This document shows positions 1 to 64,000 of a stretch of 64,000 nucleotides of DNA, in pieces. The notes beneath the pieces are model-generated. The model was given only the letters and a program-made list of their open reading frames with translations, was not told where the DNA came from and did not search any database. Each line of letters opens with the position of its first letter. The first letter of the stretch is position 1. This DNA comes from a virus (Duplodnaviria > Heunggongvirae > Uroviricota > Caudoviricetes): the IMG/VR virus record IMGVR_UViG_3300045988_155182. One strand, given 5' to 3'. The position numbers and the translations under genes were made by a program.

Positions 1-87
1 AGTGACTCTTCGCCGCAATCAAAACCGTTTAGATCATAATCTTTCTCTCCAGAGAAAATCTCTATCGTTGTATTGCTCACGAGTAAA

Positions 88-357
88 CTACTCCATGCTT
101 TTCAGACGATCAGCAGCTCGTTTCAGCTTGTCGTTCGGTGCCGGAGGATTGCTTATAGCGTCCATAACCAGATTCCAGGATTCTTCATTCAGAACTAGTC
201 TACGGTGTTGCTCTATAACTTTCACGGCACGTTCAGATGCACTGCTAACCATAAACTGAGTAATGCTCTGGTTAGACATTGCGGCAGCTTCCTCGATGAT
301 GCTTTTATCGTCATCGGTTAATCTCAAATCGATGCGCTGCTTTTTTAGTGCTGACAT
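88..357 (-). CDS. RHH antitoxin of the DUF1778/TacA type; the cognate GNAT toxin would lie downstream, off the left edge
   Basis: Protein MSALKKQRIDLRLTDDDKSIIEEAAAMSNQSITQF... fits the TacA-like antitoxin pattern; ATG at 355-357 preceded by a GGAGGA RBS; the ORF-track start at 396 is an upstream extension. Confidence 0.6.
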   Translation of the reverse strand: MSALKKQRIDLRLTDDDKSIIEEAAAMSNQSITQFMVSSASERAVKVIEQHRRLVLNEESWNLVMDAISNPPAPNDKLKRAADRLKSME

Positions 358-675
358 GTATTCCTCCTGATGGCCGTGATGTAGGAAGGCCATCAATCTC
401 CTCTGTTCAAACTGAGTTTTCGACTCAAAAATTACTTTAAAAGGCTATAGCCCATTACGTGTGCATTATCAAATTGTGTACGGCATAACACCGTACTTGT
501 AATATAGAGGTCATTGTTACTTTTTTCAACAGACAAATACAAGCTATGATTGCCAATTGTTAATCACAACCTACCATTTAACCTTTACACCGCAGCCGTA
601 GGCATTTAGGCTATATCACATATAAGAAAACAAGTTGTTTCAGACGATAATTATATACGCAAAGGGAACTCTCCA

Positions 676-1344
676 ATGACCAAGATCTTTGTGGTTGGCG
701 GCACAAAGGGCGGGCCTGGCAAATCCACCGTTGCCCAGCAAATTGCCGTTTGCCTGAAAGTCAAAAAGAAGAAGAAGGTTTATATTACCGATATAGATAT
801 TCAGCGCACGACAACGAGCTGGTGTGAAGACCGTCGACAGAACGAAGACCTTGAGCTGATTCCTTTTGCATACGTTCAGGATGACATCATTAAGCACCTA
901 AAATCGCTTCAGGGTAGAGCTGAGTTTGTAGTGGTAGATGCTGGTGGCTTCGACTCCGAAATTCAGCGACAAGCGATGCTGATGGCCGACGTTATCATTA
1001 TCCCGCTTCGTCCTAAGCGTCGTGATTTGAAATCTCTGCGTGATATCGATCCTATTATCGACAATGTTCGTAATGTAAACGATAAAGTGAAGGTCCGCGC
1101 GGTCATGAACCAGTGTCCGGCTTTGCCATCACAAGTGTCTCGCATTCTGGCGGCTAAAGAGATTGTTGAGACGTTTGGCATCGAGTCTGCGCCAGTCAAT
1201 CTATATAACCGCAACGTCTATGATGATGCGGAAGAGTCTGGTCGTTCTATCTTTGAAATGACCGGTAGCGAGCGCGACAAAAAGGCGGAAGCCGAGTTTG
1301 AAGAATTTGTAGATTATCTGTTGAGTCTGGAGGAAAAAGAATAA
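676..1344 (+). CDS. parA: ParA/Soj-family partition ATPase (small type Ib)
   Basis: Deviant Walker A KGGPGKST near the N-terminus (VVGGTKGGPGKSTVAQ); 222 aa; followed by a translationally coupled small gene. Confidence 0.85.
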   Translation: MTKIFVVGGTKGGPGKSTVAQQIAVCLKVKKKKKVYITDIDIQRTTTSWCEDRRQNEDLELIPFAYVQDDIIKHLKSLQGRAEFVVVDAGGFDSEIQRQAMLMADVIIIPLRPKRRDLKSLRDIDPIIDNVRNVNDKVKVRAVMNQCPALPSQVSRILAAKEIVETFGIESAPVNLYNRNVYDDAEESGRSIFEMTGSERDKKAEAEFEEFVDYLLSLEEKE

Positions 1345-1703
1345 TGTCCATGAAAATGGGTGACCTAGCAAAGCGCAAAGAGCCTGATGCACCGGCTAAG
1401 AACACAACTCCTTTGCGCCAACCAGTCAGACCACAGGGACGCCCGACTCGTGGCAAAGAGAAAATTAAAAGCCGCACAATGTCACTGGAGGACGAATACT
1501 TCGAACTGCTGGAGATGATGAAGTTCATCCCTCGCTTCGAGAAGTTCACTCGTTCTGACGTGATTCGTGCTGCTATTTTCCATCTTGCGGAGAAGACACC
1601 GCAGGAAATCGAGGACATCGTGAAACTTAACGAGGCGATCACCGCTGCCGATGTCACGATGCGTACCGATGAAATCAAACGCGAGTTGATGAAGAAAGGT
1701 TAA
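1344..1703 (+). CDS. Small ParG-like RHH DNA-binding partner of ParA (putative centromere-binding protein)
   Basis: Start overlaps the parA stop (TAATG); basic disordered N-terminus and an RHH-like C-terminal segment (FTRSDVIRAAIFHLAEK). Confidence 0.45.
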   Translation: MSMKMGDLAKRKEPDAPAKNTTPLRQPVRPQGRPTRGKEKIKSRTMSLEDEYFELLEMMKFIPRFEKFTRSDVIRAAIFHLAEKTPQEIEDIVKLNEAITAADVTMRTDEIKRELMKKG

Positions 1704-1710
1704 TTTTATT

Positions 1711-1735
1711 GAGGTGCTGCTTGGCACCTCTTTCT
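1711..1735 (+). terminator. Hairpin terminator after the par operon
   Basis: gaggtgctgc/ttggcacctc inverted repeat followed by tttct. Confidence 0.45.
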
Positions 1736-1747
1736 ATAGGTTCCCTA

Positions 1748-2467
1748 ATGCTCTACAAATATATTGGAAGTGAAGATTCGCAAAAAGTGTTACGTAACCT
1801 CAAACGGTTTGTAGAGGACGGCACTATCTCTGCTAGCGCACCTTCTTCATTCAACGACCCATCAGAGTTCAAAGTTTCGATAACGATGGGAGGTACAGAA
1901 GTGGAGCGCCGGAAACACTTTGAAGACAATGGATGTAAGGATTTTTCCTTTGAAGACTGGGATGCTGTAGCTCCTGAAGCTGCAAAATCGTTGGCTGTGG
2001 ATTTGCGGAAAGAATCATTAGGGGCTTTTGGTGTGGTGTGCTTGTCACCAAACGAAGATAACATCTTGATGTGGTCACATTACTCAGTGTCGCATAAAGG
2101 TTTCTGCATAGGCTTTGATGATGATTTTGTTACCTCTATTGAGGGGTATCACAGCTTTGATAATGTGAAATATATACCTTCTGTTCCCGTGTTCGATGAA
2201 GTTACAGATGAGTTTAAGGTACTTTTTGATAAGCTCTTTTTCTACAAGCACGAATGCTGGAAATATGAGGAAGAACAAAGGGTTATTACTAAAAAAATAG
2301 GCGCTCAGGCATTTGATAAGAAATATATTAGAGAGATCATTCTTGGACATAACGTTTCTCCTGAAGTAGAAGAATATGCCCGGACACAGCTAGACACGAG
2401 CATCGAGGTTTACAAAATGAGTACACCTGATGATGGTTATCTTCTTGTCAAAGAAAAGCTGAAGTAG
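1748..2467 (+). CDS. Hypothetical protein, possibly DUF2971-like; AT-rich cargo
   Basis: ATG at 1748 lies after the terminator hairpin (track start 1709 is TTG inside the hairpin); motif LMWSHYSVSHKGFCIGF recalls the DUF2971 signature; visibly lower GC than neighbours. Confidence 0.4.
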   Translation: MLYKYIGSEDSQKVLRNLKRFVEDGTISASAPSSFNDPSEFKVSITMGGTEVERRKHFEDNGCKDFSFEDWDAVAPEAAKSLAVDLRKESLGAFGVVCLSPNEDNILMWSHYSVSHKGFCIGFDDDFVTSIEGYHSFDNVKYIPSVPVFDEVTDEFKVLFDKLFFYKHECWKYEEEQRVITKKIGAQAFDKKYIREIILGHNVSPEVEEYARTQLDTSIEVYKMSTPDDGYLLVKEKLK

Positions 2468-2533
2468 CTCCAGACTTTCCTCAAATGATTATGTTGGGCG
2501 CTTTTCTTATTGAACTGGTTAGTGAGGCTAATA

Positions 2534-3706
2534 ATGGATTTGTTCTCAACCAAAATAGCAAAAAACAAGCTGCACGAATCTTTTAAACAGATTTATCAAG
2601 ATAATACATATGCTCCAGTAAGAGAAGTGATACAGTCGTGGGGGCGTGGGTTACTGGAGCGTAGCGGTGAGCAGACTAAATTCGTTAAAGAGTTTCAGAC
2701 AACCTTCAATTCCGCCTTATGGGAATTGTATCTGAACGAAATGTTTATTCGTCTCGATTATTCTGTCGACTACACAAAAGACAGTCCCGATTTCTGTGTT
2801 ACTACACCGTCAGGCTACCAGTTTAACGTCGAAGCTGTGATATCAGATCGGCCACATAATCCACCTGCAGGTGTTCTTTTTAGCGAATCAAAATTCAAAC
2901 ATCAATCAACGCTAAAATTAATCGGAAAAATCAAAGACAAACATGATCTTTTTACAGGAGTTAATGGCAAAAAATTCCCGTACTCTACGATGTCTCATGT
3001 AGTTAATAAGCCGTTTGTTCTGGCGCTTGCACCCTTTGACTCCGATTTATCATTGTCTCAAAATAACACAATCATCAATCGAGTGTTGTTTGGCATTGAG
3101 GAACCTACCACCAGAAATTTGGTGACTGGCAGCCAAACTAAAGTTACCTCAATCAAAAAGAATGAAGACGTTGAAATTCCATTAGGTATATTTACTAACG
3201 ACTCATATAAAGAAATAAGTGCGGTTATTTTCTCCACCACCGGCACTTTTGGAAAAGCCGTGGTTCAAAGCGGTATCGGTAGATATGTAAGGTCAACACG
3301 ATATCGAGCCATTGATGTGAATGATTTTATCGCCAATGAAGGGATGAAAAACGAGGGAAAGCACACACAAAGGATAGGACCTGATCATTTCATCACTACA
3401 TATCGGCATTTTTTAAATAACGAAGTCACTGGTGCGGATATTGTAGTTTGTCATTCCACTGCTCATGAAGAGACGCACTTTGACGGCCTTCATATTTACT
3501 ACAATCCTTTTGCGACAGTGCCACTGGACAGAAATATTTTCTTCCCCCCAGAGATAACTCATAATTTTTACGATATGGAAAAAGAACAGTCTGTTCAGAA
3601 TCATCCTGATGGAGCGCTGGTATCTAGACAGGTTTTTGAACCAACTAGAGCACATTTTAGGTATATCATGAAACATTGGTTTCCAGGCTTTCTAAAAGAT
3701 GTTTAA
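2534..3706 (+). CDS. Hypothetical protein, AT-rich cargo, no recognised domain
   Basis: ORF track 2510..3706 begins with TTG; ATG at 2534 is preceded by GAGG; 390 aa; same strand and close spacing to the upstream gene. Confidence 0.4.
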   Translation: MDLFSTKIAKNKLHESFKQIYQDNTYAPVREVIQSWGRGLLERSGEQTKFVKEFQTTFNSALWELYLNEMFIRLDYSVDYTKDSPDFCVTTPSGYQFNVEAVISDRPHNPPAGVLFSESKFKHQSTLKLIGKIKDKHDLFTGVNGKKFPYSTMSHVVNKPFVLALAPFDSDLSLSQNNTIINRVLFGIEEPTTRNLVTGSQTKVTSIKKNEDVEIPLGIFTNDSYKEISAVIFSTTGTFGKAVVQSGIGRYVRSTRYRAIDVNDFIANEGMKNEGKHTQRIGPDHFITTYRHFLNNEVTGADIVVCHSTAHEETHFDGLHIYYNPFATVPLDRNIFFPPEITHNFYDMEKEQSVQNHPDGALVSRQVFEPTRAHFRYIMKHWFPGFLKDV

Positions 3707-3729
3707 GCATCCTGCTGGTTGAATTTGGA

Positions 3730-3791
3730 ACCTGCTTCTGTATATAAATACTAAGTTACTTATTATTATTTATACGGAAGCAGGTCTTTTT
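3730..3791 (+). repeat. Conserved long hairpin element, copy 1 (also acts as a terminator after 2534..3706)
   Basis: cctgcttctgtatataaata ... tatacggaagcagg followed by tcttttt; near-identical arms recur at 49346..49408. Confidence 0.6.
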
Positions 3792-3903
3792 CTATGCCAA
3801 CTTCCCAGACACATTCCCTTCCGTTTCCACTTCCAAAAACTGCCACCAGTCGCTATCATCCGCTCATTGCAATAAGTAAGTAACTACCTATCTGGTGAGC
3901 CAC

Positions 3904-4644
3904 ATGAGCCAAATCTTTTTTGATACCATTGACAACGACCAGTACGACTTCATGACAGAGTGGAATACCGCTGTTATGGACAAGTGGGTCGCTGAAAACA
4001 TTGGTTTGTCGCGCTGCAAAGACGAGGCTGAACTCTTCGAGACGAAGTGGTTTGATTACCGCGATATGCATCCTCTCATGGCCACCTGTCTGTTTACGGA
4101 GGCGTACAAACGTCAGTACTCAAATATCATGCTGACGCACGGTCGCGAACACTTTGAAACAGCTCCGTTCACCACCGGGTTAAAACGCCTGCCTTATCAG
4201 GAGTTGTCGACTGCCAATAAAACGTCGCTATGGAAAGCACGCCAGTTTGCTGATCGCTATTGCTGTTCATACGACTACTTTATCTCCACGGTTCTTTCCG
4301 CAGCTGCACGGCGTCTGTGGGACAAGTTGCCGCGCCCACAGCATTTATGGCAGCCAGAACTGATTGAGATATTCGAAGAGAAATTATCCAGACGCGCAAC
4401 AACCCGTCTGGATGACTCTCTGGTTAGCTTTAAGCATATGGGAGACATGCAGTTCAACCCGATTCAGGAAAGCTATTTTGAGTGGATTCTGGAGCGTTTG
4501 CGCACCATCCCTCGCAGCAAGCGCATACGCGCAATTTTCTCCGCTATCTGGCTAATGGAAATCGTTCCAGAGCGCCTTATTTCCGCCCACTTTCCAGAAG
4601 AACTGGAAGAAGCACGGCGGTTTATTGATCCCCTATCTAATTAA
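3904..4644 (+). CDS. Hypothetical protein upstream of the helicase (helicase-loader role is only a guess)
   Basis: Track ORF starts with GTG at 3895; ATG at 3904; 246 aa; no recognisable motif. Confidence 0.4.
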   Translation: MSQIFFDTIDNDQYDFMTEWNTAVMDKWVAENIGLSRCKDEAELFETKWFDYRDMHPLMATCLFTEAYKRQYSNIMLTHGREHFETAPFTTGLKRLPYQELSTANKTSLWKARQFADRYCCSYDYFISTVLSAAARRLWDKLPRPQHLWQPELIEIFEEKLSRRATTRLDDSLVSFKHMGDMQFNPIQESYFEWILERLRTIPRSKRIRAIFSAIWLMEIVPERLISAHFPEELEEARRFIDPLSN

Positions 4645-4687
4645 CTAATACTAGAAAACAATTTGTTTAAAAAACAAAGGAAAGCAC

Positions 4688-6028
4688 ATGACCGAACTTT
4701 GCCATACAGGACGCGGGCTGTCCGAAGAGTTTGATGAAGATTTTCAGAACAGATTGACGGCCTATTTTTGTCGTGATCACGAGTTTCTTACTCGTGCTGG
4801 AGATCTGGTTGTACCTAGCCAATTTGCCAATGCGGCCAATGCCATATTGGTTAATATGGTTTCGGGCTATTACCGTATGTACAAGAGCGCGCCCTCTTCA
4901 TCTGCGATTCTGGATATGCTTAAGCGTGCGAAACGCGATAAGACTATCCGTGAGGAACTATTCGCCGATGTTGTTGCTGCGTTTAAGCGCATCCTTGCAG
5001 AAAAATTGTCTGATACCTCGTACATGGTTGACCAGGTATCAACCTTCGCAAAAAGCGTAGCGTTTGATGATGCTCTGATTAAGGCTGCTGAACTGAAAGA
5101 GAAGGGCGACTTTCAGGGGGCGATGGCAATCATGGCCAAGGTTCAGCAGATTGGATCGAACGAAGCGACCGGAATCTATGACTACTACACCTCCGCAAGT
5201 GAGCGATTGAAAGCGCGTGAATATGAGGCTTCAGAGGAGTATGTGCCAAACAGCATTACAACTGGACTCCCTCTGCTCGATAGGTTGCTGTACCAAAAAG
5301 GCTGGGCGAAGCGTGAAATGGTGCTCTTCATGGGGTTCGCTAAATCCGGTAAATCGACCGCAATGGGTGAGTTTTCCATAAACGCAACGCTTGCTGGCTA
5401 CAATGTTCTGTATCTCTCGCTGGAGGTTCACACCAACATTTTGTCCGACCGCTTTGATGCAAGATTGTCGGAGACGGAAATGTCCAAGCTGGTGGAACGG
5501 CGCGATGAAGTTCATCGTAAGTTGGCAGAGTTGGGAGCCACTAAGGGGATTGGTAGTTTGTGGGTTGTTGAGCGTCCGTCAGGAAGTATGTCACCTGCAG
5601 ATCTGGACCGTATGCTTAACAGTATGAAAGCCAATGGCATGGTGCCTGACATGGTTGTTGTCGACTACGCAGATTTGATGCGTGCCAGTTATGACCTTCG
5701 TGATGATCGCGCCAATATTCGTAGTATCTACACCGATTTACGTGCTCTTTATGACAAGCATAACGTTGCTGGGATCACGGCATCGCAGACAAACCGTGAA
5801 GGTGGCGCGTCAGAAGTTGCCACAATGATGCACGCCGCCGATAACATCGAAAAAGTACGTATTGCTGACCTGGTAATAACGATCAACAAAACCGAAGAAG
5901 AAGAAGCGAAAGGAGAGGCTCGTCTCTACTTTGCTGGTTCACGTAACCAGCAGGGTGGGATCAGCATTCGCGTTAAACAAAACCTCGAACAAATGCGTTT
6001 CATTGAGCGAATCTTAGACGTTACCTAA
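4688..6028 (+). CDS. Replicative DNA helicase, DnaB/gp41 family
   Basis: Walker A GFAKSGKST, RecA-fold C-terminal domain with VVVDYADLM; conserved AGGAAAGCACATG start context. Confidence 0.8.
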   Translation: MTELCHTGRGLSEEFDEDFQNRLTAYFCRDHEFLTRAGDLVVPSQFANAANAILVNMVSGYYRMYKSAPSSSAILDMLKRAKRDKTIREELFADVVAAFKRILAEKLSDTSYMVDQVSTFAKSVAFDDALIKAAELKEKGDFQGAMAIMAKVQQIGSNEATGIYDYYTSASERLKAREYEASEEYVPNSITTGLPLLDRLLYQKGWAKREMVLFMGFAKSGKSTAMGEFSINATLAGYNVLYLSLEVHTNILSDRFDARLSETEMSKLVERRDEVHRKLAELGATKGIGSLWVVERPSGSMSPADLDRMLNSMKANGMVPDMVVVDYADLMRASYDLRDDRANIRSIYTDLRALYDKHNVAGITASQTNREGGASEVATMMHAADNIEKVRIADLVITINKTEEEEAKGEARLYFAGSRNQQGGISIRVKQNLEQMRFIERILDVT

Positions 6029-6034
6029 AAAATA

Positions 6035-6058
6035 AGCGTGGAGAACACCTCCACGCTT
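6035..6058 (+). terminator. Hairpin after the helicase gene (weak T-tract)
   Basis: agcgtggag aacacc tccacgct. Confidence 0.35.
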
Positions 6059-6109
6059 GATTCATTTGTGAAACAACTTTTCTTTTGCCAAACCACAAAA
6101 GAAAAACAC

Positions 6110-7288
6110 ATGAGCCTTTATGTTATATCAACATTTAGGTTGGTCACAATATTGCCTGTTAAAAGTGGAATTATCGTGAGCGAGCTGAAAGAGCTAATTG
6201 CCGAATTAGATTTTGAACAATGGTTGGATACTGAAGGTATCGTTTATCGACGTGGAGGCGTGAGTGCTCGCGGTCGTGAAGTGAATATCAAGGAATGTCC
6301 GGTATGCGGCAGCTCCAACTGGAAGGTATATTTCAATCTGACCAGTGGCGTCGGCAAATGCTTTGCTGGTGATCATCCCGAAGAGATTCAGTTCAATAAG
6401 CTGGTCTTCCTCAAGCACTACAGCGGCAAATCACGACGACAGTTCGAGGAATATGTGCAGAACGCCCTTCTTTCCCAGGGGTGGGCACCAAAGAAAGAAG
6501 AGATAGTGCTTGCAAGCACAGTCGAGTTAGAGGGACCACTTGCACTCCCTCGTCATTACGAACTTCCTATAGATGGCCGTCTTCCAGACTATCTGGTTGA
6601 ACGAAACATATCGCCTGAAATGGCAAAGTATTTTGACCTACGATACTGCGTCGAAGGTAAGCACGCTTATGTAGATCCGTATACAGATCAGGTTAAAGGA
6701 CAGATATTCGATATGCGAATACTGATACCGGTTTACGATCTGGATGGGGTAATGAAGACATTTCAGGGACGAGACATTACCGGTACAGCAGAACGCCGCT
6801 ACCTCTTTCCTATGCAGCTTCCAGCTTCAGGTAAATTTCTCTACAACGGCCATAATGCAGTCGGCAAACAGACTGTAGTTGTCTGTGAGGGTGCGTTCGA
6901 TGTTATGGGGGTCAAACGAGCTATTTTCGACGAAGAAACATTACGTGATTACGTGGAGCCAATAGGAACGTTCGGGATGCATCTATCTGGCAACACCACT
7001 CAGGATGCAGAAGATCAGTTGGGCGCGTTCCTGACGCTCAAAGCGCGTGGATTACGTAATGTGATCATGATGTGGGATAGTGAAAAGCAAGCTATACGTA
7101 ATACGATGGCCGCAGCCAGGCGACTGACCAGTATTGGTCTTAATGTCAAAGTGGCGTGTTTGGGCGAGGAAGGACTCGACCCGGGCGATGCAACGCCAGA
7201 GCAAATCATCAAAGCCTATTATCGGGCAAAACCGTATACCAAGCAGTTGGAGTTACAAAGCAAGGTTTTGGGCATTAAGGCTCTATGA
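6110..7288 (+). CDS. DNA primase (zinc-ribbon plus TOPRIM)
   Basis: CPVCGSSNW...CFAGDH zinc-binding motif and a TOPRIM-like VVVCEGAFDVMG; start set at the ATG at 6110 that carries the conserved aaaaacacATG context (track start 6038 is GTG inside the upstream hairpin). Confidence 0.75.
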   Translation: MSLYVISTFRLVTILPVKSGIIVSELKELIAELDFEQWLDTEGIVYRRGGVSARGREVNIKECPVCGSSNWKVYFNLTSGVGKCFAGDHPEEIQFNKLVFLKHYSGKSRRQFEEYVQNALLSQGWAPKKEEIVLASTVELEGPLALPRHYELPIDGRLPDYLVERNISPEMAKYFDLRYCVEGKHAYVDPYTDQVKGQIFDMRILIPVYDLDGVMKTFQGRDITGTAERRYLFPMQLPASGKFLYNGHNAVGKQTVVVCEGAFDVMGVKRAIFDEETLRDYVEPIGTFGMHLSGNTTQDAEDQLGAFLTLKARGLRNVIMMWDSEKQAIRNTMAAARRLTSIGLNVKVACLGEEGLDPGDATPEQIIKAYYRAKPYTKQLELQSKVLGIKAL

Positions 7289-7366
7289 TAACAATCACCT
7301 TTAAAATAAGTAGATGATTACTTATCTTTCTGTGAGAATACTTTCATCTGTTAGCTAGGAGTTGGT

Positions 7367-8143
7367 ATGAAAGACGAAATTCAGAAATTAGCCTGCGACA
7401 TCATTGATAAAACTGGTTTAGAAATCAGCGAGAGCAATCGGCTAGACATCATTGAAAAAGCCGTAAAAACAGCAATGGATCATATCGCCACTCGTTTGGT
7501 CGAGATCCCGCTACCAGGGCTACCTTATCTGAAAGTTGAGTTACACGTATGGGGTGAACCTTCTTGTTCACGGCGTTCTGCATTAGTTGTTTTTATTAGC
7601 AAAGAAAACCCGCTCAGTCTTAAAGTGCAGGTTGGTGCATGGATGGATGGAAAAGTGATCTACACAAATACCGTTTTTTGTCTTTCAAACGACGAAACTA
7701 TTGAAGCGGCCATTCAAGAAGCAGTTCTAGCAATGCGCAGCAGCGGTTTGATGAAGAATAACTACGAAGAGTACTTGCGTTCGATAAGTGGTGAAAAGAC
7801 ATTATCTCTGAAAGCAGATTTCGTTACCCCGAAAAATCTGTTGGAAGTCTTGCTTAATAAAGGGGCTAATGATGCCGTAAATGTAATCAGAGAGAGTGAG
7901 TATGCGTCTCTTTGCGACATGTGCAAAAGCCAGTTGGATCTGGTGCATATCGTTATTGATGCTGGGAAGGCATGTGATGGCGTAATGGCGGAATTTGCTT
8001 GGAAGGTGGTCAGGATTGCTAACGAATTACCGATGATAGAGCAAGAGGCCAAATCATACGCCACCAATCATGTCACAGAGCTTCTTGTCCCCTATCGCTT
8101 AGAAAGCAATCAGCGCAAGATGGTTAGCTGGGGAAGTTGGTAA
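7367..8143 (+). CDS. Hypothetical protein
   Basis: 258 aa ORF with ATG start and GGAG RBS, in the operon orientation; no recognised motif. Confidence 0.4.
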   Translation: MKDEIQKLACDIIDKTGLEISESNRLDIIEKAVKTAMDHIATRLVEIPLPGLPYLKVELHVWGEPSCSRRSALVVFISKENPLSLKVQVGAWMDGKVIYTNTVFCLSNDETIEAAIQEAVLAMRSSGLMKNNYEEYLRSISGEKTLSLKADFVTPKNLLEVLLNKGANDAVNVIRESEYASLCDMCKSQLDLVHIVIDAGKACDGVMAEFAWKVVRIANELPMIEQEAKSYATNHVTELLVPYRLESNQRKMVSWGSW

Positions 8144-8198
8144 TCTCTCCGCGCGTCGTTTTTTACGCAAATAACGATAGGTAAGTACAAGATTATTT

Positions 8199-8681
8199 AT
8201 GGCGGTAGTTGTGAAAGCTGATTTGTCAAAAATCCCTTCTATTTCAGGAAATAACGGTTATTCACTTCGTTGTGAGGAAGTAAAGATAAACGGTGAGTCG
8301 GCATATTGCAGCTACTCCGTATGCCAGCACACCATTCTTGCCTTCAAAGAAAACCGTCTTCCTCGAACGTCTTTCCAGTCGTGCGCAACCGCTATTAAAG
8401 CAGGCAAATGCAAGGCGTTAAAAATGATGGTTGAAGAGATTCGTAAAGGAGAATCTCTGTATTTCGAAGATATGACCGCACTCATTAAGGAGGTTGAAGA
8501 ACGGAATAAACAAGCCAGAACTATAAAACGAAAACGTGACAGTGTAACGATTAATAGCATGGTTAAGAAGAGCGCCACATCACAAACAGCGATCACTGAC
8601 GTGTATGCGGCGTTGATTGAAGAAACAACAAAAGAAACACATGAGCAAATCGATCAACATATGGAGGCAAAACAACAATGA
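8199..8681 (+). CDS. Hypothetical protein
   Basis: 160 aa ORF; its stop overlaps the start of the ligase gene. Confidence 0.35.
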   Translation: MAVVVKADLSKIPSISGNNGYSLRCEEVKINGESAYCSYSVCQHTILAFKENRLPRTSFQSCATAIKAGKCKALKMMVEEIRKGESLYFEDMTALIKEVEERNKQARTIKRKRDSVTINSMVKKSATSQTAITDVYAALIEETTKETHEQIDQHMEAKQQ

Positions 8682-10000
8682 AAAAGTTGATCGCACTTAA
8701 GCATAAGCTGGACGAAATGAAAGCTATGGGAACCAATGCAAAAAAAGAGGCATTGGCCAACATGGATGACTTCGAGCAAAGCATGGTTTCATTGATGCTC
8801 AACCCTTTCATCCGTTTTGGGGTAAAGAAATACAAAGTGGCAGAGCCGCTTAGTGAGTCCGTCCCAAGTGACGAAAAAGCCATTGATATACTGAATAAGC
8901 TGGCCTCTCGCGAGCTGACGGGGAACGCAGCAATAGCTGCTGTTGAGTCTATCGTGGCGTCAATGTGCGCCGATGGGCAGGACGTGTTCCGTCGTTTCCT
9001 CTTAAAAGATCCGAAAGCTGGCGTTGGGATTAGCCTATGCAACAAGGTTTTTGAAAATCCCATTCCGAAATTTGAGGTGCAGCTGGCGTCACCGTATAAA
9101 GAAAAAGGCGACAAATACCCCTTCAAGCCAAATCCTAAAGCCAAATGGCCGATGATTGGCAGCCTTAAGCTCGATGGTTTGCGAGTAATTTGTGAGGTTA
9201 TTGTTGACGAGGAAGAGGTGAACTTCCTTTCTCGTACTGGTAATCCAATCACGTCTCTCGATCACCTAAAGCCAGCCATGCTCGAATTAGGCAAACTTTC
9301 AGGCCACAAACACATCTTCTTCGATGGTGAAGGAACAGCCGGTTCATTTAACCAGTCCGTATCTGCATTGCGCAAAAAGAACGTGCAGGCAATTGGCGCT
9401 ATTTATCATGTTTTCGACTTCTTCCTACCGGAATGGCGGGCACAGGCTAAATCCAAAGAGTATGCAAAGACAGGTATAAAGCTGAAAGAGCGCCTGGCTA
9501 TGCTCGTGGCGTTGTTCAAAAACGATCGCAGTGAAGGCTACGCACAAGACATTCACCTGCATCCGTTCTACATCATCCATAGCCACGAAGACTTCATCGA
9601 ACGCTTCATGAAACGCCTGGACGATAACGAAGAAGGGGAGATGGGCAAAGATCCGAACTCTGTTTACGAGTTTAAACGTACCCGCAGCTGGTGGAAGTTA
9701 AAAGACGAAGATTCAGAAGATGGTGAAATTATCGATTTTGAGCCTGGCGACCCGGACTCTGGTTTTGCCAACACGCTTGGAAAAATTGTTATTCGTCTTG
9801 AAAACGGCGTCATCGTTCGTGCGAGTGGCATTAAGCATAAATATCTGGACGAGATCTGGAACAACAAAGAGAAGTACCGTGGTCGTATTGTCGAGGTTCA
9901 TTGTCACGAGAAAACACCTGATGGCAGCTTACGCCACCCACGACTGAAATGGCCGCGTTGCTTACGCGATACCGAAGATCGAATCGGAGATAAAGAATGA
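8678..10000 (+). CDS. ATP-dependent DNA ligase
   Basis: Adenylation motif I KLDGLR (GSLKLDGLRVICEV); 440 aa. Confidence 0.7.
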   Translation: MKKLIALKHKLDEMKAMGTNAKKEALANMDDFEQSMVSLMLNPFIRFGVKKYKVAEPLSESVPSDEKAIDILNKLASRELTGNAAIAAVESIVASMCADGQDVFRRFLLKDPKAGVGISLCNKVFENPIPKFEVQLASPYKEKGDKYPFKPNPKAKWPMIGSLKLDGLRVICEVIVDEEEVNFLSRTGNPITSLDHLKPAMLELGKLSGHKHIFFDGEGTAGSFNQSVSALRKKNVQAIGAIYHVFDFFLPEWRAQAKSKEYAKTGIKLKERLAMLVALFKNDRSEGYAQDIHLHPFYIIHSHEDFIERFMKRLDDNEEGEMGKDPNSVYEFKRTRSWWKLKDEDSEDGEIIDFEPGDPDSGFANTLGKIVIRLENGVIVRASGIKHKYLDEIWNNKEKYRGRIVEVHCHEKTPDGSLRHPRLKWPRCLRDTEDRIGDKE

Positions 10001-10212
10001 TCGTATTAAGTAAAAGGGAGAAAGAAACGCTTCATGAAATCAGTAAGTGGCCGGAGTTCCCTGAGTACTGGAAGCCTAAAACGCGAGCTAAGTTAGAGCG
10101 TTTAGGGTTGGTTGCAAACGTTTCTGAAACGTGGTGCTCGGCCAACTACCAGTTAACTGATAAAGGGAAAGTATTGCTACAGCAATTAGTAGAATCAGGA
10201 GTGTTAAAATGA
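9997..10212 (+). CDS. Hypothetical small protein
   Basis: 71 aa; start overlaps the ligase stop (ATGA). Confidence 0.3.
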   Translation: MIVLSKREKETLHEISKWPEFPEYWKPKTRAKLERLGLVANVSETWCSANYQLTDKGKVLLQQLVESGVLK

Positions 10213-10361
10213 TTCCATACATCTCATTAGCTTTTATGGGTGGCTTCCTTGTCGGCTTCGGCATCTGTCGTGATTTAATTAAGCAGGAACTTAAAACCAA
10301 AACACTGTGCATCGGAAAGCGTGTGTATCGGGTAGTTCATGAAACAAAGGTTAGAAAATGA
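10209..10361 (+). CDS. Hypothetical small membrane protein (50 aa, below the ORF-track cutoff)
   Basis: ATGATTCCATAC... encodes MIPYISLAFMGGFLVGFGICRDL...; coupled to neighbours by overlapping start/stop codons. Confidence 0.25.
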   Translation: MIPYISLAFMGGFLVGFGICRDLIKQELKTKTLCIGKRVYRVVHETKVRK

Positions 10362-10648
10362 GCAATTTAACTTCTTGGGACTGGTGGTTGGCCACCTATT
10401 TCTTAGCGGCCGGAGTCGCATTCGCCTTTTACGTAGGTCAGTTAGTCGTAAAACTGCTGCTGATTAAATTTGCCAGTCATAAACGTATCGATGATGGTCT
10501 GTGGCGTCTTGGCACCCTGGTGGAAACTCGCTACGGGCAACTTAAGGAGAACGAAACCATTACTATCCAAGCGAAACGATTCACTGCCACCATCACAAGA
10601 ACACCTAGTCGTAGAGTGGCCTTGATCAAAAAAGTCACAACCGAATAA
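10358..10648 (+). CDS. Hypothetical membrane protein
   Basis: 96 aa with a hydrophobic N-terminal segment (WDWWLATYFLAAGVAFAFYVGQLVV). Confidence 0.3.
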   Translation: MSNLTSWDWWLATYFLAAGVAFAFYVGQLVVKLLLIKFASHKRIDDGLWRLGTLVETRYGQLKENETITIQAKRFTATITRTPSRRVALIKKVTTE

Positions 10649-10649
10649 A

Positions 10650-11426
10650 ATTACAATGATAAGTATTTACTTACTTATCTTTTATGTATAAGATGACTTT
10701 GTTTTCGTTGAGACGCGACTGTTTGAACTTAAATACAAGTGCAAACGAAGAAGTCTATCTGGCAGTAGCCTAATAAGCCAAACACCAGCGAGGTCAGTTT
10801 CCAGCCTCGTTACCGAAATGGGATACACTGAGCGAGTGTGATTACAGAACGCAGGAGGGAACATGAATGTTCCCTCCGATGAAGTAACAGAATGGGCGGT
10901 TGGTATATTTTCAACTCCATATGACTCCCGGATTCTTAGCCACTGACCGCCCATCCTGTTACGTCATTTTGTTCAATTATGTCGTTTATACTGGGTTAAA
11001 AAGCGGCGACGTAGCCCGGCTGGTATGGTTAGCCAGCACACAACGTTGAGGCCATTACATTTTTATCAATTCTAAGGTTCTATTCACAGAGATACCGGCG
11101 AGCGTTGATATGTAACATGTTGGGCAAACATTCAATCGGAGTAGTGGCCTCAACGTTGTGAAGACAGGATTGTTGTGTAGGTTTAACCACTGTTGCCATT
11201 GGTGCCTGTTTTCACAACAAATGATTCCATACATCACATTGTATAAATTACAAAGTAGGTGCTGTCCTCAGAAACATCATCTACTTAAAGAGTTTGCCTT
11301 CTACTATTGAGCGAAGTCGAAAGCGTCTGGCACTAACGAAAAGTGCAAGTAGCGGTGCGTTTCCTGGCAGAAACTAAACCGTCGCGATTGGCACTGTTGA
11401 GTAATGAATACAGGCAGTGCTGAATT
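10650..11426. other. ORF-poor structured region upstream of the tRNA cluster (candidate ncRNA or processing region)
   Basis: No convincing ORF in ~780 bp; several long inverted repeats including a 20-bp pair at 11037-11056 / 11141-11160. Confidence 0.3.
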
Positions 11427-11501
11427 GATGGTGTAGCTCAGCGGTAGAGCAGTTGGCTGTTAACCAACTGGTCGGTGGTTCGAATCCACCCACCATCGCC
11501 A
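11427..11501 (+). tRNA. tRNA-Asn (anticodon GTT)
   Basis: Cloverleaf by eye: acceptor gatggtg/caccatc, D-arm gctc...gagc, anticodon loop ctGTTaa, T-arm ggtggTTCGAATccacc, encoded CCA. Confidence 0.85.
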
Positions 11502-11503
11502 AT

Positions 11504-11579
11504 GCCGGTTTAGCTCAGTTGGTAGAGCGCCTGCCTTGTAAGCAGGATGTCAGCGGTTCGAGTCCGTTAACCGGCACCA
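11504..11579 (+). tRNA. tRNA-Thr (anticodon TGT)
   Basis: Acceptor gccggtt/aaccggc, anticodon stem-loop cctgc-cttGTaa-gcagg (anticodon TGT), T-arm agcggTTCGAGTccgtt, encoded CCA. Confidence 0.85.
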
Positions 11580-11803
11580 ATACAACGATAAGATCATTAC
11601 GGTTAATCGTCGTTCATGTGCACAATGACTGGTCGAAAGGTAGTGATCTTACCGTTGTGGTGGATTCGCAGACTGATGCGATAGCTTTCTTGGATGTTAG
11701 GGAAATGCGGCCGCAAATCTTCCCTTTCGCGAGCGGTGATCGTCCGTAGTCCTAATTGGCTGCACCGTATGCCGGAGATTCAGTACCGGCCACCACAACG
11801 GCC

Positions 11804-11890
11804 GGAGAGTAGGGAGCATGGTGCTCAAGCGGTCTTGAAAACCGTCCCATTGCGCAAGCGATGATGGTTCGATTCCATTACTCTCCGCCA
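11804..11890 (+). tRNA. tRNA-Ser (anticodon TGA), type II with long variable arm
   Basis: Acceptor ggagagt/actctcc, anticodon loop cTTGAaa, long extra arm, T-loop GGTTCGATTCC, encoded CCA. Confidence 0.75.
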
Positions 11891-12045
11891 GACACAGCGT
11901 TGAGCGGTTTGGCCTTTTAATCAACTCGATTAAGACTCCGCTAACATAAACCAGACCGCTCAACGCTGTGATAGACAATTACGGCAGACGTTCTTAACCA
12001 TAGCTTGCTAACATCCTAGCAACACTTTTTTAAGCGCAAAATCCA

Positions 12046-12068
12046 AAGGGGCTTCGGCCCCTTTTTTG
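12046..12068 (+). terminator. Rho-independent terminator after the tRNA cluster
   Basis: aaaggggc ttcg gcccc followed by ttttttg. Confidence 0.6.
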
Positions 12069-12977
12069 TTAATGATTGCCTAGATATGATTTTAGTTCTT
12101 CTTTAATGATTAGTGAGTATTCTAAAATATCACTTAGTAAAAATTTTGCTCTGTTAAAATACCCACCAAAAGAACCTAAAATTTCAGATGGTCTTTCTAA
12201 GAGCATCACAATATCATCTTCTTGCACTTTAGTAATGTAACTTCTAACAGCTCTTTCTCCAATAACTCTTTTCTTACCGTTTATTTCAGATTCATCTAAA
12301 ACCTTATTTATAAATTTTTCTGTATCATTGAATCGTCCACTATTGTGTACTATTGTATGTCTTAGTAGTTCAATTAGCTTGATGTTAAAGCGATAGTTTT
12401 TGCCAATCTTGTTGTTTGTTTCTATCTCTTTGAAGCCAGGTATTTTATTTCTGAAAATTTTAGTTATTTTTTTCGATGGGTTACTTTTTGCTTTTAATAA
12501 TCTGTAATAAACTTCCCTTTTCCCAATTTCATCATCTTCAACCTTACCAAAATCACTTGAGGACCATAAATCATTTCGAACACATACAGTATAGACATAT
12601 ATTGCCTCAATATAGTCTTCCAGTAACTCATAGGCTTCAGTAATAACCCACTGATATTGTTTATTTTTCAAAGTATTACACAATCTTATCTTTTCTTCTA
12701 AATCAATGGCGCTGTTACCTATCTCTAATGTTGAACCTGTATATGGGTTTGAACATAAATGGCGAGCTAACGTTGTGCCACACTTAATCTTAATAGTTTC
12801 ATTAATATTAATAATAGTATCTGGATTCTGTGCATACTCCACTTCTTTAAGAAGACGTTTTATATTTTTCTTTGTTGTATCATTTATCTGATTTAAATAG
12901 TCAAAAAGTAAAGATATTTCTTCTCTAAATTCGTTGTATTTATTTTCAATCAAAGAATCAGACAACTTACCAATCAT
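12069..12977 (-). CDS. Hypothetical AT-rich protein; possible HEPN-type Abi-like protein
   Basis: 302 aa; the only sizeable minus-strand gene in this segment; strongly AT-rich codon usage; Rx4H motif (RHTIVH) near the C-terminal third; AT-rich upstream region at 12978-13150. Confidence 0.4.
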   Translation of the reverse strand: MIGKLSDSLIENKYNEFREEISLLFDYLNQINDTTKKNIKRLLKEVEYAQNPDTIININETIKIKCGTTLARHLCSNPYTGSTLEIGNSAIDLEEKIRLCNTLKNKQYQWVITEAYELLEDYIEAIYVYTVCVRNDLWSSSDFGKVEDDEIGKREVYYRLLKAKSNPSKKITKIFRNKIPGFKEIETNNKIGKNYRFNIKLIELLRHTIVHNSGRFNDTEKFINKVLDESEINGKKRVIGERAVRSYITKVQEDDIVMLLERPSEILGSFGGYFNRAKFLLSDILEYSLIIKEELKSYLGNH

Positions 12978-13150
12978 TAAAACCTCTATAAAATGTACAT
13001 TTCAAGGCAATCCTTACTGTAATCTATTGTCGTAATCACTTCAATTGTTTACTAGTCAATCAATAAGTTACTACATACTTATCAAAAAAATCTGTTTGTA
13101 GTATAGTCTGATATGTTCGAATCAATATTTATAAAGGTATTTGTTAAGTT

Positions 13151-13396
13151 ATGACGATCACTATCTACGGACGAGATAACTGCTCATACTGCAAACGTGC
13201 GGTCGAGCTGGCGAAGCAACTAAAGGGACATGGCTACGGTGATTATGAGTACATCGACATCACCACTGCCGGTATCGACAAGGAAAAACTAAGTGAAATT
13301 GTTGGTAAACCGGTAGAGACTATCCCCCAGGTGCTGATCGATGGCCAGCCGATTGGCGGATACACAGAACTGGCTGCATACGTCAGCACCCTCTGA
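13151..13396 (+). CDS. Glutaredoxin (Grx1/NrdC-like reductant for ribonucleotide reductase)
   Basis: CSYC active site (CxxC), KPVETIPQVLIDGQPIGGYTEL closely resembles E. coli glutaredoxin 1. Confidence 0.85.
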   Translation: MTITIYGRDNCSYCKRAVELAKQLKGHGYGDYEYIDITTAGIDKEKLSEIVGKPVETIPQVLIDGQPIGGYTELAAYVSTL

Positions 13397-13401
13397 TTTT
13401 A

Positions 13402-13427
13402 ACGGCTCACAGGAGCCGTTTTTATTC
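13402..13427 (+). terminator. Rho-independent terminator after the glutaredoxin gene
   Basis: acggctc acag gagccgt followed by ttttatt. Confidence 0.6.
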
Positions 13428-13606
13428 CCACCAAACTCACTCCCATTTCCCTTAAAATTCAAAAAACAACGTCAAAATGATTCCATACCTACTATGTATG
13501 GAATCATTGCTGAAAATGAGTTACTTTTACTCTTGATCCTATAAGAATCTATGCCTAATATACTGTTTACTTATACAGTGCATCGGCGTAACTCGGTGAT
13601 TGTCAT

Positions 13607-14710
13607 ATGAAAAATAGCTTTGACAGAGCACGCGCTGCGGAGAACACCTCAAAAGAGGCGATAGAGTATCTCGAAAGAGCATCTCAAATGCAGGCCGTTA
13701 TGATCTCCCAGGTCAGCAATGACATGAGATTCTCGGACGCATTCATGTTATTCACTCGCTTATCTCTGCTGATAACCAGACGTCGGCCAGAGATCGCTGT
13801 TCATTGTATTTTGATACATGTTTTGCCGCACATTGCCGATGTAAAAGTAAGTGACATTAATAGGTTCATGGTGAACCAACTGGTCAACCCACTAATACTG
13901 GATGGCAAAATTGTTATGGGCCGCCGCGTTTTCTCTCTGATGAAGCAGTTCCTTAGCTGGTGCGCCTTCCAGGGGATGATAGACGTGTCACCGTTGAACG
14001 ATATGTCACTTAACAAAGTTGCCGGTGGCGCAAAGCCCACACCTCGCGAGCGGAAGCTGACCGACGCAGAGGTATGGGTGTTCTGGAATATATGGGACTA
14101 CTTCAATGTGTGTGCTGGTACAAAATGGGCGGCCAGGCTATGTCTTGTATCCGCAAGACGACCTGACGAAGTACTGCGGGCTAAAAAAAGTGAGTTCAAT
14201 CTTAAGCGTGGGGTTTGGAATCAAGGCAAGAGGAACAAATCTGCCCGTGAGCATTCTCTGCCTTTAAGCTCATTAATGCGCACTTGTATTGAAGAGTTGT
14301 TCGAATATGGTAAAGACAGCCAGTGGCTCGTGCCTTCGAATAAAAAAATCGGGAAAGACCTTCCTATGTCTAAAGTGGCAATAGCCCAGGCATTACGTCG
14401 TATTCTGGAACGACCAGAACTGATGGAGCTTGAGCCATTTACACCCCGAGATTTGCGCCGTACTGCGCGTAGTTACTTCCCAGCATTAGGCATAAGCCAG
14501 GAGGTATCACGTAAAATCATGAACCACAGTCTTGAGGGGATAGATCGGGTCTACGACCGGCACGATTATATGGACGAGATGCGAGACGCCTTAGAAAGTT
14601 TCTCGACGTACATCGCATCAATCGTAGAGCAACCGGATTTAGACGAAATTGACCACAAATTTAAGGGAGATCGTCTATCAACAGAGCTTATTCGTGTAAA
14701 TTTTTCATAG
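13607..14710 (+). CDS. Tyrosine recombinase (integrase or Cre-like resolvase family), divergent
   Basis: C-terminal catalytic region with RRPDEV..., TPRDLRRTARSYF (R in place of the usual H of HxxR) and NHSLEGIDRVYDRHDY (box II with the tyrosine); N-terminal third not recognisable. Confidence 0.6.
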   Translation: MKNSFDRARAAENTSKEAIEYLERASQMQAVMISQVSNDMRFSDAFMLFTRLSLLITRRRPEIAVHCILIHVLPHIADVKVSDINRFMVNQLVNPLILDGKIVMGRRVFSLMKQFLSWCAFQGMIDVSPLNDMSLNKVAGGAKPTPRERKLTDAEVWVFWNIWDYFNVCAGTKWAARLCLVSARRPDEVLRAKKSEFNLKRGVWNQGKRNKSAREHSLPLSSLMRTCIEELFEYGKDSQWLVPSNKKIGKDLPMSKVAIAQALRRILERPELMELEPFTPRDLRRTARSYFPALGISQEVSRKIMNHSLEGIDRVYDRHDYMDEMRDALESFSTYIASIVEQPDLDEIDHKFKGDRLSTELIRVNFS

Positions 14711-15091
14711 AGACTTTATGGCCTCAACAACCTTTTGTGATGCGCCTTTCTCTTTACCGAATCGCTCGTTATATGCAGCAAGAACCTGTTTTTCGTCCTC
14801 GTTAAGAGGAGCAGTGCCTTCTTTGTATAAAAATGCTGCGAGTTCGGGTTGGCGTTCTTCCAGCACCATCATCATAAGACGACTTGGCTCAATGCCCAGT
14901 GCCAGCGCCAGCGGACGAACCTTATCGATAGGCAAAGGAATTTTGCCGCTTTTAATTAAAGAAAGGTTGTTGGCGTTTTTATACCCAATTGTTTTGGCTA
15001 TCTGGGCCTGGCTCATAGGTGAGGATTCAATCAACCCTGCGATAAAAGCAGCGTAGCGACTTTCTATAAATTCAATCTTGTTATCAGACAT
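14705..15091 (-). CDS. HTH (XRE/Cro-CI-like) transcriptional regulator
   Basis: N-terminal helix-turn-helix MSQAQIAKTIGYKNANNLSLIKSG; convergent with and overlapping the 3' end of the recombinase gene. Confidence 0.6.
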   Translation of the reverse strand: MSDNKIEFIESRYAAFIAGLIESSPMSQAQIAKTIGYKNANNLSLIKSGKIPLPIDKVRPLALALGIEPSRLMMMVLEERQPELAAFLYKEGTAPLNEDEKQVLAAYNERFGKEKGASQKVVEAIKSL

Positions 15092-15342
15092 GGTTACAAC
15101 CTTTGCGCGTTCAATTCTCTCTGGTAAGTGCTTACCGATATTACATCAAAGGTTAGGGTTGTAAAGCTATTATCATTTTTTTCGATAGGCACTTAAAAGA
15201 CCGGTTAAAGGCCATTGCACGGAGAAAAATTAGCCCAAAACAGGTAAGAAAATCAACTTGCATATGATATGAATGTATTCAGTATTGATACAAATTTTAG
15301 TAGTATTCCTTACCATAGTATAAGTTAGAATGGATTGATTGA

Positions 15343-15555
15343 ATGAACACCACTATTTCCAGCCTAATCGCTCTTGAGATCGGACACGTACAGAAATTAG
15401 CTGATGAGTGTGTAGCTGACATCCTCACCGATCTACCGAATGAGCAGATTCAGGTTGGTGTGAATGACACAACTGGATTTATATTCGAACTTAACAACAA
15501 ACGCTTCACGCTTCTCAATACCGGCTCCGGGTCTTTAGCCGTCAGAATCTGTTAA
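15343..15555 (+). CDS. Hypothetical small protein
   Basis: 70 aa ORF with ATG start between the regulator and the vWA gene. Confidence 0.25.
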   Translation: MNTTISSLIALEIGHVQKLADECVADILTDLPNEQIQVGVNDTTGFIFELNNKRFTLLNTGSGSLAVRIC

Positions 15556-15653
15556 CCCCTCTTCTCCCTGCGCGAATGGCTTAGTTCCCTGTTCGCGCAG
15601 TGCTACATTAAACACACTAGTAAATAATTTGTTTTCATAACAAAGGATTAGCC

Positions 15654-17762
15654 ATGTCTAAAAAACGTTCCATCAAAGAGGTTCAGGACTTCCGTGACAG
15701 TGTAAAACGAGTAGTCGCTCTCCTTTCAGGTAAAAACATCCCTGTTGCAGAACGAGGGGACGACGCTTATGTACGCTATAACGATGATGGAGAGCCAATT
15801 CTCGTAAACATCCCATCAATCCCGGATAACGCAACACCGGCATTGATGAATGCTGTGCGCGGATTTCTCGATCATGAGGTTGCTCACATTTTGTTTACCG
15901 ATATTCGTGTGTCCAACAAAATGAGAGAAAAAGGACGCGTTCCTTCCTGGTCGCTATGGAATGCCTTAGAAGACGTGTTCATCGAGCGAAAAATGGGTCA
16001 GGTCTTTAACGGAACAAGACGTAATCTGATGGCAACTCAGCGCCTTATAATCGAAAAAGTCTTTAAACCAAAGGCTTCAGAGGCTATTGCTTATTGTGGC
16101 AAAGATCAGCGCGCGCTTTTTCTAAACTTCTTTCTCTGTCCGGTTGTAAGAGCCTGGGATGGCCAAGCACCGTTCGTAGACTTCATGGATGAATATTGGC
16201 CTGTCATTGAGAAACCAATTTCATTATTAAAAGAACATGGTATCGATGTGGCCGTGCGTAACATGTCTTGCACCGAGGATTGTGTAAAGGTGGCTGCGAC
16301 CATAGCTAAGATCCTCAAAGACACTGAAAGTGAAAGCAAAGGTAAGGAGTCAGCTCCGGGAAAAACTTCCGATCCTTCAGACGCTGACCAGACGGATGCC
16401 TCTGGAGAAAACAATGAAGACAACGAAGATCATGAGACACCCTCATCGTTAGATAATCACAAATCTATTAAATCAGAGTCACATAGTAAGTACAAACATG
16501 ATAATAACGACAGTGATGACTCAGATAATCCTGAATCATCAGAAACAATATTCGATGATACAGAAAATGATAAAGCGGTATCAGATTCTGATGCTTCTGA
16601 TAACGCGGCGTCAGAATCATTAACCGCTGACCACGAAAAAAGAAAAACGACAGAAGACGGCTCTTCAGACATTCCAACTCCGTCAAAAATGAGTCTGGAA
16701 GAGGCTTTAGAGGAGTTGGATAGCATGGAAGATGAAGTCGGAGGCATGACAGAAGATGCGCTATCCGAAACGATTAAAAGCGAGTTAACAGAAAGCTCGA
16801 AAAGCGAATACAGGCCATACAATCGCTCATACGACTTCATCGGCTCGATTGATCAGGCAGAAGCCCATATCAAACGGCTTATTAAAACATTCTCCGATAT
16901 TGATTTAGGTGGATATCCAATCAGCCGTTATCGCATCGTTCCTGAAGGCAACCAACTCTTCGACAAATATATTGAAAAGCACCTTTCGTCAGGTGTTTCG
17001 TCGACGCTGGCAAAAGACCTGGAACGTGCAATAGCAAGCAGAAACAGAGTTCAGTTTATACCTGGCCAGCGTCGGGGGCGCATTCATGGTTCAAGTATCT
17101 ACAGATTAACAATGAATGATGATCGCGTGTTTCGTAAAAAAGAAGAATCTAAAGCCGTTAACGCCTGTGTTCAACAAGTGATTGATTTATCGGGTTCAAT
17201 GAGTGGCGAAACGATAAAACTAGCTCTTGCAAGTGCATATACCATCGCCGATGCACTTGATCGAATAAATGTTCCCAACATTATCACCGGCTTCACTACA
17301 TTTGGCAGTCATATGGCAGCAGGAGAACTTAAGGCTATCAAATATGAGTTCTCTCGCTTTGAATCTTTAATGCTACCTATCATCAAAAATTGGAATGAAA
17401 AAGCAAATTCTCGCGAAGTTCGCTCACGTATGGGGTGCGTAGGCTACACATTCCCACTTCTTAATAACGTGGATGGTGAAAGCATAGCCAGCCTTGCATC
17501 GTTATTTTCCGGTCGCTTGGAGGACAGGAAGATCATGCTTGTTCTGAGCGATGGCGCGCCGTGGGCTGTTGGGAGAGGTTTTGACGCCCATTTGCGGTCG
17601 GTTACGAAGCAAATTGAAACGCAGACTGACATTGATTTGATGGCAATTGGCATCATGACTGATGCACCGGAGAGATTTTACGCAAATCATGCCCTGGTAA
17701 CTAGTGTTGATAGTCTTGGTTCATCTGTAGTTACTGAACTATCTCGTATCATTTTGAAATAA
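15654..17762 (+). CDS. vWA-domain protein (CobT-like) with a long acidic S/D/E-rich disordered insert
   Basis: MIDAS-type DxSGS motif (VIDLSGSMSG) in the C-terminal half; ~150 aa low-complexity acidic region (DSDDSDNPESSE...); paired with the downstream AAA+ gene. Confidence 0.65.
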   Translation: MSKKRSIKEVQDFRDSVKRVVALLSGKNIPVAERGDDAYVRYNDDGEPILVNIPSIPDNATPALMNAVRGFLDHEVAHILFTDIRVSNKMREKGRVPSWSLWNALEDVFIERKMGQVFNGTRRNLMATQRLIIEKVFKPKASEAIAYCGKDQRALFLNFFLCPVVRAWDGQAPFVDFMDEYWPVIEKPISLLKEHGIDVAVRNMSCTEDCVKVAATIAKILKDTESESKGKESAPGKTSDPSDADQTDASGENNEDNEDHETPSSLDNHKSIKSESHSKYKHDNNDSDDSDNPESSETIFDDTENDKAVSDSDASDNAASESLTADHEKRKTTEDGSSDIPTPSKMSLEEALEELDSMEDEVGGMTEDALSETIKSELTESSKSEYRPYNRSYDFIGSIDQAEAHIKRLIKTFSDIDLGGYPISRYRIVPEGNQLFDKYIEKHLSSGVSSTLAKDLERAIASRNRVQFIPGQRRGRIHGSSIYRLTMNDDRVFRKKEESKAVNACVQQVIDLSGSMSGETIKLALASAYTIADALDRINVPNIITGFTTFGSHMAAGELKAIKYEFSRFESLMLPIIKNWNEKANSREVRSRMGCVGYTFPLLNNVDGESIASLASLFSGRLEDRKIMLVLSDGAPWAVGRGFDAHLRSVTKQIETQTDIDLMAIGIMTDAPERFYANHALVTSVDSLGSSVVTELSRIILK

Positions 17763-17857
17763 TTAAAACAGCCTTAATGATAAGTAACTACTTATCATAG
17801 TTAATGGTATATTTATATAAGAACTTGAACGCTCATTAGAGAACAAAGGAAAAGCGC

Positions 17858-19093
17858 ATGACTACTACTGCACTGCAAAATGATAAAAATCCTTCTGATT
17901 ACCTTGTTTGCAAGTGGTGCGGCAAATCATTTCACTATTTTAAGTCCCATGTAGCCAATGGTAATTGCGAGGGCATTCCTGAGTCAGTAAAAAATGCCGA
18001 TCCTGACACCGTACTGAAAATGTACACAACGCAGTTTCCAGATGAACCAACGCTATCGAAAAAGGCACTTGATGCAATTCAAGCTAAACGTGCCGAGCAA
18101 AAAAGCGAAATGGCGAAATCTTCTGGCTTGACCAGTAGCCCAGGCTACACAGGCACAGTTGAGTACAAGACAGATCTGGTCGCAGCTCACGAACTGCTAA
18201 ACGTAACGGTGGAAGAACTCGGAACAAAACGTGGGACGCCGCTCATGGTTAGCGTCAACGTCAATACGCCGTATCCAGAGTTCGTTCCAGAAGTGAAGAA
18301 GGGCTACGTATATGGCGACTTCGAACTGATCAAAGATATTTTCATGATGCTTGAACTTGGCATACCTGGCTATTTGTGGGGTCATGCAGGAACAGGCAAA
18401 TCGTCATTGCCTACACAGCTATGTGCTTTGCTCAATCGTCCGTTGATCCGTGCCCAACATACAGCATCAATGGAAGAGGCACATGTTACGGGGCAAATTC
18501 TGGCGCGTGATGGCTCTACGTATTTCGAGCCTGGCTTGCTTGCGCTCGCAATGAAGCATGGCTGGGTTTACCTCGCGGATGAATACGACTTTGCGTTTCC
18601 ACAAATTCTTGGCGTGTATCAGCCAGTGCTGGAAGGTGAGGCGTTGGTCATCAAAGAGGCAACTCCAGAATGGCGTCGCATTACTCCGCATGAACGGTTT
18701 GCTTTCATTGGCACTGGCAACACAAACGGTTCTGGTGATGAAACCGGCTTGTACCAGGGTACAAACATCCAGAACGCCGCGAACTTTTCGCGTTTTGGCA
18801 TCGTTTCGAATGTGAAATACATGAGCAAAGAGGCAGAGATCAACATGTTGATAAATGCCGGTATCGTGGATGAATACGCAGAAAAGATGGTTAAGTTTGC
18901 CGGTATCGTTCGCGATGGATACGAAGAACACCTTATCAGTCAGCCAATTGGCCCTCGTGAACTTTTGTTGTCGGCCAAGATTGGAATGATGCGAGGCGAC
19001 TTTGTGACAGGTATTGAGCGTTCTTTCATTAACAAACTCCCTTCAGCTTCTGCACAAGCGGCTCGTGAAGTTGTTCAAAAAATATTTGGTTAA
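17858..19093 (+). CDS. AAA+ ATPase (CobS/MoxR-like)
   Basis: Walker A GHAGTGKSS, Walker B VYLADEYDFA; gene pairing with the vWA protein is typical of CobS/CobT-like phage pairs. Confidence 0.7.
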   Translation: MTTTALQNDKNPSDYLVCKWCGKSFHYFKSHVANGNCEGIPESVKNADPDTVLKMYTTQFPDEPTLSKKALDAIQAKRAEQKSEMAKSSGLTSSPGYTGTVEYKTDLVAAHELLNVTVEELGTKRGTPLMVSVNVNTPYPEFVPEVKKGYVYGDFELIKDIFMMLELGIPGYLWGHAGTGKSSLPTQLCALLNRPLIRAQHTASMEEAHVTGQILARDGSTYFEPGLLALAMKHGWVYLADEYDFAFPQILGVYQPVLEGEALVIKEATPEWRRITPHERFAFIGTGNTNGSGDETGLYQGTNIQNAANFSRFGIVSNVKYMSKEAEINMLINAGIVDEYAEKMVKFAGIVRDGYEEHLISQPIGPRELLLSAKIGMMRGDFVTGIERSFINKLPSASAQAAREVVQKIFG

Positions 19094-19273
19094 TCGTGCG
19101 TAAAGGATGTTTCGGCTCTCTTATCGCTGCTTCTGAAACTGGCAAGGCTTGTCTGGGGTGTCCAGACAAGCCCGATTGTCACCAATCAGCAAAAGAAGTT
19201 GCGATTTCGATGTATGGGAAGTTCGTAGGCTTCCCCAATGACAAAATCAAAAAAACCAGAAAGGTAAAAACAC

Positions 19274-22200
19274 ATGAAGGCACTGATGGTTCGAACTGAC
19301 TTCTCACTTGGGGAGTCGGCTCTAAAAGCAGAAAACGCGGTGAAGATTGCCAGAGAAGCTGGCTACACCGCTGTAATTTCAGCAGATAGCATGAATATTG
19401 CAAGTGTTATTCCACTACAACGTGCCGCTGGTGACGACATGGCGGTTATTTGTGGTGTGAAACTAAACATTGTTGATGATCCCACATACGAGCACCGGGC
19501 TAAACTTGCTAAAGAATCTATGAGATGTATGGAATCATTAGAGCGGGGACGTAACTACTCGTTTACCGCTCTAATTAAAAATGAGCAAGGATATCGCGAC
19601 ATCTGCGAACTAATGACGGCGGCCAACACACGAGAACAGTTCTACTTTGTACCGCGTCTCTCGCTCGAACAGTTGGTTTCTACATATGCCAAAGGCAACA
19701 TCATCCTGCTTACTTCCGACATCGGTAGCGTGTTCCAACGCAACGATTTTGCAAAAATCATAAGCACACTGATTACAGCGGGTGGAAAAGACAACTTCTA
19801 TAGTGTGGTTTATCCGCATCCTACCCCATTCTACGACCAGATTAACGTCCGGGCGATGAAAGTCGCCAGCGCATTGAAAATAGAGCCAGTGGCGTTCTAT
19901 CCCGCTTATTACGAATCGATCGACGATGCAGACATTAAAGACATTGCGCACATGGTTACGAACAACATCAAAATCGACCAGCCGCATCGTCTGCGTATCC
20001 CCCACCAGCGAGATAACGCCGTCAATGGTCGCCGCCATCTCCTTGAGGCGCTTAAAGCCTTCTCCGTTCGCATGGATGTGCCGGTAACAGCTGCAATGGC
20101 CTCAACAACGCAGGATACCATTATCGATGCCTGCACATGGCGCTGGCATGAATTGCCGCCAGCACTGCCAAAGATGGCAGACGACGAGCCTGCAACGCTT
20201 ATGAAACTGGCTGTTGCAGGGCTGCGTAAACGTCTTACCACAAAAGAGTTTGGATACACACCACCTGCTTCAGAGAACAGGGTTTATGTTGAGCGGCTAA
20301 AGTACGAAATGGACACGCTGACTCGCCTGGGATTTTGTGGTTACTTCCTGATGGTACGCGATCTGATGAATCATAGTCGTGAAACTGGCATTCCCGTTGG
20401 GCCTGGTCGTGGTTCCTCTGCCGGTTCTCTGGTGGCGTGGTGCATAGGCATAACCAACGTCGACCCAATCCGTCACGGTCTTCTGTTTGAGCGTTTCATC
20501 AACCCTGAGCGTCTCGACTTGCCGGATGCGGACTTGGACTTCAGCCAGGCACGTCGCCATGAGGTGATCGAGTATCTGAATGAACGCTACGGCGAAGATT
20601 ACGTTGCGGGTATTCCGAACTTCACCTACCTGGGCGCAGCCTCTGCACTACGTGATACCGCTCGTATTTATGGTGTGGAGTCCGCAGATATGGCGGTATC
20701 AAAAGAACTGAAGAACGCTGAGGATGATAGCCTTCCATTGGAAGAACTGCGCGAACAACTGGCAAGTCTCGACAAATACGCAACAAAATATCCTGATGCA
20801 TTCAATGCAGCCTGCAAGTTACAAAGCCTTATGCGTGGCTTTGGTAGACATGCGGCAGGGATGATCGTAGCAGGTGTTCCTCTGACAGAACGTACACCGG
20901 TTGAGCGCCGTGGTGACGCGCGTTGTATCGCATTTGACAAGCGTTACTGCGAGGCTATGGGCCTAATTAAGCTGGACGTGCTTGGCCTGGCAACTCTCGA
21001 TTTGCTCGATAGTGCAAAACGCTACATAAAAGAGAACACAGGTGAAGATATCAATCTTGATGCCATTTCTCTTGAAGATCGCAAGGTGCTGGATGGTTTT
21101 GCTGCTGGGTACACTCAAGGTGTTTTCCAGCTTGAATCAGGCCCAATGCGCAAGCTGCTTAAAGATTTAGGTGGTGGAATTGAGCCAATGAGCTTTAAAA
21201 CGGTCGTCGCTACAACTGCGCTCTTCCGGCCGGGGCCAATTCAATCAGGCATGTTGGATGACTATGTTTCTGTCGCCAAAGGCTTTATGACGCCGGAATC
21301 ATTACACCCCGTTCTTGATGAACTTACCGCGGAAACAAATGGCGTGATTCTCTATCAGGAACAGACGATGAACGCGACTCGATTGCTTGCCGGCTTCACA
21401 ATGGCTGAAGCTGACGCTGTGCGTTCCGCAATCGGTAAGAAGAACATGGAAAAAATGAAGAGCATGGGCGAGAAGTTCATCGTTCAGGCTCAAGCTGGCT
21501 GGATAGACGTTGAGCTGGAAGATGGCACTACACAGCGCATTCACCGTGCGGAACATTTTAAATGCGAAGACGGAACTCTGAAAACTGTCGAAGAGGCACT
21601 TGAGCACGGCGCAAAACTACCTATAAACGCAGTACGCGTTACAGCGTCACATCCAGGGCTATCAGAGATGAAAGCGAAGGAGATCTGGACCGCATTTGAG
21701 AAAAACGGAGCCTATCAGTTCAATAAATCACACTCCGTTGCTTATTCTTTAATCAGTTATCAGTCTATGTGGCTAAAGACGCACTACCCTGCTGAGTTCT
21801 TCGCAGCTGCGCTCACCATTCTGGGCGAGGATAAGCATCAGGGGCTGGTGAAGGATGCGCTGACCTATGGCATTCGCGTATTGCCACCAGACGTTAATGT
21901 GTCATCTAACCGAATTGAGATCCGCACACTCGAAGACGGCAGTCAGGCACTGTATGCGCCATTCTCTGCTGTGAAAGGCTGTTCTGAAAATGGTTGTCAG
22001 GCAATTATGCGTGCGCGTGAGAAAGTTGGTGGCAAATTCGAGTCAGTGGCACAATTCGATGAAGCGGTCGAGAAGCGTGCATGTAACAGTCGTGTACGCG
22101 AGTCGCTTCATAAAGTAGGGGCTTTTGCGTCAATTGAGCCAGGCAGTCTGCCAGCAACTGATCCTGAACGACTGCGCGACCAGGCTGAGCTGATGGGCAA

Positions 22201-22792
22201 TCTCATCATTGACGCTGTTAAAGCATCACGTCCGTTCGAAATGAATCCTAAGCGTTCTGCCGAAATCAACGTACTCATGACACGTATGGCGGCTGAAATG
22301 GGCTTGGGTGAGGAGTTGATACGCCCGACTATTGGTATTAAACCCAAAATCATGATCATTCTGGACAATGCGAACGGCAATGACGCTCGTACCGGCTACT
22401 TCATGGAGAACGGATACGACGACTTTAAGGCAAAACTACTGACAGTTGGAGATCTGCGCATGGGCGATCTTTATGTCACGGGTGTTTGTAAGAAGGTTAA
22501 GGACAAAGAGAAAGACTATACCAAAGACGAGATAGGCCAGTTCACAGACTTTATGCGGGAAGAAATTAATCTTGTACGACCAACCTACATTTTGACGTGT
22601 GGTAGTCGTTCAACCGCACTATTTAACAATAAGAGTAAACCATCAGATCTGATTGGTCGTAAGGAGTACTTCCCAGAGCTTGATGCAACCGTCTTCTACG
22701 GATTTAACCCGAATATCCTGTACTTCCGACCGGAAGAAGGAGAGCGACTGGAGGCCATTCTGGCTGATATCGCGGAGACAATGAATAAGTAA
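19274..22792 (+). CDS. dnaE: DNA polymerase III alpha subunit (DnaE-type, PHP domain plus polymerase core)
   Basis: 1172 aa; GFCGYFLMVRDL...IPVGPGRGSSAGSLVAWCIGIT...LLFERFINPER and YQFNKSHSVAYSLISYQSMWLKTHYPAEF closely parallel E. coli DnaE motifs. Confidence 0.92.
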   Translation: MKALMVRTDFSLGESALKAENAVKIAREAGYTAVISADSMNIASVIPLQRAAGDDMAVICGVKLNIVDDPTYEHRAKLAKESMRCMESLERGRNYSFTALIKNEQGYRDICELMTAANTREQFYFVPRLSLEQLVSTYAKGNIILLTSDIGSVFQRNDFAKIISTLITAGGKDNFYSVVYPHPTPFYDQINVRAMKVASALKIEPVAFYPAYYESIDDADIKDIAHMVTNNIKIDQPHRLRIPHQRDNAVNGRRHLLEALKAFSVRMDVPVTAAMASTTQDTIIDACTWRWHELPPALPKMADDEPATLMKLAVAGLRKRLTTKEFGYTPPASENRVYVERLKYEMDTLTRLGFCGYFLMVRDLMNHSRETGIPVGPGRGSSAGSLVAWCIGITNVDPIRHGLLFERFINPERLDLPDADLDFSQARRHEVIEYLNERYGEDYVAGIPNFTYLGAASALRDTARIYGVESADMAVSKELKNAEDDSLPLEELREQLASLDKYATKYPDAFNAACKLQSLMRGFGRHAAGMIVAGVPLTERTPVERRGDARCIAFDKRYCEAMGLIKLDVLGLATLDLLDSAKRYIKENTGEDINLDAISLEDRKVLDGFAAGYTQGVFQLESGPMRKLLKDLGGGIEPMSFKTVVATTALFRPGPIQSGMLDDYVSVAKGFMTPESLHPVLDELTAETNGVILYQEQTMNATRLLAGFTMAEADAVRSAIGKKNMEKMKSMGEKFIVQAQAGWIDVELEDGTTQRIHRAEHFKCEDGTLKTVEEALEHGAKLPINAVRVTASHPGLSEMKAKEIWTAFEKNGAYQFNKSHSVAYSLISYQSMWLKTHYPAEFFAAALTILGEDKHQGLVKDALTYGIRVLPPDVNVSSNRIEIRTLEDGSQALYAPFSAVKGCSENGCQAIMRAREKVGGKFESVAQFDEAVEKRACNSRVRESLHKVGAFASIEPGSLPATDPERLRDQAELMGNLIIDAVKASRPFEMNPKRSAEINVLMTRMAAEMGLGEELIRPTIGIKPKIMIILDNANGNDARTGYFMENGYDDFKAKLLTVGDLRMGDLYVTGVCKKVKDKEKDYTKDEIGQFTDFMREEINLVRPTYILTCGSRSTALFNNKSKPSDLIGRKEYFPELDATVFYGFNPNILYFRPEEGERLEAILADIAETMNK

Positions 22793-22796
22793 TAAA

Positions 22797-22822
22797 GAAA
22801 ACCCGCCTGTTGGCGGGTTTAT
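22797..22822 (+). terminator. Hairpin terminator after the polymerase gene
   Basis: aaacccgcc tgtt ggcgggttt. Confidence 0.55.
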
Positions 22823-23095
22823 AAAGAATTATGGCGCTTGTTGAGGAAGTCACTCCTCTTACGCACTTTGTTTTGCCATGCCGGCAGTTAGCTTCTGCCT
22901 TTGACTATTCATGCGGCAACCCCGCATTTCGCCACAATGGGCAATTCACTTTTATGGAATAAACTGGCCGTTGTGTCGATTTAATTAGCATGGCCTTACC
23001 ATGCTAATTTATTCAACTTGTACAATCCTACAAATCTATCCACTCAGGCTTACACCGTCTTCGTTATTGTAGAAATGAGGATCATCAGCGTTGAA

Positions 23096-23311
23096 TCAGC
23101 TTAGAGCAACGACATTTGCTGCTGCTGGGCCTTTAGCACCATTCTCGATAGAGAATTCGACCTGCTGGCCTTCTTCCAAAGTGCGGAAATTATTACTCTG
23201 AATTGCCGAAAAATGTACAAAAACATCTTTACTGCCATCAGCAGGAGAAATAAAGCCAAAGCCTTTATCAGAGTTAAACCATTTTACTAAACCAGTCATT
23301 TTATTAGACAT
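23096..23311 (-). CDS. Cold-shock protein, CspA family
   Basis: [38 protein letters not shown]... with RNP motifs; start reassigned to the internal ATG at 23309-23311. Confidence 0.85.
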
Positions 23312-23640
23312 AGATATTACCTTCTTAATTTTGTGAGCCACATAGTGCGGCGAGAATTTGATCTGTATAGATTGGGACTTACTTAGGCACTTAAGGAGGA
23401 GACTCACGAAGAAGGGAAATCAGAAGATAACACTGAACTGAGACTGCTTTACTAAAACTGCTTACATAAGGTCTGTCTTGCAAACCAACGATGCTATTAA
23501 CGCATACCCCTTCTTTTCATGCAACCTTTATTTTTCAAAGATAACTAATTTTTGTCACCATTGGTTTAGTAAACGTTAACGAACCAGACGATGCCAGACA
23601 CCTTTACAGAGAACAGATGCCCGCCAATTGGCGGGCATCA

Positions 23641-24204
23641 TTATGCGCATTTCGCAATATCTTTGCGGCGTTTAATCAGTTTCTCCGCAATTTGCTCTAT
23701 TTCGTTGAAATCTTTCGAGACGCTGTTTCGAAGCGCCAGATTCCATTTACTCAAAGTTCGGGCATTTTGGACAATTTGATCGCCCTCTTTAAGTCGTCCG
23801 TTATTCATGAGCCATTCAGCCACATCAGCCCAATCCCAGAGAGGAGACTGGCCTTTTATGCGTTGTACAGGGCAAGGGAAGTCGCCGCTTCCGCGCTTAC
23901 CGTCTTTGAGCAACGCCACTGCCTGGCGAGACAGGTCTGTCAGTTCCGCGATATCACTTAAGCCCACAAGAGCCGAGTCGACGGATTCAACAATTGCACC
24001 GATACCGGCTGATTCAATATTGTCGACCGCAGATGCGATAGCTGCATCAAGTGATTGTGCTTCGCGGTCAAATTCTACATAGACGGAGTTTCCATATGCG
24101 CAAATTAGCGCATCGTCACAGCCGTTTTGGTACAGCGCGTCTTCCAGTCCTTCCGTCTCATACGATACGCCTGAGAGCGTCAGAGTGAAGTTATAAAGCG
24201 CCAT
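23641..24204 (-). CDS. Hypothetical protein; possible antitoxin partner of the upstream HicA-like gene
   Basis: 187 aa from MALYNFTLTL...; ATG at 24202-24204 preceded by an AGGAAAA RBS; immediately downstream of 24265..24489 on the same strand. Confidence 0.35.
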   Translation of the reverse strand: MALYNFTLTLSGVSYETEGLEDALYQNGCDDALICAYGNSVYVEFDREAQSLDAAIASAVDNIESAGIGAIVESVDSALVGLSDIAELTDLSRQAVALLKDGKRGSGDFPCPVQRIKGQSPLWDWADVAEWLMNNGRLKEGDQIVQNARTLSKWNLALRNSVSKDFNEIEQIAEKLIKRRKDIAKCA

Positions 24205-24264
24205 AGTTTTCCTTTGAAGATAGTTGGACAGTTTCTGCAAAAGGCGGCTAATGCCGCCTTGAAA

Positions 24265-24489
24265 TCATTTACAACGATCAACCATTCGTTTGATCTGTTT
24301 GGCATGGTTTTCGGGATTACCCGGAGTCGACCATACGCTCATTTGGTGAGTTTTGTGTTCACCTTCTGGATTACCGCATCGCAGTCTGCAAAAACAATGT
24401 GCAGCACCACCAGCAGCTACCCAGATCCAGCCTTTACTTAATGCATAGTCAATGGCTGCTTGAATATGCTTATTCGGATGTTGCTTCAT
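24265..24489 (-). CDS. Small HicA-like (YcfA-fold) protein, putative toxin
   Basis: 74 aa; LSKGWIWVAAGGAAH resembles the HicA KxGW...GSHH region. Confidence 0.3.
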   Translation of the reverse strand: MKQHPNKHIQAAIDYALSKGWIWVAAGGAAHCFCRLRCGNPEGEHKTHQMSVWSTPGNPENHAKQIKRMVDRCK

Positions 24490-24770
24490 TCGCCTCCGAT
24501 AATAGTATTCTATTCACAGTGTTGACATCTGTCAACGGCGACTGAATTTCATCCGTTCATGCCACACCCCCATCCATCTCATGTATGTGACCTAAAGATG
24601 GTCAGCACAGCTTACCAAAATAAGACAACTAATTATCTTCGGTGATCTCAATATTTTCCCCTGAACAAAGTTGACATGACGCCATAAACCCGTTCTCTGT
24701 TTGATATAATTGATACAGATTTTATAAGTAGGAACCTATTAGAGTGAACACTGATATTTTTTCTAAAATC

Positions 24771-25175
24771 ATGGCCGATCTGGAGTTCGACCGCGACAAC
24801 CTTGAGGAAGTATGGCGTAAACAGCCACGGCTTTTAATGGAGTATGGGTCAAAACTAGCGCAGGCAGATCGAGATGTCGCAGAGGCAAAACTTAACCTTG
24901 AAGCTGTTGAAGCAAAGCTATACGACACAGAGCGTAAGAACTTGAGTATGAACGGCATTAAGTTCAACGAGTCTGTACTGGACGCTAAGGTTAAAACAAA
25001 CCCACAGTATCTGTCTAAACGGCAGAAGTTGGATGAAGCACGGCACATCGCAGACATATACAAACATGCTGTCGCCGCCTTTTCGCATCGCCGAGACATG
25101 ATCGTTCAGGCGTCAAAGATGGCCATCGTTGAATTAGAGCGATTAGGCTCTGAACGCTTTATTACTCCCCGTTGA
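24771..25175 (+). CDS. Hypothetical coiled-coil protein
   Basis: Track ORF 24744..25175 starts with GTG; first ATG at 24771; start uncertain. Confidence 0.3.
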   Translation: MADLEFDRDNLEEVWRKQPRLLMEYGSKLAQADRDVAEAKLNLEAVEAKLYDTERKNLSMNGIKFNESVLDAKVKTNPQYLSKRQKLDEARHIADIYKHAVAAFSHRRDMIVQASKMAIVELERLGSERFITPR

Positions 25176-25292
25176 TTTTTGATAGATAATAAGTAAGTAC
25201 TGATCTATCATTTAACAGCTCGAAAGAGCCACGAATGAACGAAAGCCCAACGCGCATAGCGCCATCGGCCAAATCACAACAAGGAGAAACAC

Positions 25293-26321
25293 ATGTCTAA
25301 GACATTACTTGATTTGCTTAACAAAACTCGTGAAGACATTGCCGCCAAACGTGGTAACAACGTTGATCTGACTCGCTTAAAAGATGGCGTCAACTATATC
25401 CGTATCTTCCCGAATAAGGACGACCCAAACGGTAAGTTCTTCCAGACTTTCGGTATGCACTACGTTAAGTATCAGAACGAGGACGGTAAAGAAGCCACCA
25501 ACGCTTATATTTGTGAGCAACATACTCACGGTCGCGCTTGTCAGCTATGCGAAATGGTGATGGAAGGTCGCGCTCGTCACAAGGGTAACAAAGCAATGGA
25601 AGAGCGCATCGGCCAAATGCGCGCCACTCCTCGCTACCTGGTCAATGGCATTCTTTCTGCTCGTGAGGATTTCGCAGATGCTGAGAAATGCCAGTTAATC
25701 GAGCTGCCGTCTACTGTATTCGATGATATCTGCAAAGCAATCACCGAAGACATCGCTGATGATATCGGCAATCCACTGAGCAAAGAGGAAGGCTACGCAT
25801 TCCTGATTAAACGTACTGGCTCTGGTCGCGATACCAAATATGACGTCTCGCCTAAGCGTAAAGTCTACAAAGGCGATATCGAAGATAAATTCTGGAACAC
25901 CCAGCATGATCTGATCGCATACGCAAATCAGGCTGATGAAACTCGTCTTCTGTCGACAGTTCGCACTATGGGTCGTCTGATTGGCATCGCTGCACCAACT
26001 GCCGCAGCATCTGCACCAGCAATTTCCTCAACCGCGAAAACATCGGCTGCGGCACTACCTGGATTTGGCTCTGTCACTGGTCATACAGAAGGAGCGACGG
26101 CTGTAGCAACCGCGCACACACCGGCTTCTGAACCAACCAGTCTGGTTGATGAAGAAATCCTCCGTGCCGTTGAAACTGAATTTAAACCAGAGGCAAGTTC
26201 CGCTGCCGTTGCCGTATCAGTCAAAGAGTCTGAAGCAGTCGCAGCGACATCTGTAGCAACCGCATCTGCGACGGAAGATGAAGGTCTGGATGACCTACTG
26301 AGAGAGCTGGACTCTCTGTAA
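25293..26321 (+). CDS. Single-stranded DNA-binding protein, T4 gp32-like
   Basis: N-terminal basic region, Cys/His cluster (CEQHTHGRACQLC) resembling the gp32 zinc subdomain, long A/S/T-rich linker and acidic C-terminal tail (EDEGLDDLLRELDSL). Confidence 0.55.
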   Translation: MSKTLLDLLNKTREDIAAKRGNNVDLTRLKDGVNYIRIFPNKDDPNGKFFQTFGMHYVKYQNEDGKEATNAYICEQHTHGRACQLCEMVMEGRARHKGNKAMEERIGQMRATPRYLVNGILSAREDFADAEKCQLIELPSTVFDDICKAITEDIADDIGNPLSKEEGYAFLIKRTGSGRDTKYDVSPKRKVYKGDIEDKFWNTQHDLIAYANQADETRLLSTVRTMGRLIGIAAPTAAASAPAISSTAKTSAAALPGFGSVTGHTEGATAVATAHTPASEPTSLVDEEILRAVETEFKPEASSAAVAVSVKESEAVAATSVATASATEDEGLDDLLRELDSL

Positions 26322-26337
26322 TCCCATTACGTGACCA

Positions 26338-26367
26338 GTAAGGCGTCTACGGACGCCTTACTTTTTG
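26338..26367 (+). terminator. Hairpin terminator after the SSB gene
   Basis: taaggcgtc tacg gacgcctta followed by ctttttgg. Confidence 0.5.
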
Positions 26368-26381
26368 GAAGGAATGTACCG

Positions 26382-27326
26382 GTGAATTATCTCTTCGTAG
26401 ATGGCAATAGCCTGGGTTATTACCACCAACAATCTGACAAATTGCACAACGGCGAAATGGAAGTACAGGCTGCTTTCGGCTTTGTTAAGAACGTCCGTCG
26501 TTATGCCTCCATCCTCCATGCCCGACCTATGATTCTTTGGGATGGATTTAGTGACAAGCGTCGCGACTTTTACCCGGACTACAAGGCAAATCGCGACGAC
26601 GATCCTGATATGAAAAAGATGAAGGAAGGCTTTGCTATCCAGAAGCCATACATCCTCAAAATGATGACCGCGCTTGGAGTTACCCAACTCATTGCAAAAG
26701 ATGCAGAAGCGGATGATCTGGCCGGGCTGCTGGTATCCCGCATGGCACCGCAGCCAACCGTTGAACACATCTATCTGTTAACAGGCGATAGCGACTGGCT
26801 TCAGTTAGTTCGCGAAAACGTAAGCTGGGTAAGCCTGCGTGAAGAAGCCAAAAACAAGCAGGTTAATTTTGAGCAATTTGCGGAGCTGACAGGATTCGCC
26901 ACGCCTCGCGCATTTTTGGAAGCAAAAGCATTACAAGGCGATAACTCGGACAACATTAGCGGTGTTGGTGGCATTGGTGCTGGCGGTGCGAAAGAGCTGC
27001 TGCATGAATGGGGAAGTGTCGCAACGATGGTACGCGGCATCAACGACGGCTCAATCGTGGTTAATAAAGGGCGTCATAAGACCGCCTTCAACAAACTAGC
27101 GAAGAATGCCTTCAACGAGAAAACAGGCTGTCGAATGCTCGAAGCGTTCAAGAGAAACATCACGCTAATGAACCTGATTGAGACGAAGTTTCCGCCTACC
27201 GAAATCGAAACAATCAAAGGCAATCGTGACGTGAAAGCATTCGAGCAACTGTGCTACGAGCTGAATTTCCGTTCGTTCCTTGAAGACCTTGAAGTGTTTG
27301 TTCTTCCATTCGAAAGGTATTGCTAA
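26382..27326 (+). CDS. Flap endonuclease / 5'-3' exonuclease (T4 RNase H, Pol I 5'-exo family)
   Basis: Motifs YKANRDDDPD, LIAKDAEADDLAG, LLTGDSDWLQL, QGDNSDNISGVGGIGAGGAKEL; start set to the GTG at 26382 after a GGAAGGA RBS because the track start lies inside the upstream terminator. Confidence 0.8.
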   Translation: MNYLFVDGNSLGYYHQQSDKLHNGEMEVQAAFGFVKNVRRYASILHARPMILWDGFSDKRRDFYPDYKANRDDDPDMKKMKEGFAIQKPYILKMMTALGVTQLIAKDAEADDLAGLLVSRMAPQPTVEHIYLLTGDSDWLQLVRENVSWVSLREEAKNKQVNFEQFAELTGFATPRAFLEAKALQGDNSDNISGVGGIGAGGAKELLHEWGSVATMVRGINDGSIVVNKGRHKTAFNKLAKNAFNEKTGCRMLEAFKRNITLMNLIETKFPPTEIETIKGNRDVKAFEQLCYELNFRSFLEDLEVFVLPFERYC

Positions 27327-27592
27327 TGCTTAAATCGATTATCAATGGCGCTACAACCACCCCTGCCCAACTGGCAAAAGAGATTGTCTTTTATCACGGT
27401 GAGTACGCTGTCATCGCACTGCCGTCAATTCTAGGCGCTGCCGGAATGAAAGCGACAGATCGCGAGTTTGGATTAGTCAGCGAGCAGGTCGTAAAAATCC
27501 TCGCTCGTGTATCCAGACTCCTTAACCACGATGCGATTGTATTCGATGAATCCGCCGCTTTAAAACGAATCAACGAAACAAAAGGAGCCTGA
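27326..27592 (+). CDS. Hypothetical protein
   Basis: ATG at 27326 overlapping the upstream stop (TAATG); 88 aa. Confidence 0.3.
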   Translation: MLKSIINGATTTPAQLAKEIVFYHGEYAVIALPSILGAAGMKATDREFGLVSEQVVKILARVSRLLNHDAIVFDESAALKRINETKGA

Positions 27593-27594
27593 TC

Positions 27595-28668
27595 ATGGCA
27601 AAAGGAAAATCCGCACTGGCACTTGCTCTGAAAAAGAAAATCGGTAGCAACGACGAAATTCAGAAAGTAACTCATTGGATTGATACAGGCTTTCCACCGT
27701 TAAACAAAGCTATTTCTGGTCGTTACGATGGCGGCTTCCCATGTGGTCGTATCGTCGAAGTATTCGGTCCTCCAAGTGCAGGGAAAACGTTCCTTGCAAC
27801 AGCAGCGATGATCTCCGCTCAAAAACAAGATGGTCTGGCGGTATTCCTCGATCATGAAAACAGTTTTGACGTTGGCCTGGCTGTCGCCAATGGCCTGAAC
27901 GCAGATGAGGATGACGGTCAGTGGGTATACAAGCAGCCAGATACCTTCGAAGACTCTGTAGAGTTGATCGGCACAATACTTAAATTGGTTCGTGATGAAG
28001 AGCTTATCCCTGAATCAGCACCTATCTGTATCGTGGCTGACTCTCTTGCGTCTATGGTTCCGAACTCCAAAGCCGAGAAGTTCGAAAAGATGGCTGAAGG
28101 CACTGCCAAAGACAAAGATCAGCTAAACATGAACGACAATACGGCACTGGCTCGTGCGACGAGTGCGAACTTCCCTACTCTGGCTTTGTGGGCACGCAAA
28201 TACAACGCCTGCATCATCTTCTTGAATCAGGTTCGCACAAAAATCGGTGTAATGTTTGGCGACCCTACTACGTCGCCAGGTGGAGATTCACCGAAGTTCT
28301 ACGCTTCTGTACGTATCCGTCTTGGTGCATCGGTGATGAAGGATGGTAAAGAGAAGATCGGCCAGGACGTAGGCGCAGAATGCATCAAAAACAAAGTTGC
28401 ACCACCGTATGGCAAATGCACCTGGAAATTCTACTTCGATCCTACTCGTGGCCTCGACGTTATCGAATCGCTCGTCGAGTACATGCTGGAAGAAGGATAC
28501 CTGCCAAAGAACGCCAGCGGGCGAGTTGAAATTGGTGACAAGAAATACACCAAATCGCAGATCGTTGAGATGTATCGGGAGAAGCCACTGGCTGAAATCA
28601 TTGCGGCTTTGCAGGCAATCGACGACCGAAGAGCAAAAGACAACCCCACCGAGTCAGTAGAAGAGTAA
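27595..28668 (+). CDS. RecA-superfamily recombinase (RecA/UvsX-like)
   Basis: Walker A GPPSAGKT in a RecA-like core (EVFGPPSAGKTFLA); 357 aa. Confidence 0.8.
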   Translation: MAKGKSALALALKKKIGSNDEIQKVTHWIDTGFPPLNKAISGRYDGGFPCGRIVEVFGPPSAGKTFLATAAMISAQKQDGLAVFLDHENSFDVGLAVANGLNADEDDGQWVYKQPDTFEDSVELIGTILKLVRDEELIPESAPICIVADSLASMVPNSKAEKFEKMAEGTAKDKDQLNMNDNTALARATSANFPTLALWARKYNACIIFLNQVRTKIGVMFGDPTTSPGGDSPKFYASVRIRLGASVMKDGKEKIGQDVGAECIKNKVAPPYGKCTWKFYFDPTRGLDVIESLVEYMLEEGYLPKNASGRVEIGDKKYTKSQIVEMYREKPLAEIIAALQAIDDRRAKDNPTESVEE

Positions 28669-28675
28669 ACACAAG

Positions 28676-28700
28676 GCGTCCACAGGACGCCTTTTTTATC
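28676..28700 (+). terminator. Rho-independent terminator after the recombinase gene
   Basis: ggcgtcc acag gacgcc followed by ttttttat. Confidence 0.65.
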
Positions 28701-28760
28701 TCTTGAAAATATATAAGTACTTACTTATTATTTTCGCATAACAACCACATAGGAAAACAC

Positions 28761-28961
28761 ATGATCAAAATCTATCTATTGGCAGTAGCCACAGGCCTTT
28801 CAGTGGCTCTCATCTACGGTTTACTGGTTCCGTCGCTGATTTCTACCAAGAGTGATTTAGCCGTCATGTTTGGAGTTATCGTTGGTTTTGGTGCTCCTGT
28901 AATCGGTCTTATTGCTGGTCGTAAGTTTATCAACTCATTAATCAAAGCAAAGGGGAAATAA
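28761..28961 (+). CDS. Small membrane protein
   Basis: 66 aa, two predicted hydrophobic helices; conserved aaaacacATG start context. Confidence 0.35.
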   Translation: MIKIYLLAVATGLSVALIYGLLVPSLISTKSDLAVMFGVIVGFGAPVIGLIAGRKFINSLIKAKGK

Positions 28962-28964
28962 GTA

Positions 28965-29795
28965 ATGAAGAAAGGTTTACTTGCAGTTGCTCTGGCGGCT
29001 ATTTGCACAATGGGTCTTACTGGCTGCGATCGCGTGGAGCCTGGATACGTTGGCATCAAAGTAAACAAATTAGGTGAAGACAAAGGGATTGGTGAAGTGG
29101 TTGGCGTTGGTCGCCAATGGACAGGTCTTAACACCGAACTTTACGTATTCCCGACCTTCAAACAAATGAAGACCTACGACGAGCCGTTCACATTCCAGAT
29201 GAGTGACGGTACTGCTATTGGTCACAAAATTGGCGTTGCGTATCTGGTTAATCGTGACAAGGTAACGACGGTGTTCCAGACCTATCGCAAAGGCGTAGAC
29301 GATATCACCGAATCAGATCTGCGTCAGAAAATTGCCGACTCTCTAAACCGTTTGGCCAGCCGTATGACCACTGACTCATTTATCGACGGTGGTAAGGCAC
29401 AATTGCTGGACAACGCACTGAAAGATATTCAGAAAGAGATGTCTCCGGTTGGTATTGAGGTACTGAGCCTGTCATGGGTTGGAAAGCCTGATTACCCAAA
29501 AACTGTCATTGAATCTATTAACGCCAAAGTAACGGCTAACCAGCGTACTCTGCAACGTCAGCAGGAAGTTGAACAACGTAAAGCTGAGGCGAATATGCTA
29601 CGTGAACAGGCTAATGGTGAAGCTGATGCTATCCGTGCTCGTGCGCAAGCAGAAGCAGACGCCATTCGTCTGCGCGGTGAAGCTCTGCGTCAAAACCCGA
29701 ACGTTATGGAACTGGAAGCCATCAATAAATGGAATGGCCAGTTACCGCAGTACATGACTCAAGGGGCTAACACTCCTTTCATTACAGTGAAATAA
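28965..29795 (+). CDS. SPFH/band-7 (prohibitin-like) lipoprotein
   Basis: Signal peptide with lipobox LTGC; A/E/R-rich coiled region (EADAIRARAQAEADAIRLRGEALRQNP) typical of HflK/C-like SPFH proteins. Confidence 0.55.
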   Translation: MKKGLLAVALAAICTMGLTGCDRVEPGYVGIKVNKLGEDKGIGEVVGVGRQWTGLNTELYVFPTFKQMKTYDEPFTFQMSDGTAIGHKIGVAYLVNRDKVTTVFQTYRKGVDDITESDLRQKIADSLNRLASRMTTDSFIDGGKAQLLDNALKDIQKEMSPVGIEVLSLSWVGKPDYPKTVIESINAKVTANQRTLQRQQEVEQRKAEANMLREQANGEADAIRARAQAEADAIRLRGEALRQNPNVMELEAINKWNGQLPQYMTQGANTPFITVK

Positions 29796-29811
29796 CTCCC
29801 CTTAAAAGTTC

Positions 29812-29838
29812 AGGCGTCCAGTTGGACGCCTTTTTTAT
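29812..29838 (+). terminator. Rho-independent terminator
   Basis: aggcgtcc agtt ggacgcc followed by ttttttat. Confidence 0.65.
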
Positions 29839-29886
29839 CGCAATTATCTTATTAAGAAAACAATTTGTTTAAAGGGTTAAGAAAAT

Positions 29887-30312
29887 ATGACAGCTATTAA
29901 GAAACTCTACGATGCCGCAAACGCGGCTCTGGATGTTATTGATGATGAAGTATCAAAAGGCTTTCCTGAACCTGATTGGGCGCATCAGCTACGAAACGCT
30001 ATCGCCGAAATGAATCCACCAGATCCGACCACCGAGGAGACAGACTGGCAGCGATTCATCCGTATGTACGCTCAGGAAATAGGTCCAACGCCAACGGCAG
30101 AGCAGGCAATGCTGCTGAAATACTTCAAAGAGGCGGGAGAGGATTTACCAATTGATGACTCAGCATATTGGTTCCACTGCGCATGGCGTAAGTATGACGT
30201 GATATTCACACAAGGCATGGGAAGCAAAGATATGGTTGTGTGGCATCTACTCCATATAGACACAGCCGTTGACAGAGTTATTGAACAGTTTTTCCCTAAA
30301 CAAGAAGATTGA
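29887..30312 (+). CDS. Hypothetical protein
   Basis: 141 aa; AAACAATTTGTTTAAA motif about 30 bp upstream. Confidence 0.4.
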   Translation: MTAIKKLYDAANAALDVIDDEVSKGFPEPDWAHQLRNAIAEMNPPDPTTEETDWQRFIRMYAQEIGPTPTAEQAMLLKYFKEAGEDLPIDDSAYWFHCAWRKYDVIFTQGMGSKDMVVWHLLHIDTAVDRVIEQFFPKQED

Positions 30313-30367
30313 TCGCCTATTCATAACTAACAAAATAAGTAAACACTAACCACAAAAGGAAAAACAC

Positions 30368-30643
30368 ATGAGAGTTTTAGTTCGAATCGTTACCAGCACT
30401 GTCTATGACGTGTTTCCGGTTTTTATGGTCAAAGCCGATGGCCTTAACGACGAAGAAACTGACGCGCTGATCCAGCGTATTCTCGTTGAATATACAGGTC
30501 ATGACGCTGATTCAGTGATGGTTGATGATGATGGTGTTTGTTGGCATAACGGCAACTGTTGGTACGTAGAAGAGACTCAACAAATCAGTGATGAAGATGC
30601 CGAACATCTTGAGCGTATTTTAAGCATCAGCACTTTTGAGTGA
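30368..30643 (+). CDS. Hypothetical acidic protein
   Basis: 91 aa; conserved aaaaacacATG start context. Confidence 0.35.
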   Translation: MRVLVRIVTSTVYDVFPVFMVKADGLNDEETDALIQRILVEYTGHDADSVMVDDDGVCWHNGNCWYVEETQQISDEDAEHLERILSISTFE

Positions 30644-30858
30644 GTTTACAGTAAAATTTATATAAGTTAGTATCTACCTATCATGAAGATTTTTATTGAA
30701 TACTTGTTACTCATCGTTTCAATAGCTTTTGTCATCGACTGCATTTTCACTGGTGTCATTCGTAAAGTCTTTTCCCCGGTGCACGACGTAGTCATAAACG
30801 CTTTGGCTATCGTGCTCGTATTTAATTCAGCATTTGATGTAATCAAAGAGGTGGCAGC

Positions 30859-31194
30859 ATGAAGGCCATCCCATTCGCGCTGTTGTTCCTTTCTTCGATC
30901 GTTGTGGCCGACACCACTGTTTATCAGTGTGAAATGTCTGTAGCCGACGTTAAGAATGGCGCTCTTACCGACGTCATAAAAGCACCATATGGAGCGATGG
31001 TCGTAGACAGCGGCGACCAGTTCTATGTTGTGCGTGACGATCGAGTGTTGTCATCCCCATATCTCACAAATCGTAATGGCAAATTAACCGGCGTCGGAGA
31101 AGACCACTTCGTATACAACAAATACAAGGGCTTCTATGGCGTTCACGCTTCTCAGCAAAGCTACCTTTTCGATGACTGCAAGGAGGTTGGATAA
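30859..31194 (+). CDS. Hypothetical secreted protein
   Basis: N-terminal signal-peptide-like segment MKAIPFALLFLSSIVVA. Confidence 0.35.
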   Translation: MKAIPFALLFLSSIVVADTTVYQCEMSVADVKNGALTDVIKAPYGAMVVDSGDQFYVVRDDRVLSSPYLTNRNGKLTGVGEDHFVYNKYKGFYGVHASQQSYLFDDCKEVG

Positions 31195-31406
31195 TGGCAT
31201 TAACACTGGCAGGTCTGGAAATCGAGAAAACAAGCGGCTACTGGCGTGCTAAGGGTTTCAAGCAGCCTGGCATTCTTGAGCGTCTGGAACGTGAAGATGG
31301 GTATATCGTCCACCAGCGGCGTGAATGGCGTATGTACGATCCAGAAACAGGAAAACTGACTACAAAAGCCGGAACACTTTGGGGTCTGTTGAAGAAAATA
31401 CACTAA
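31194..31406 (+). CDS. Hypothetical small protein
   Basis: 70 aa; start overlaps the upstream stop. Confidence 0.3.
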   Translation: MALTLAGLEIEKTSGYWRAKGFKQPGILERLEREDGYIVHQRREWRMYDPETGKLTTKAGTLWGLLKKIH

Positions 31407-31413
31407 TAGCACC

Positions 31414-31895
31414 AACCACTGCGGTGAGTAGTCTGCTCACCGCATTCGTATCCAGCTCATTATCCACTGTAGTCAGTAACAAAACCTTCCTACATATCTG
31501 CTAACCACTGTAGCGAGTAGACAGCCTTTCATTCGCATCAAACAACCACTATGGTGAGTATTGGAGTGAGATGTCCAGCGGGTATCCACTATGGTGAGTA
31601 AGCCTTTGCTGTTTTCAGTGGATATCCACTCGCCACAGTGGATACGCTCAAAGATGAGGGCGACAACAACCACTATAGACAGTAAATTTTCCAAGATACC
31701 CAGTGACCACTAACCTCGCAGCCCTTGTTTCATCAGTGTTAGTGATCACTAACATTTAATTCAGTATTTGCATTCTACTGCCTACAGTGGTTATCAACAG
31801 ATAACGATACTCACTATAGTGGATAGCGAATTACAGATATAAGTAAGGCTCACTACAGTGGATAGTGAGCCTTACTACTAACTACAGTGGTTGGG
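31414..31895. repeat. Iteron array downstream of repA (copy-control/inc-like), about 12 units in mixed orientation
   Basis: Repeated CCACTATAGTG / CACTATAGTGGATA-type units, e.g. aaccactgcggtgagtag, atccactatggtgagta, ctcactatagtggatag. Confidence 0.75.
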
Positions 31896-32951
31896 CTATT
31901 TGCGAGTCTTTGCCTTGCGCAACTCTTCGAGAAGCGCCAGTTCTTCTTTACTCAACATGACCATTTTGCCTTCTTTTTCGTCAGGCACAACGTCGATAAT
32001 GTCATCTTGATTCTCATCTGGGAGGCTATATTCCGTCTCATCATTATCGATTTTTGTTGATATTTGTGCCTGGCGTAACTTTGGCCGCCTATAGTGGATG
32101 ACGAAGTAGACCGAGTTTCCGCGCTTAACTTCCGTGTAATCGAGATATCCTATCTCTCGCAGCTGTTCCATAGCCTTTCTTACCGTCGCATTCTGAGTAA
32201 TAGTGCGACTTGTCAGATTAAGTCTGGCGCGTAAACGGGCTAGTGATATTGGTGCCGGATCAGGCGGCAAACTTTCAATAAAAGTATAAAGCGCCTGAGC
32301 GGATTCTTTTCTTGAGAGTTCGTTTATAGCCCGGAGTTGCAGAAGAACCTTTTTGTCGAACTGGTAGAGTTCGAAAATCTTGGGATCTGCTTTCAGTTCG
32401 ACCGTATCGTGCTTGACACTATATTTTGCCGTTTGCACAAGATGCGTTACGTAAAACTCATCAGAGCCTTTGCTACGGAACGAGATGGTATTTGTGGCAA
32501 TACGGCTTAGCGAACTGTCCAGGCGTTTGCGTAACTTCGCTGATGACCTGGCGGTCGGAATGCCACACAGCCTTACAAACTCAACGAACGGCAACGTGAC
32601 AGTATCGCCAACGACCTTGTGTTTGGCAAACGCGTGGATTATTCCCACCCACGTTTTAAAGTCGTTATCCATATCAAGCCGAAGGCCAGAGATCCTTATG
32701 TCTTCGTACCCTTCGGCTTTTGCCAGAGACAGCTGTTTGAGTTCAGCAGAGGCATCCATAGAGACCATTTGCCCCTTTCTTCCTCTGGATGTCGATTTCA
32801 GCGTCGGAACGAAGAGGCCCAGACGCATCAAAGCAACAGGCTGAACAGTGTTATTAGTGTTAGGAACCAACGTAACAACTTCGCCTGTCTTTTTATCTGT
32901 TTCTGAAAATGCTTCAACGATCGCTATGTTTTTATTGCCGTTTTCGCTCAT
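31896..32951 (-). CDS. repA: Iteron-binding plasmid replication initiator (RepA, P1/IncFIB-like architecture)
   Basis: 351 aa gene flanked on both sides by arrays of 21-22 bp iterons, with DnaA boxes and GATC clusters upstream of its 5' end; protein reads as RepA-like ([18 protein letters not shown]) from memory. Confidence 0.75.
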
Positions 32952-32995
32952 TCCAAATGTCTCTTGTTATTCGACGGCTTTGGTGGCCTTTGCTG

Positions 32996-33115
32996 ATTAC
33001 AGTGGATAGTAGCACTCATCACAGCGGTTATCCTACCGTCTATAGTGGTTTTTCTCCTCTCTATAGTGGTTGCTTTGCTCCCTATAGTGGATTATTCGCT
33101 CTCTATAGTGGATAT
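32996..33115. repeat. Origin iterons: six direct repeats of about 21 bp upstream of repA
   Basis: Units ending in ctatagtggWT spaced 20-22 bp apart (ctctctatagtggttgc, ccctatagtggatta, ctctctatagtggatatc). Confidence 0.8.
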
Positions 33116-33149
33116 CGATCATGTCTGAAGGCAGATGGCACAACGGTTT

Positions 33150-33285
33150 GAGGTGGGCGGGGATCTTATTGGGTCTTTATGGGTCTCTTTGGTTCTCTTT
33201 GTGATCTGAATTACTGGATCGGGCCTGTGGATAAAAATCAGAGGATTTCAAGAACAGGTAACTCTACTCTTCTGTGGATATTTAA
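33150..33285. promoter_or_regulatory. Origin accessory region: GATC sites plus DnaA boxes
   Basis: GATC at 33163, 33204, 33217; perfect DnaA box tgtggataa at 33227-33235 and an 8/9 box at 33274-33282. Confidence 0.65.
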
Positions 33286-33392
33286 GGACATAAGAATCAT
33301 GACTAAGAGTAGAGTTTAAAATATATCTATGTATATCAGTATGTTAATGAAGAATTAAGTCATTAAGTTATCCATAAAAGACAATGTGCTCT

Positions 33393-33610
33393 ACTCTCTA
33401 CAGTGGATATATACAGCTCTCCAGAGTGGTTGTTTTACTCTTCATAGCGGTTATTCAGCTCTCTACAGAGGTTTCTTTGCTCTCCATAGTGGATGGCAAC
33501 ACCCTTTCAGACCAGTAACCGCAACGGCTAGAGGCGATCGGGGATCTCTTTGGATCTTCTATTTGATCTTACTTGGGATCTCTTATTTGGATCTATCCAG
33601 TGGATAACTG
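33393..33610. repeat. Second origin-like module: five iterons, five phased GATC sites and a DnaA-box-like site
   Basis: Iterons at 33393-33496 (ctctctacagtggatat, ctctccatagtggatgg); GATC at 33543, 33553, 33565, 33577, 33590 at 10-13 bp spacing; agtggataa at 33598-33606. Confidence 0.65.
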
Positions 33611-33694
33611 GGATAAGTAAAACAGGCAAATGCAGATTAAGGTATGCCTAATGAGTTATCGTAGCATCGGCCAATAACTACTGAAAAAACGATT

Positions 33695-34339
33695 ATGGAT
33701 CTAAAACGCACGCGCTGGGTTCGTCGTCTTGAGGACGGCTCCTACACTATCGAATCAAATTCCAACCTGAATAAGCAGAAGTTACTTTGTGATATCTGCG
33801 GTATAGCGGCGAAGTGCCCGATCTACGAAACCAGAATTAAACTTGATAAGGCTGGTGTGAACTTTCATTTGAATAGTTGTATCAGGTACGTTCCATTGCT
33901 CGCATTTCGTAAACCGATCATCGGATTGGATGCGCCCTACTTCAACACACTCCGTTCAGGAGTAACGTGGCGAGATCGTTTATCACCAGACAAACTGATT
34001 TGCCTTGTATCCGCAGATACAGGAAAAATCATTCGTTTTGGGAAAGTAGACAAGGTTTACTCAGGCCCAGTTGACGAGATGTTGCGGAAACACAGCCGGT
34101 TTAATCACCTCTGCATGGGTGGTGAGAAAATCGAGAAGGTTGAAGAAGTGATCCGCAAATCCTACGGACACTTCCTGACCAAAGATAGCCTGCTCACTGC
34201 AATCTACATCAGACATGTAAAACGTGAGTTCGACCTTGAATACCATAGCGAAGAAGAACTGAACCTTGTCGATCCACGTCCTAAAGCTGGCGTCATAAGC
34301 ATAAATGCAGCGCGTAAAAAGCCCACTGACGCGCTGTAA
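33695..34339 (+). CDS. Hypothetical protein adjacent to the origin
   Basis: 214 aa ORF with ATG start. Confidence 0.35.
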   Translation: MDLKRTRWVRRLEDGSYTIESNSNLNKQKLLCDICGIAAKCPIYETRIKLDKAGVNFHLNSCIRYVPLLAFRKPIIGLDAPYFNTLRSGVTWRDRLSPDKLICLVSADTGKIIRFGKVDKVYSGPVDEMLRKHSRFNHLCMGGEKIEKVEEVIRKSYGHFLTKDSLLTAIYIRHVKREFDLEYHSEEELNLVDPRPKAGVISINAARKKPTDAL

Positions 34340-34593
34340 CCCTCCAGATCGTATATTGGCGTAGATAGAATCTACGCCCCCTCAAAATAGCTCTCATAGC
34401 GTTCTACAGTGATCCTGTCTTATTTTTAGTCATACAGACAAGCAAAGTTGCGCCACGATAAATAGGTATATACTTACTTATAAATTTTGTATATTAAGGC
34501 GCTCGTTTCATTCCTAACATACCGTTATGCATAGTTGTTTACCTCCTCATTGCTCTTAGAATTTGTATCAAAATAACCACAAAGGAAAAACAC

Positions 34594-35679
34594 ATGACTT
34601 TGCCATACGGCGTCATTTCTGACTGCCACTACCACAAATGGGATGCGTTCTCCACGACGAACGCTGAGGGGCTTAACTCCAGACTTGAAATACAGTTGGA
34701 AGCAACGAAAGAAGCAGCCATCGCCATGAAGAAGGCCGGTTGTAAGTACATGTTGGTTGCCGGTGATACATTTCACGTCCGAGGAACTGTGTCCCCTTCT
34801 GTTTTGCATTACGTAACTGAAACGTACAAGTGGATTATCAACGAGCTTGATCTGACAGTAGTAATGCTGGCCGGTAATCACGATCTTGAAACCAACGATT
34901 CAGTATATAGCGCCAACGCAGCAGCATCGCTGAGTTCTATCGGCGTGGTAATCGTATGTGGCAAGCGCCCACACTCAATAAAAATTGGCGATGTGACTGT
35001 CCACCTGATTAGCTGGCGTAACAATCATGCGGAGCTTATCAGCGATCTGAAAGCATTACGTAAGAGCGTAGAAGGTGATAATCATGACGTTGTTATCCAT
35101 ACATCCATTAACAAAGCCATTCCAACAATGCCTGACGTCGGTATCGATGCGCAGGAGTTAAAGGATATCGGCTTTCGTCTCGTGCTTAGTGGGCATTACC
35201 ACAACCACAAAGAGGTCATTCCTGGAGTTATCAGTGTCGGTGCACTGACTCATCAAAATTGGGGAGATGTTGGATCTCTGGCTGGCTACATGATCGTAAA
35301 CCCGGACGGCAGTTTCAGTCACTACGAAACCAGTGCGCCTAAATTCATTAACCTGGAAGATGATGTTGCTGATGACCAAATTCGCGGCAACTACGTGCGT
35401 TTCCGCGCCGTAATTGAGAACGATGAAGAAGGCATTAAGTACCAGAACATCCTCAAAACAATGGGTGCAAAAGGTGTCGTGTGCAACTTCATCCGTAAGT
35501 CATCAATGATGGAAGGTACAGCCAGCACAACTGAAACCAGCAAAATCGATAGCCTGGGAGAGTCGGTATCTGCTTATTGCAAGATTGTCCACGATACTGA
35601 CGGCGGATTTGATCTGAGCAAATTGGATATTTTGTGTCAGGAAATCCTCACCGAAGCGGAGAGTTCGGAGGCTGTGTGA
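34594..35679 (+). CDS. SbcD/Mre11/T4 gp47-like nuclease (calcineurin-like phosphoesterase)
   Basis: Phosphoesterase motifs DCHYH, GDTFHV, GNHDLE, SGHYHNH; conserved aaaaacacATG start. Confidence 0.75.
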   Translation: MTLPYGVISDCHYHKWDAFSTTNAEGLNSRLEIQLEATKEAAIAMKKAGCKYMLVAGDTFHVRGTVSPSVLHYVTETYKWIINELDLTVVMLAGNHDLETNDSVYSANAAASLSSIGVVIVCGKRPHSIKIGDVTVHLISWRNNHAELISDLKALRKSVEGDNHDVVIHTSINKAIPTMPDVGIDAQELKDIGFRLVLSGHYHNHKEVIPGVISVGALTHQNWGDVGSLAGYMIVNPDGSFSHYETSAPKFINLEDDVADDQIRGNYVRFRAVIENDEEGIKYQNILKTMGAKGVVCNFIRKSSMMEGTASTTETSKIDSLGESVSAYCKIVHDTDGGFDLSKLDILCQEILTEAESSEAV

Positions 35680-35908
35680 AGCAAAGTCGTTATGGGAGCT
35701 TTCGAGACTTTGCCATCACGATGAAAAGACTTGAACGAGGCCAGACGGTGATGTTTCACAAGCCCTACCCGCCACAAGGAAATCCCGTAGCGTTTTATCT
35801 TGGAAGGTTAACAAGAAAAGGCGTATTGAGGCGCAGATCCTTCCCGGCGCATACGGAGTTCAGATTGAAAGAAGGCCAAAAGCTAACACACGGTATCAGA
35901 GGTGTTAT

Positions 35909-37825
35909 ATGAAGTTTTTAAAGCTCCAGGTTGAGAATTTTATGGCTATCGCCAGCGCGGAGGTCGAGTTAGATCAGCGTGGTTTAGTGCTTATTCAGGG
36001 TGTTAATAGTGATGATAGTTCCGCATCAAGTAATGGCTCTGGAAAGTCAACTCTAATGAATAGCCTGATGTGGTGTCTTTATGGCGAAACAGCTCATGGT
36101 GTGAAGGGTGACGATGTGTTGTCTACCGACCATGAAAAGAACTGTCGTGTTGCAGTAACCATCGAGGATGAAGGCAAGAGATACGCAATCATTCGTCACC
36201 GTAAACACAAAGAGTTCAAAAATCGTCTTATCGTTCGTGGTGAAGATGGCGATATGACGAAAGGCAAAGATGCGCTGACGCAGGAGTTCGTCGAGCGTCT
36301 GATCGGTGCATCTAAAGAGGTTTTCATGGCTTCCATCTATGCGAGCCAAGAAGCTATGCCAGATTTACCTGGAATGTCCGACAAAAACCTCAAAACCATC
36401 GTAGAAGAAGCCGCTGGCGTTGACAGACTGACACGCGCCTACGCTATTGCTCGTGAGCGAGCTAATGCAGCTGCCGCACGTATGGATGTGGTTAAAACCA
36501 AATTGGAGTCGACAATCTCGACCATTGAGGCAACACAGTCAGAAATTGAGTCAGCGAAAGCCTCCTCTGAATCATGGGAGCAAGAGCGTTCTAAACGTTA
36601 TGACGATGCCCTGGCTGGGCTGGCCAGTGCCGAAGTTGAGTTAACGGAAGTTGAACTTGAGATCCGCACTCTTCCCGAACAGATACGTGATACCGAGAAG
36701 GCAATCGAAAGTGAGCGCAAAAAGTTAGCCTCAAAAGAAGAACATGACGCCAAGTTGCTCAAAGTTCGTGGTGCGATAACTGATATTCGGGCAAGCATCA
36801 AAGCTACAGAAAATAGTCAGGCTGATGCAATGAACCGCGCGCGTAATTTTAAGACCAAAGCAGAAGAGGTTGGTACTAAAGTGGGATCACCATGCCCTAC
36901 TTGTGGCAAAGCCTACTGCGAAGAAGATCTATCAACGGTGAAGGAGAGTTTCATTGAACAAGCACGTCAGGAAATTGGTCAGGCGAAGACACTTGCAGAG
37001 GCAATGGCTAAACACAAAACGAATCTTGAGAAAGCGTTAAGCATTGAGTCTGCCCTTGTTAAAACGACACCTGATGTAACGGCTATCATTGCCCGGATTG
37101 AAGAGCTTACGAAACAACTCTCATCTTTGCGTCATCGTGAGAAGGAGGTTGTTGCTATTGAGTCTCTTGTGACTCGTGCTCGTACTGAGGTCGATCGTAT
37201 ATCAAAAGAGATTAATCCGTTTATTGCTCTTATCGCCAGACACGAAGATAACTTGGTATCCAGTAAGTCTACCTTCAAGTCCTTAAAAGATGAGTTGAAG
37301 GCTATTCAGGAACAAACGTTGCTATTGGAAAAAGCTCGTCAGGTCTACTCTCCTGCCGGGGTGCGTTCTCATATTTTGACGTCTGTTACGCCTTTCCTGA
37401 ATACACGCACTGCCGAGTATCTCAATACGTTGTCTGACGGGAATATTACTGCTGAGTGGTCGACGATGGATGTCACTAAAAAAGGTGAGTATCGCGACAA
37501 ATTCAACATTAGTGTGCAGAAGAAAGGTTCAAGTAAGTCGTTCCAGACCCTCTCTGGTGGTGAGAAGCGGAAGGTTCGCATTGCGTGTTCTTTGGCATTG
37601 CAGGATCTGGTTAGTAACCGGGCTAGTAAAAACATCGATTTGTTTATCGGCGACGAAATTGACGATGCACTCGATACAGCCGGTCTTGAACGCCTCATGG
37701 GTATTCTGGAGTCCAAAGCTCGCGAGCGAGGTACTGTGCTGATTATCTCCCATAAAGAGATGAAGTCATGGTTCAGGGAAACTATTACGCTGGAAGTTAA
37801 AGAGGGGCGCAGCTATGTCGTTTAA
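35909..37825 (+). CDS. SbcC/Rad50/T4 gp46-like ATPase
   Basis: N-terminal Walker A NGSGKSTLMNSL, central coiled coil with CxxC zinc hook (CPTCGKAYC), C-terminal ABC signature LSGGEKRK and Walker B LFIGDEIDDALD. Confidence 0.8.
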   Translation: MKFLKLQVENFMAIASAEVELDQRGLVLIQGVNSDDSSASSNGSGKSTLMNSLMWCLYGETAHGVKGDDVLSTDHEKNCRVAVTIEDEGKRYAIIRHRKHKEFKNRLIVRGEDGDMTKGKDALTQEFVERLIGASKEVFMASIYASQEAMPDLPGMSDKNLKTIVEEAAGVDRLTRAYAIARERANAAAARMDVVKTKLESTISTIEATQSEIESAKASSESWEQERSKRYDDALAGLASAEVELTEVELEIRTLPEQIRDTEKAIESERKKLASKEEHDAKLLKVRGAITDIRASIKATENSQADAMNRARNFKTKAEEVGTKVGSPCPTCGKAYCEEDLSTVKESFIEQARQEIGQAKTLAEAMAKHKTNLEKALSIESALVKTTPDVTAIIARIEELTKQLSSLRHREKEVVAIESLVTRARTEVDRISKEINPFIALIARHEDNLVSSKSTFKSLKDELKAIQEQTLLLEKARQVYSPAGVRSHILTSVTPFLNTRTAEYLNTLSDGNITAEWSTMDVTKKGEYRDKFNISVQKKGSSKSFQTLSGGEKRKVRIACSLALQDLVSNRASKNIDLFIGDEIDDALDTAGLERLMGILESKARERGTVLIISHKEMKSWFRETITLEVKEGRSYVV

Positions 37826-38558
37826 ATTAAGCCGCTCGCAGTTTTTGCAGGTATTTGCAGTGATGCAGTCGATAAAACTGATCAATGGGCATACTTCCAA
37901 TGGTGCGGCTCCACGTATTCTGTGGGGCAGCAACAATATTGACGGAGTACAATTCGCCGCGTTGCTTGGTCTAATATCCGAGACGCCATTGATGCAAAGT
38001 TTGAAATCACTACCACCTGGATGTATTGCGCCGATCCTGATTAATCCTTTTGTTGAGGGGGGATATCTTCCCAACGTCGGGCCTGGGTTTATTGCATCCC
38101 ATGAAACTGAAGATCTTAACATTAATAGCGAAGGGTTCTTTGGGGGAATGGGTGCGCATCACTGTATGGCTTTCACGAACCTTATTCGACTTGCCAATAA
38201 GCGGGTGGATAGTTTGGCATCGCCAGGTGATGCTTTTACTGGTTTCCTTATCCAAAGGAGGGATAAAAAGTACAGTGCGGACAAACTACAGTTTGTTGGT
38301 AAGTATGGAGAAATGGTAGAAATCGAACTTCAGCTCCCTCATGTTTTAGCAAACGATAGTGCAGACAGTCGGAGGCTATTGGGCATCATGCGTCATTTCA
38401 TAGCAAGTGGTGTTAAACATGCCGCAGATAAACGTGTCACGCAGGAAAATGAGTATTCAGACTTTGCAAACTATCCCCAACCAACGTTGCAAACGGCAAT
38501 AGTAGCCAATTCGTTGGAGGCGAGATTATTGGAAAACCCTATATGGGGAACATGGTAA
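37815..38558 (+). CDS. Hypothetical protein
   Basis: 247 aa; start overlaps the upstream gene's 3' end. Confidence 0.35.
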   Translation: MSFKLSRSQFLQVFAVMQSIKLINGHTSNGAAPRILWGSNNIDGVQFAALLGLISETPLMQSLKSLPPGCIAPILINPFVEGGYLPNVGPGFIASHETEDLNINSEGFFGGMGAHHCMAFTNLIRLANKRVDSLASPGDAFTGFLIQRRDKKYSADKLQFVGKYGEMVEIELQLPHVLANDSADSRRLLGIMRHFIASGVKHAADKRVTQENEYSDFANYPQPTLQTAIVANSLEARLLENPIWGTW

Positions 38559-38567
38559 GGAGACTAT

Positions 38568-39137
38568 ATGAGTAAAAAAATCAGCGTAGTTGGTGTTGAT
38601 CCCTCAATGAGCAACTTTGGGCTTGCTGTGGGCACTTTAGACCTTGAGACGGACGAACTTGAGATTCACGGCCTTACTCTTGTTGAGACTAAAGCGGGGA
38701 GTAACAAAAAGACCGTTCGTGTGAACAGTGACGATCTGCGCCGCGCCAGTGAAATATGGCGTGTTGCGAAGCCAATCATTGATAAGGCAAATATGGTTTT
38801 TTGTGAGCTACCGGTTGGGAGCCAAAACTCTCGTTCGCAGACGTCTTACGGTATTTGTATAGGTGTACTTGCGTGTGTGGATAAGCCATTGATCCAGGTT
38901 ACTCCAAACGAAATCAAGCATTTTGTCGGCAATAAACTTACTACATCGAAAGAAGAGATTATCCAGTGGGCTACGAAAAAACACCCTAAAGCACCGTGGC
39001 TGCGTCGTAAGCAATCTGGACAGGATGTTCTCGTGAACAAAAACGAACATTTGGCTGATGCGGTGGCTGCCATCCATACCGGTATGCAAACAGATCAGTT
39101 CCGCCAGGTGCGCGATGTTCTTAAGTCTCTCATTTGA
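38568..39137 (+). CDS. RuvC-like Holliday-junction resolvase (tentative)
   Basis: N-terminal VVGVDPSMSNFGLAV resembles the RuvC GIDPG start; position after the SbcCD-like genes fits a recombination module. Confidence 0.45.
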   Translation: MSKKISVVGVDPSMSNFGLAVGTLDLETDELEIHGLTLVETKAGSNKKTVRVNSDDLRRASEIWRVAKPIIDKANMVFCELPVGSQNSRSQTSYGICIGVLACVDKPLIQVTPNEIKHFVGNKLTTSKEEIIQWATKKHPKAPWLRRKQSGQDVLVNKNEHLADAVAAIHTGMQTDQFRQVRDVLKSLI

Positions 39138-39171
39138 TTTCATTGATAGGTAAGTGCTTATCTATTAACAT

Positions 39172-39202
39172 GGGCCACTATATTTAGTGGCCCTCTTTAT
39201 TT
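39172..39202 (+). terminator. Hairpin terminator before nrdA
   Basis: gggccacta tattt agtggccc followed by tctttattt. Confidence 0.55.
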
Positions 39203-39210
39203 GGTGATAC

Positions 39211-41526
39211 ATGATAAGCATCGTAAAACGTAACGGCCAAACAGAGCCGTTATCCGAAGAAAAATACAACCGCGTCGTAATGTATGGCGTAGAAGGCATT
39301 CGTGGTGTAAGCGCATCCGCTGTAGCAATGGGAGCTGCGGCCAGCATTTTTGATGGGATTACCACCAGCCAGTTGCATGAGGCTTTGGTTAAATCTGCCG
39401 CTGATTTGATCTCACCAGAAGCACCAAATTACTCACAGGTGGCTGCCCGCCTGAACATTTTTAAAATCCGCAAAGATGCCTTCGGTCGTTACGACTATCC
39501 GAACTTCTACCAACACATTGTCAAGAACGTTAACAAGGGCGTTTATGACAAGGATTTGCTGACACATTATTCGTTTGAAGAGATCGAAGAACTCGGCAAT
39601 TACATTAAGCCGAAACGTGACGATCTTTTTGGCTATGCAGCTACGGTGCAGTTGCAAAGCAAATACCTCGTTCAAAACCGTGTTACTGGTGAGATTCATG
39701 AGGGGCCGCAACATATCTATATGCTGGTAGGCATGTGTCTGTTCCAGAATTGGGAAGACGACTGCGCTGGCAAAACACGTATGGAGATGGTCAAAGGTTT
39801 CTATGACGTTACAAGTACGTTCAAACTGTCTCTGCCCACACCAATCATGGCCGGCGTCCGTACTCCAACCCGTCAGTTCTCCAGTTGTGTGCTGATTGAG
39901 TCTGGCGATAGTCTGAAAGGGATTAGTGCAGCTTCAGCCGCAATTATCGACTACGTTTCACGTCGTGCTGGAATTGGTATTGGTTTTGGCCGTATCCGTG
40001 CGCTGGGCAGCGAGATCCGCAATGGTGAAGCCACCCATACCGGAGTTATTCCATTCCTGAAGCATTTCCAGACGGCTGTTAAATCTTGTTCGCAAGGTGG
40101 TGTTCGTGGTGGCGCAGCAACAGCGTTTTACCCGATCTGGCATCTTGAAGTTGAAAGTCTGCTGGTGGTGAAAAATAACCGTGGTATTGATGAAAACCGC
40201 GTTCGCCATCTTGATTACGGCGTCATGAGTAACCGTCTAATGTACCGTCGACTCGTCAGAAGCGAGAACATCACTCTGTTCAGCCCGCATGATGTGCCTG
40301 ATATGTACGAAGCCTTCTTCACAGACCAGGAGCTGTTTGAAAAGCTGTACCATAAATACGAAGCCGATGATTCAATTCGCAAGAAGTCAGTACCTGCCAT
40401 TGAGCTGTTCTCATCTCTGATGCAGGAACGAGCGTCCACGGGCCGAATTTATATTGCGAACGTCGATCATATTAACGAGCATGGCGCTTTCATTCCTGCT
40501 CTTGCACCTGTTCGCCAGTCAAACCTGTGCATGGAGATCACTCTACCCACTCGTCCACTGGCATTTACCGACGACCCGAACGGTGAGATCGCGCTATGCA
40601 CTTTATCCGCTTTTAACCTCGGAGCCATCCGTTCACTGGAGTCTCTTAAAGAGGTGGCGTTCTATGCCGTTGCTGCACTGGATTCGTTACTGGATTATCA
40701 AGACTATCCGATGGAGGCAGCCGAAGTGCCTGCCAAAGCTCGTCGTAGCTTGGGAATTGGTGTAACCAACTTTGCTTATTACCTGGCAAAGAATGGCGTT
40801 CGTTATTCTGATACCGCTGGCAATAAACTGGTGCATGAAACGTTCGAAGCTATCCAGTATTACCTTCTTGATGCCAGCTGCCGACTTGCTGAAGCAAAAG
40901 GTGAGTGTGACTGGTTTGAGCAGACCAAGTACGCAATTGGTCAGTTGCCGATCGACCATTACCGTTCTTCATTAGACGAAAGTGGCGAAACCAACTTTGA
41001 GTTAAAGATGCCGTGGGAAGAACTGCGTGAACGTATTGCAAAATACGGCCTTCGCAACTCCACACTGACGGCACAAATGCCATGCGAGACTTCCAGCCAG
41101 ATCACTAATTCCACCAACGGCATCGAACCGCCTCGTGGCCCGGTGTCGGTGAAATCTTCTAAGGACGGCATCGTTAAGATGGTCGTGCCTGAGTTTGAAA
41201 AACTGAAGGAACAGTATGAATACCTGTGGGATATGCCGGACAACCGCGGCTATCTGACAAAGGTGGCGATCATCCAGAAGTTCTTTGACCAGGCTATTTC
41301 AGCCAATACCAACTATGACCCTTCTCGCTTTGAAGGCGATAAAGTCCCAATGATGACGCTACTGTCAGATTTGCTTCTCGCCTACAAGATGGGAGTTAAA
41401 ACGCTTTACTACCACAACACCAGAGATGGGGCAGGAAAGCGTGATGACGACGAACCGCAGAATCCACTGACGCAAGCTGTAGCCGTCGAGCCAGAAGATG
41501 AGTGCGACGGAGCCTGCAAAATCTGA
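39211..41526 (+). CDS. nrdA: Ribonucleotide reductase class Ia alpha subunit
   Basis: 771 aa; active-site region NLCMEITLP and C-terminal Cys pair (CDGACKI); adjacent nrdB. Confidence 0.9.
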   Translation: MISIVKRNGQTEPLSEEKYNRVVMYGVEGIRGVSASAVAMGAAASIFDGITTSQLHEALVKSAADLISPEAPNYSQVAARLNIFKIRKDAFGRYDYPNFYQHIVKNVNKGVYDKDLLTHYSFEEIEELGNYIKPKRDDLFGYAATVQLQSKYLVQNRVTGEIHEGPQHIYMLVGMCLFQNWEDDCAGKTRMEMVKGFYDVTSTFKLSLPTPIMAGVRTPTRQFSSCVLIESGDSLKGISAASAAIIDYVSRRAGIGIGFGRIRALGSEIRNGEATHTGVIPFLKHFQTAVKSCSQGGVRGGAATAFYPIWHLEVESLLVVKNNRGIDENRVRHLDYGVMSNRLMYRRLVRSENITLFSPHDVPDMYEAFFTDQELFEKLYHKYEADDSIRKKSVPAIELFSSLMQERASTGRIYIANVDHINEHGAFIPALAPVRQSNLCMEITLPTRPLAFTDDPNGEIALCTLSAFNLGAIRSLESLKEVAFYAVAALDSLLDYQDYPMEAAEVPAKARRSLGIGVTNFAYYLAKNGVRYSDTAGNKLVHETFEAIQYYLLDASCRLAEAKGECDWFEQTKYAIGQLPIDHYRSSLDESGETNFELKMPWEELRERIAKYGLRNSTLTAQMPCETSSQITNSTNGIEPPRGPVSVKSSKDGIVKMVVPEFEKLKEQYEYLWDMPDNRGYLTKVAIIQKFFDQAISANTNYDPSRFEGDKVPMMTLLSDLLLAYKMGVKTLYYHNTRDGAGKRDDDEPQNPLTQAVAVEPEDECDGACKI

Positions 41527-41632
41527 CATATGGTGGGGGATATCCCCACCTTCTCTTTGATTTGTAAGCCTTGTTTAAACACATAAGATAACAACTTGTT
41601 TAAACGCACCAAAAAAGAAAAAGGAAAAACAC

Positions 41633-42775
41633 ATGTCATATTCAACGTTCCGTTTGGGTGCTAATGATGCAACCAAAGAGCCTATGTTCCTCGGACAATC
41701 TGTCAACGTGGCACGTTACGATCAGCAAAAATACCGTGATTTTGAAAAGTTGATTGAACGTCAATTGTCTTTCTTCTGGCGGCCGGAAGAAGTTGATATT
41801 TCGAGCGATCGTATCGACTTCAACACGAAGCTGCGGGACCACGAACGTCACATTTTTCTGAGCAATCTCCGTTATCAAACGTTACTCGATTCAGTTCAGG
41901 GACGTAGTCCAAATGCAACGCTGCTGCCGCTTATCTCTATTCCTGAACTGGAAACGTGGGTTGAAACGTGGTCTTTCTCTGAGACTATCCATAGCCGCAG
42001 CTACACCCACATTATTCGTGGCATGGTGGACGATCCGAGCATTGTTTTTGACGGTATTGTTACGGATGAAGAAATCATCAACCGAGCGATCAGTATCTCT
42101 GCTGAATATGACAGGCTTTATGGGATGACCTGCGAGCGCCAGTCGTTAGGTGAGAAGGAGTTTGAACGTCTGTACGTAAATGAATATGGCTGGGAGCCAT
42201 ACCCTTTGCACCGTCAGCTTTTCCGCACGTTGGTGTCCATTAATGCGCTTGAGGCGATCCGTTTCTATGTAAGTTTTGCATGTACGTTTGCCTTTGGCGA
42301 ACGGAAGTTGCTTGAGGGTAACACCAAAATTATGCGCTTTATTGCCCGTGATGAAGCTCTGCATTGCGAAGGAACTGAACGCATGATCCGCTTCATGCGT
42401 ACCGGTCGCGAAGGTTTATTGTGGAAAGAGATTGCTGCTGATGAAGAAAACGTCATTTACGACACCATGAAATCAGTCGCCGAACAAGAAATGAACTGGG
42501 CAGACTATCTCTTCAAAGACGGTTCGATGATTGGTTTAAACGCGGATATTCTCAAAACCTATGTAAAATACCGCACCAATCTGGCTATGAATCGTCTTGG
42601 CCTGAAGGCTTTATTTCCAGAGGTTACCACCGATCCGCTGGTCTGGATGAACAAGTGGTTGTTAACCGACACACTGCAAATTGCACCACAAGAGGCAGAG
42701 CAAAGCACATATCTGGTAGGTCAGATCGATTCTACCGTGGATAAGGCTTCTCTAAGCCAGTTTGCTGACCTGTAA
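41633..42775 (+). CDS. nrdB: Ribonucleotide reductase class Ia beta subunit
   Basis: 380 aa; near-colinear with E. coli NrdB ([53 protein letters not shown]). Confidence 0.9.
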
Positions 42776-42852
42776 ACCGATACAAAGCATTATGTGGCCT
42801 GGCAACGCTGGGCCACAATGGATCACAAGAATTAAGAAGGAACAAAACTAGC

Positions 42853-43722
42853 ATGAACTTTACCAAACTGACTGACCACCTGAAACTTGCCACCGATCGA
42901 CTCATTGGATTTAAGCCAGAACCATATGAGTTGCATGAAGGTCATGGTGTAGCTACTGAAAGTATTTACAAGATGGTCGATCAGTTTCATGAACTCTTCC
43001 AGCATCCGAGACGCGTTATGCCGACACCAGAGCTGCTTCGTCTCCGTGCAAGCCTGATTCATGAAGAAGCTGTAGTGGAAGGTATTCCAGCCGCAATGAA
43101 TGGGGATATTGAGCAACTGCTGGATGCAATGGCCGACTTTTTATACGTTGGTGTTGGTACGATGGTCGCCATCAAAGGTGGTATTTCTACCGGCATGACC
43201 TATTACACGCAGGAACAGAGCATTGATCGCTTTATGCAGACAATTTTTGTGCCTGGTAACACTGTTTTCGATGATATGGCAATGCCATTTCAGGAAGCTC
43301 GTGAGGCGTCATGTATGCTCGAAGAGCTGGCAGATAAACTTGAGAACAAGACTGTTAAGGATTCTGAGCTGATTCAGGAACTGCGCCGTGTCATGAACAA
43401 AATCTATGTGGCGTGCATGATGACCTATCGACTGGCTGATTTCCTCGGTATCAATGTAGTCGAGCTGGTTGGCGAAATTCATCGGTCTAACATGACAAAA
43501 TTATGGCCTGCTGATGTTGAGGAACGTCGCCAGGCTGTGGCCAACTGCAAATACGACTCTTCAGATCTGGGATTCCGCCATGCTGATGGCACCGATAAGA
43601 TGATCGGTTTTCGAATTTCCGATGGAAAGATTCTGAAGTCTCCAACCTATAGTGATGTCGATTTATCCTCCTTTGTTGAGCAAGCTAAAGCCTCAGCAAT
43701 GTACGGAATGATCAAAAAATAA
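42853..43722 (+). CDS. Hypothetical protein, possibly a MazG-like all-alpha NTP pyrophosphohydrolase
   Basis: EE..VEG.......EQLLDAMADFLYV resembles MazG/HisE helices; weak. Confidence 0.3.
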   Translation: MNFTKLTDHLKLATDRLIGFKPEPYELHEGHGVATESIYKMVDQFHELFQHPRRVMPTPELLRLRASLIHEEAVVEGIPAAMNGDIEQLLDAMADFLYVGVGTMVAIKGGISTGMTYYTQEQSIDRFMQTIFVPGNTVFDDMAMPFQEAREASCMLEELADKLENKTVKDSELIQELRRVMNKIYVACMMTYRLADFLGINVVELVGEIHRSNMTKLWPADVEERRQAVANCKYDSSDLGFRHADGTDKMIGFRISDGKILKSPTYSDVDLSSFVEQAKASAMYGMIKK

Positions 43723-43791
43723 TTGTAGGTAGTTATCTATCTGTGTATATTGCGTTGGCGCGTTAAATTTCTGAAACAACTATTCGTTTTT

Positions 43792-43818
43792 GGTGGCCTA
43801 TGGCCACCATTTTTTTAT
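43792..43818 (+). terminator. Rho-independent terminator
   Basis: ggtggcc tat ggccacc followed by atttttttat. Confidence 0.65.
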
Positions 43819-43893
43819 CTGTCTGGTCTTGTTCTCTCAATAAATGTAAACTCACGCAATGAATAAGTGGTTACTTATCTTTGTGAGGTTTTT

Positions 43894-44997
43894 GTGTCAC
43901 TCCTTTTGAATCGTGAGCATACGAACGGTCAGGTAACAAACGCATCGTATGCAAAAGTTATTGAGACGGTGCTTAAAAGCGGCGTGCAGGCTGATGATCG
44001 CACAGGCACTGGTACTTTAAGCACCTGCTACGTTCCCTCTTACTACATGCTTACTGGTGGGACTGTGCCGCTTATTTCTGGAAAGGCGGTAAATCTTAAG
44101 CCACTGCTTGTCGAACTTGAGTGGTATCTGAAAGGCACGGGCAACATCCAATTTCTCAAGGATAACGGCGTTAAGATTTGGGATGCATGGGCCGATGAGA
44201 ATGGCGATTTGGGGCCGGTTTACGGTAAGCAGTGGCGTCGATGGGAAGATACCCGCATCGTGAGCCATAGTGAATATCTGAGCAAGATCGCTACTTTCCG
44301 TGAACGCGGGTACAAAGTCGAGGGATACCTGGGTATCAGTGAAGATCGCGTAGTGCTGTCCCGTGAAATCGATCAGCTACAGCGTATTGTCGATACACTG
44401 CGCACGAACCCTACCGATCGTCGCATCATGCTTAACGCATGGAACGTAGGCGAGCTTGAGGATATGAAACTGCCACCTTGCCACTTTGTCTTCTCTTTGT
44501 GGAGTCGTGAGCTGGATTTTGAAACCCGTTTAACGATGGCAACTGACATTGGTCTTCAACACAGTCGCCTCGGTTACGAGTCTATCTACACCAAGATGCT
44601 ATACGATCTGGAGATGGACGGCAGTGTTACTGAAGCTGAACTGGATGAACTTGGAATCCCCAAACGCATCCTCAACTCCTGCCTCGTACAGCGTAGCGTA
44701 GACACTTTTGTTGGTATGCCATTCAATATTGCTGGCTATGGCATTCTCACTCATTTTCTCGCGAAGATTACGGGTCACATGGCCGGTGCATTTGTGCATT
44801 TTGGCTTTGACGTGCATTTGTACAACAACCACATGGAAGGTGTGTGTGAGCTAATGAAACGACAGGCTCCAGAGCATTCAGATCCGGTCGTTATTTTCCC
44901 TCATGAATGGTCAGAGTTGGATGATTTCAAATGGGACGAGGTTTTAATTCTTGGCTATGACCCTCTATCGTGGATCAAGGTTCCAGTGGCGGTGTGA
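43894..44997 (+). CDS. Thymidylate synthase (ThyA) family enzyme with two internal insertions
   Basis: DRTGTGT, WADENGDLGPVYGKQWRRW, RRIMLNAWNVGELEDMKLPPCH and QRSVD...GMPFNIAGY match ThyA motifs; about 50-aa inserts interrupt the alignment; start uncertain (GTG at 43894 after GAGG; track start 43867 is also GTG). Confidence 0.8.
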   Translation: MSLLLNREHTNGQVTNASYAKVIETVLKSGVQADDRTGTGTLSTCYVPSYYMLTGGTVPLISGKAVNLKPLLVELEWYLKGTGNIQFLKDNGVKIWDAWADENGDLGPVYGKQWRRWEDTRIVSHSEYLSKIATFRERGYKVEGYLGISEDRVVLSREIDQLQRIVDTLRTNPTDRRIMLNAWNVGELEDMKLPPCHFVFSLWSRELDFETRLTMATDIGLQHSRLGYESIYTKMLYDLEMDGSVTEAELDELGIPKRILNSCLVQRSVDTFVGMPFNIAGYGILTHFLAKITGHMAGAFVHFGFDVHLYNNHMEGVCELMKRQAPEHSDPVVIFPHEWSELDDFKWDEVLILGYDPLSWIKVPVAV

Positions 44998-44998
44998 T

Positions 44999-45412
44999 AT
45001 GGCAAGAGGTATGTATGTCTTATGCGAAATTGAAGGTGTGCTGGCAAATGCCAGCCATCGTAAATCAGTATCTGACGCGGATGCAGGCCAGCTCATTGCC
45101 GGTGATGAACTCATTTTCCCCACCAGCCGTATGTTGCGTGGTTTTGCTCGCTCAGGGGCTGAAGTGGTGCTTATCAGTAGCCGCTCTGAAACTCTTGAAG
45201 CGCCAACTAAACGATGGCTGAAAGATTTTGGCGTTGATTATGACTGGCTTCATCTCGTACCGAATGGCACCAGTTATGAGAAGCATATTAAGCGCACATT
45301 AGCGGAGCATAAAGGCGATCTGCTTATCGCTGCGCTGGTGCACGATCCTCGACTCCGTGCCGCTTTAGCCGACTCTCACCATCGACCGGTCATCTATGAG
45401 GTGAGCAAATGA
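44999..45412 (+). CDS. Hypothetical protein (possible HAD-like nucleotidase; weak)
   Basis: ATG immediately after the ThyA stop; 137 aa. Confidence 0.3.
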   Translation: MARGMYVLCEIEGVLANASHRKSVSDADAGQLIAGDELIFPTSRMLRGFARSGAEVVLISSRSETLEAPTKRWLKDFGVDYDWLHLVPNGTSYEKHIKRTLAEHKGDLLIAALVHDPRLRAALADSHHRPVIYEVSK

Positions 45413-45885
45413 AGATGATCGCTGCTGTTGGCCGTAACTATGAGATCGGCATAGCGAATGAACTCCCCTGGCGTTGTTCTACCGATCTGAAGCTATTTAA
45501 GAGACTCACCAAAAACGCCACTGTCGTTATGGGGCGTAAAACGATGGAAAGTCTCAAACGCCCTCTTCCAGAGCGTCATAACCTCGTTTTGACGCGCTCT
45601 CATGGCTTTGTACCAAATGGATTCTACCCTGCTGGTGTGGATGATGTGTTGCGATTACCAGAGCCTGTGTGGGTGATTGGCGGGGAACAAATTTACTCGC
45701 TATTCATGCCGCATGTTGAAGAGATTTGGCTCTCCCACATCGGCGTTGATGTGCCAAACGCCGATGCATTCTTCCCGGCAAGCATGATGCGTAATTTAGG
45801 CTTTGTGCCTGTTGAAACAGCTTATACCCAACGAGCCAGCGAGGAAGAGCCTGGCTTTTCGCAGATCGTATACAGAAGGTCGTAA
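45409..45885 (+). CDS. Dihydrofolate reductase
   Basis: IAAVGRNYEIGIANELPW...VVMGRKTMESLKRPLPER...VIGGEQIY pattern of FolA/T4 Frd. Confidence 0.8.
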   Translation: MKMIAAVGRNYEIGIANELPWRCSTDLKLFKRLTKNATVVMGRKTMESLKRPLPERHNLVLTRSHGFVPNGFYPAGVDDVLRLPEPVWVIGGEQIYSLFMPHVEEIWLSHIGVDVPNADAFFPASMMRNLGFVPVETAYTQRASEEEPGFSQIVYRRS

Positions 45886-46529
45886 TGGATTACCGGATTG
45901 GGATCACTGGTGCTCAGGGCAGTGGGAAAACAACCCTGGCTAAATATATCGACAAACATTACGGAATCCCTTACGTGGATGCTGGTGTCGGAAGTTTGAT
46001 GAGCCGCCTCGGTGTTCGAGTAGGTGATTCTATGCCTCTATATGAGCGGCTTCAGATTCAAATGGAAATAGCAAAGCATATAGAGCTACTTACGCGTGGT
46101 GTTGAAGGCTTTGTTATCGATCGCACACCTGCTGATGTTATGGCCTACACGTTGGATTTGGTCGGCCATACAAATGAAGATCGGTGTATTGAGTTAGCCC
46201 TCGATATCGAAAAGTTTTGCCACAAAACTGCTATTTCAAACTTTAACGCCATTGCTGGCTTACGCCCGGGAGTCGCTCTCTCAGAGCGAGATTACTTGCG
46301 ATCACAACGAGCATCATTAGACCGTCTGTATGTCGCTCGTATTGATGCGTTGATGTGCGGGGAACTGACAAAAATTCACCTGCATCCGCAAAGGGGAGAT
46401 CTGCAAACCTTCGTCGTTTCCAACCGATATCGCACGGTTGAAGCAAGAGCCAGATCAGTAATGAGAATGCTAGATAACGCTGTAGAAAAGATAGAAAACC
46501 GGTTCTGTGGCCGAGTGACCGTTCATTAG
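45885..46529 (+). CDS. P-loop nucleotide/nucleoside kinase (dNMP-kinase-like)
   Basis: Walker A GITGAQGSGKTT at the N-terminus; sits in the nucleotide-metabolism block. Confidence 0.5.
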   Translation: MDYRIGITGAQGSGKTTLAKYIDKHYGIPYVDAGVGSLMSRLGVRVGDSMPLYERLQIQMEIAKHIELLTRGVEGFVIDRTPADVMAYTLDLVGHTNEDRCIELALDIEKFCHKTAISNFNAIAGLRPGVALSERDYLRSQRASLDRLYVARIDALMCGELTKIHLHPQRGDLQTFVVSNRYRTVEARARSVMRMLDNAVEKIENRFCGRVTVH

Positions 46530-46590
46530 AAATTGTTCGCCTCTTCGACATTGCGACAATAAAACTCTCAAAATGGGTTAAGGATAAAAA

Positions 46591-47010
46591 ATGTTTAGTG
46601 AAATGTTGCTTGAAGATGAACTGGATCGGAAAACAACAGAGGCTTTGATTCGTGTAGCGGACGAACATTCCCGGTCGCTTATGAGCGATCGAGAGGCTCG
46701 TCTGGCTATTCGTGCCATATTCGAAACTGCGCAGGGGCTTGTTGGTACACAAGTGGGTGAAGCCATTAACATCGCCATGTCTCAGTTCAGTGAAGGCAGT
46801 AAAAAGCCTCTGTTTCCTATGCATTTGATGCTGGCTGGTGGCACGGTGCTTTATATCTCTGTTTGTCTGGATAGCAACCAAATCAATATTCTCAACACTG
46901 TGTCAGGTAAGTGGAAAGATCCGATTGTCTGTGAAACCAGTGAAGAAACTTTGAAAAAAGCGGCTCAATTTGTACGTAGCGCACTACTTAAGGGCGCTAA
47001 GAAGTTGTAA
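46591..47010 (+). CDS. Hypothetical protein
   Basis: 139 aa ORF. Confidence 0.35.
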   Translation: MFSEMLLEDELDRKTTEALIRVADEHSRSLMSDREARLAIRAIFETAQGLVGTQVGEAINIAMSQFSEGSKKPLFPMHLMLAGGTVLYISVCLDSNQINILNTVSGKWKDPIVCETSEETLKKAAQFVRSALLKGAKKL

Positions 47011-47019
47011 GGAGTTCTG

Positions 47020-47577
47020 ATGACAACGATTGTTGCAGGCATCGATATCGAGTCTACGGGACTGGATTTCCTTGCTGGTCATAAAATTATTGAAATCGCA
47101 ATTACCCGCTATGAACTGGAGACACAGAGACATATTGATAGTCTGGAGATGCGTTTTAACCCTCGCAGAAACATAGATCCGAAAGCTCAAGCCGTTCATG
47201 GCATTTCATTGGAACAGCTCGCAGCTGAACCTTTGTTGTCAAATCATGCCAGCGAAATTGGCGCTTATATGGGGGCATGTAGTGTGTGGGTTGCTCATAA
47301 CGGCGAAGCATTTGATATACCATTTATTCGACACGAGTTTTCAGGGTATGGAGTAAGACTGCCAGAAGTTCCTGTTATAGATACTATGTTATCGGGATTG
47401 TGGGCCACAGAAGACGGTAAACGTCCCCGCCTTGAAGAGTTGGCCTTCTCTCTTGGCTTTATATACGATCATGCCAAAGCACATAGTGCCTTATATGACA
47501 CAAACTTAATGATGCAATGCTTCTTTAAGGCACGTAATAAGTACGGATTTTTTAAATTACCCTCTGAAATTGTGTAA
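47020..47577 (+). CDS. DnaQ-like 3'-5' proofreading exonuclease (DEDDh)
   Basis: Exo I IDIESTG, GHKIIEIA, Exo II VAHNGEAFDIPF, Exo III HSALYDTNL; closely parallels E. coli Pol III epsilon. Confidence 0.8.
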   Translation: MTTIVAGIDIESTGLDFLAGHKIIEIAITRYELETQRHIDSLEMRFNPRRNIDPKAQAVHGISLEQLAAEPLLSNHASEIGAYMGACSVWVAHNGEAFDIPFIRHEFSGYGVRLPEVPVIDTMLSGLWATEDGKRPRLEELAFSLGFIYDHAKAHSALYDTNLMMQCFFKARNKYGFFKLPSEIV

Positions 47578-47581
47578 AACA

Positions 47582-47620
47582 AAAGCCTACTTTAAAAAGT
47601 TTAAAGTAGGCTTTCTTTTA
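47582..47620 (+). terminator. Rho-independent terminator
   Basis: aaagcctactttaaa aagt ttaaagtaggcttt followed by ctttta. Confidence 0.65.
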
Positions 47621-47735
47621 AAGAACAGTCGCCTTTTAATCATTTCCTGCCTGTATTTAATACTTTTCCGCCTGATAGGTTTAGTCAAAATGTAGCCATC
47701 GAAACGCAAATGTAACCAAACAGAAGGAGACTTAC

Positions 47736-48545
47736 ATGAGTTCGGTTGAAAATGTAATGACAAATGATGATCTGGACGAGCTGACAGCCATGTTGCAATC
47801 ACTTGATGAACCAGTAAAAAAAGCTGCACAGGTTGAAAATACTGATGATATTGACGATCTGCTGCTCGGCCTAGATGCTGGCGTAGCCATGAGTTCTGAT
47901 GATGTTGCCGAAGAACTGTTCAATGAAGAAAAAGCAGGTGATTTCAGCTCTGCTTTAAATGAGTTGGAGTTAGCGCATGAGCCTATAAACGTAATTAACG
48001 CTGAAAGTGTTGAAGCTGCCGAAAACGAGCCAGAACAATTGGGATTTATTGAGGTTGAAGAGTGTGTTGAGGTTAATGATGAATTAAAAGTTCAACAGTC
48101 AAATGATAGCAATACAAATAAAAAAGCTCGTACTGCAAGAGGTCCTCGTTTTACTTTAAGTGATAAAGATGATTCGTTTTTCAATAAAGCGGGCTTAGAA
48201 AAAGATATTTTCTTAGACGCTTACGATAACGCGCCTGTCAAAGCAAAGGATAAGATATTAAACCTTCTTAATTGGTTTAGCGGAGGTCCAGATATTAGTG
48301 TTTACACGGTAATTTCCATGAGACACCTTCTCACAGAAAAGAAGGCTACAAGTAATAGTATTAAGATTGCTTTAATGAGCAATCCAGAAAAACCGTATCC
48401 GCTTAACACTGCGTCAACTCAGGCTGGGCAAATGATGGCTGTATTTCCAGCGACAGGAATTGCCGTTAGAGACGGTGGAAATCTAACATTGAACGAAGAA
48501 TCACCGATCGTTAAGAAGTTTGTCGCGGAGTACACTATTGGATGA
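47736..48545 (+). CDS. Hypothetical acidic protein
   Basis: 269 aa, D/E-rich N-terminal half. Confidence 0.35.
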   Translation: MSSVENVMTNDDLDELTAMLQSLDEPVKKAAQVENTDDIDDLLLGLDAGVAMSSDDVAEELFNEEKAGDFSSALNELELAHEPINVINAESVEAAENEPEQLGFIEVEECVEVNDELKVQQSNDSNTNKKARTARGPRFTLSDKDDSFFNKAGLEKDIFLDAYDNAPVKAKDKILNLLNWFSGGPDISVYTVISMRHLLTEKKATSNSIKIALMSNPEKPYPLNTASTQAGQMMAVFPATGIAVRDGGNLTLNEESPIVKKFVAEYTIG

Positions 48546-48728
48546 CGTTCCCCTACTGAAAATAAAGCCCATAGAGAGCTTTATAGTGCTGGGCAAGCCA
48601 ATCACATACCCAGCACCACAAAAACGCGCCAGAGAGCTTCTCGTTTGCATTTCTGGCGTGTTTTATTTGATTGCCAGACATAAAATCAAATGCAAAAATA
48701 GGTATTTACTTACCTATCGAGAAAGAAG

Positions 48729-49322
48729 ATGATTGCAGCCGAAAAAATCAAACAGCGAAAGCGCGACAACTCTCTTCGTGACCTCTGGAGAACACCTGAC
48801 TGGCTGTTTTCTGCCATTCAACGTTATCTTGGGGTGACATTTGATGTTGACGTTGCCTGCAACAAGGACAATGCAAAGCTGCCTAATTTCATAGGCGTTG
48901 AGCGTGATGCTTTGAAATCTGAATGGGGACAGCCAGGTACAATTGCCTTCCTCAATCCCCCCTACTCCAAAATCTCCCCCTGGATTGATGCGGCTATACG
49001 TGAGCAGGCTCGCGGAGTTACAACAGTGATGCTAATTCCTCAATCCCTAGATACAAAGTGGTATGAGCGTGCAACAGAGTGTGCGAATGAGACGATTATT
49101 CTGTCTGGTGGCCGCGTAGCGTTTGTCGAGCCTGACGTCAATCTGGGTCAGGTAGAAGTAAACATCAACCCAGGTGGCAGTATGCTCGTTGTTTTTCGAG
49201 GATTCTGTCAGGACGCTGGGCACTCTATAAGCAAGATCCCTTTGGACGTCATGAAAAGTCTGGGAGGGTATGATCCTGCGAATGTGATCAGGAAAAAAAG
49301 ACCATCAAAGAAGGCTGCTTAG
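48729..49322 (+). CDS. Phage-type DNA N6-adenine methyltransferase (Dam_N6 family)
   Basis: WRTPDWLF, FDVDVACN and catalytic NPPYS motifs. Confidence 0.7.
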   Translation: MIAAEKIKQRKRDNSLRDLWRTPDWLFSAIQRYLGVTFDVDVACNKDNAKLPNFIGVERDALKSEWGQPGTIAFLNPPYSKISPWIDAAIREQARGVTTVMLIPQSLDTKWYERATECANETIILSGGRVAFVEPDVNLGQVEVNINPGGSMLVVFRGFCQDAGHSISKIPLDVMKSLGGYDPANVIRKKRPSKKAA

Positions 49323-49345
49323 TTTGTTCTGGCGTCTGTAATTAG

Positions 49346-49408
49346 CCTGCTTCTGTATATATAAATAACTACATATTAATTATTAATATACGGAAGCAGG
49401 CTGTTTTG
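49346..49408 (+). repeat. Conserved long hairpin element, copy 2 (terminator-like, after the methyltransferase)
   Basis: cctgcttctgtatatataaata ... tatacggaagcagg followed by ctgtttt; arms match 3730..3791. Confidence 0.6.
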
Positions 49409-49507
49409 TATCAGAGACTCCAGACCTGAACATCACTACAGAATCCACTAGAACCCCTTCCCAGACGCTTTAAAATCGATTTTATGAATCACTTTAAGGA
49501 AACTAAC

Positions 49508-49738
49508 ATGTCATACCCGACTAATGTCGTTGCGCTCGTAGAGAGCGATTTTCTGGCCCAGGCCCGTGAAATGATGAAAGATCGCGAGCAGGCTTTCAAC
49601 TTGTACGAATGGGCAATTAAGTGCTTGCATCTTGGGGAGCATCGCGAACTTGTTGAACAGCTTTTAGGTGAGTTGATCAACGAGGTGTTTGCCTTGAATG
49701 TTCAACTACATGGTCGAGAAAATAATCAATCGAAATGA
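49508..49738 (+). CDS. Hypothetical small protein
   Basis: ATG at 49508 with AAGGA RBS 7 nt upstream. Confidence 0.3.
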   Translation: MSYPTNVVALVESDFLAQAREMMKDREQAFNLYEWAIKCLHLGEHRELVEQLLGELINEVFALNVQLHGRENNQSK

Positions 49739-49744
49739 TAGATA

Positions 49745-50290
49745 AGTACAAACTATTCATAAAGTGAATTGTAAGTGCTAAGATCTGATAGTTTCCAGTC
49801 GTAGACTGGAGACTCGACCTGATGGGTGGGGGTAAGCGTCACTGGCGTCAGGTTTAAAAAAGCTCACTACCAGCGTAGAACCGGTGCCGTTTAGGTGTCG
49901 GGGAAGGGGGAACCAAAGTGAGCGGAGACAAGGGTCACTTTATGATTGTCGAGTCTGGGGTGTTTCGAGAGGTTGAATCCAGTACTCCCCTTCATAAAGT
50001 GTGGGAAGATCTCGGTTCTGGGGTGCTGTCATCCATAACTTCCCAAGTCTAAGCTGGCAGTAGACTTAGGCCATAACTTTTTCAGGTTATGAAACGACCA
50101 GGTTGGTGAGGGATTTTTATACTCACCTCCCTGGGAGAGTATTACCTGAAAAGACAACCTCTCACTTCGTTCGAGGTGAACTTCACTCACTTCGTTCGTT
50201 CAGTTCAGGTTTATAAAAACCTGTTCTGGGAAGTAATTTGTTTATTTTAATAATTATTAACACGCACGCGTGTGCGCACGCGCGAGGAAA
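49745..50290. other. ORF-free, GC-rich structured region with an alternating purine-pyrimidine tract (candidate ncRNA or origin)
   Basis: About 540 bp with no ORF in a gene-dense element; multiple hairpins; cacgcacgcgtgtgcgcacgcgcg at ~50261-50284; short direct repeats ctcacttcgttcg. Confidence 0.3.
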
Positions 50291-50322
50291 AAATCGGCGC
50301 GGCGCTTGATTCAGGAGTTTAT

Positions 50323-50913
50323 ATGACGACGAAGACACCAGCCCGATCGCAAGAAAAAACTCGCAAAAAAGCCAAAAACAAAAATTCTCCCCGCACCAAT
50401 TCCACAACGCCTGTCGTAGAGTTCAATCCCCAGCTTAAAACCGTGAAAATCTTCAGTGATGGCTCTTGCCTTAAAAATCCGGGTGGCCCGGGCGGTTACG
50501 GTATAGTTCTCCAGTATCGTGGTGAGGAACGCGAGTTCTCAGATGGTTTTCATAGCACCACCAATAACCGCATGGAGATGATGGGGGCACTTATCGGGCT
50601 GGAGCGTTTGAAATATCCATGCAACGTTATTTTGCACTCTGATAGCCAGTATCTGAAAAACGGCATGACACAGTGGATGAAATGGTGGAAACGCAATGGA
50701 TGGGTGACTTCTGACAAAAAACCGGTAAAGAATGTTGATCTGTGGAAGCGTCTGGATGAGGCCGCAAGTCGACATAATGTTCGCTGGAAGTGGGTTAAAG
50801 GCCACGCCGGGCATCGTGAAAATGAAATATGTGATCGACTCGCGAAGATCGCAGCTTTTTCCGCAGCAGATATGCCTCACAAGAAAGATATTGGTTTTGT
50901 TTATAACAAATAG
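50323..50913 (+). CDS. rnhA: Ribonuclease HI
   Basis: [18 protein letters not shown]...[10 protein letters not shown]...[21 protein letters not shown]...[13 protein letters not shown]...KGHAGH closely matches E. coli RNase HI; start at the ATG with AGGAG RBS (track start 50272 is GTG). Confidence 0.85.
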
Positions 50914-51061
50914 TAAGTAAGTGTTTACCTATCATTTTAAATCATGTATCTTATCGGCGTCAGGATGACAATGTGTCGGTAAGACACAGTTCCAGGATGG
51001 AACGAGAAAGGCGGCTGGCAATCGCCAGCCGCAACTCTTTCTGACACTGGATGGAGTCCAC

Positions 51062-51556
51062 ATGGCACGTCAAACCTATTTCACTTCTGCAACTAAACGT
51101 CCTCGTTCTTTACGTCAAATTTTGGCCGAATTGTTTAGCGGTCGTGTTATGTCACGTCTTGATGAACTAGAGACTACCGTTCGGTTGCTGAATGAACGTT
51201 TAGATAATCAAGCGTCAGTTGTTGCGAACGTGGGGGCGATTGTTGCCTCTGGTTCTTCACGCGAAGCGAAAAGTACACGGCCTTTAGTGAAGGAGAAAAA
51301 CAACAAGGACAGTTCGAATGGAAAATTTTCAAAGAAAGAGGCTGAAACCAATGGCCTACGTTCTCATTATAGTTTCACTGGCGACGGTAGCCGTTCCAGC
51401 CGGCCAGAGCCTTTTGATGCCGGGTTCATCCATCACCACACCTCCGTCGACGACAATTACCACCACTACAGTAGAGCGTCCTGTCACTCTGGATGGGATG
51501 ACGGTGGATGCGATACCTCAAGTTCATCCAGTTACTCAGGATCATGCTGTGACTAA
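51062..51556 (+). CDS. Hypothetical protein with S/C-rich C-terminus
   Basis: 164 aa ORF. Confidence 0.3.
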   Translation: MARQTYFTSATKRPRSLRQILAELFSGRVMSRLDELETTVRLLNERLDNQASVVANVGAIVASGSSREAKSTRPLVKEKNNKDSSNGKFSKKEAETNGLRSHYSFTGDGSRSSRPEPFDAGFIHHHTSVDDNYHHYSRASCHSGWDDGGCDTSSSSSYSGSCCD

Positions 51557-51565
51557 GGCGGTTGT

Positions 51566-51754
51566 ATGAACTGGTTTTCAAATCACTTTGGAAAAATTTG
51601 GCTGGCAATTCTTGCCCTCATGGCCGCCGGTTGGGTATCGAACATTATAAAACTTGTTTGCTCTGGCGATCTCCAGTTTCAGGCTGGTATGACCTTGGCT
51701 CGTGTTGTTGGGATTTTTGTTTTTCCAGTTGGTTCGGTACTTGGTTATTTCTGA
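51566..51754 (+). CDS. Small membrane protein
   Basis: 62 aa, hydrophobic. Confidence 0.3.
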   Translation: MNWFSNHFGKIWLAILALMAAGWVSNIIKLVCSGDLQFQAGMTLARVVGIFVFPVGSVLGYF

Positions 51755-51847
51755 CGGCTGTTAGTGCATATGCATTGACCATCTCTGCGTAAGCAATTTA
51801 TGTAATTAGAAAACAACTTGTTTTGACAAATAATAAAAGGAAAACAC

Positions 51848-52273
51848 ATGTTAGGTTTCTTCAAAAAGAAAACTCGTAAAGCTGTTATCGAAGTCAAAAA
51901 AATGGAGAACCGTGATGCGGTTGAGGCCACCGTGTGGGGCGCGTACATGATCTCCTATGCCGACGGCACATGTGACGCAAAAGAAATTGCCATTCTTGAG
52001 AAGACAATTGCAGCTCTGCCTGCGTTTTCTCCGTTTGCTGGTGAAATTGCCCAAATGAGCGCCAATATCCGTGCTCGTTACGAAGCGTCCCCTCGTTCTG
52101 CTAATGCACAGGCTATTCGTGAGCTGTCTGATATTGCGGGTACTCCAGAGGCGGTCGATGTTCTGTGTCTGTGCCTTGATATTGCCGATCAGGACGGCAT
52201 TGGTGAACAAGAAGAGCAGGCACTTAAAAAGATCGCCCAGGCGCTTCAGTTGTCACTGGATGCTTATCTCTAA
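51848..52273 (+). CDS. TerB-like domain protein
   Basis: YADGTCDAKEIAILEKTIAALP and later EQEEQALKKIAQALQL resemble the tellurite-resistance TerB fold. Confidence 0.45.
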   Translation: MLGFFKKKTRKAVIEVKKMENRDAVEATVWGAYMISYADGTCDAKEIAILEKTIAALPAFSPFAGEIAQMSANIRARYEASPRSANAQAIRELSDIAGTPEAVDVLCLCLDIADQDGIGEQEEQALKKIAQALQLSLDAYL

Positions 52274-52431
52274 TGCTTGAGAGATTCCGGCTTGTGATCG
52301 TCATTGCTCTTCTGGTGATGGCGGTGTTGGTGGATTTTACGGGAAAGATGATGTCTGTCATTTCTGATGGCGTCCTCATTGGTCTGGCGATCTACTTCGC
52401 TTATCCGCTAGTCCGTAAAGCAACGTGTTAA
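52273..52431 (+). CDS. Small membrane protein (52 aa, below the ORF-track cutoff)
   Basis: ATG overlaps the upstream stop (TAATG); MLERFRLVIVIALLVMAVLV...; terminator follows. Confidence 0.25.
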   Translation: MLERFRLVIVIALLVMAVLVDFTGKMMSVISDGVLIGLAIYFAYPLVRKATC

Positions 52432-52433
52432 TG

Positions 52434-52464
52434 ACAAGGGCCATTTGGCCCTTGTGTTTCGTTG
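52434..52464 (+). terminator. Hairpin terminator
   Basis: acaagggcc attt ggcccttgt followed by gtttcgtt. Confidence 0.5.
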
Positions 52465-52570
52465 ACCGAAATAGAGAGTTTGCACCTTTACGTTTAGCTT
52501 GCTCCCCTTTTATGCCACATCACAATAAAGCCAATAAGAAAACAACTTGTTTAAGCATTAGGAAAAACAC

Positions 52571-53140
52571 ATGTGCAAGAAATGCAAAGCAATAGCTGAT
52601 GAACAAAACGCCTTATTCGAAGAAATGGATGCTAATGAACTGGTCAAAATGTTAGCCATTCTTCGAGGAATAGAAGACGTTTCCATATTTGAGAGAGTGG
52701 TTACAGCACTTAATTTTGAGTCCACCTTTGAAGAGCCAACTCAGGTTGTAGCTTTAGCACATCATTTCGGTGTTCATTATCTTGCTGAAAAAGAGCGCGC
52801 TGATAAGTTGCAGGCGACTTTGGATATGGTGAGCGAGACTCAACGAACTGATGACACTAACAAGAGTGAGGCGATTATTGCCAGCAAAGATCGTGAAATT
52901 GCTGGGCTTAAATCCTCTCTAACGATGTTGATGTCTGCGTTCAATCTTATGTCTTCTCAGGCGGGTTATAAAATGCCATCACTAAACAGCGATGATCCGA
53001 TGGCCGTTCGTCAGCTTTTGGGAGCAATGGCCGACCAACTCGACGACACAAAGAGTCGGCTTGAAGACATGATGCGTGAGTTAAGCCATCGACATAACCT
53101 CGCAACACAGCCACACAAAGCCTTTCAAAGCTCTAATTGA
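52571..53140 (+). CDS. Hypothetical protein
   Basis: 189 aa; AAACAACTTGTTTAA motif and conserved start context upstream. Confidence 0.35.
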   Translation: MCKKCKAIADEQNALFEEMDANELVKMLAILRGIEDVSIFERVVTALNFESTFEEPTQVVALAHHFGVHYLAEKERADKLQATLDMVSETQRTDDTNKSEAIIASKDREIAGLKSSLTMLMSAFNLMSSQAGYKMPSLNSDDPMAVRQLLGAMADQLDDTKSRLEDMMRELSHRHNLATQPHKAFQSSN

Positions 53141-53195
53141 TCTGATATGGCCGCATGATCGGCCATATTGTGTTGATAAAAAACAAGGATGAAAA

Positions 53196-53477
53196 ATGGC
53201 ATACGGTACAGGGATTTACAACAATAAAGGAATTAACGTTACTGGCTTCCTTACTCCTATTTTTTTTCTTGATCGATTTACTGCGTCATCAGGCTCTAAG
53301 ACGTACTCCAATCCGCCACCGGGTAAATCGCTACATGCCGTGTGGTCATTGATGCCTCTTAACAACGACAACTACATTAATTTACCTGTTCCAACAGTTA
53401 CTATTAATGGAAATACGGTTAGTTGGTCAAATTTATATACGGGGCTTGGTTCTTACATATACACATACTGGGGATAA
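53196..53477 (+). CDS. Hypothetical protein (AT-rich cargo)
   Basis: 93 aa, N/T/G/Y-rich. Confidence 0.3.
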   Translation: MAYGTGIYNNKGINVTGFLTPIFFLDRFTASSGSKTYSNPPPGKSLHAVWSLMPLNNDNYINLPVPTVTINGNTVSWSNLYTGLGSYIYTYWG

Positions 53478-53479
53478 TT

Positions 53480-54094
53480 ATGTTCGGGATGTCAATTACT
53501 CAATCAGATGGAAGTTTGTGGATGAGTCCAGAATTTACTCCGCAAAATCTGATTAATAAAGGGACAATGTCTACATCTAAAGGTTCTGTTTTTCAAACAT
53601 CAATCCCATCAAACAAATCATGCTTTTTCTTCATAAAAAGCAGTAATAAGGCGAACATGATGTTTATTCATGAGCATAGTAACGGATACAATGCTCTCAG
53701 ATTGCATCAGGTAAATGGTAGCCCCGGAACAATAACAGTTTATGCTTTTTCTGATATGGTGTTACCACATTCTGGCTATGGCATTGCCATGTATAACAGC
53801 GCAGGCGCAATGGTGTATCACGGTGAGATGATGCCCCTTGATGCGAAACTTATCACTATTTCTGACCCTCAATTTACAATAGATATGGGGTATCCATGTG
53901 CGGTAATGCCTGCTATGGTTGGGGTATATAACTATAGACGAACCGATTACGACAGACCTGTCTATGTAACAATGACAGGTGCAACTGGAAACCAAGTATA
54001 TAACGGTCAATGGTATTCCGGTAATGTCACATGGGATATTAAGAAGATTTATACAAACAAAATTCTGGTGATAAATACCTCCAAGTATGATTAG
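53480..54094 (+). CDS. Hypothetical protein (AT-rich cargo)
   Basis: ATG at 53480 just after the upstream stop; 204 aa. Confidence 0.35.
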   Translation: MFGMSITQSDGSLWMSPEFTPQNLINKGTMSTSKGSVFQTSIPSNKSCFFFIKSSNKANMMFIHEHSNGYNALRLHQVNGSPGTITVYAFSDMVLPHSGYGIAMYNSAGAMVYHGEMMPLDAKLITISDPQFTIDMGYPCAVMPAMVGVYNYRRTDYDRPVYVTMTGATGNQVYNGQWYSGNVTWDIKKIYTNKILVINTSKYD

Positions 54095-54197
54095 CCAATG
54101 CCTTTATTTGAAGGATTGCCTGTTTATTTCTATTTAGTACCTTTTCATTTTTGAAATAATTGCACCATTAAACAAATCACTTCTTAATGGTGCAATT

Positions 54198-55883
54198 ATG
54201 AATACAGCCCTTTCCATCATCGACGATGCCAACTCAAACACTGCTATCGACTATCGGAAGGAAATGAACGTCATCCACGAAATTGTGGCCGAGTGCGAGA
54301 AAGAGATCGCCTTCATGTATCAGGTTCACGACTTCGTTTATGGCGACGAACGCCACAACATGATTAATCGCCTGCTGAGACTAAACCATCGACCAGATGA
54401 AGATCGCTCGCGTTTAAATCGAGGTTGGTTGGATAAAGTCGATCTGGAATGGGTGAAACAGAATATTTGGGCCGAGTACTGGAGGAAGGTCACGGACATG
54501 ACTAACGTTTTGCTGATCATGCCAGCTTCCCGTCGAGATGAGTGGCGCGAGCAGTTTATAGAGGGCAAACAGGAAGTCATCAAAACTGACAGAACCGGCT
54601 ACCAGATGAAGGTTAAAGAGTTCGTTGGTGTACCGGAGTTCAAAGCAGAAACGGTCATACCCACGATGCTTAATTTGCTGAATGACAGGCACAAATATCT
54701 CTCTGAGCGCGTGTATGGCTTGTTTAAGGCGCTGAGTCCTGCGCACAAGACAAATAAGACAAACGGTTTCAGCGAGCGTCTGATAATCGCTGACTGCATT
54801 TCTGATTTCTGGCGGGACAGCGTTAGCGTGAACTATCGCAAAGAGGACTACATCGACGATCTGCGTGTCTTGCTTCATTTCTTCGCGCACAAAGAATTTA
54901 TTACCATCAACCGCACTGCTGAGGTGCTATCAGCTGCGTATCGAGCAAACGACTGCCAGACCGGTGACTGGATGAACGTCGATGGAAATCTGATGCGCGT
55001 GAAGATGTTCAAGAACGGCAACGTTCACTTTGAAATACATCCTGACGTGGCCTGGAAGTTGAATGAGGTGCTGGCTTACAGTATGCCTGCTGCAATCCCC
55101 GCGCCATGCCGAACTGCGCCAAAAACACGGGCACCAAAGCAGTTCGGGTTAATCCAGAAGACGATCTCCGTGCCGGTTCGCACTGCGCTTCGTGACGGGC
55201 GATTGAGCAAAGACAAAGGCGTATGGTACTTCTCTGATTCAGCTCTCCAGAAGTCGCAGGTGGAAGAGCTTGAGCGCACACTGAGCTTCATTGGCGGCGT
55301 GCAGGAGAAAAAGCACTGGCAGTTCCCGTATGACATCGGCCATACGCTAAATACGATTGTGGCTACCGGTTTAATACCGGATACAAAATCACACCAGTTC
55401 TACCCTACCCCACGCTTGATTGCTGAGTACGTTGCCAGAGCCACTGAATTGAAGCCTGGTGAGAAGCTGCTGGAGCCTCAAGCCGGACGTGGGGATCTTC
55501 TGGCCTATATTAACGCCGATCTGGAAGATGTTACCTGCATAGAAATCGCACCTCTCTTCGCTGATATCCTGCGTGGAAAAGGGTATACGAACACGATTTG
55601 CTGCGACTTCATAAAGTGGTCTGAGGACAACGCAGGTTATCAGTTCGACAAAATCGTTATGAACCCGCCGTACTCGCTTGGTCGTCATAGAGAGCACACG
55701 CTGGCTGCGCTGGGGCATCTGAAAGTCGGCGGGCGTCTTGTAGCAGTATTGCCGGGCACTGCGCCAATACTGGACTGGATGACGATGGATAATTACGTTT
55801 ATGCCAGAGGGAAGTCGTTTACCAACGAGTTTGAAGACACAGGGATCACAGTCAGCGTATACGTTTTCAAACGCGTTAAATGA
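54198..55883 (+). CDS. Putative SAM-dependent N6-adenine DNA methyltransferase with a large N-terminal domain
   Basis: C-terminal motif I-like LEPQAGRGDL and catalytic NPPYS; 561 aa. Confidence 0.55.
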   Translation: MNTALSIIDDANSNTAIDYRKEMNVIHEIVAECEKEIAFMYQVHDFVYGDERHNMINRLLRLNHRPDEDRSRLNRGWLDKVDLEWVKQNIWAEYWRKVTDMTNVLLIMPASRRDEWREQFIEGKQEVIKTDRTGYQMKVKEFVGVPEFKAETVIPTMLNLLNDRHKYLSERVYGLFKALSPAHKTNKTNGFSERLIIADCISDFWRDSVSVNYRKEDYIDDLRVLLHFFAHKEFITINRTAEVLSAAYRANDCQTGDWMNVDGNLMRVKMFKNGNVHFEIHPDVAWKLNEVLAYSMPAAIPAPCRTAPKTRAPKQFGLIQKTISVPVRTALRDGRLSKDKGVWYFSDSALQKSQVEELERTLSFIGGVQEKKHWQFPYDIGHTLNTIVATGLIPDTKSHQFYPTPRLIAEYVARATELKPGEKLLEPQAGRGDLLAYINADLEDVTCIEIAPLFADILRGKGYTNTICCDFIKWSEDNAGYQFDKIVMNPPYSLGRHREHTLAALGHLKVGGRLVAVLPGTAPILDWMTMDNYVYARGKSFTNEFEDTGITVSVYVFKRVK

Positions 55884-55944
55884 TAGGTAAATACTTACTT
55901 AATTTGTGTAAGAATGTAATAACTAAACGATAAGAGAAAAACAC

Positions 55945-56649
55945 ATGAACAACCTCCAGTTAGAGCATTTTAACGTCACAGGCCATTCTGATTTTCCTTT
56001 CAAGTTTACATTGAAAGGTTATGCAGAGGATGCGGTAGGCCAGATCATTATTGATAAAGGCATCGTTAAGTTTGAGGGGGATTTTGATGAATCCGCGAAA
56101 ACATTCATAGACTTCGTTGCCAAACGTTGGAGCGAGCAATGGAAAGACCTGGAAAAGCGCGCTAGTGAGTTTGATCGGTTCATGGATGCAATGAATACAG
56201 CAAAAGAGGCTCTTGCTGCCGGGACTCCGTTAGATCTGGAGTCACTTTTCAACGGCGAAGTGGCCTCTGCGATGTTCGCCACCATGTTCGCGGGTGAGTT
56301 CGTCCGCAGCGGTGCCAAAAACTACCTTGAGCTGGATTACAACGTCCCTGCAATTGGCGATTTCGTCGTTACCATCCAACGCAAAGAAGGTAAGACGCCA
56401 GGTGAACGCGTCGCAGAGCTTGAGGCCGTTGTGGATCAGCGTAACGGAGAGTGTGACCGTTTGATCAACGAGCTTCATGCACTTCGGGAAGAAAGAATAT
56501 GCGCGGGTAGCAATACACGTAATGCAGCGGATATCTACTTCCAGTTAGTTGAGGAATGCCAGATTCCACCAGGCGGCTCTCTTGTCGATTACGTCAGACA
56601 TTTAATGACGGAAGTTAACTCCAGCCATAAAGATGGTGAGGTGCGCTGA
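55945..56649 (+). CDS. Hypothetical protein
   Basis: 234 aa; conserved aaaaacacATG start. Confidence 0.35.
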   Translation: MNNLQLEHFNVTGHSDFPFKFTLKGYAEDAVGQIIIDKGIVKFEGDFDESAKTFIDFVAKRWSEQWKDLEKRASEFDRFMDAMNTAKEALAAGTPLDLESLFNGEVASAMFATMFAGEFVRSGAKNYLELDYNVPAIGDFVVTIQRKEGKTPGERVAELEAVVDQRNGECDRLINELHALREERICAGSNTRNAADIYFQLVEECQIPPGGSLVDYVRHLMTEVNSSHKDGEVR

Positions 56650-57029
56650 TGTTTGGCATTGACGCACAGCGTGTAGCCGCTTTTGCAAAAAGCCCTCTTG
56701 ATAATCCCTTGTCTCGTAGTGAGCAAATGGAGCTGGCAAGGCTTTTTCTTCACATTCAAAAACAGGCAGACATTTTCAATAACATGCCTAATCAACCTAT
56801 TCTGGATGGTCACATCCAGATGGTCATTAACAGTCATGAGAAAGGCTGGGCTGCAATCGTCCCCTGCACAATTACATACAAGTTGGCGAAAGAGGTTCAA
56901 GAGTTTCGAAAAGCCAGTGTCGAATCGGAGTCTACCAAAGCCGCAATAAACACTCTTATTCGCATGGGGTTCACATGGACCGGTGGAGCCTACTGGCAAG
57001 CACCTCAACCCATTTTATCCGGCAATTAG
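56649..57029 (+). CDS. Hypothetical protein
   Basis: 126 aa; coupled start. Confidence 0.3.
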   Translation: MFGIDAQRVAAFAKSPLDNPLSRSEQMELARLFLHIQKQADIFNNMPNQPILDGHIQMVINSHEKGWAAIVPCTITYKLAKEVQEFRKASVESESTKAAINTLIRMGFTWTGGAYWQAPQPILSGN

Positions 57030-57167
57030 GCGCTACAAATCCTTCTGCATGAATAAATAAAGGCCATAACTTATGGCCTTAAATAAATTGTTTTCTACCT
57101 TTTCTTATTTGTGAAAATAAACCAGCACTTGGTAGTGCTTATGTAACAGCAAAGAAGAGAAAAACAC

Positions 57168-57668
57168 ATGAGTAACAAAATCGAAAATCCCGTAGTTCTC
57201 ATTCACAAGCGCGAGAACCACGACTCCTATGCGGTGGCGATCACCAATGGGAGTCACGATTTTTACGATGGCCTGCTAATGGCCTCAGTGTCGCCTGATG
57301 AGGCAGATAACTCTTTTGCCGTCTTCGCTATGGTTGGTTACTACATGGCTGCCGAAATTGAGAAGTTGCTGGCGCAAAGAGACGCATTAGCGGCGGAGAA
57401 TGCAGCCCTGAAAGAATCTGAGCGAGCATTCGATGCGATGTGTGCCGAGGAACACGGAGATAATTGGGTTAGCGAATTGACGGAGACTCCAGCCACCGAT
57501 GCTTTTCTGGCTGAAGTACGTGCGCAGGGCGTGGATATGGCTCGTAACGCGATGATTGATTTTGTTGATGGTGAAGTTGGGCCAAACAAGAACGTTCCGG
57601 GGCTGATTAGAGGCGCAGAGATATGCGTAAGTATTGCTGAACAGCTTCGTAAAGGAGTCATCCAGTGA
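57168..57668 (+). CDS. Hypothetical protein
   Basis: 166 aa; conserved aaaaacacATG start. Confidence 0.35.
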   Translation: MSNKIENPVVLIHKRENHDSYAVAITNGSHDFYDGLLMASVSPDEADNSFAVFAMVGYYMAAEIEKLLAQRDALAAENAALKESERAFDAMCAEEHGDNWVSELTETPATDAFLAEVRAQGVDMARNAMIDFVDGEVGPNKNVPGLIRGAEICVSIAEQLRKGVIQ

Positions 57669-58066
57669 GCAAGATTGACTATCAGGCACTGCGTGAGGCG
57701 GCAGAGCGTGCAATTCCGGCAATGGAACGCCTGTTAATGTTGCCAGTTGATGATGATCTGATATGCGAACAGGAACTTAAAGATAGCGGTGTTGATATTG
57801 ATGCCCTCAACGCCTTCAAATTTCTGGCCGGACCAGAAACCGTGCTGGCACTACTGGATGAGATCAACGCATTAGAGGAAACGCGTATCAACGATGTTTG
57901 CCGTATTGCGGAACTAACAAAACAACTGGAGTTGGCAAAATCAAAACTCAACGAGCAGCGTGAGTATTACGAGGGCGTTATCTCGGATGGAAGTAAGCGC
58001 ATAGCCGCTCTTCTTCGCAAGGACAATCTTGCCAGCGCCACGAACATTGAAGGTGAAAGAAAATGA
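57665..58066 (+). CDS. Hypothetical protein
   Basis: GTG start overlapping the upstream stop (GTGA); 133 aa. Confidence 0.3.
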
Positions 58067-58386
58067 CCACATCGCACTCTGCTATTACCCAAGAAAAAGT
58101 CTTCAACATACTCGAACGACTAGAGACGCTCGCTACGGAGGAGGATATATCCCCGGAGAAACTGGTTGAGTTCAGCCGTGTGATATTGCGTCGCAAGAAC
58201 GATATGGAGCGGCTGACATCTGGCGCTCCATCCTTATCAGTCAGGCGAACACTTTGTTGCAGCTTCTGCAACAAATCCCAGTACGCCGTCAAAAAGTTAA
58301 TTGCTGGGGACGCCGTTTTCATCTGCGACGAGTGTGTGGATGTGTGCAACAGAATTATCCGGGGAGAGAAAGAGGGATCAGCATGA
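58063..58386 (+). CDS. Small protein with a C-terminal ClpX-type zinc-binding domain
   Basis: C-terminal 45 aa [39 protein letters not shown] are nearly colinear with the E. coli ClpX N-terminal ZBD ([36 protein letters not shown]). Confidence 0.6.
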
Positions 58387-58913
58387 AATTTTCCAAATTT
58401 TCTGAGTTGGTGAATCGTATTTTGTCCAACAACCACAGCCATCGTCGCGATATGGATGTAACGATCGTTGTTCATTCGCCTGGTCGCATCGGTTCAACAC
58501 CATCAGTTGAGGTTCAGTCAATTCAGGCGGGTTTTGATTGGGATGCCGGGCAAGTGATGATTTTTCCAGCACAGCCACTGACCACGCTAACACCAGAGCA
58601 GGTTGCTGATATCACTGATAGTGTGCGCAAAGGTCAGTCTTGGCACGCGTATCAGGAATACAAGAAGCATAAAGAGCAGTTGGAAAAATTGTCGATGGAG
58701 TTGGAAGGCGCTAAACAGCGGGAAAAAGATCTGTTTATGGAAAATGTTCGACTTAAGTCAGGTATAGCCGGTCTGATACACCTCGGTATTCGATATGCGG
58801 ATGTTGAGGTCATGAAAATTGCTGGAGATGCCCAGCTTTCTACTCCATGCACTGACAGCATCATAAACAGCATTGCAGCAGGCATTTTCACCAAAGAGGG
58901 GGCAGCACGATGA
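58383..58913 (+). CDS. Hypothetical protein
   Basis: ATG overlapping the upstream stop (ATGA); the track ORF 58254..58913 extends upstream in the same frame. Confidence 0.3.
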
Positions 58914-59095
58914 GAACACTAGAGGTTCGCGCTGAAGACGTAATCCCTGGTGATGTGCTCATAACATCTAAAGGTCAACAATGTGCGGTTAAATCTTTTT
59001 GGATGGAAAATGACAAAGTGACTCTGTTCGGTACGGATGGTTCCGAAACTGATTATGACTACGACGAATTGCTTGTTGTTGAGAGAGCTGCCTAA
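58910..59095 (+). CDS. Hypothetical small protein
   Basis: 61 aa, coupled. Confidence 0.3.
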   Translation: MRTLEVRAEDVIPGDVLITSKGQQCAVKSFWMENDKVTLFGTDGSETDYDYDELLVVERAA

Positions 59096-59748
59096 TGACC
59101 ACCGTTAACAATAAGAAATGCTACCCAAGCGAGAAATATCTTAATGAGCTGATCACCAACATTGAGTTTGCTGCAAGAGCACCAGTTGAAGTCGTGAGAG
59201 CGATTGCAGCAGAGCTACAGAAGCACCGTAAGGCCTATGCCAATACAGCCGCATCTAAGGATGGTTGGATAAGCTGTAGTGAGCGAATGCCTGTAATTGG
59301 CGAGCTAAATTGGAGAACTAGTTTTCCTTTACTGGTTACGTGTGAGATCGGCGTTATACCTGCTTATTACGGCTTTGTGAGCGTTAATGGTGATAGGCAT
59401 TATGGCTTTATGGAGAGTCTTAAATACGGAGACGCTAACGGCAACCATCCTCAAACTAATGAATATGGTCTGATTAGCAATGTCACACACTGGATGTCAC
59501 TACCAGAACGCCGCAGGAGTCGAACAGTGAATAATGCAGAGTTATTTCAGAAAATATCGGCTCTCGCGACTGAATGCCACGCTATAGCATCTGAGCTTGA
59601 TGTTGGCGATGAACGAACCGAGATGTTCGAAATATACAGTGTGCTGCGCAATCTCTGTCGGCGTGGCTACGCCACTCAAGTAGGGCGAATGACTAACCCA
59701 CTACTCTCATCCTGTGATGAGGATGACTCGGATGAGGATGACGAATGA
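59095..59748 (+). CDS. Hypothetical protein with acidic C-terminal tail
   Basis: 217 aa ending DEDDSDEDDE. Confidence 0.35.
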   Translation: MTTVNNKKCYPSEKYLNELITNIEFAARAPVEVVRAIAAELQKHRKAYANTAASKDGWISCSERMPVIGELNWRTSFPLLVTCEIGVIPAYYGFVSVNGDRHYGFMESLKYGDANGNHPQTNEYGLISNVTHWMSLPERRRSRTVNNAELFQKISALATECHAIASELDVGDERTEMFEIYSVLRNLCRRGYATQVGRMTNPLLSSCDEDDSDEDDE

Positions 59749-60128
59749 TGCATAAATCAGTAGCCGGTGAGTTTCAGAAGGAAGTCGATAATACTACCGT
59801 TCTATTGGACGATATTTTAAGCATTCTCGCGCTGCTTGAGGCTGGCGATTGGTCAGAACATTGCACTAAAACAGAGCTAGGCGGTCGGCTTGAAAGAGAG
59901 ATTACACGACTGATTAGCGATGCCCAAAATGATTTGTCACCTGAGCATCTCCCCTGCGATGTAGTTCTTGTGCCAGGGATGAGGATACACGAAGGCGTCA
60001 GAACGAAAACATTATTAACCGCATTACAGAGAAGAGCCGAACTAAGCTCGCGGATAAAGTTGATGCCATCCAAAATATTTGATGTCGTCAAATTTACGCC
60101 ATCGCAACATACTGAGAGAGATAAATGA
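59745..60128 (+). CDS. Hypothetical protein
   Basis: 127 aa, coupled. Confidence 0.3.
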   Translation: MMHKSVAGEFQKEVDNTTVLLDDILSILALLEAGDWSEHCTKTELGGRLEREITRLISDAQNDLSPEHLPCDVVLVPGMRIHEGVRTKTLLTALQRRAELSSRIKLMPSKIFDVVKFTPSQHTERDK

Positions 60129-60751
60129 GCACGGTAGCGAAAGATCTCACAGAAGATATTCTCAATGAAATTATTGCTGGTGCAAATACCTCGCTTGAGC
60201 AACTTCTTGCGTTAGCACTGATAGCCGAACGTCGAGACAGAAATCGTTTTTATGAGCGATTACCAGGGAAGCGACCAGATAGATCGGATGAAGAAGGTTG
60301 CGATATAGACTACATGGAGCCTTCAGAGATTTATCAACTTGGTAAAGATGACGGCTGGAACGCTTATCACGATGCTGTGATGAAGTTGGATGAAAAAGTT
60401 AAACCTCTTTCTCGACCGGTAGATCACGGTTTCCGCGATAACTGCGAATGCTCTAGTTGCCAGACCACGGCCCGTATTTGTTCCGAATTGACAGATAAGT
60501 CCAGCCTAATCTACGAAGTTAATGTAGGCGGTAATACATGGGTCGAATGCACAAGAGCTGCATACGTAAGAGCAAAAGACAAGGGTGAATTAACCAGAGT
60601 TGTTGCCCATCACCCAAATAATGAGCTTAAAGATCACCAGATTAGAGAACTGGTGAACGAGTTGCGGGATATTGCGGTTCAGTACCACGGAACGCAGCAA
60701 TTGCGGGAGAAAATTGCCAGAGCAGTGAACAACTCAGTCCGTAAAAAATAA
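60125..60751 (+). CDS. Hypothetical protein
   Basis: 208 aa; last gene of the long plus-strand block. Confidence 0.35.
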   Translation: MSTVAKDLTEDILNEIIAGANTSLEQLLALALIAERRDRNRFYERLPGKRPDRSDEEGCDIDYMEPSEIYQLGKDDGWNAYHDAVMKLDEKVKPLSRPVDHGFRDNCECSSCQTTARICSELTDKSSLIYEVNVGGNTWVECTRAAYVRAKDKGELTRVVAHHPNNELKDHQIRELVNELRDIAVQYHGTQQLREKIARAVNNSVRKK

Positions 60752-60964
60752 GCAATAGTACGATAAAGAGGCCCCATGCTCTTGATGGGGCCTGTAGCAA
60801 CTAGCGTTATGGACGCTGGTTTACGTACTCAATGATCGCTTTGATAATCGCGAACATCGGCGGCACGATTTTGAACAGTAAGTTAACCATAACAGGCCTC
60901 ACTTAGTTTTATCGCGCCTAGCTGCAAATACCTTTGGGCTTGCCTTTGCAGTTGCAATATCTGT

Positions 60965-61153
60965 AGTCGCCAGATACTTACGGCACGATTTCGAGTTAAG
61001 GTAAGGTTTTAGAGTCACCAAAAACCTGGACTTAAATCTTCTTTGAGAACAACGATGTTTAGTAAATGGTCATTATTACCTGGTATGACCACTCAACCTT
61101 TCTTGATGAATCCAGTACATTCGGTTAATCTTAATTCAGTCGCCAGATACTTA
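60965..61153. repeat. Pair of 16-bp direct repeats (AGTCGCCAGATACTTA) 173 bp apart in the ORF-free junction region
   Basis: Exact copies at 60965-60980 and 61138-61153; the second is followed by two tandem hairpin plus T-tract terminators (61161-61190, 61192-61222). Confidence 0.5.
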
Positions 61154-61516
61154 TGGCTCAGGAACAGAGCCGCAAACTCTGTTTCCTTTTAAAAAGCCCA
61201 GCCTAGTCAACTGGGCTTTTTAATGTCTATTTTTAACCCAACATACCCTCAATACTGCAACATCAGTGTCTTGCGAATTAAGATAGTGTGAATAGATTTT
61301 TCATGCAAGTGCATAAGCCTGTGGATAACTCAGGAAGGAAAAAGTGACTTCTGCGCACTTTAGACCGGACAAGGCGTTCGAAAAAGTCAATGGGAAGAAA
61401 AAATTTGTTAAAAATAACGTTTGTTTGAATTGTATATATTTATGCCTTTCAATAGTTAGCATCTTATTAACATCTTTTTTAAGAGATAGAGTTCAAAAAT
61501 ATATAGCTTCAATATA

Positions 61517-61536
61517 TACTGTATGTGTATACAGTA
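61517..61536 (+). promoter_or_regulatory. LexA (SOS) box upstream of the UmuD'-like gene
   Basis: tactgtatgtgtatacagta = CTGT-N8-ACAG palindrome, 16 bp upstream of the ATG, with AAGAGG RBS between. Confidence 0.65.
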
Positions 61537-61552
61537 TTAAGAGGCGAGTATT

Positions 61553-61942
61553 ATGGGCTTCCCTTCTCCTGCGGCGGATTATGCTGAGAGCCGTATTTCT
61601 CTTGATCAGCAGATAATTAGACATCCTTCAGCGACCTACTTCATGAGGGCAGCTGATAGTCATCATCGTGAGGGAATATTACAGGGTGCATTGCTGGTGG
61701 TCGATTCCTCACTTACCCCGGTTGATGGTTCTCTGCTTGTATGCGCTCTGGATGGGGAATATCGCGTAAAAAGATACCGGAAGTACCCACGTCAGCATCT
61801 GGAGGATTTAAGAACCGGTAAGAAGGAAGCATTGCCAAAGGATGACGATGGATGCACGGGCAGCAATGCCGTGTTTGGTGTGATCACTCACATTATCAAC
61901 GACGCAAGAAGTGGCGAGTTTGATGATTGTCCCGTGATGTAG
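61553..61942 (+). CDS. UmuD'-like protein (S24 peptidase fold, HumD-type, encoded already in the processed form)
   Basis: Begins MGFPSPAADYAE, which corresponds to UmuD immediately after its Cys-Gly self-cleavage site; conserved Ser (ADSHH) and Lys (GEYRVKRYR) positions present; no umuC follows. Confidence 0.8.
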   Translation: MGFPSPAADYAESRISLDQQIIRHPSATYFMRAADSHHREGILQGALLVVDSSLTPVDGSLLVCALDGEYRVKRYRKYPRQHLEDLRTGKKEALPKDDDGCTGSNAVFGVITHIINDARSGEFDDCPVM

Positions 61943-61953
61943 GAGAACTGATT

Positions 61954-61979
61954 AGGCGGTGCAATGCACCGCCTTTTTA
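61954..61979. terminator. Hairpin terminator between the UmuD'-like gene and the convergent mrp gene
   Basis: aggcggtgc aa tgcaccgcct followed by ttttat; abuts the mrp stop codon. Confidence 0.6.
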
Positions 61980-63080
61980 TCACACTGCGCGGAATGCGAT
62001 TTCGCTAGGTATTACTTCACCTTGCCAATACATTTGGGCAGCAACGCGATCTGCGAGGTCACGATAAATAGCTGTAAATTCGCTATCTGGACGACTAATA
62101 ACGGTTGGTGTTCCGTTATCCAGATCTTCACGAAGAGAGATATGAAGTGGCATTTGGCCTAACAACTGCGTGTTGTATTTCTCGGCCAGTTTCTGTGCGC
62201 CACCGGTGCCAAAAATTGGCTCGTGATGACCGCAGTTACTGCAAATATGCACACTCATGTTTTCGACGATACCCAGTACCGGCACTTCGACTTTTTCGAA
62301 CATCACAATGCCTTTCTTCGCATCGATCAGCGCGATGTCTTGCGGCGTAGTTACCACAACCGCACCAGTTACAGGAATGTTCTGCGCCAGCGTCAACTGA
62401 ATATCACCAGTGCCCGGCGGCATATCGAGAACGAGATAGTCCAGATCAGGCCATAGAGTTTCCTGCAACATCTGCATCAGCGCCTTGCTGGCCATCGGTC
62501 CACGCCACACCATTGCATTGTCGTCGGTGACCAGATAACCAATAGAGTTGGTTGCCAGGCCATGAGACATGATAGGTGCCATGTGAGTACCGTCAGGTGA
62601 GGTTGGACGTTGGTTTTCCGCGCCCAGCATGGTTGGAATTGATGGCCCATAGATATCGGCATCCAAAATACCAACTTTCGCACCTTCAGCAGCCAACGCC
62701 AGTGCCAGGTTTACCGCCGTTGAGGATTTACCCACGCCGCCCTTGCCTGAGCTGACGGCGATAATGTTCTTAACGCCATTAATGCCTGGTTGGTTTTTGA
62801 CGCGCTTAAGCGTGGCAATGTTGTACGACAGCTTCCAGTCAATAGCCTTTGCGCCAGTGATACGGAGCAGATCACCACTACATTGCTCTTTCAGGTCTTC
62901 AAAAGGCTTATTCCACACGAAAGGCATGATTAGTTCGACATGCAGTGTGTCATCCATCAACGCAACATGGTGTAACGCTTTAAGCGTAGTCAGGTTGTGT
63001 TTCAGGGTTTGGTGCTGAAAATTAGCCAGCGTACCGGCTACCATTGCTCTCAGGGCATCCGGCGATTTGGACTCGCTCAT
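61980..63080 (-). CDS. apbC: Fe-S cluster carrier ATPase Mrp/ApbC (chromosomal housekeeping gene)
   Basis: 366 aa; deviant Walker A SGKGGVGKSST, C-terminal CSNCGH motif; typical divergent arrangement with metG. Confidence 0.9.
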   Translation of the reverse strand: MSESKSPDALRAMVAGTLANFQHQTLKHNLTTLKALHHVALMDDTLHVELIMPFVWNKPFEDLKEQCSGDLLRITGAKAIDWKLSYNIATLKRVKNQPGINGVKNIIAVSSGKGGVGKSSTAVNLALALAAEGAKVGILDADIYGPSIPTMLGAENQRPTSPDGTHMAPIMSHGLATNSIGYLVTDDNAMVWRGPMASKALMQMLQETLWPDLDYLVLDMPPGTGDIQLTLAQNIPVTGAVVVTTPQDIALIDAKKGIVMFEKVEVPVLGIVENMSVHICSNCGHHEPIFGTGGAQKLAEKYNTQLLGQMPLHISLREDLDNGTPTVISRPDSEFTAIYRDLADRVAAQMYWQGEVIPSEIAFRAV

Positions 63081-63237
63081 CCCGTCTCCTTTATTTTAAT
63101 TTGCGCAATTGTCGCCTTGTAGTGTACTCCAGCTACGACATTTAATCATTTATGAGAAATGCTGTTATCACATGGCAGACATAAGGCCATTTTGTTACTA
63201 TCAAGCCCCTTTTCACTACAAAGAAGTAATGCCTACT

Positions 63238-64000
63238 ATGACCCAAGTCGCGAAGAAAATTCTGGTGACGTGCGCGCTGCCGTACGCTAACGGCTCAATC
63301 CACCTCGGCCATATGCTGGAGCACATCCAGGCTGATGTCTGGGTTCGTTACCAGCGAATGCGCGGCCACGAGGTTAATTTCATCTGTGCCGACGATGCCC
63401 ACGGTACGCCGATCATGCTGAAAGCGCAGCAGCTTGGTATCACACCGGAGCAGATGATTGGCGAAATGAGTCAGGAACACCAGACTGATTTCGCAGGCTT
63501 TAACATCAGCTATGACAACTATCACTCGACGCACAGCGAAGAGAACCGTCAGTTGTCTGAGCTTATCTATACTCGCCTGAAAGAGAACGGTTTTATTAAA
63601 AACCGCACTATCTCTCAGTTGTACGACCCGGAAAAAGGCATGTTCCTGCCGGATCGTTTTGTAAAAGGCACCTGCCCGAAATGTAAAGCGCCAGATCAAT
63701 ACGGCGATAACTGTGAAGTCTGCGGCGCGACCTACAGCCCGACTGAACTGATCGAGCCGAAATCGGTGGTTTCTGGCGCTACCCCGGTAATGCGTGATTC
63801 CGAACACTTCTTCTTTGATCTGCCTTCTTTCAGCGAAATGTTGCAGGCATGGACCCGCAGCGGCGCGTTGCAGGAGCAGGTGGCGAACAAAATGCAGGAA
63901 TGGTTTGAATCCGGCCTGCAACAGTGGGATATCTCCCGAGATGCGCCTTACTTCGGTTTTGAAATTCCGAACGCGCCGGGCAAATATTTCTACGTCTGGC
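63238..64000 (+). CDS. metG: Methionyl-tRNA synthetase, 5' portion (gene continues beyond the window)
   Basis: [46 protein letters not shown]... with HIGH-type motif (SIHLGH) and zinc knuckle CPKC...C..CG; no stop before the window end. Confidence 0.9.

Follow-up and report, generated by a model that had tools for sequence, protein, structure and literature searches.

Dispersed intergenic palindromes in an SSU5-like phage-plasmid as candidate operators of a phage-encoded repressor

The DNA analysed here, a 64,000-nt stretch referred to as the window, is from an SSU5-like phage-plasmid (an SSU5-type plasmid-prophage), and the E. coli LF82 phage Cyrano is 98% identical to it. A preliminary description of the window reported a recurrent intergenic family of the form GATA(A/G)GTA...TACTTA(T/C)C and suggested that it is a second promoter or operator class, for example one of a different temporal class or sigma factor. 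In this study, we determined the form, placement and conservation of the family and its relationship to promoters, expression and the regulators encoded by the element. The best reading is a genome-wide operator network, which by analogy with the P1 C1 and L5 stoperator systems would be bound by one phage-encoded repressor.

Form, placement and conservation of the palindromes

GATARGTA matched 18 times on the two strands of the window against 2.41 expected, and a count of 18 was reached in none of 100 shuffles. ATAAGTA occurred 11 times in 6.4 kb of non-coding DNA versus 3 times in 57.6 kb of coding DNA. The full element is an 18-bp palindrome, GRTARGTA-nn-TACYTAYC, found 15 times with up to two mismatches (0.10 expected). 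A 22-bp version with an N6 spacer was found 12 times (0.00 expected) and a 14-bp version 14 times (1.45 expected), the half-sites thus standing at three spacings, 4 bp apart. Merging the three sets of hits gave 17 strong site clusters, 17/17 of them intergenic; one lay inside an ORF of our own gene call that was judged spurious, the Cyrano annotation being intergenic there. With weaker copies included, about 20 gene gaps of the window carry the element, and strong copies number about 22 per whole genome. These results confirm that the family is real.

Its reported position after stop codons and before the next gene also held, with site clusters at a median of ~16 nt from the upstream stop and ~41 nt from the next start; several overlap the upstream stop codon. 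The flanks are A-rich upstream and T-rich downstream. As previously described, the family is distinct from the AAACAAnTTGTTT palindromes; it is the latter that the parA promoter region carries. Thirteen of the 15 sites listed earlier were solid (3871, 7305, 10658, 17778, 25181, 28714, 34461, 39145, 43721, 43861, 48699, 50911 and 55882), while the one at 8176 has a weak right half and the one at 30335 is weak, with three mismatches. Absent from that list were 13062-13083, 15123-15136 and 30661-30682, together with weaker sites at 24723 and 49741. The repeat at 17778-17797, described as a "perfect palindrome", has two 9-bp arms in perfect inversion, separated by a 2-nt spacer (AC). The sites are shown in Table 1.

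Table 1. Palindromic sites and regulatory genes in the window
Feature	Position	Strand	Remarks
Palindrome AATAAGTAAGTAACTACCTATC	3871..3892		22-bp class, 1 mismatch; nested 18-bp, 1 mismatch; 11 nt 5' of ATG 3904 (CYRAN_31 homologue)
Palindrome AATAAGTAGATGATTACTTATC	7305..7326		22-bp class, 1 mismatch; upstream of gene at 7367
Weak site, left half GATAGGTAAGTA good, right half poor	8176..8201		22-bp class, 2 mismatches; overlaps start of gene 8199
Perfect 22-bp site GATAAGTATTTACTTACTTATC	10658..10679		0 mismatches
Site AATAAGTTACTACATACTTATC	13062..13083		22-bp class, 2 mismatches; divergent gap before glutaredoxin-integrase genes
Candidate binder, 128-aa XRE-family helix-turn-helix regulator (CYRAN_45 homologue, "putative repressor")	14705..15091	-	PHROG 8 transcriptional regulator, E=1.3e-11
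14-bp palindrome GGTAAGTGCTTACC, putative autoregulatory operator	15123..15136		Directly downstream of -10 of predicted repressor-gene promoter
Divergent 70-aa gene (CYRAN_46 homologue)	15343..15555	+	PHROG 2627, function unknown
Perfect 18-bp site GATAAGTAACTACTTATC	17779..17796		0 mismatches; between cobT-like and cobS-like genes
Weak candidate TATAAGTAGGAACCTATT	24723..24740		3 mismatches; directly before uvsY-like gene; conserved in Cyrano
Long site GATAGATAATAAGTAAGTACTGATCTATCA	25181..25210		18-bp class, 2 mismatches; before gp32-like SSB gene
Site ATATATAAGTACTTACTTATTA	28709..28730		Fills spacer of near-consensus promoter TTGAAA-17-TATTAT
Weak candidate AATAAGTAAACACTAACC	30334..30351		3 mismatches; only left half convincing; on earlier list
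Site TATAAGTTAGTATCTACCTATC	30661..30682		2 mismatches; abuts ATG 30683
Site GATAAATAGGTATATACTTACTTATA	34457..34482		Precedes SbcD-like gene, with TGTATATT downstream; six nTAn tetramers in a row
Site GATAGGTAAGTGCTTATCTATT	39145..39166		18-bp class, 1 mismatch; before nrdA
Site TGTAGGTAGTTATCTATC	43724..43741		18-bp class, 2 mismatches; 1 nt past MazG-like gene stop
Site AATAAGTGGTTACTTATC	43862..43879		18-bp class, 2 mismatches; 14 nt 5' of thyX GTG start
Site AATAGGTATTTACTTACCTATC	48697..48718		1 mismatch; 10 nt 5' of methyltransferase gene start
Site AGTAAGTAAGTGTTTACCTATC	50912..50933		1 mismatch; overlaps RNase H-like gene stop codon
Site GATAGGTAAATACTTACTTAAT	55882..55903		18-bp class, 1 mismatch; overlaps DUF4942 gene stop

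The complete Cyrano and SSU5 genomes each contained 22 site clusters, against 0-1 in shuffles. In both, the sites extend into the late structural and lysis region, besides the early replication and nucleotide-metabolism genes, and one Cyrano site lies in the 26-nt terL-portal gap, inside the late operon. Orthologous sites with the same consensus are kept across E. coli, E. fergusonii, Salmonella-like and Klebsiella-like lineages, and the flanks drift. Conservation was 0.90 in the motif versus 0.69 in the left flank at 17779..17796 (52 distinct orthologues), and 0.95 versus 0.77 at 10658..10679 (34 distinct orthologues). The site at 3871..3892 is conserved in Cyrano and SSU5, and the Cyrano counterpart of 43862..43879 is a perfect site, ATAAGTAATTACTTAT.

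Promoters, expression and the candidate regulator

Nine of the 25 predicted plus-strand sigma-70 promoters in the window overlap or abut sites, which are estimated to cover ~1% of its sequence, and so do 3/8 in the promoter-poor late region of Cyrano; as the promoter calls are consensus matches and the motif ends (TTGATA, TATCAT) resemble the hexamers, these overlaps are inflated. Counted by site, about half overlap predicted promoters. The site at 13062..13083 overlaps the -35 of promoter 13079-13107, that at 25181..25210 occupies the spacer and -10 of TAGATA-17-TATCAT (25183-25211), and that at 30661..30682 overlaps two promoters (30645-30673 and 30657-30684). The nrdA site lies inside TTGATA-17-TAACAT (39143-39171), with a GC-rich hairpin next (39172-39193), and the -10 and +1 of the TG-extended promoter 48671-48699 are overlapped by the methyltransferase site. 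Promoter 28703-28731, with 10/12 consensus matches, is preceded by a GC-rich terminator (28673-28693). Promoter 10622-10651 ends 6 nt upstream of the perfect 22-bp site. A TATAAGAT box comes next after this site, then conserved non-coding DNA ahead of the tRNA cluster. A conserved extended -10, TGnTATATT, lies downstream of 17779..17796, and the centres of 7305..7326 and 55882..55903 are at ~-30 of the extended -10-like TGTGAGAAT and of TGTGTAAGAAT, respectively (geometry read by eye). Overall, site centres range from ~-42 to +11 relative to the predicted -10 hexamers, a register that fits the operator of a steric repressor better than a sigma or activator element.

Expression of the Cyrano homologues was then compared with site positions. 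CYRAN_56, downstream of the promoter at 28703-28731, was at the detection floor in the LB lysogen and was induced in macrophages at 6 h. The genes after Cyrano sites 9029 and 59408 also rose in macrophage-grown bacteria, and in macrophages expression stepped up from CYRAN_59 to CYRAN_60 across the 30661..30682 site. Across other sites it dropped (CYRAN_30 to 31, 34 to 35, 64 to 65 and 16 to 17).

The candidate binder is the product of the gene at 14705-15091. It has a weak Pfam HTH_19 match, and its AlphaFold model has a five-helix N-terminal domain of XRE/Cro-type fold resembling 434 Cro, C.AhdI, C.BclI, SinR, DdrO and HigA. Its gene (CYRAN_45) was expressed ~10-fold over background in the LF82 lysogen, and 75 of ~80 SSU5-like loci carry it. 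Although overall identity falls to 55%, the helix-turn-helix of the protein hardly varies (GYKNxNNLSLIKSGKIPLP is a near-invariant stretch), and the recognition helix is invariant across the family. Directly after the predicted repressor promoter (TTTACA-16-TAATAT, minus strand, 15165-15138) lies the site GGTAAGT(G/A)CTTACC, with a conservation of 0.97; the block TGGTAAGT(G/A)CTTAC(C/T)GATATTACA is invariant across lineages whose repressors share 56-100% identity. In silico, the motif and the XRE repressor co-occur, and the syntenic virulent relative Pseudomonas phage nickie is without both. Compared with relatives of 95-99% identity, SSU5 has lost the integrase-repressor module through a ~3-kb deletion; this phage was isolated as lytic. 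The link between sites and protein is drawn from the one promoter-proximal site, this co-occurrence and the helix conservation. The divergent 70-aa gene is co-conserved with the repressor and induced in macrophages; its product may serve the switch as a Cro or antirepressor partner, and the binder may instead be another conserved small protein, such as this one.

We infer, with a probability of roughly 0.55, that the sites (GATAAGTA/TACTTATC) are double-stranded DNA operators for a dimeric phage-encoded regulator, most likely the 128-aa XRE repressor. During the plasmid-prophage state, repressor molecules would be bound at the 18-bp palindrome and its nested 14-bp and 22-bp variants, most of which would lie in or against the sigma-70-type cores of lytic units, over the -35, spacer, -10 or start site. 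Bound repressor would exclude RNA polymerase and keep the lytic genes silent, while sites between genes with no obvious promoter may act as roadblocks or cooperative anchors. The copy just downstream of the repressor's own -10 would give negative autoregulation, and all units would be released together if the repressor were lost or inactivated. Several observations speak against this reading. A rigid dimer should not tolerate half-sites at three spacings; CYRAN_34, the Cyrano homologue behind the site-bearing promoter at 7305, is moderately expressed in the lysogen; and the same 18-bp core occurs at least 10 times in an unrelated metagenomic phage, with no repressor homologue found in the ~35 kb of that phage's contig examined. 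Of the "promoter or operator class" suggested earlier, it is the operator half that is best supported, by a sequence-specific palindrome in or abutting predicted sigma-70 cores and a copy on the promoter of a repressor gene expressed in the lysogen.

Competing explanations

A positive factor, either a phage activator or an alternative sigma, could set a temporal class of promoters apart by recognizing the palindrome. Such a design would resemble the P1 late promoters, where a palindrome by the -10 is used by Lpa, or the T4 middle promoters with their MotA box at -30. Sites precede many lytic operons; those at 7305, 10658, 17779, 34457 and 55882 stand at ~-30 from extended -10-like boxes, and the promoters at 25183, 28703, 30657 and 39143 carry theirs in the spacer, at ~-20. 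Expression steps up right after some sites in stressed cells, the distant relative Rhizobium phage RHEph10 has an annotated sigma-factor gene beside cobS, and in the unrelated metagenomic phage the core is nearly fixed at 20-26 nt from start codons. However, the register relative to the predicted -10 spans ~50 bp, the same element precedes both early and late genes, some associated promoters are near-consensus (10/12) yet silent in the lysogen, and the copy downstream of the repressor-promoter -10 is in a repressing position. Neither a sigma factor nor an RNA polymerase is annotated in the element, and the Cyrano and SSU5 annotations list no sigma factor or activator. The temporal class or sigma factor put forward in the preliminary description is thus not supported, and a positive factor appears unlikely. 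The short distance to upstream stops, the sites overlapping stops and those in very short late-operon gaps, such as the terL-portal gap, would suit protein roadblocks ("stoperators") or insulators at gene ends that block read-through from constitutive plasmid or moron genes, and the four expression drops agree with this. Many drops, however, fall where there is an ordinary GC-rich terminator or a long hairpin, predicted promoters are overlapped by about half of the sites, and palindromic sites give no orientation signal on polarity. A main role as roadblocks, instead of promoter-overlapping operators, is improbable.

It is the DNA sequence, not RNA structure, that is conserved. An RNA hairpin serving as a weak or bidirectional terminator, processing site or stability element might be read from inverted repeats right after stops, from their A-rich and T-rich flanks and from the GC-rich hairpin that comes next after several sites. 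The stems are weak, however (mean -4.3 kcal/mol, and 0 to -2.2 at four conserved sites, versus -13 to -17 for bona fide terminators of the window); plus-strand mispairs are 24 G:U-type versus 34 A:C-type, with no G:U preference; palindromy often runs through the would-be loop; the sequence itself is common to the sites; and they have no Rfam match. This makes a role as RNA very improbable. Equally hard to sustain is recruitment of the host nucleoid-occlusion factor SlmA, whose site is GTGAGTACTCAC, with position 3 open to any purine and position 6 to any pyrimidine (PMC3020112). The core GTAAGT|ACTTAC fits the 12-bp GTRAGY|RCTYAC, the repressor-promoter site matches exactly (15124-15135), and Cyrano has 14 and SSU5 17 hits with at most one mismatch, versus ~3 expected, nearly all of these hits being motif sites. 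Most sites, though, mismatch at G5 and its partner, which are critical (PMC3020112), the better conserved arrangement has its halves 4 or 8 bp further apart, the conserved flanking sequence reaches beyond 12 bp, and the strictly intergenic, promoter-linked placement is unexpected for SlmA sites. The element also encodes two ParB_N-domain proteins, and in Cyrano and SSU5 the first ParB-like gene is closely preceded by a weaker site. N15 and RK2 are known to have dispersed palindromes that serve as ParB or KorB sites. Sites of a centromere or KorB type for these two proteins are nevertheless the least probable reading, since nickie, which lacks the motif, conserves the ParB-like genes together with the genes around them, the sites track lytic promoters and not the partition locus, and the parA promoter region bears the other palindrome family.

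Comparison with known systems

The likeness to SlmA is one of sequence resemblance only: the core satisfies the degeneracy of its site (PMC3020112), and exactly so at 15124-15135, whereas most copies break critical positions or have 4-8 extra bp between halves and are linked to promoters. The repressor operator network is a design known from other phages and appears undescribed for the SSU5-type family. The predicted DNA-binding fold is like that of 434/lambda Cro-cI and restriction-modification C-proteins (434 Cro, C.AhdI, C.BclI, SinR, DdrO), whose operators are likewise palindromic, with half-sites about one helical turn apart and a site on the regulator's own promoter giving autoregulation. 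Those systems have two to six clustered operators at one switch; here, there is one clear switch copy and ~20 others are dispersed.

P1 is a ~100-kb plasmid-prophage of Enterobacteria whose C1 repressor has many operators scattered over the genome, most of them overlapping lytic promoters. The element would be like it in being a ~100-kb enterobacterial plasmid-prophage with one repressor and scattered operators, mostly on lytic promoters that are here predicted. P1 operators are asymmetric 17-bp sites and C1 has 283 aa, whereas the sites here are palindromic and the candidate is a 128-aa XRE-type helix-turn-helix protein without similarity to C1. P1 late genes are controlled indirectly, via Lpa, while the same site here also occurs throughout the late region. 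The gp71 stoperators of mycobacteriophage L5 and cluster A silence the lysogen from tens of copies in short intergenic gaps genome-wide, structural operons included. Both have many dispersed copies in short gaps, late genes included, some overlapping stop or start codons. L5 stoperators are asymmetric 13-bp sites in fixed orientation to transcription; the sites here are symmetric, about half are on predicted promoters, and neither the host nor the repressor family is related.

Number, form and conservation of the sites

At 97-99% identity, the 64-kb window matches the region from ~28.6 to 92 kb of Cyrano (OV696614), the plasmid-prophage known as pLF82 in E. coli LF82; identity to the Salmonella phage SSU5 is ~80%. 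Partition, replication, recombination, nucleotide-metabolism and accessory genes lie nearly all on the plus strand, and the small minus-strand set consists of maintenance genes. It has been reported that Cyrano is a ciprofloxacin-inducible phage-plasmid present at ~5.5 copies per cell (PMC9928086). One minus-strand locus, an accessory gene cassette, contains a cold-shock-protein-like ORF and matches the Rfam model of the cspA thermoregulator 5' UTR at full length (187.6 bits).

The preliminary description reported a recurrent, intergenic GATA(A/G)GTA family, and our counts support it. GATARGTA occurs 18 times in the window against 2.4 expected, and all of the strong clusters obtained after merging (17/17) are intergenic. 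Thirteen of the 15 sites listed at that time are solid and two are weak; four others had been overlooked, including one on the repressor promoter. Alignment gave an inverted repeat with the half-site G-R-T-A-R-G-T-(A), symmetric in consensus and flanks. The 18-bp form GRTARGTAnnTACYTAYC was found 15 times with at most 2 mismatches (0.10 expected), the 22-bp form with an N6 spacer 12 times (0 expected) and the 14-bp form 14 times (1.45 expected), and a few weaker sites lie beyond the strong clusters. Since TA recurs at each fourth base of the element, with 10 runs of at least four nTAn tetramers where 0.6 would be expected, registers 4 bp apart are nested within it. Non-coding DNA (6.4 kb) contained ATAAGTA 11 times, and coding DNA (57.6 kb) three times. 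A role as three-frame stop codons was considered, as TAR stops occur in every frame of the left half and, on the opposite strand, of the right half, but was dropped because it leaves the conserved G and T positions and the invariance of the sequence unexplained.

The start codon follows the sites at a distance of 0 to ~128 nt. Many genes are preceded by a recurrent ribosome-binding context, AAAGGAAAA(A/C)ACA(C/T)ATG, which is probably what had partly been taken for A-rich intergenic motifs. The window also contains three tRNA genes (Asn-GTT, Thr-TGT and Ser-TGA). A non-coding stretch directly 3' of the perfect site at 10658 and 5' of this cluster showed very high conservation among 34 distinct relatives, and may correspond to a small RNA or to a leader on the tRNA transcript.

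The complete Cyrano and SSU5 genomes contain 22 strong clusters each, against 0-1 in shuffles. Orthologous site positions are maintained although the genomes are only ~80% identical. In the late region, sites lie at the terL-portal junction and within the 3' end of the portal coding sequence; others follow the major capsid gene or precede the genes for the tail tube, tail fibre and holin. Among 80 related loci from IMG/VR, motif conservation at the cobT-cobS intergenic site and five others was 0.90-0.97, compared with 0.69-0.91 for the upstream flanks, and one consensus was common to the E. coli, E. fergusonii, Salmonella-like and Klebsiella-like groups. The virulent Pseudomonas phage nickie, a distant relative, shares with SSU5-type elements the order of the ParB-like genes, terminase, helicase, primase, ligase, cobT/S, dnaE, SSB, recA, sbcCD, ruvC and nrdAB. 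Its scanned 100 kb showed no equivalent motif and no recurrent inverted-repeat family by k-mer enrichment and inverted-repeat search, a procedure that does recover the TAAGTA and AAACAA families in Cyrano and SSU5.

The same core was found in an unrelated 62-kb metagenomic phage contig (IMGVR_UViG_3300030106_001081), whose early region holds at least 10 copies of AACC-GATAAGTAATTACTTATC-AAAA at 20-26 nt from start codons. Two further copies of AACCGATAAGTAATTACTTATCAAAA flank a set of GTAATGTTCG direct repeats. Pol A, helicase, terminase and a DarB-like giant protein are annotated on this contig, and the ~35 kb examined contained no RNA polymerase, repressor homologue or protein shared with SSU5-like elements. 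The motif was absent from contigs related to this phage.

Promoters, expression and the nature of the sites

A sigma-70 consensus scan returned few promoter-like sites in the phage-plasmid, below the shuffle level. Nine of the 25 predicted plus-strand promoters in the window overlap or abut sites, and three of the eight in the Cyrano late region are site-linked; the sites cover an estimated ~1% of the DNA. About half of the sites overlap predicted promoters, an overlap that is partly built in, as the motif ends TTGATA and TATCAT resemble promoter hexamers. Visual inspection placed five more sites ~30 bp 5' of extended -10-like boxes (TGTGAGAAT, TGTAAGAAT, TATAAGAT, TGGTATATT and TGTATATT). The palindrome centre falls anywhere from ~-42 to +11 relative to the promoter, a spread that a steric repressor would be expected to show but that an activator site or a sigma-specific element would not easily explain. 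When strong -10 matches were profiled at fixed offsets from the site centre, no peak appeared on either strand, which argues against a promoter element of fixed geometry. The suggestion that the family marks a separate sigma-factor or temporal promoter class is not supported, the element being palindromic and variable in its distance to the start codon and the predicted -10. No sigma factor or phage RNA polymerase gene is annotated in Cyrano, SSU5 or the window.

Expression values come from a published supplementary RNA-seq table for LF82 (PMC9928086). In the LB lysogen, genes behind sites were at background, and CYRAN_56, behind a 10-of-12 promoter, was at the detection floor (PMC9928086). 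An exception was CYRAN_34, which lies behind a site and is moderately expressed (PMC9928086), indicating that repression would differ among units. The minus-strand maintenance genes and the putative repressor were expressed in the same lysogen (PMC9928086). The expressed minus-strand genes (toxin-antitoxin, repA and CYRAN_43) are without sites, with the sole exception of the repressor's own promoter. Bacteria taken from macrophages at 6 h showed expression climbing exactly past some sites, with log2 values rising from 6.0 to 8.5 between CYRAN_11 and CYRAN_12, from 4.1 to 7.6 between CYRAN_55 and CYRAN_56, and from 4.8 to 8.8 between CYRAN_59 and CYRAN_60 (PMC9928086). This pattern agrees with silencing of site-bearing promoters in lysogeny and their partial release under stress.

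An inverted repeat may function as RNA or as DNA. Predicted RNA hairpins of the sites averaged -4.3 kcal/mol, with four conserved sites at 0 to -2.2, against -13 to -17 kcal/mol for genuine terminator hairpins in the window. Such weak stems do not fit an intrinsic (Rho-independent) terminator, which has a stable GC-rich stem-loop and then a U-tract, and a terminator scan of the window reported none of the sites. Non-Watson-Crick arm positions on the transcribed strand comprised 24 of G:U type and 34 of A:C type, so G:U was not favoured, and an Rfam scan gave no match for the sites. The folding energies, this asymmetry and the Rfam result argue against an RNA structure. The sites share a specific sequence beyond mere pairing, and palindromy often continues across the centre. 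Together, these properties indicate that the sites would act as duplex DNA read sequence-specifically by a symmetric protein. Elsewhere in the window, a long inverted repeat, with CCTGCTTCTGTATA and TATACGGAAGCAGG around an AT-rich loop and then a T-rich tail, occurs twice; it is terminator-like, and its loop holds motif-like TAAGT/TACTTA fragments.

Candidate binding proteins and the repressor region

The 128-aa product of the CYRAN_45 homologue is an XRE-family regulator (PHROG 8, E=1.3e-11; weak Pfam HTH_19 match). Its AlphaFold model contains a five-helix domain with pLDDT 81-87 over residues 11-80, which superposes on 434 Cro, C.AhdI, C.BclI, SinR, DdrO and HigA at 1.5-3 Å over 62-72 residues, with Foldseek E values of only 0.01-0.1; a sequence search of solved structures gave no match. 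The gene, the upstream integrase and the divergent 70-aa gene were present together in 75 of ~80 related loci, and a wider homologue search returned matches only in SSU5-like plasmids, at 55% identity or more. Although identity drops to 55%, the helix-turn-helix stretch GYKNxNNLSLIKSGKIPLP is near-invariant, in line with the invariant DNA consensus. The predicted promoter of the gene (TTTACA-16-TAATAT) is directly followed by GGTAAGT(G/A)CTTACC, which in every lineage is the best-conserved block within the 250-nt divergent region. The predicted arrangement is the classical layout of an autoregulatory operator. A candidate LexA box before the 70-aa gene misfits the CTG-N10-CAG spacing. Compared with relatives of 95-99% identity, SSU5 has a ~3-kb deletion that removes the integrase, the XRE repressor and the 70-aa gene, and it is plausible that this loss accounts for its isolation as a lytic phage with intact operators. 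Beside this immunity region, a 302-aa ORF without a Pfam match lies in low-GC DNA (36% GC); it is missing from Cyrano and was found in only seven of the related loci, and the region is therefore a variable accessory insertion.

Other proteins were weighed as binders. Host SlmA recognizes the 12-bp sequence GTRAGY-RCTYAC, with G, T, A and G at positions 1, 2, 4 and 5 (PMC3020112). The site core GTAAGT-ACTTAC fits this specificity, the repressor-promoter palindrome GTAAGTGCTTAC exactly matches the degenerate E. coli sequence GTRAGYRCTYAC, and the complete Cyrano and SSU5 genomes contain 14 and 17 SlmA-like sequences with at most one mismatch, versus ~3 expected. In the window, one exact match and four motif sites at one mismatch were found, and the dominant site spacing is 4-8 bp longer. 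We consider it very improbable that the operators also serve the phage-plasmid as a SlmA-binding array; if they did, a low-copy phage-plasmid might recruit the nucleoid-occlusion factor, tying its position or repression state to cell-division inhibition. In a less unusual variant, an XRE repressor would read half-sites in 4-bp registers (14, 18 or 22 bp) and silence a 108-kb enterobacterial plasmid-prophage stoperator-style. ParB-like proteins acting on ParB-KorB-type sites were rejected, as nickie keeps ParB-like genes but not a recurrent inverted-repeat family. An FljA-like protein (PF03614) is more simply a flagellin-repressing accessory gene than the binder.

CYRAN_114, annotated as a 'transcriptional regulator' and located outside the window, is a full-length match to the FljA family (PF03614, E=1e-80), the repressor of phase-1 flagellin. 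It also has a weak Hfq-like C-terminal match and a conserved counterpart in SSU5, and through it the phage-plasmid may be able to repress flagellin of the host. A second palindrome family, AAACAAnTTGTTT, was present in nine copies in Cyrano and 11 in SSU5. A TAAGA/TTAGA/CTAGA box always lies 5' of it and a start codon follows 24-43 nt on, and one copy is in the parA promoter region. Another regulator, or the partition (centromere-binding) protein, may bind this second family.

Coordinates of the sites and associated features (window positions unless stated)
Feature	Coordinates	Strand	Basis or remark
Site-linked predicted promoters	10622, 13079, 17754, 25183, 28703, 30645, 30657, 39143, 48671	+	sigma-70 consensus scan
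Site-linked predicted promoters, late region	Cyrano 3521, 9005, 15526		sigma-70 consensus scan
Candidate repressor gene	14705-15091	minus	
Predicted repressor promoter	15165-15138		
Site on repressor promoter	15123-15136		after predicted -10; predicted promoter
SlmA-like palindrome	15124-15135		
Module deletion	SSU5 ~42.6 kb		versus relative L061, 4577-7548
302-aa ORF	12069-12977	minus	low-GC DNA 12001-14000
tRNA cluster	11427-11890		
Conserved non-coding stretch	10680-10760		
cspA-like locus	23071-23489	minus	
Ribosome-binding context	30358, 34584, 41623, 52561 and similar		
Long inverted repeats	3732-3783, 49347-49399		
Second palindrome family	628-640, 4656-4668, 29858-29870, 51811-51823, 52540-52552		
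CYRAN_114	Cyrano 100780-101301 (locus L003, 780-1301)	minus	
AACCGATAAGTAATTACTTATCAAAA, at least 10 copies just 5' of early genes	loci L095 8397-10470, L096 1074-6037, L093		metagenomic phage contig and a relative

The operator network and known systems

Copies far above chance, their placement in the regulatory DNA of lytic genes and a site on the predicted promoter of the lysogen-expressed repressor are what a dispersed operator regulon under a prophage master repressor would show, and the phage-plasmid shows them. The sites are most economically read as a genome-wide operator network of the 128-aa repressor, whose binding and repression are inferred. Three half-site spacings 4 bp apart, the SlmA-like core, the copies in an unrelated phage and the moderate expression of CYRAN_34 do not sit easily with this reading.

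Clinical Enterobacteriaceae often harbour SSU5-like phage-plasmids, among them pHCM2, pLF82/Cyrano and many plasmids of Klebsiella, Salmonella and E. coli, and resistance genes are found on these elements. A literature search found no description of their operators, promoters or repressor; maintenance of their lysogeny is thus essentially undescribed, and the operator network has probably not been reported before in SSU5-like elements. With a defined operator sequence and a named candidate repressor, the lysis-lysogeny switch can be tested directly, and both point to a way of inducing or curing the plasmids. The site also provides a sequence signature for recognizing the family and its promoters.

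The general kind of the network is well known, and the principle of one repressor with many dispersed operators is already established from P1 and mycobacteriophages. The P1 network uses a C1-family repressor and an asymmetric 17-bp operator consensus, whereas the candidate here is XRE-type and the site differs in sequence and is palindromic. L5 stoperators are asymmetric and lie in one orientation relative to transcription, whereas SSU5-type sites are symmetric inverted repeats. The candidate repressor network would act in the manner of P1 C1 operators or L5 stoperators, with palindromic sites and an XRE-type protein.

Follow-up and report, generated by a model that had tools for sequence, protein, structure and literature searches.

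A tRNA island of an SSU5-like phage-plasmid read as a non-coding RNA operon with a putative tmRNA-derived, message-only module and conserved long hairpins

What does a phage keep in the stretch ahead of its tRNA genes when no protein appears to be encoded there? The question is raised by a 64-kb stretch of DNA, called the window below, which is an SSU5-like E. coli phage-plasmid. A sequence-only reading of the window had pointed to about 780 bp without convincing ORFs upstream of three tRNA genes, and the scarcity of ORFs is real: between 10650 and 11426 the longest is only 90 aa, on the minus strand. That reading overlooked the main content of the region, a tmRNA-like module with a short tag reading frame. 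tmRNA is understood as one molecule or as two base-paired pieces, in which a tRNA-like end brings a message-like part into a stalled ribosome. The module described here keeps all the recognizable message-like features and none of the tRNA-like ones, and it is under coding-type selection in hundreds of phages. Our preferred reading, to which we assign a probability of roughly 0.55, is that the locus is a non-coding RNA operon holding a tmRNA-derived, message-only module and punctuating hairpins, with the tag read by a trans-translation-type mechanism.

The transcription unit and its tRNA genes

The flagged stretch of about 1.4 kb, from 10666 to 12071, reads as a single non-coding transcription unit with a promoter-like site at one end and a strong terminator at the other (Table 1), because the promoter-like site is conserved, the only strong terminator lies at 12045, and RNA-seq signal is on record for the same region of the relative Cyrano. 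In the window the promoter match is weak (8/12, under the promoter-scan cutoff of 9/12). The site lies 6 nt upstream of GTTTTCG and is conserved among relatives, with identical -35/-10 spacing in the SSU5-type genomes L019, L037, L054, and SSU5, and unrelated carriers of the module have TTGACA-17-TATAGT (or TAGATT) promoters at an equal distance from GTTTTCG. From its position, the RNA would start at about 10700. The palindrome ATAAGTA..TACTTAT (10655-10682) overlaps the site and is a possible operator. At the other end, a hairpin at 12045-12064 followed by TTTTTTG has the features of an intrinsic terminator and is the sole strong one of the unit; homology with Cyrano stops there. CYRAN_40, a spurious CDS in Cyrano, overlaps tRNA-Thr, tRNA-Ser, and the last long hairpin, and its RNA-seq signal in an LF82 lysogen was 15-fold over local background (PMC9928086). 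The promoter would thus drive one polycistronic RNA ending at the terminator, on which the message-only module would be followed by long hairpins, tRNA-Asn and tRNA-Thr, a hairpin with a tRNA-like RNA, tRNA-Ser, and a final hairpin.

Table 1. Features of the unit, in window coordinates
Feature	Position	Strand	Basis
Promoter-like site, TTTACT-17 nt-TAAGAT	10666..10694	+	Read from sequence
tmRNA-like module (module A)	10700..10853	+	Covariance model, covariation test
Tag frame, GCA AAC GAA GAA GTC TAT CTG GCA GTA GCC TAA TAA (ANEEVYLAVA and two stops)	10741..10776	+	Read from sequence
SSU5-type-specific pair of hairpins, one with an 11-bp stem at 10854-10877, one with 22-nt arms at 10879-10967	10854..10967	+	Inverted-repeat scan
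Hairpin 1, 20-bp stem beginning CACAACGTTGAG, 82-nt structured loop	11039..11160	+	Inverted-repeat scan, folding z = -6.8
Hairpin with the motif in reverse order, GTTGTG...CACAAC	11155..11218	+	Inverted-repeat scan, z = -3.7
tRNA-Asn (GTT)	11427..11501	+	ARAGORN; Rfam tRNA model
tRNA-Thr (TGT)	11504..11579	+	ARAGORN; Rfam tRNA model
Hairpin module, arms ACAACGATAAGATCATTAC / GTAGTGATCTTACCGTTGT	11577..11663	+	Inverted-repeat scan, z = -4.8
tRNA-like module	11656..11797	+	Recurrent frame in other phages, covariation
tRNA-Ser (TGA)	11804..11890	+	ARAGORN; same gene annotated in D6
Hairpin 2, 20-bp stem beginning CACAGCGTTGAG, 38-nt loop with inner 8-bp hairpin	11893..11970	+	Inverted-repeat scan, folding z = -9.8
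Intrinsic terminator, 8-bp GC-rich stem GGGGCTTCGGCCCC then T run	12045..12071	+	Terminator scan; unit end

Two open frames in the region were considered as genes and set aside. The 90-aa minus-strand ORF has no Pfam match, and the corresponding open frame ranges from 60 to 94 aa across close relatives. An ORF in the +2 frame, ATG CAA ACG..., varies in its start (ATG, GTG, or CTG) and in length, and just 4 to 15% of its changes are synonymous.

The three tRNA genes already noted in the sequence-only reading, for Asn, Thr, and Ser, are all called by ARAGORN, and those for Asn and Thr also by the Rfam tRNA model (RF00005, 75 bits). The Asn-Thr pair is 92 to 95% identical to that of P1 and P7. 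For tRNA-Ser the best Rfam match is the tRNA-Sec model, at 46.6 bits versus a cutoff of 47; its identity was set by direct reading (G1-C72, G2-C71, A3-U70, G73, and a long variable arm). As this is a normal serine identity, the gene was rejected as a disguised tRNA-like domain of a tmRNA. Phage tRNA clusters in general (T4, T5, Felix O1, and P1 tRNA1/tRNA2 in the ban operon) resemble the unit in that tRNAs are cotranscribed with small stable RNAs of the same precursor, but punctuation hairpins, a variable-core tRNA-like frame, and a tmRNA-like leader are unannotated there.

A tmRNA-like module with a start-less tag frame

In module A, the 5' motif (U)GUUUUCGU is joined by a 5' hairpin, an A-rich stretch ahead of the resume codon, the tag frame with a helix around its stop codons, and two H-type pseudoknots. 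A family covariance model, built for the test on the window without SSU5-, P1-, or CBA120-type sequences, matches 10700-10853 over its full length (67.6 bits, E = 1e-11) as its only match in the window; run against E. coli ssrA, the same model gives no match. When covariation was tested, 93.4% of cells were paired, 15 of 22 pairs had double (compensatory) changes, and 0 of 500 shuffles were as good. Both H-type pseudoknots covary, as does the H5-like helix that encloses the stop (alignment columns 81-84/111-114).

Standard tools pass the module by. ARAGORN makes zero tmRNA calls in the window and in 45+ family loci, and Rfam matches miss the curated cutoffs (13 bits in the window versus 47 to 84; in the best case, EC6, 32.4 versus 47). 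Almost all of these subthreshold matches are to tmRNA families; weak matches outside those families are plainly chance. The idea that a standard or permuted tmRNA lies hidden here was rejected, given the negative ARAGORN results and an EC6 match to the permuted model that borrows the T-arm of a genuine tRNA-Ile, with its pairs mostly broken.

In its layout, the module is most readily compared with one-piece tmRNA (ssrA, RF00023). Shared features are a start-less tag that begins GCA AAC GA... and runs from AN(D/E)... to A(A/V)A over 10 codons, as in E. coli ANDENYALAA; an A-rich upstream stretch with A at -4; stops within an H5-like helix; H-type pseudoknots after the tag; and a subthreshold alignment of the module to covariance model positions 56 to 295. 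Unlike that tmRNA, the module is phage encoded, is about 155 to 175 nt long rather than 363, escapes ARAGORN, the Rfam threshold, and, for ssrA, the family model, and has neither the 7-bp acceptor stem with G3:U70, the T-arm, and the 3' CCA of a tRNA-like domain nor a helix closing into one. We interpret the module as tmRNA-derived, retaining the tag-coding half without the tRNA-like half.

Purifying selection on the module, both as a structure and as a start-less 10-codon reading frame, is shown by the pattern of pairing and codon changes among loci. At all of the ~140 loci recovered with a tag-independent (pseudoknot) anchor or a relaxed tag filter, the tag has exactly 10 sense codons and then a stop, with the family consensus AN[DE]xx[YFVM][LR]x[AV]A. 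In-frame ATG, GTG, and TTG are absent in 91 of 102 distinct modules; in 83 of the 102 the frame is closed by a stop ahead of the tag, and 82 of these 83 are also without a start codon. The synonymous share of single-nucleotide codon differences is 43% in the tag frame, compared with 4% and 15% in the other two frames. At position -4 all 46 distinct contexts have A, the equivalent of tmRNA A86, which we take to be the key frame-setting base of tmRNA. Position -5 is U, or C in some loci, and a tmRNA mutagenesis paper reported C at -5 as tolerated. Part of the tag lies within a helix, so part of its conservation is structural. Codon statistics indicate that the tag is probably translated, and from a conserved, start-less frame embedded in such a structure we infer reading by a trans-translation-type mechanism, which would add an ssrA-like degradation tag to nascent chains.

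The module is widespread. It was found in 692 of 50,697 phage records, including P1, HK620, and Felix O1-like and CBA120-like phages, and in 258 of 5,426 E. coli genomes; SSU5-type copies occur in about 5% of the complete genomes of this species. Bacterial genome contigs yielded mostly chance matches and five real prophage copies (in Rosenbergiella, Pseudocitrobacter, Rouxiella, and Pantoea). Conservation extends over at least six unrelated phage groups, compact virulent genomes included, and the module, often with its own strong promoter, is set in tRNA/ncRNA operons or in lambdoid late leaders. It explains a recurrent "ORF-poor" gap in annotations of phages and phage-plasmids. P1 and HK620 are standard laboratory phages, and the element is unannotated in both; upstream of its tRNAs, the P1 annotation has only a "dicF-like region." In the literature searched, the six phage tags tried do not occur and no tmRNA-like element is described for these phages. 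The module was also missed by a 2014 tmRNA census of 543 RefSeq bacterial viruses, which found ssrA only in mycobacteriophages and none in enterobacterial phages (PMC4131195). Phage-borne tmRNA genes, whole or partial, have precedents in complete tmRNAs from Bacillus phage G and from mycobacteriophages and in a fragment in mycobacteriophage DS6A, but the full genes are standard and detectable and DS6A retains the opposite, tRNA-like half (PMC4131195).

The missing acceptor half

If the tag is read, an acceptor would be needed from elsewhere, either host tmRNA-SmpB or a phage tRNA-like RNA. A search beside the module at 143 loci for a tRNA-like domain of alanine identity (G3:U70), defined by a T-arm and matching acceptor strands, gave hits only in Felix O1-like phages; an adjoining alanine-accepting partner was rejected, as the scan turned up only an odd D-arm-less tRNA-like gene in those phages and ordinary tRNA-Ala. 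The conserved tRNA-like module between tRNA-Thr and tRNA-Ser did not survive as a general partner, being present at just 48 of 125 loci and having G3-C70 in its acceptor-like stem. Neither a tRNA nor a tRNA-like module lies within 1.5 kb at 50 of the 125, and therefore a phage tRNA-like RNA is not the general partner. A loop-loop pairing between the tRNA-like and tmRNA-like modules, CUGAUC/GAUCAG, was also dropped, since inspection gave no covariation.

Two-piece tmRNAs (RF01849-RF01851, RF04321) offer the nearest known arrangement in which one RNA piece holds the coding part and another the CCA-bearing acceptor. The best Rfam matches of the window are to beta_tmRNA positions 217 to 304 and to tmRNA_permuted, and the pre-resume consensus AUAAAUGCAAACGA is held in common. 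In two-piece tmRNA, however, the 5' acceptor strand opens the coding RNA, which is paired to an acceptor piece encoded just upstream, and both are absent here. To our knowledge there is no known mechanism for loading a message-like domain that is neither covalently joined nor base-paired to an acceptor domain.

The 5' end of the module is perfectly complementary to nt 97-105 of E. coli tmRNA (ACGAAAACU), extending to 9 to 11 nt with flanks (nt 96-106); the host stretch facing this seed, GACGAAAAC, is part of the ssrA tag codons. Of 111 loci located with an independent anchor, 110 have the 5' motif, irrespective of the upstream context, and among the loci compared sequence conservation is absent ahead of GUUUUCG, where transcripts start. 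A 5' helix, GUUUU/GAAAC, was rejected as the cause of this invariance, since the partner strand is missing in the L034, L059, and L236 types and the motif is still there. Antisense pairing with host tmRNA was not accepted as statistically secure: although the complementarity is perfect, the duplex energy (-12 to -15 kcal/mol) does not surpass that of shuffled seeds, 3 to 60% of which equal it.

One possibility, which we regard as decidedly doubtful, is that the message-only half works in trans in enterobacterial phages, docking on host tmRNA-SmpB (perhaps through the invariant 5' end) or on a phage tRNA-like RNA, so that stalled ribosomes would be switched to the phage template and their chains phage-tagged. 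If true, trans-translation would exist in a split and hijacked form that has no precedent.

The most serious alternative to a translated tag, though we consider it unlikely, is that the module is an untranslated decoy or antisense regulator of host trans-translation, either sequestering SmpB, ribosomal protein S1, or RNase R or base-pairing, through the invariant sequence (U)AGUUUUCGU(C) at its 5' end, with the part of host tmRNA that encodes the tag. The near-universal 5' motif and its exact complementarity favor such a role. So does the observation that phage tags never keep GAAAAC at the corresponding codons, so the module would spare itself. The tRNA-like domain of DS6A, which stands without a coding half, has likewise been proposed to titrate SmpB (PMC4131195). 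A decoy, however, needs neither a fixed 10-codon frame, nor a stop at codon 11, nor an excess of synonymous changes in one frame, and the complementarity, besides its ordinary duplex energy, was spotted post hoc. Whichever reading holds, the outcome would be either a tmRNA template used in trans or phage RNAs of a new class directed against host ribosome rescue.

Long hairpins and the exchange of modules

The sequence-only reading had bracketed the tRNA cluster between two long hairpins with related arms. Hairpin 2 is exactly where it had been placed, right after tRNA-Ser (11893-11912 paired with 11951-11970; 19 of 20 positions paired, the mismatch being G-U). Hairpin 1 also exists, with its left arm at 11039-11058 rather than 11037-11056, a shift of 2 nt, and its right arm at 11141-11160; here too 19 of 20 positions pair, and the single mismatch is G-U on the + strand. 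The common arm motif CACARCGTTGAG has four exact copies in the 64-kb window, all of them arms of these two hairpins, and with up to one mismatch it matches five times versus 0.74 expected, a count reached by 0 of 100 shuffles. None of 200 shuffles folds as well as hairpins 1 and 2, and z-scores over the hairpins of the locus run from -3.7 to -9.8. Three further long hairpins had gone unremarked, at 10879-10967 (z = -5.1), 11155-11218, and 11577-11663.

Related genomes keep these stems. Orthologues of hairpin 1 (in L019, L054, L050, D6, and P7) have 18 to 19 Watson-Crick pairs plus G-U, with compensatory changes at stem positions 13 to 19; hairpin 2 of L019 has an identical stem and another loop; and compensatory differences in the two hairpins that directly follow module A are seen in D6 and P7. 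The G-U mismatches and compensatory changes support the view that the hairpins are conserved as RNA-level structures on the tRNA strand. Hairpins 1 and 2 are members of a family of 17- to 24-bp RNA stems that share arms CACAAC.../...GTTGTG and are sited between functional RNAs.

Such stems may serve as punctuation, being cut by a double-strand-specific RNase of the RNase III type that would free or define the ends of the tRNAs and other modules. It is stem length that suggests this enzyme, which requires roughly two helical turns (about 20 bp) of near-uninterrupted duplex RNA: the 20-bp stems 11039/11160 and 11893/11970 and the 22- to 24-nt arms 10879/10967 and 11577/11663 are of that size. 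Stems of about 20 bp also flank or enclose functional RNAs of polycistronic transcripts in rRNA operon stalks, T7 early mRNA sites, and the lambda sib/N leader, and in about half of the contexts without a promoter of their own the flanks of the tmRNA-like module are mutually complementary, as in the stems around rRNAs. The earlier suggestion of processing signals or small ncRNAs fits the RNA-level conservation and the position inside one promoter-to-terminator unit, and its cleavage component is a prediction.

The same stems could instead remain uncut, as stabilizers or insulators that block exonucleases and prevent neighboring RNAs from misfolding together. Very stable stems do stand right after tRNA 3' ends (tRNA-Thr...CCA-AU-hairpin and tRNA-Ser...CCA-GA-hairpin), and stems are conserved where loops vary. 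However, maturation of a tRNA 3' end needs the trailing sequence removed and therefore some cut at or near the stem. A purely protective role is rather improbable, though the stems as observed fit it as well as they fit processing.

A reading of the hairpins at the level of DNA, as ends of a mobile cassette (integron attC-like, MITE-like, or recombinase sites that move tRNA genes as units), is highly unlikely. Its appeal is that the hairpins, like attC sites, are imperfect inverted repeats of 60 to 140 bp associated with cassette-like gain and loss, and that the arm ends CACAAC...GTTGTG resemble the outer attC cores RYYYAAC...GTTRRRY (ACACAAC and GTTGTGA have one mismatch each); the motif is also where indels and mosaic joints fall, and a tyrosine recombinase gene lies 1.6 kb downstream. 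Yet the 20-bp stems are nearly perfect and bulge-free, the extrahelical bases and unpaired spacer of attC are absent, and the mismatches, being G-U, favor the transcribed strand. For the recombinase the sole model match is the generic Phage_integrase, not IntI, and P1, HK620, and virulent phages have these hairpins without such an enzyme, many carriers having no integron machinery. For these reasons the attC and MITE interpretations were rejected.

Nor does the cluster behave as the mobile tRNA cassette, present or absent as a unit between two hairpins, that had been suggested, as relatives differ piecemeal in tRNA content: Asn alone in SSU5, Asn-Thr-Ser in Cyrano, and elsewhere Asn-Tyr-Thr-Ser or Arg-Thr-Ser; among the 744 matching E. 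coli genomes the tRNA content varies. Some tRNA insertions have spacers of 4 to 5 nt and no hairpin. Homology with SSU5 stops just past hairpin 1, and 11423-11913 is 94 to 95% identical to the unrelated P1-like phages P7 and D6. Cyrano has just ACACAATT, an 8-nt gap, between tRNA-Thr and tRNA-Ser; the resulting 216-nt indel, whose first half in the window is the hairpin 11577-11663, is flanked by ACAACG repeats. With joints at short ACAAC(G) repeats and hairpin ends, modules have been shuffled piecemeal, and homologous recombination between short repeats explains the joints. The repeated arms are shown by such alignments to mark recombination joints, as at the insert missing from Cyrano, and because they are repeated they are also sites of module gain, loss, and exchange between unrelated phages. 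Phage tRNA islands can in this light be regarded as modular RNA operons with conserved punctuation hairpins, a view relevant to annotation and to phage engineering.

The insert itself bears out the remark that the gap of about 220 bp between tRNA-Thr and tRNA-Ser folds and may hold a degenerate tRNA or sRNA. The gap measures 224 nt, its GCCGG/CCGGC stem is confirmed, other phages conserving it with covariation, and a tRNA-like RNA is present, on which ARAGORN makes no tRNA call (11656..11797). The stem UGUGGUG/CACCACA closes it with 7 bp, and within lie the D-like hairpin UCGC-AGACUGAU-GCGA, 85 nt of variable core, and a T-like hairpin formed by the GCCGG/CCGGC stem. That leader and insert are decaying tmRNA and tRNA pseudogenes hitchhiking with useful tRNA genes is scarcely credible: degenerate tRNA-like pieces do occur in such islands (the 3' half of a tRNA-Met in KpV2811, several uncalled T-arm elements in CBA120) and the insert's core is not conserved, but covariation, including compensatory pseudoknot changes, the synonymous bias of an open tag frame of constant length, and the spread of a frequently tRNA-free, often self-promoted module over unrelated and compact genomes largely refute it. 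The tRNA-like frame recurs in 45 distinct phage sequences around cores of about 40 to 170 nt, and its three helices are 97 to 98% paired, with compensatory changes at three pairs.

A tag frame with a coding-type selection signature

The region holds a widespread, apparently undescribed derivative of tmRNA that lacks the tRNA domain. At 10741-10776 of the window, the tmRNA-like module reads GCA AAC GAA GAA GTC TAT CTG GCA GTA GCC TAA TAA (ANEEVYLAVA and two stops), compared with GCA AAC GAC GAA AAC TAC GCT TTA GCA GCT TAA TAA (ANDENYALAA and two stops) for the tag of E. coli tmRNA. Searching by blastn with the leader returned this stretch, about 100 nt, in 317 phage records from unrelated groups. 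The family was collected in two independent ways, by a pattern scan over the tag and by a scan anchored on the downstream pseudoknot motif that excluded the tag. The pseudoknot-anchored scan recovered the tag in 111 of 120 matches; eight of the other nine were chance matches, and one carried GCAAAAGAT.

Every member collected has exactly 10 sense codons followed by a stop. Tags include ANEEMYLAVA, ANDEQFLAVA, ANDDVVLMAA, ANDDLMLMAA, ANDNVFLAVA, and ANDNQYLAVA, with ANDDLMM(A/V)AA in P7, P1, and D6 and ANDNTFLAVA in CBA120, where codons 1 and 2 are GCT AAT. Single-nucleotide codon differences are synonymous in 43% of cases in the tag frame versus 4% and 15% in the other two frames, and codons 1 and 10 vary at the third position only. 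Of 102 distinct modules, 91 lack an in-frame ATG, GTG, or TTG; a stop lies in frame a few codons 5' of the tag in 83, and in 82 of these no start codon intervenes. The tag bears the signature of coding-type selection and has no start codon. Four positions upstream lies an invariant A that corresponds to A86 of tmRNA, the most conserved and most critical frame-setting base in that molecule. Together these features are evidence for translation of the tag.

Structure was tested on a 37-sequence alignment, using a helix that encloses the last tag codons and stops, plus two H-type pseudoknots. Paired cells made up 93.4%, versus 26 to 53% when partners were slid, and 15 of 22 pairs had changes on both sides (103 cells). 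None of 500 shuffles equaled the observed cells paired, double-change counts, or covariation score, and the pseudoknots are conserved RNA structures.

Relation to tmRNA and the acceptor

Neither the window nor any other locus drew a tmRNA call from ARAGORN, and Rfam returned nothing at threshold on the module. Below threshold, apart from one plainly chance match in the window, only tmRNA families matched: the copy in the Felix O1-like phage EC6 scored 32.4 bits with RF04321 and 16 bits with RF00023 (model positions 56-295), and the window copy scored 13 bits with beta_tmRNA (positions 217-304). A covariance model built from 30 sequences, with all SSU5-, P1-, and CBA120-type copies left out, found the window copy at full length (67.6 bits, E = 1e-11), as well as those of P1, D6, SSU5, Cyrano, CBA120, and phiG17; it did not match genuine E. 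coli ssrA. The tRNA-like domain that defines tmRNA was looked for and not found, and for that reason we do not place the module in the tmRNA family. A scan of 143 loci for a T-arm accompanied by matching acceptor strands and by G3:U70 succeeded only in Felix O1-like phages, in an odd tRNA-like gene without a D-arm. At 50 of 125 loci, neither tRNAs nor the tRNA-like module found in the Thr-Ser gap of the window occurs within 1.5 kb.

We infer that the tag would be read by a trans-translation-type event, with the acceptor supplied in trans. The main rival explanation, that the module is an untranslated decoy or an antisense regulator of host trans-translation, leaves the codon statistics unexplained. 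The 5' motif of the module complements nt 97-105 of host tmRNA exactly, inside the host tag codons (9 to 11 nt with flanks), a sequence never retained in phage tags; the duplex energy was no better than that of shuffled controls. This match was noticed after the fact and is a lead to the partner only as a hypothesis.

Where modules have their own promoter (KpV2811, EC6, and the window), the RNA start lies within a few bases of a near-invariant (U)AGUUUUCGU. Many modules without a promoter of their own have complementary flanks, resembling the stems around rRNAs. The Felix O1-like gene, at 2702-2780 of the EC6 locus, lies directly 3' of the module, with G3:U70, A73, an encoded CCA, a UCU anticodon loop, and a long variable region. 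Its anticodon stem covaries among Felix O1-like phages, and it scores 31.2 bits on Rfam tRNA without an ARAGORN call. A role as alanine-accepting partner is possible, as is one as a mis-charging tRNA.

Carriers and prior descriptions

The module occurs in 692 of 50,697 phage records, where the annotation beneath the match is almost always "none." Carriers include P22-like HK620, Felixounavirus, Kuttervirus CBA120, Gamaleyavirus, and Klebsiella and Vibrio siphoviruses. Of 5,426 complete E. coli genomes, 258 have the SSU5-type copy, which usually sits on a plasmid of about 110 kb and which PGAP leaves unannotated; prophage copies occur in Rosenbergiella, Pantoea, Rouxiella, and Pseudocitrobacter. 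A 2014 tmRNA census, exhaustive on RefSeq viruses, listed ssrA in mycobacteriophages only and, outside RefSeq, in Bacillus phage G, along with a DS6A fragment consisting of the tRNA-like domain only (PMC4131195). Full-text searches of the accessible literature turned up neither the six phage tags tried nor any account of an element of this kind.

In HK620, the late promoter/qut site and the late terminator flank the module, so this RNA would be the short, constitutively made late transcript of the phage, the equivalent of lambda 6S RNA. At 2238-2895 of that locus, the module, a hairpin, and a tRNA-like module fill the interval from the annotated qut site to late terminator tQ. The unannotated P1 module sits in the ban-operon leader, between an annotated "dicF-like region" and tRNA-Asn. 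There (492-593 and 586-760 of the locus), it follows the "dicF-like region" and a terminator-like hairpin, in the leader of the C1-controlled operon; a hairpin 3' of tRNA-Thr encloses a degenerate T-arm (GGGTTCGAATCCC). A 2.2-kb unannotated stretch of CBA120 (830-2990 of its locus) holds the module (126 bits with the covariance model) and several T-arm-bearing tRNA-like elements, none called by ARAGORN.

A non-coding unit of shuffled modules

Everything between the promoter-like site and the terminator lies on one strand and is non-coding; the operon is a single-strand non-coding unit.

Features of the operon in the window
Feature	Position (nt)	Remarks
Promoter-like site, TTTACT-17-TAAGAT	10666-10694	Position kept in SSU5-type relatives
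Hairpin 1 arms	11039-11058 / 11141-11160	19/20 paired; sole mismatch G-U on + strand
tRNA-Asn(GTT)	11427-11501	ARAGORN; Rfam 75 bits
tRNA-Thr(TGT)	11504-11579	ARAGORN; Rfam 75 bits
Hairpin module	11577-11663	First part of Thr-Ser insert
tRNA-like module	11656-11797	Second part of Thr-Ser insert
tRNA-Ser(TGA)	11804-11890	ARAGORN; Ser identity set read directly from sequence
Hairpin 2 arms	11893-11912 / 11951-11970	19/20 paired; sole mismatch G-U on + strand
Intrinsic terminator	12045-12064	Sole strong one found

The sequence-only reading had described an ORF-poor region upstream of three tRNA genes. No credible ORF is present in 10650-11426. The start of this region holds the tmRNA-like module, which that reading missed. 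ARAGORN calls exactly these three tRNA genes in the 64-kb window, and Rfam confirms Asn and Thr; for the Ser gene, whose D6 counterpart was annotated by the D6 authors, the top Rfam model is tRNA-Sec (46.6 bits versus a cut-off of 47). In phage Cyrano, the spurious coding sequence CYRAN_40 overlaps tRNA-Thr, tRNA-Ser, and hairpin 2 and is listed at 15-fold above local background in RNA-seq of LF82 lysogens (PMC9928086), indirect evidence that the operon region is expressed. A palindrome conserved in SSU5 (AATGATAAGTA / TACTTATCTTT, 10655-10682) overlaps the -35 of the operon promoter and could serve the phage repressor as an operator. All SSU5-type relatives conserve motif AATGATTCCATACATC (11220-11243), which is located 3' of the hairpins and 5' of tRNA-Asn, is followed by a TATAAA-like box, and may be an internal promoter or processing site.

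Both inverted repeats proposed earlier exist, with the left arm of hairpin 1 lying 2 nt from its first placement, and their common start is real: the 12-mer CACARCGTTGAG is found only at the four arms. Allowing up to one mismatch gives 5 matches versus 0.74 expected, a count reached by 0 of 100 shuffles. Folding z scores are -6.8 for hairpin 1 and -9.8 for hairpin 2, and three more long hairpins had been overlooked (10879-10967, 11155-11218, and the hairpin module; z of -3.7 to -5.1). Hairpin 1 orthologues in SSU5-type elements and the unrelated P1-like phages P7 and D6 retain 18 to 19 Watson-Crick pairs, with compensatory changes at stem positions 13 to 19; most of the remaining positions read G-U on the tRNA strand, which would make them C-A on the opposite one. 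Hairpin 2 keeps its stem in an SSU5-type relative (L019) that has a different loop. The hairpins are conserved RNA structures, and their stems, compensatory changes, and strand-specific G-U pairs support the suggestion that they act as RNA-level signals or small RNAs. We infer that a double-strand-specific RNase cuts the 20-bp stems, or that the stems at least mark RNA ends, which would release the tRNAs and other RNAs. Outer arms CACAAC(G/A)... / ...GTTGTG close further hairpins in many phages, e.g., CACAACAGGTAAGAGCA...TGCTCTTTCCGTTGTG. The arm ends resemble the integron attC pattern, RYYYAAC...GTTRRRY, but we rejected attC sites given the absence of extrahelical bases and of an IntI integrase and the strand-specific G-U pairs.

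The hairpins had also been suggested as possible ends of a mobile tRNA cassette. Relatives differ piecemeal in tRNA content and joints, which makes the cluster a string of modules recombining at short shared repeats and not a unit cassette with the two hairpins as its limits. Repeated hairpin arms coincide with mosaic joints, and it is there that modules are shuffled. SSU5 homology to the window stops at the end of hairpin 1, past which SSU5 has tRNA-Asn alone and then half of hairpin 2 in degenerate form. The tRNA order is Asn-Tyr-Thr-Ser or Arg-Thr-Ser in other E. coli phage-plasmids. P7 and D6, phages with otherwise unrelated genomes, match window 11423-11913 at 94 to 95% identity. The Thr-Ser gap is 8 nt (ACACAATT) in Cyrano versus 224 nt in the window, and the edges of the indel are ACAACG at 11582 and 11795. 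KpV2811 (about 2835-2865 of its locus) has the 3' half of a tRNA-Met gene (TTCGAATCCTGTCGCGGGAACCA) without the 5' half, an example of tRNA decay inside such islands.

A 7-bp stem closes the tRNA-like module. A 5-bp hairpin follows it immediately, then a variable core and a 5-bp GCCGG/CCGGC hairpin abutting the 3' strand, the last being the fold already seen in the Thr-Ser gap. The same frame is present in 45 distinct phage sequences, with an unconserved core of about 40 to 170 nt. Pairing in its three helices is 97 to 98%; changes are compensatory at three pairs and wobble-only elsewhere, and the frame is a conserved RNA structure. The module has no anticodon arm, G3:U70, or ARAGORN tRNA call, and an encoded CCA is usually absent. 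Its 5' end (GGTGGATTCG, 11659-11668) is a perfect complement of the T-loop and T-stem of tRNA-Asn (CGAATCCACC, 11481-11490) and is also similar to the UGGAUUCGAC stretch at the 5' end of E. coli tmRNA.

Around the locus, Escherichia phage CMS-2020a is 98.5% identical to the window over 1.9 kb and Cyrano, an SSU5-like phage-plasmid of E. coli LF82, 98% over the same 1.9 kb. Genes adjoining the operon encode a DNA ligase, a glutaredoxin, a tyrosine integrase, an HTH repressor, and CobT, as is usual for the SSU5-like group. Directly past the terminator, a 302-amino-acid ORF without a Pfam match (12069-12977, minus strand) lies in an island of 30% GC versus a window average of about 45%. Cyrano has other genes in this slot (CYRAN_41 to CYRAN_43), one of them 723-fold over background in lysogens, and the slot looks like a variable "moron" or defence slot. 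At 23071-23489 (minus strand), a full-length Rfam match to the cspA thermoregulator 5' UTR (187.6 bits versus a cut-off of 78) indicates a cold-shock-protein-type gene on the phage-plasmid, accompanied by its RNA thermosensor.

Follow-up and report, generated by a model that had tools for sequence, protein, structure and literature searches.

Organization of the locus

The window analyzed here, a stretch of 64,000 nucleotides, is a P1/P7/D6-like phage-plasmid of Escherichia coli. Across the region of interest it matches "Escherichia phage CMS-2020a" at 98.6% identity, and it has a backbone in common with phage Cyrano. Our focus is a gene at positions 12069 to 12977 on the minus strand, which begins with ATG and encodes a 302-amino-acid member of PHROG 35492, a probable solo HEPN RNase. 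The product is annotated as a "hypothetical protein" everywhere (e.g., WP_001755525.1), and we found no mention of that accession in the literature searched. An earlier reading of the sequence alone had identified this open reading frame and an RHTIVH motif of the Rx4H type within it, and both were borne out. The motif corresponds to residues 206 to 211 (R206-H207-T-I-V-H211), is encoded at 12345 to 12362 on the minus strand, and contains the predicted catalytic arginine and histidine. The codon of E117, an acidic residue that is invariant in the family alignment and lies in a long core helix (residues 93 to 133), is found at 12627 to 12629 on the same strand. The earlier account was also correct about base composition. 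The coding sequence has a GC content of about 30% against about 45% in its surroundings, and values over 12000 to 13200 are 0.28 to 0.32 compared with 0.41 to 0.51 at both sides. It had further described the gene as the only substantial one on the minus strand in its segment, yet it is not alone there: a 128-amino-acid HTH regulator is also encoded in that direction at 14705 to 15091.

The gene lies in a slot that runs from a tRNA cluster to grx. The cluster comprises tRNA-Asn-GTT (11427 to 11501), tRNA-Thr-TGT (11504 to 11579), and tRNA-Ser-TGA (11804 to 11890), all on the plus strand. These genes are convergent with the 12069 to 12977 gene, and their transcription would end at a shared hairpin. 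This GC-rich hairpin (12045 to 12064), together with its T-run (12045 to 12068, plus strand), abuts the stop codon of the gene and had been proposed as a terminator flanking it. The adjacency holds, but the element belongs to the backbone: Cyrano homology continues through 12068, and the hairpin sits inside a block that matches Cyrano at 97.8% identity and a second E. coli allele at 100%. Because the T-run and the terminator-like score are found on the plus strand only, we take the hairpin to be, in the first place, a terminator for transcription of the tRNAs. The sequence GGATTTTG follows the stem on the minus strand, and the hairpin may terminate transcription in both directions.

Upstream of the gene, where an AT-rich promoter region had been suggested, the outcome was mixed. 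A strict sigma-70 consensus scan of the minus strand found no site, while a relaxed scan returned one weak candidate at 13016 to 13044 (minus strand). This candidate matches the consensus at 8 of 12 positions, with a -35 element TTGAAG (13044 to 13039), 17 nt, and a -10 element TACAGT (13021 to 13016), 38 nt before the ATG. Both hexamers are kept in the 59%-identical allele (L065), where the -10 element is TACATT. A Shine-Dalgarno-like AGAGG (GAGG), read from the sequence, is located at 12983 to 12987 on the minus strand, 5 nt upstream of the start codon. A search for P1 C1 operators found no site near the gene, and Rfam and repeat scans of the noncoding DNA of the cassette returned nothing beyond the tRNAs.

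Several other features of this neighborhood deserve mention in their own right. Directly after tRNA-Ser, at 11893 to 11970 on the plus strand, an inverted repeat of 20 bp (95% complementary) encloses a 38-nt loop that contains a small hairpin. Cyrano (97.8%) and plasmids with the second allele (99%) retain the repeat region, and the trailer from 11885 to 12075 folds at z = -6.5 relative to shuffled sequences; the element could signal processing of the tRNA transcript or be a small-RNA element within it. The tRNA cluster itself is variable. Its tRNA-Thr and tRNA-Ser genes are separated by a 224-bp spacer (11580 to 11803) that holds a perfect 12-nt inverted repeat (11652 to 11663 and 11790 to 11801); the corresponding spacer is 8 bp in Cyrano and longer in the allele-2 plasmids. 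In addition, relatives carry a tRNA-Tyr gene between the Asn and Thr genes that the window lacks. On the other side of the locus, a tyrosine recombinase gene occupies 13607 to 14710. About 100 bp upstream of it, at 13476 to 13508, is a near-perfect 16+16 palindrome (AATGATTCCATACCTA T TATGTATGGAATCATT) that is kept in all related phage-plasmids compared and is a candidate recombination site for that enzyme. Farther along, at 15654 to 17762 on the plus strand, is a gene for a 702-amino-acid protein with a long acidic Ser/Asp-rich linker, annotated as "cobaltochelatase CobT-related" in relatives. It is followed by an AAA ATPase gene, and both genes are conserved parts of the phage-plasmid backbone.

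An exchangeable cassette of the phage-plasmid

Homology between the window and Cyrano extends from the tRNAs through 12068, breaks at 12069 (the stop codon of the gene), and resumes at 13151 (the start codon of grx). At this site Cyrano carries a different segment of 389 bp with a 116-amino-acid open reading frame on the plus strand. When the window is compared with L065, the second E. coli allele, the flanks are 99 to 100% identical up to 12068, and identity falls to 68% over the coding sequence and 63 to 71% over the upstream region. Because identity breaks in both comparisons, we treat positions 12069 to 13150 (minus strand) as one exchangeable unit of 1,082 bp, made up of the gene and its 173-bp upstream region, and the hairpin as backbone. 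There is no second open reading frame in the cassette.

The gene is the fastest diverging at its locus. Its product is 59% identical between the two E. coli alleles, compared with 94 to 100% for the ligase, grx, the integrase, and two small open reading frames. In a more distant comparison, the gene product is 39% identical and the flanking proteins are 62 to 84% identical. In Klebsiella-type and Citrobacter phage-plasmids, this slot is filled by homologs of 39 to 43% identity that point in the same direction. The alleles at this single locus form a series at 100%, about 57%, 43%, and about 39% identity. The gene is also dispensable, since Cyrano, P1, P7, and D6 are without it. These observations support the view that the gene is horizontally exchanged accessory cargo of a P1/D6-like phage-plasmid. 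The sequence-only reading had arrived at acquired cargo from location, composition, and orientation; the bounded cassette, its replacement in Cyrano, and a divergence far above that of its flanks bear this out.

Distribution follows the element. Among 5,426 complete E. coli genomes, the gene was present in 30, always on plasmids of 106 to 120 kb. It was also found in 58 plasmids of PLSDB from Escherichia, Klebsiella, Citrobacter, and one Pseudomonas, all of which are nonmobilizable and nearly all of which are 105 to 120 kb in size. As a separate observation, the slot between grx and the integrase is also a hot spot for cargo in relatives (L006-L008, L061, L068, and L069). It contains a YafO-family toxin with a 201-amino-acid partner, colicin M with a microcin-immunity-like gene, PhoH, or gp49. 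In Citrobacter, an ars operon adjoins the homolog.

A widespread family with three invariant residues

By direct library scan, the whole protein matches PHROG 35492, for which no function is assigned. A word-indexed search recovered only 8 relatives, and a second such search with a deep profile added nothing. With a HMMER profile search, we obtained 453 representatives (clusters at 50% identity) at E ≤ 1e-3, including 142 at E ≤ 1e-30, and nearly all of these representatives are 280 to 320 amino acids long. Genome and viral scans placed members in Gamma-, Beta-, Delta-, and Epsilonproteobacteria, Bacteroidota, Spirochaetota, Nitrospirota, and others. Eleven family loci lie in viral contigs, and most family members are found in bacterial chromosomes.

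To assess conservation, we aligned 129 diverse members, whose mean column identity is 24%. Only three columns, E117, R206, and H211, are invariant in all 129 sequences. Position 207 is histidine in 125 members and asparagine in the remaining 4, V210 is retained in 127 and G214 in 126, and the nearly invariant positions are N105, Q107, W110, Y127, W138, E186, N189, H207, V210, and G214. The glutamate sits in the conserved block N105-x-Q107-x-x-W110...E117. Conservation peaks at residues 93 to 133 and 195 to 215, while residues 1 to 92 and 216 to 302 are the most variable, in the family at large as well as in the alleles of the phage-plasmids. The motif by itself is short, and the caution that it could occur by chance was justified for the motif alone: when the 302-amino-acid protein was shuffled, 19% of the shuffles contained Rx4H and 3% contained R[NDH]x3H. 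Since chance suffices to produce Rx4H, conservation across the family is the only basis on which the motif can be considered significant.

Two further resemblances were noted and set aside. Residues ~93 to 170 (~12468 to 12701, minus strand) show a weak but recurrent likeness to the flavin-dependent halogenase CmlS, with the helix pattern NKQYQW..EAYExFEDFL..YA....D..FW. Matches of this type include PDB entry 3i3l (E = 0.009), NCBIfam model NF033113 in 7 members, and a tryptophan halogenase PHROG in one. They are below threshold, and we treat this likeness of helix 93 to 133 and the residues following it as chance. Similarly, a weak match to TrmL in 7 members (best E = 2e-5) was reduced by phmmer to a short, unsupported local match of the form G.P.SIL..L and was rejected.

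Genomic neighborhoods of the family

No neighboring gene is conserved across 50 family loci. Because of this, and because the cassette has no second open reading frame, we regard the gene as acting alone and not as half of a HepT-MntA-type pair. In a raw tally of genes within two positions, the defense genes were PDC-S15 (FRG), PDC-S09, PDC-S57, type I and type IIG restriction-modification genes, PD-Lambda-1, PD-T7-5, MADS, Avs4, ToxN, and MNT-type nucleotidyltransferases; mobile-element and prophage genes, such as integrases, Bro-N, and P2 tail genes, appeared within the same distance in that raw tally. The neighborhoods of the family thus suggest defense islands and mobile elements.

The absence of a partner also bears on whether the protein is an addiction toxin that stabilizes the phage-plasmid through postsegregational killing, with an unrecognized antitoxin such as an RNA derived from the 173 bp upstream of the gene. 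In favor of this, the prophage is maintained as a low-copy plasmid, and related phage-plasmids carry a YafO toxin and colicin M with immunity at the locus, in the grx-integrase slot. Moreover, HEPN proteins are frequent among the toxins of toxin-antitoxin systems, and RNA regulation is reported for a phage AbiF (PMC12373285). Yet neither an MNT gene nor any other neighbor is conserved at the 50 loci, and many family members are chromosomal. The upstream region, for its part, is as diverged as the coding sequence and is without an open reading frame, repeat array, or known RNA family. On balance, an addiction role appears quite unlikely to us.

We hold a similarly low opinion of the idea that the RNase would serve the phage itself, in its lytic cycle or in counterdefense; it would be expressed upon induction and would shut off the host or cleave host or rival RNA. 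That the gene is phage borne, has a fixed slot in the phage-plasmids of Escherichia, Klebsiella, and Citrobacter, and is oriented opposite to early-region genes (ligase and grx) would agree with such a role. However, the element can do without the gene, as Cyrano, P1, P7, and D6 illustrate, and most family members are chromosomal with defense or mobile-element neighbors. Furthermore, the gene has traits typical of moron and defense genes expressed in lysogens: a candidate promoter of its own, an opposite orientation, and extreme divergence between alleles.

Resemblance to the HEPN fold

HEPN domains are defined as four-helix bundles in which an insert separates helix 2 from helix 3, an Rx4-6H motif ends helix 3, and the residue right after the arginine is N, D, or H (PMC3710099, Anantharaman et al. 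2013). They often have a conserved acidic residue in helix 2, typically within Ex3[K/R] (PMC3710099). Several of these features are found in our family. Both residues of the Rx4H motif, R206 and H211, are present in 129 of 129 members, and all 129 follow the R-[N/D/H]-x3-H rule at position 207. An AlphaFold2 model built from a deep alignment (pLDDT 94.1; pTM 0.90) comprises, in order, a helix at 2 to 50, a beta-hairpin at 69 to 91, a helix at 93 to 133 that contains E117, a 60-residue insert of short helices (134 to 194), a helix at 195 to 212 with R206...H211 at its C-terminal end, a loop at 213 to 218 that contains G214, further helices and a hairpin, and a C-terminal helix at 276 to 300. 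The motif is therefore placed by the model at the end of a helix that is followed by a loop. E117 lies in the helix that precedes the insert and may correspond to the acidic residue of HEPN helix 2, although its context is ExxED and not Ex3[K/R]. Taken together, the motif, the polar residue at 207, the position of the motif, and the predicted order of helix 2, insert, and helix 3 all fit HEPN, and the predicted fold may resemble that of HEPN domains.

Comparisons at the sequence level were less supportive. The earlier suggestion of a HEPN-like motif stands as far as invariance and predicted position are concerned, but it gained no significant match to a HEPN profile. Scans of Pfam, NCBIfam, and PADLOC with the query, the 129 members, and the family consensus gave no match above threshold. 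In PADLOC-DB 2.0, no family matched the query, and members had only scattered matches at E > 6e-4. Subthreshold matches of members were to DUF3644, HEPN_Apea, EcoEI_R_C, Csx1/Csm6, and Cas13, none of which was matched by the consensus. DUF3644 was the only Pfam family to align at the motif (residues 182 to 223); the query did so at E = 2.9, against a cutoff of 27.6 bits, and so did 3 other members. When we used hhalign, the E. coli 042 protein EC042_2821 placed RHxIVH on RDQAVH (E = 0.13) at a probability below 1%, and against a DUF3644 profile of 34 sequences the probability was 0.9% and the alignment moved off the motif. We also made the comparison with Tha-1, a 301-amino-acid HEPN RNase of staphylococcal phage 80alpha that is triggered by a minor tail protein (PMC11087260). 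Here the Rx4H motif fell on the catalytic Rx4H (E = 0.36) at a probability of 0.2%. Neither the DUF3644 nor the Tha-1 comparison is significant, and the strongest columns of a profile would tend to find any R....H in hhalign. A search of PDB sequences with either family profile returned no HEPN protein. Accordingly, a profile-level sequence link to HEPN families was not established in these comparisons. Nevertheless, the same searches perform poorly on a known case: Tha-1, a validated HEPN RNase, reached only E ~0.03 against DUF4145 and HepT-like models. Because Tha-1 is also subthreshold in Pfam, we consider the failed profile link to be weak negative evidence.

Structural searches leave some room for a different reading. 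Foldseek against PDB and BFVD matched generic helical proteins only and no HEPN entry, and the HEPN likeness could be generic four-helix-bundle similarity in a protein that is not an RNase. If so, the conserved E, R, and H would serve nucleotide or ligand binding (as in noncatalytic HEPN domains), DNA binding, or other chemistry. We consider this reading unlikely, and we judge it probable that the product is a HEPN-fold RNase.

A possible role in abortive infection

The explanation that we prefer is that the 12069 to 12977 product is a stand-alone HEPN-fold RNase from a previously unnamed family, carried by phage-plasmids as exchangeable cargo for abortive infection or exclusion; as a whole, we rate this account somewhat better than even. 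We infer the RNase activity, oligomeric state, trigger, substrate, and defense phenotype of the protein by analogy, and they could be combined as follows. Transcribed from its own weak sigma-70 promoter, the protein would be made in the lysogen and held inactive. A component of a superinfecting phage would then activate it through the variable regions (1 to 92 and 216 to 302), which may form sensor or regulatory surfaces. The putative catalytic core, consisting of the helix at 93 to 133 with E117 and the helix at 195 to 212 with R206, H207, and H211, is probably paired across a dimer. It would cut tRNA, mRNA, or rRNA without metal and leave 2',3'-cyclic phosphate ends. Translation would stop, and the infection would be aborted.

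The proximity of tRNA genes invites a more specific version of this scheme. Colicin E5, for example, targets the tRNAs for Tyr, His, Asn, and Asp, and the tRNAs of the phage-plasmid might be spares for counterdefense. HepS ("HEPN Solo") is an anticodon nuclease of the Salmonella prophage Gifsy-1 that is triggered by a tail-tip protein (PMC13043305). Its targets, the tRNAs for Thr, Ile, and Ser, overlap with the tRNA set of the window (11427 to 11890) (PMC13043305). The cassette could thus encode an anticodon nuclease like HepS, with the phage tRNAs for Asn, Thr, and Ser (and Tyr in relatives) replacing host tRNAs that have been cleaved. Under such an arrangement, the element would keep translating and rival phages could not. 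The slot beside the tRNA cluster has been kept in Escherichia, Klebsiella-type, and Citrobacter elements despite identities as low as 39%, and the targets of HepS (PMC13043305) would likewise be in keeping with the coupling. On the other hand, Cyrano, P1, P7, and D6 have the cluster but lack the gene, most family members elsewhere have no tRNA neighbor, and the anticodon loop of the phage tRNA-Thr(UGU), CUUGUAA, equals that of host thrU, with differences in the stems only. Because the cluster is backbone that exists elsewhere without the gene, and because the tRNA-Thr loop is identical to that of the host, we regard a coupling between nuclease and tRNAs as possible but unsupported, and as very improbable.

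If the preferred reading of a solo HEPN RNase for abortive infection or exclusion is confirmed, the single-gene HEPN defense RNases would gain a widespread family that comprises 453 or more clusters at 50% identity. The family spans many bacterial phyla, prophages, and phage-plasmids, and it has no Pfam, NCBIfam, or PADLOC model. Confirmation would also make the tRNA-grx slot a hot spot for defense cargo in P1/D6-like phage-plasmids of clinical Enterobacteriaceae, with relevance to phage therapy and to competition among mobile elements. The allelic series at this one locus, moreover, represents a natural system in which trigger specificity could be mapped.

Relation to known HEPN systems

Kinship with AbiD and AbiF had been proposed on the basis of the motif, and this was not upheld. 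AbiD, AbiD1, and AbiF proteins (Abi_2, PF07751) are alike in being single-gene, about 300 to 350 amino acids long, mobile-element borne, and equipped with a HEPN motif. They are unlike our family in that Abi_2 matched neither the query at E ≤ 10 nor any of the 129 members at E ≤ 1, and no Abi match was found in PADLOC; the protein is not a member of that group. A scan against the Pfam HEPN models likewise gave nothing above threshold. DUF3644/EC042_2821 proteins combine wHTH and restriction-endonuclease domains and belong to restriction-modification operons, and our family has no such fusion or context. HepT-MntA (type VII toxin-antitoxin) pairs an MNT antitoxin with a DUF86 toxin of about 130 amino acids, whereas the protein described here has 302 amino acids and no HepT-like match. 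Within the HEPN superfamily it would be distinguished by an extra 50-residue N-terminal helix, the beta-hairpin at 69 to 91, and a C-terminal subdomain at 216 to 275.

Parallels are offered by prophage-borne solo HEPN defenses that have been experimentally established, namely, HepS (PMC13043305) and Tha (PMC11087260). HepS, whose sequence is absent from the LT2 Gifsy-1 record, is set apart by description: it is shorter than 250 amino acids with its motif at 100 to 105, compared with 302 amino acids and a motif at 206 to 211 here. The HepS family is characterized by tetramers and anticodon nuclease activity, with cleavage of Thr, Ile, and Ser tRNAs (PMC13043305). Tha-1 is nearly the same size as our protein, but its motif is near the C terminus (265 to 270), whereas that of the phage-plasmid protein is followed by 90 further residues. 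Tha also has a partner inhibitor, Ith, of which no counterpart was seen for the 12069 to 12977 gene, and the phylum of its host is different. Our findings extend a known theme, that of solo HEPN defense, and add no new principle to it. Alongside HepS and Tha, the 12069 to 12977 gene most likely represents a hitherto unnamed solo HEPN RNase family, one that looks HEPN-type and would most likely block rival phages.
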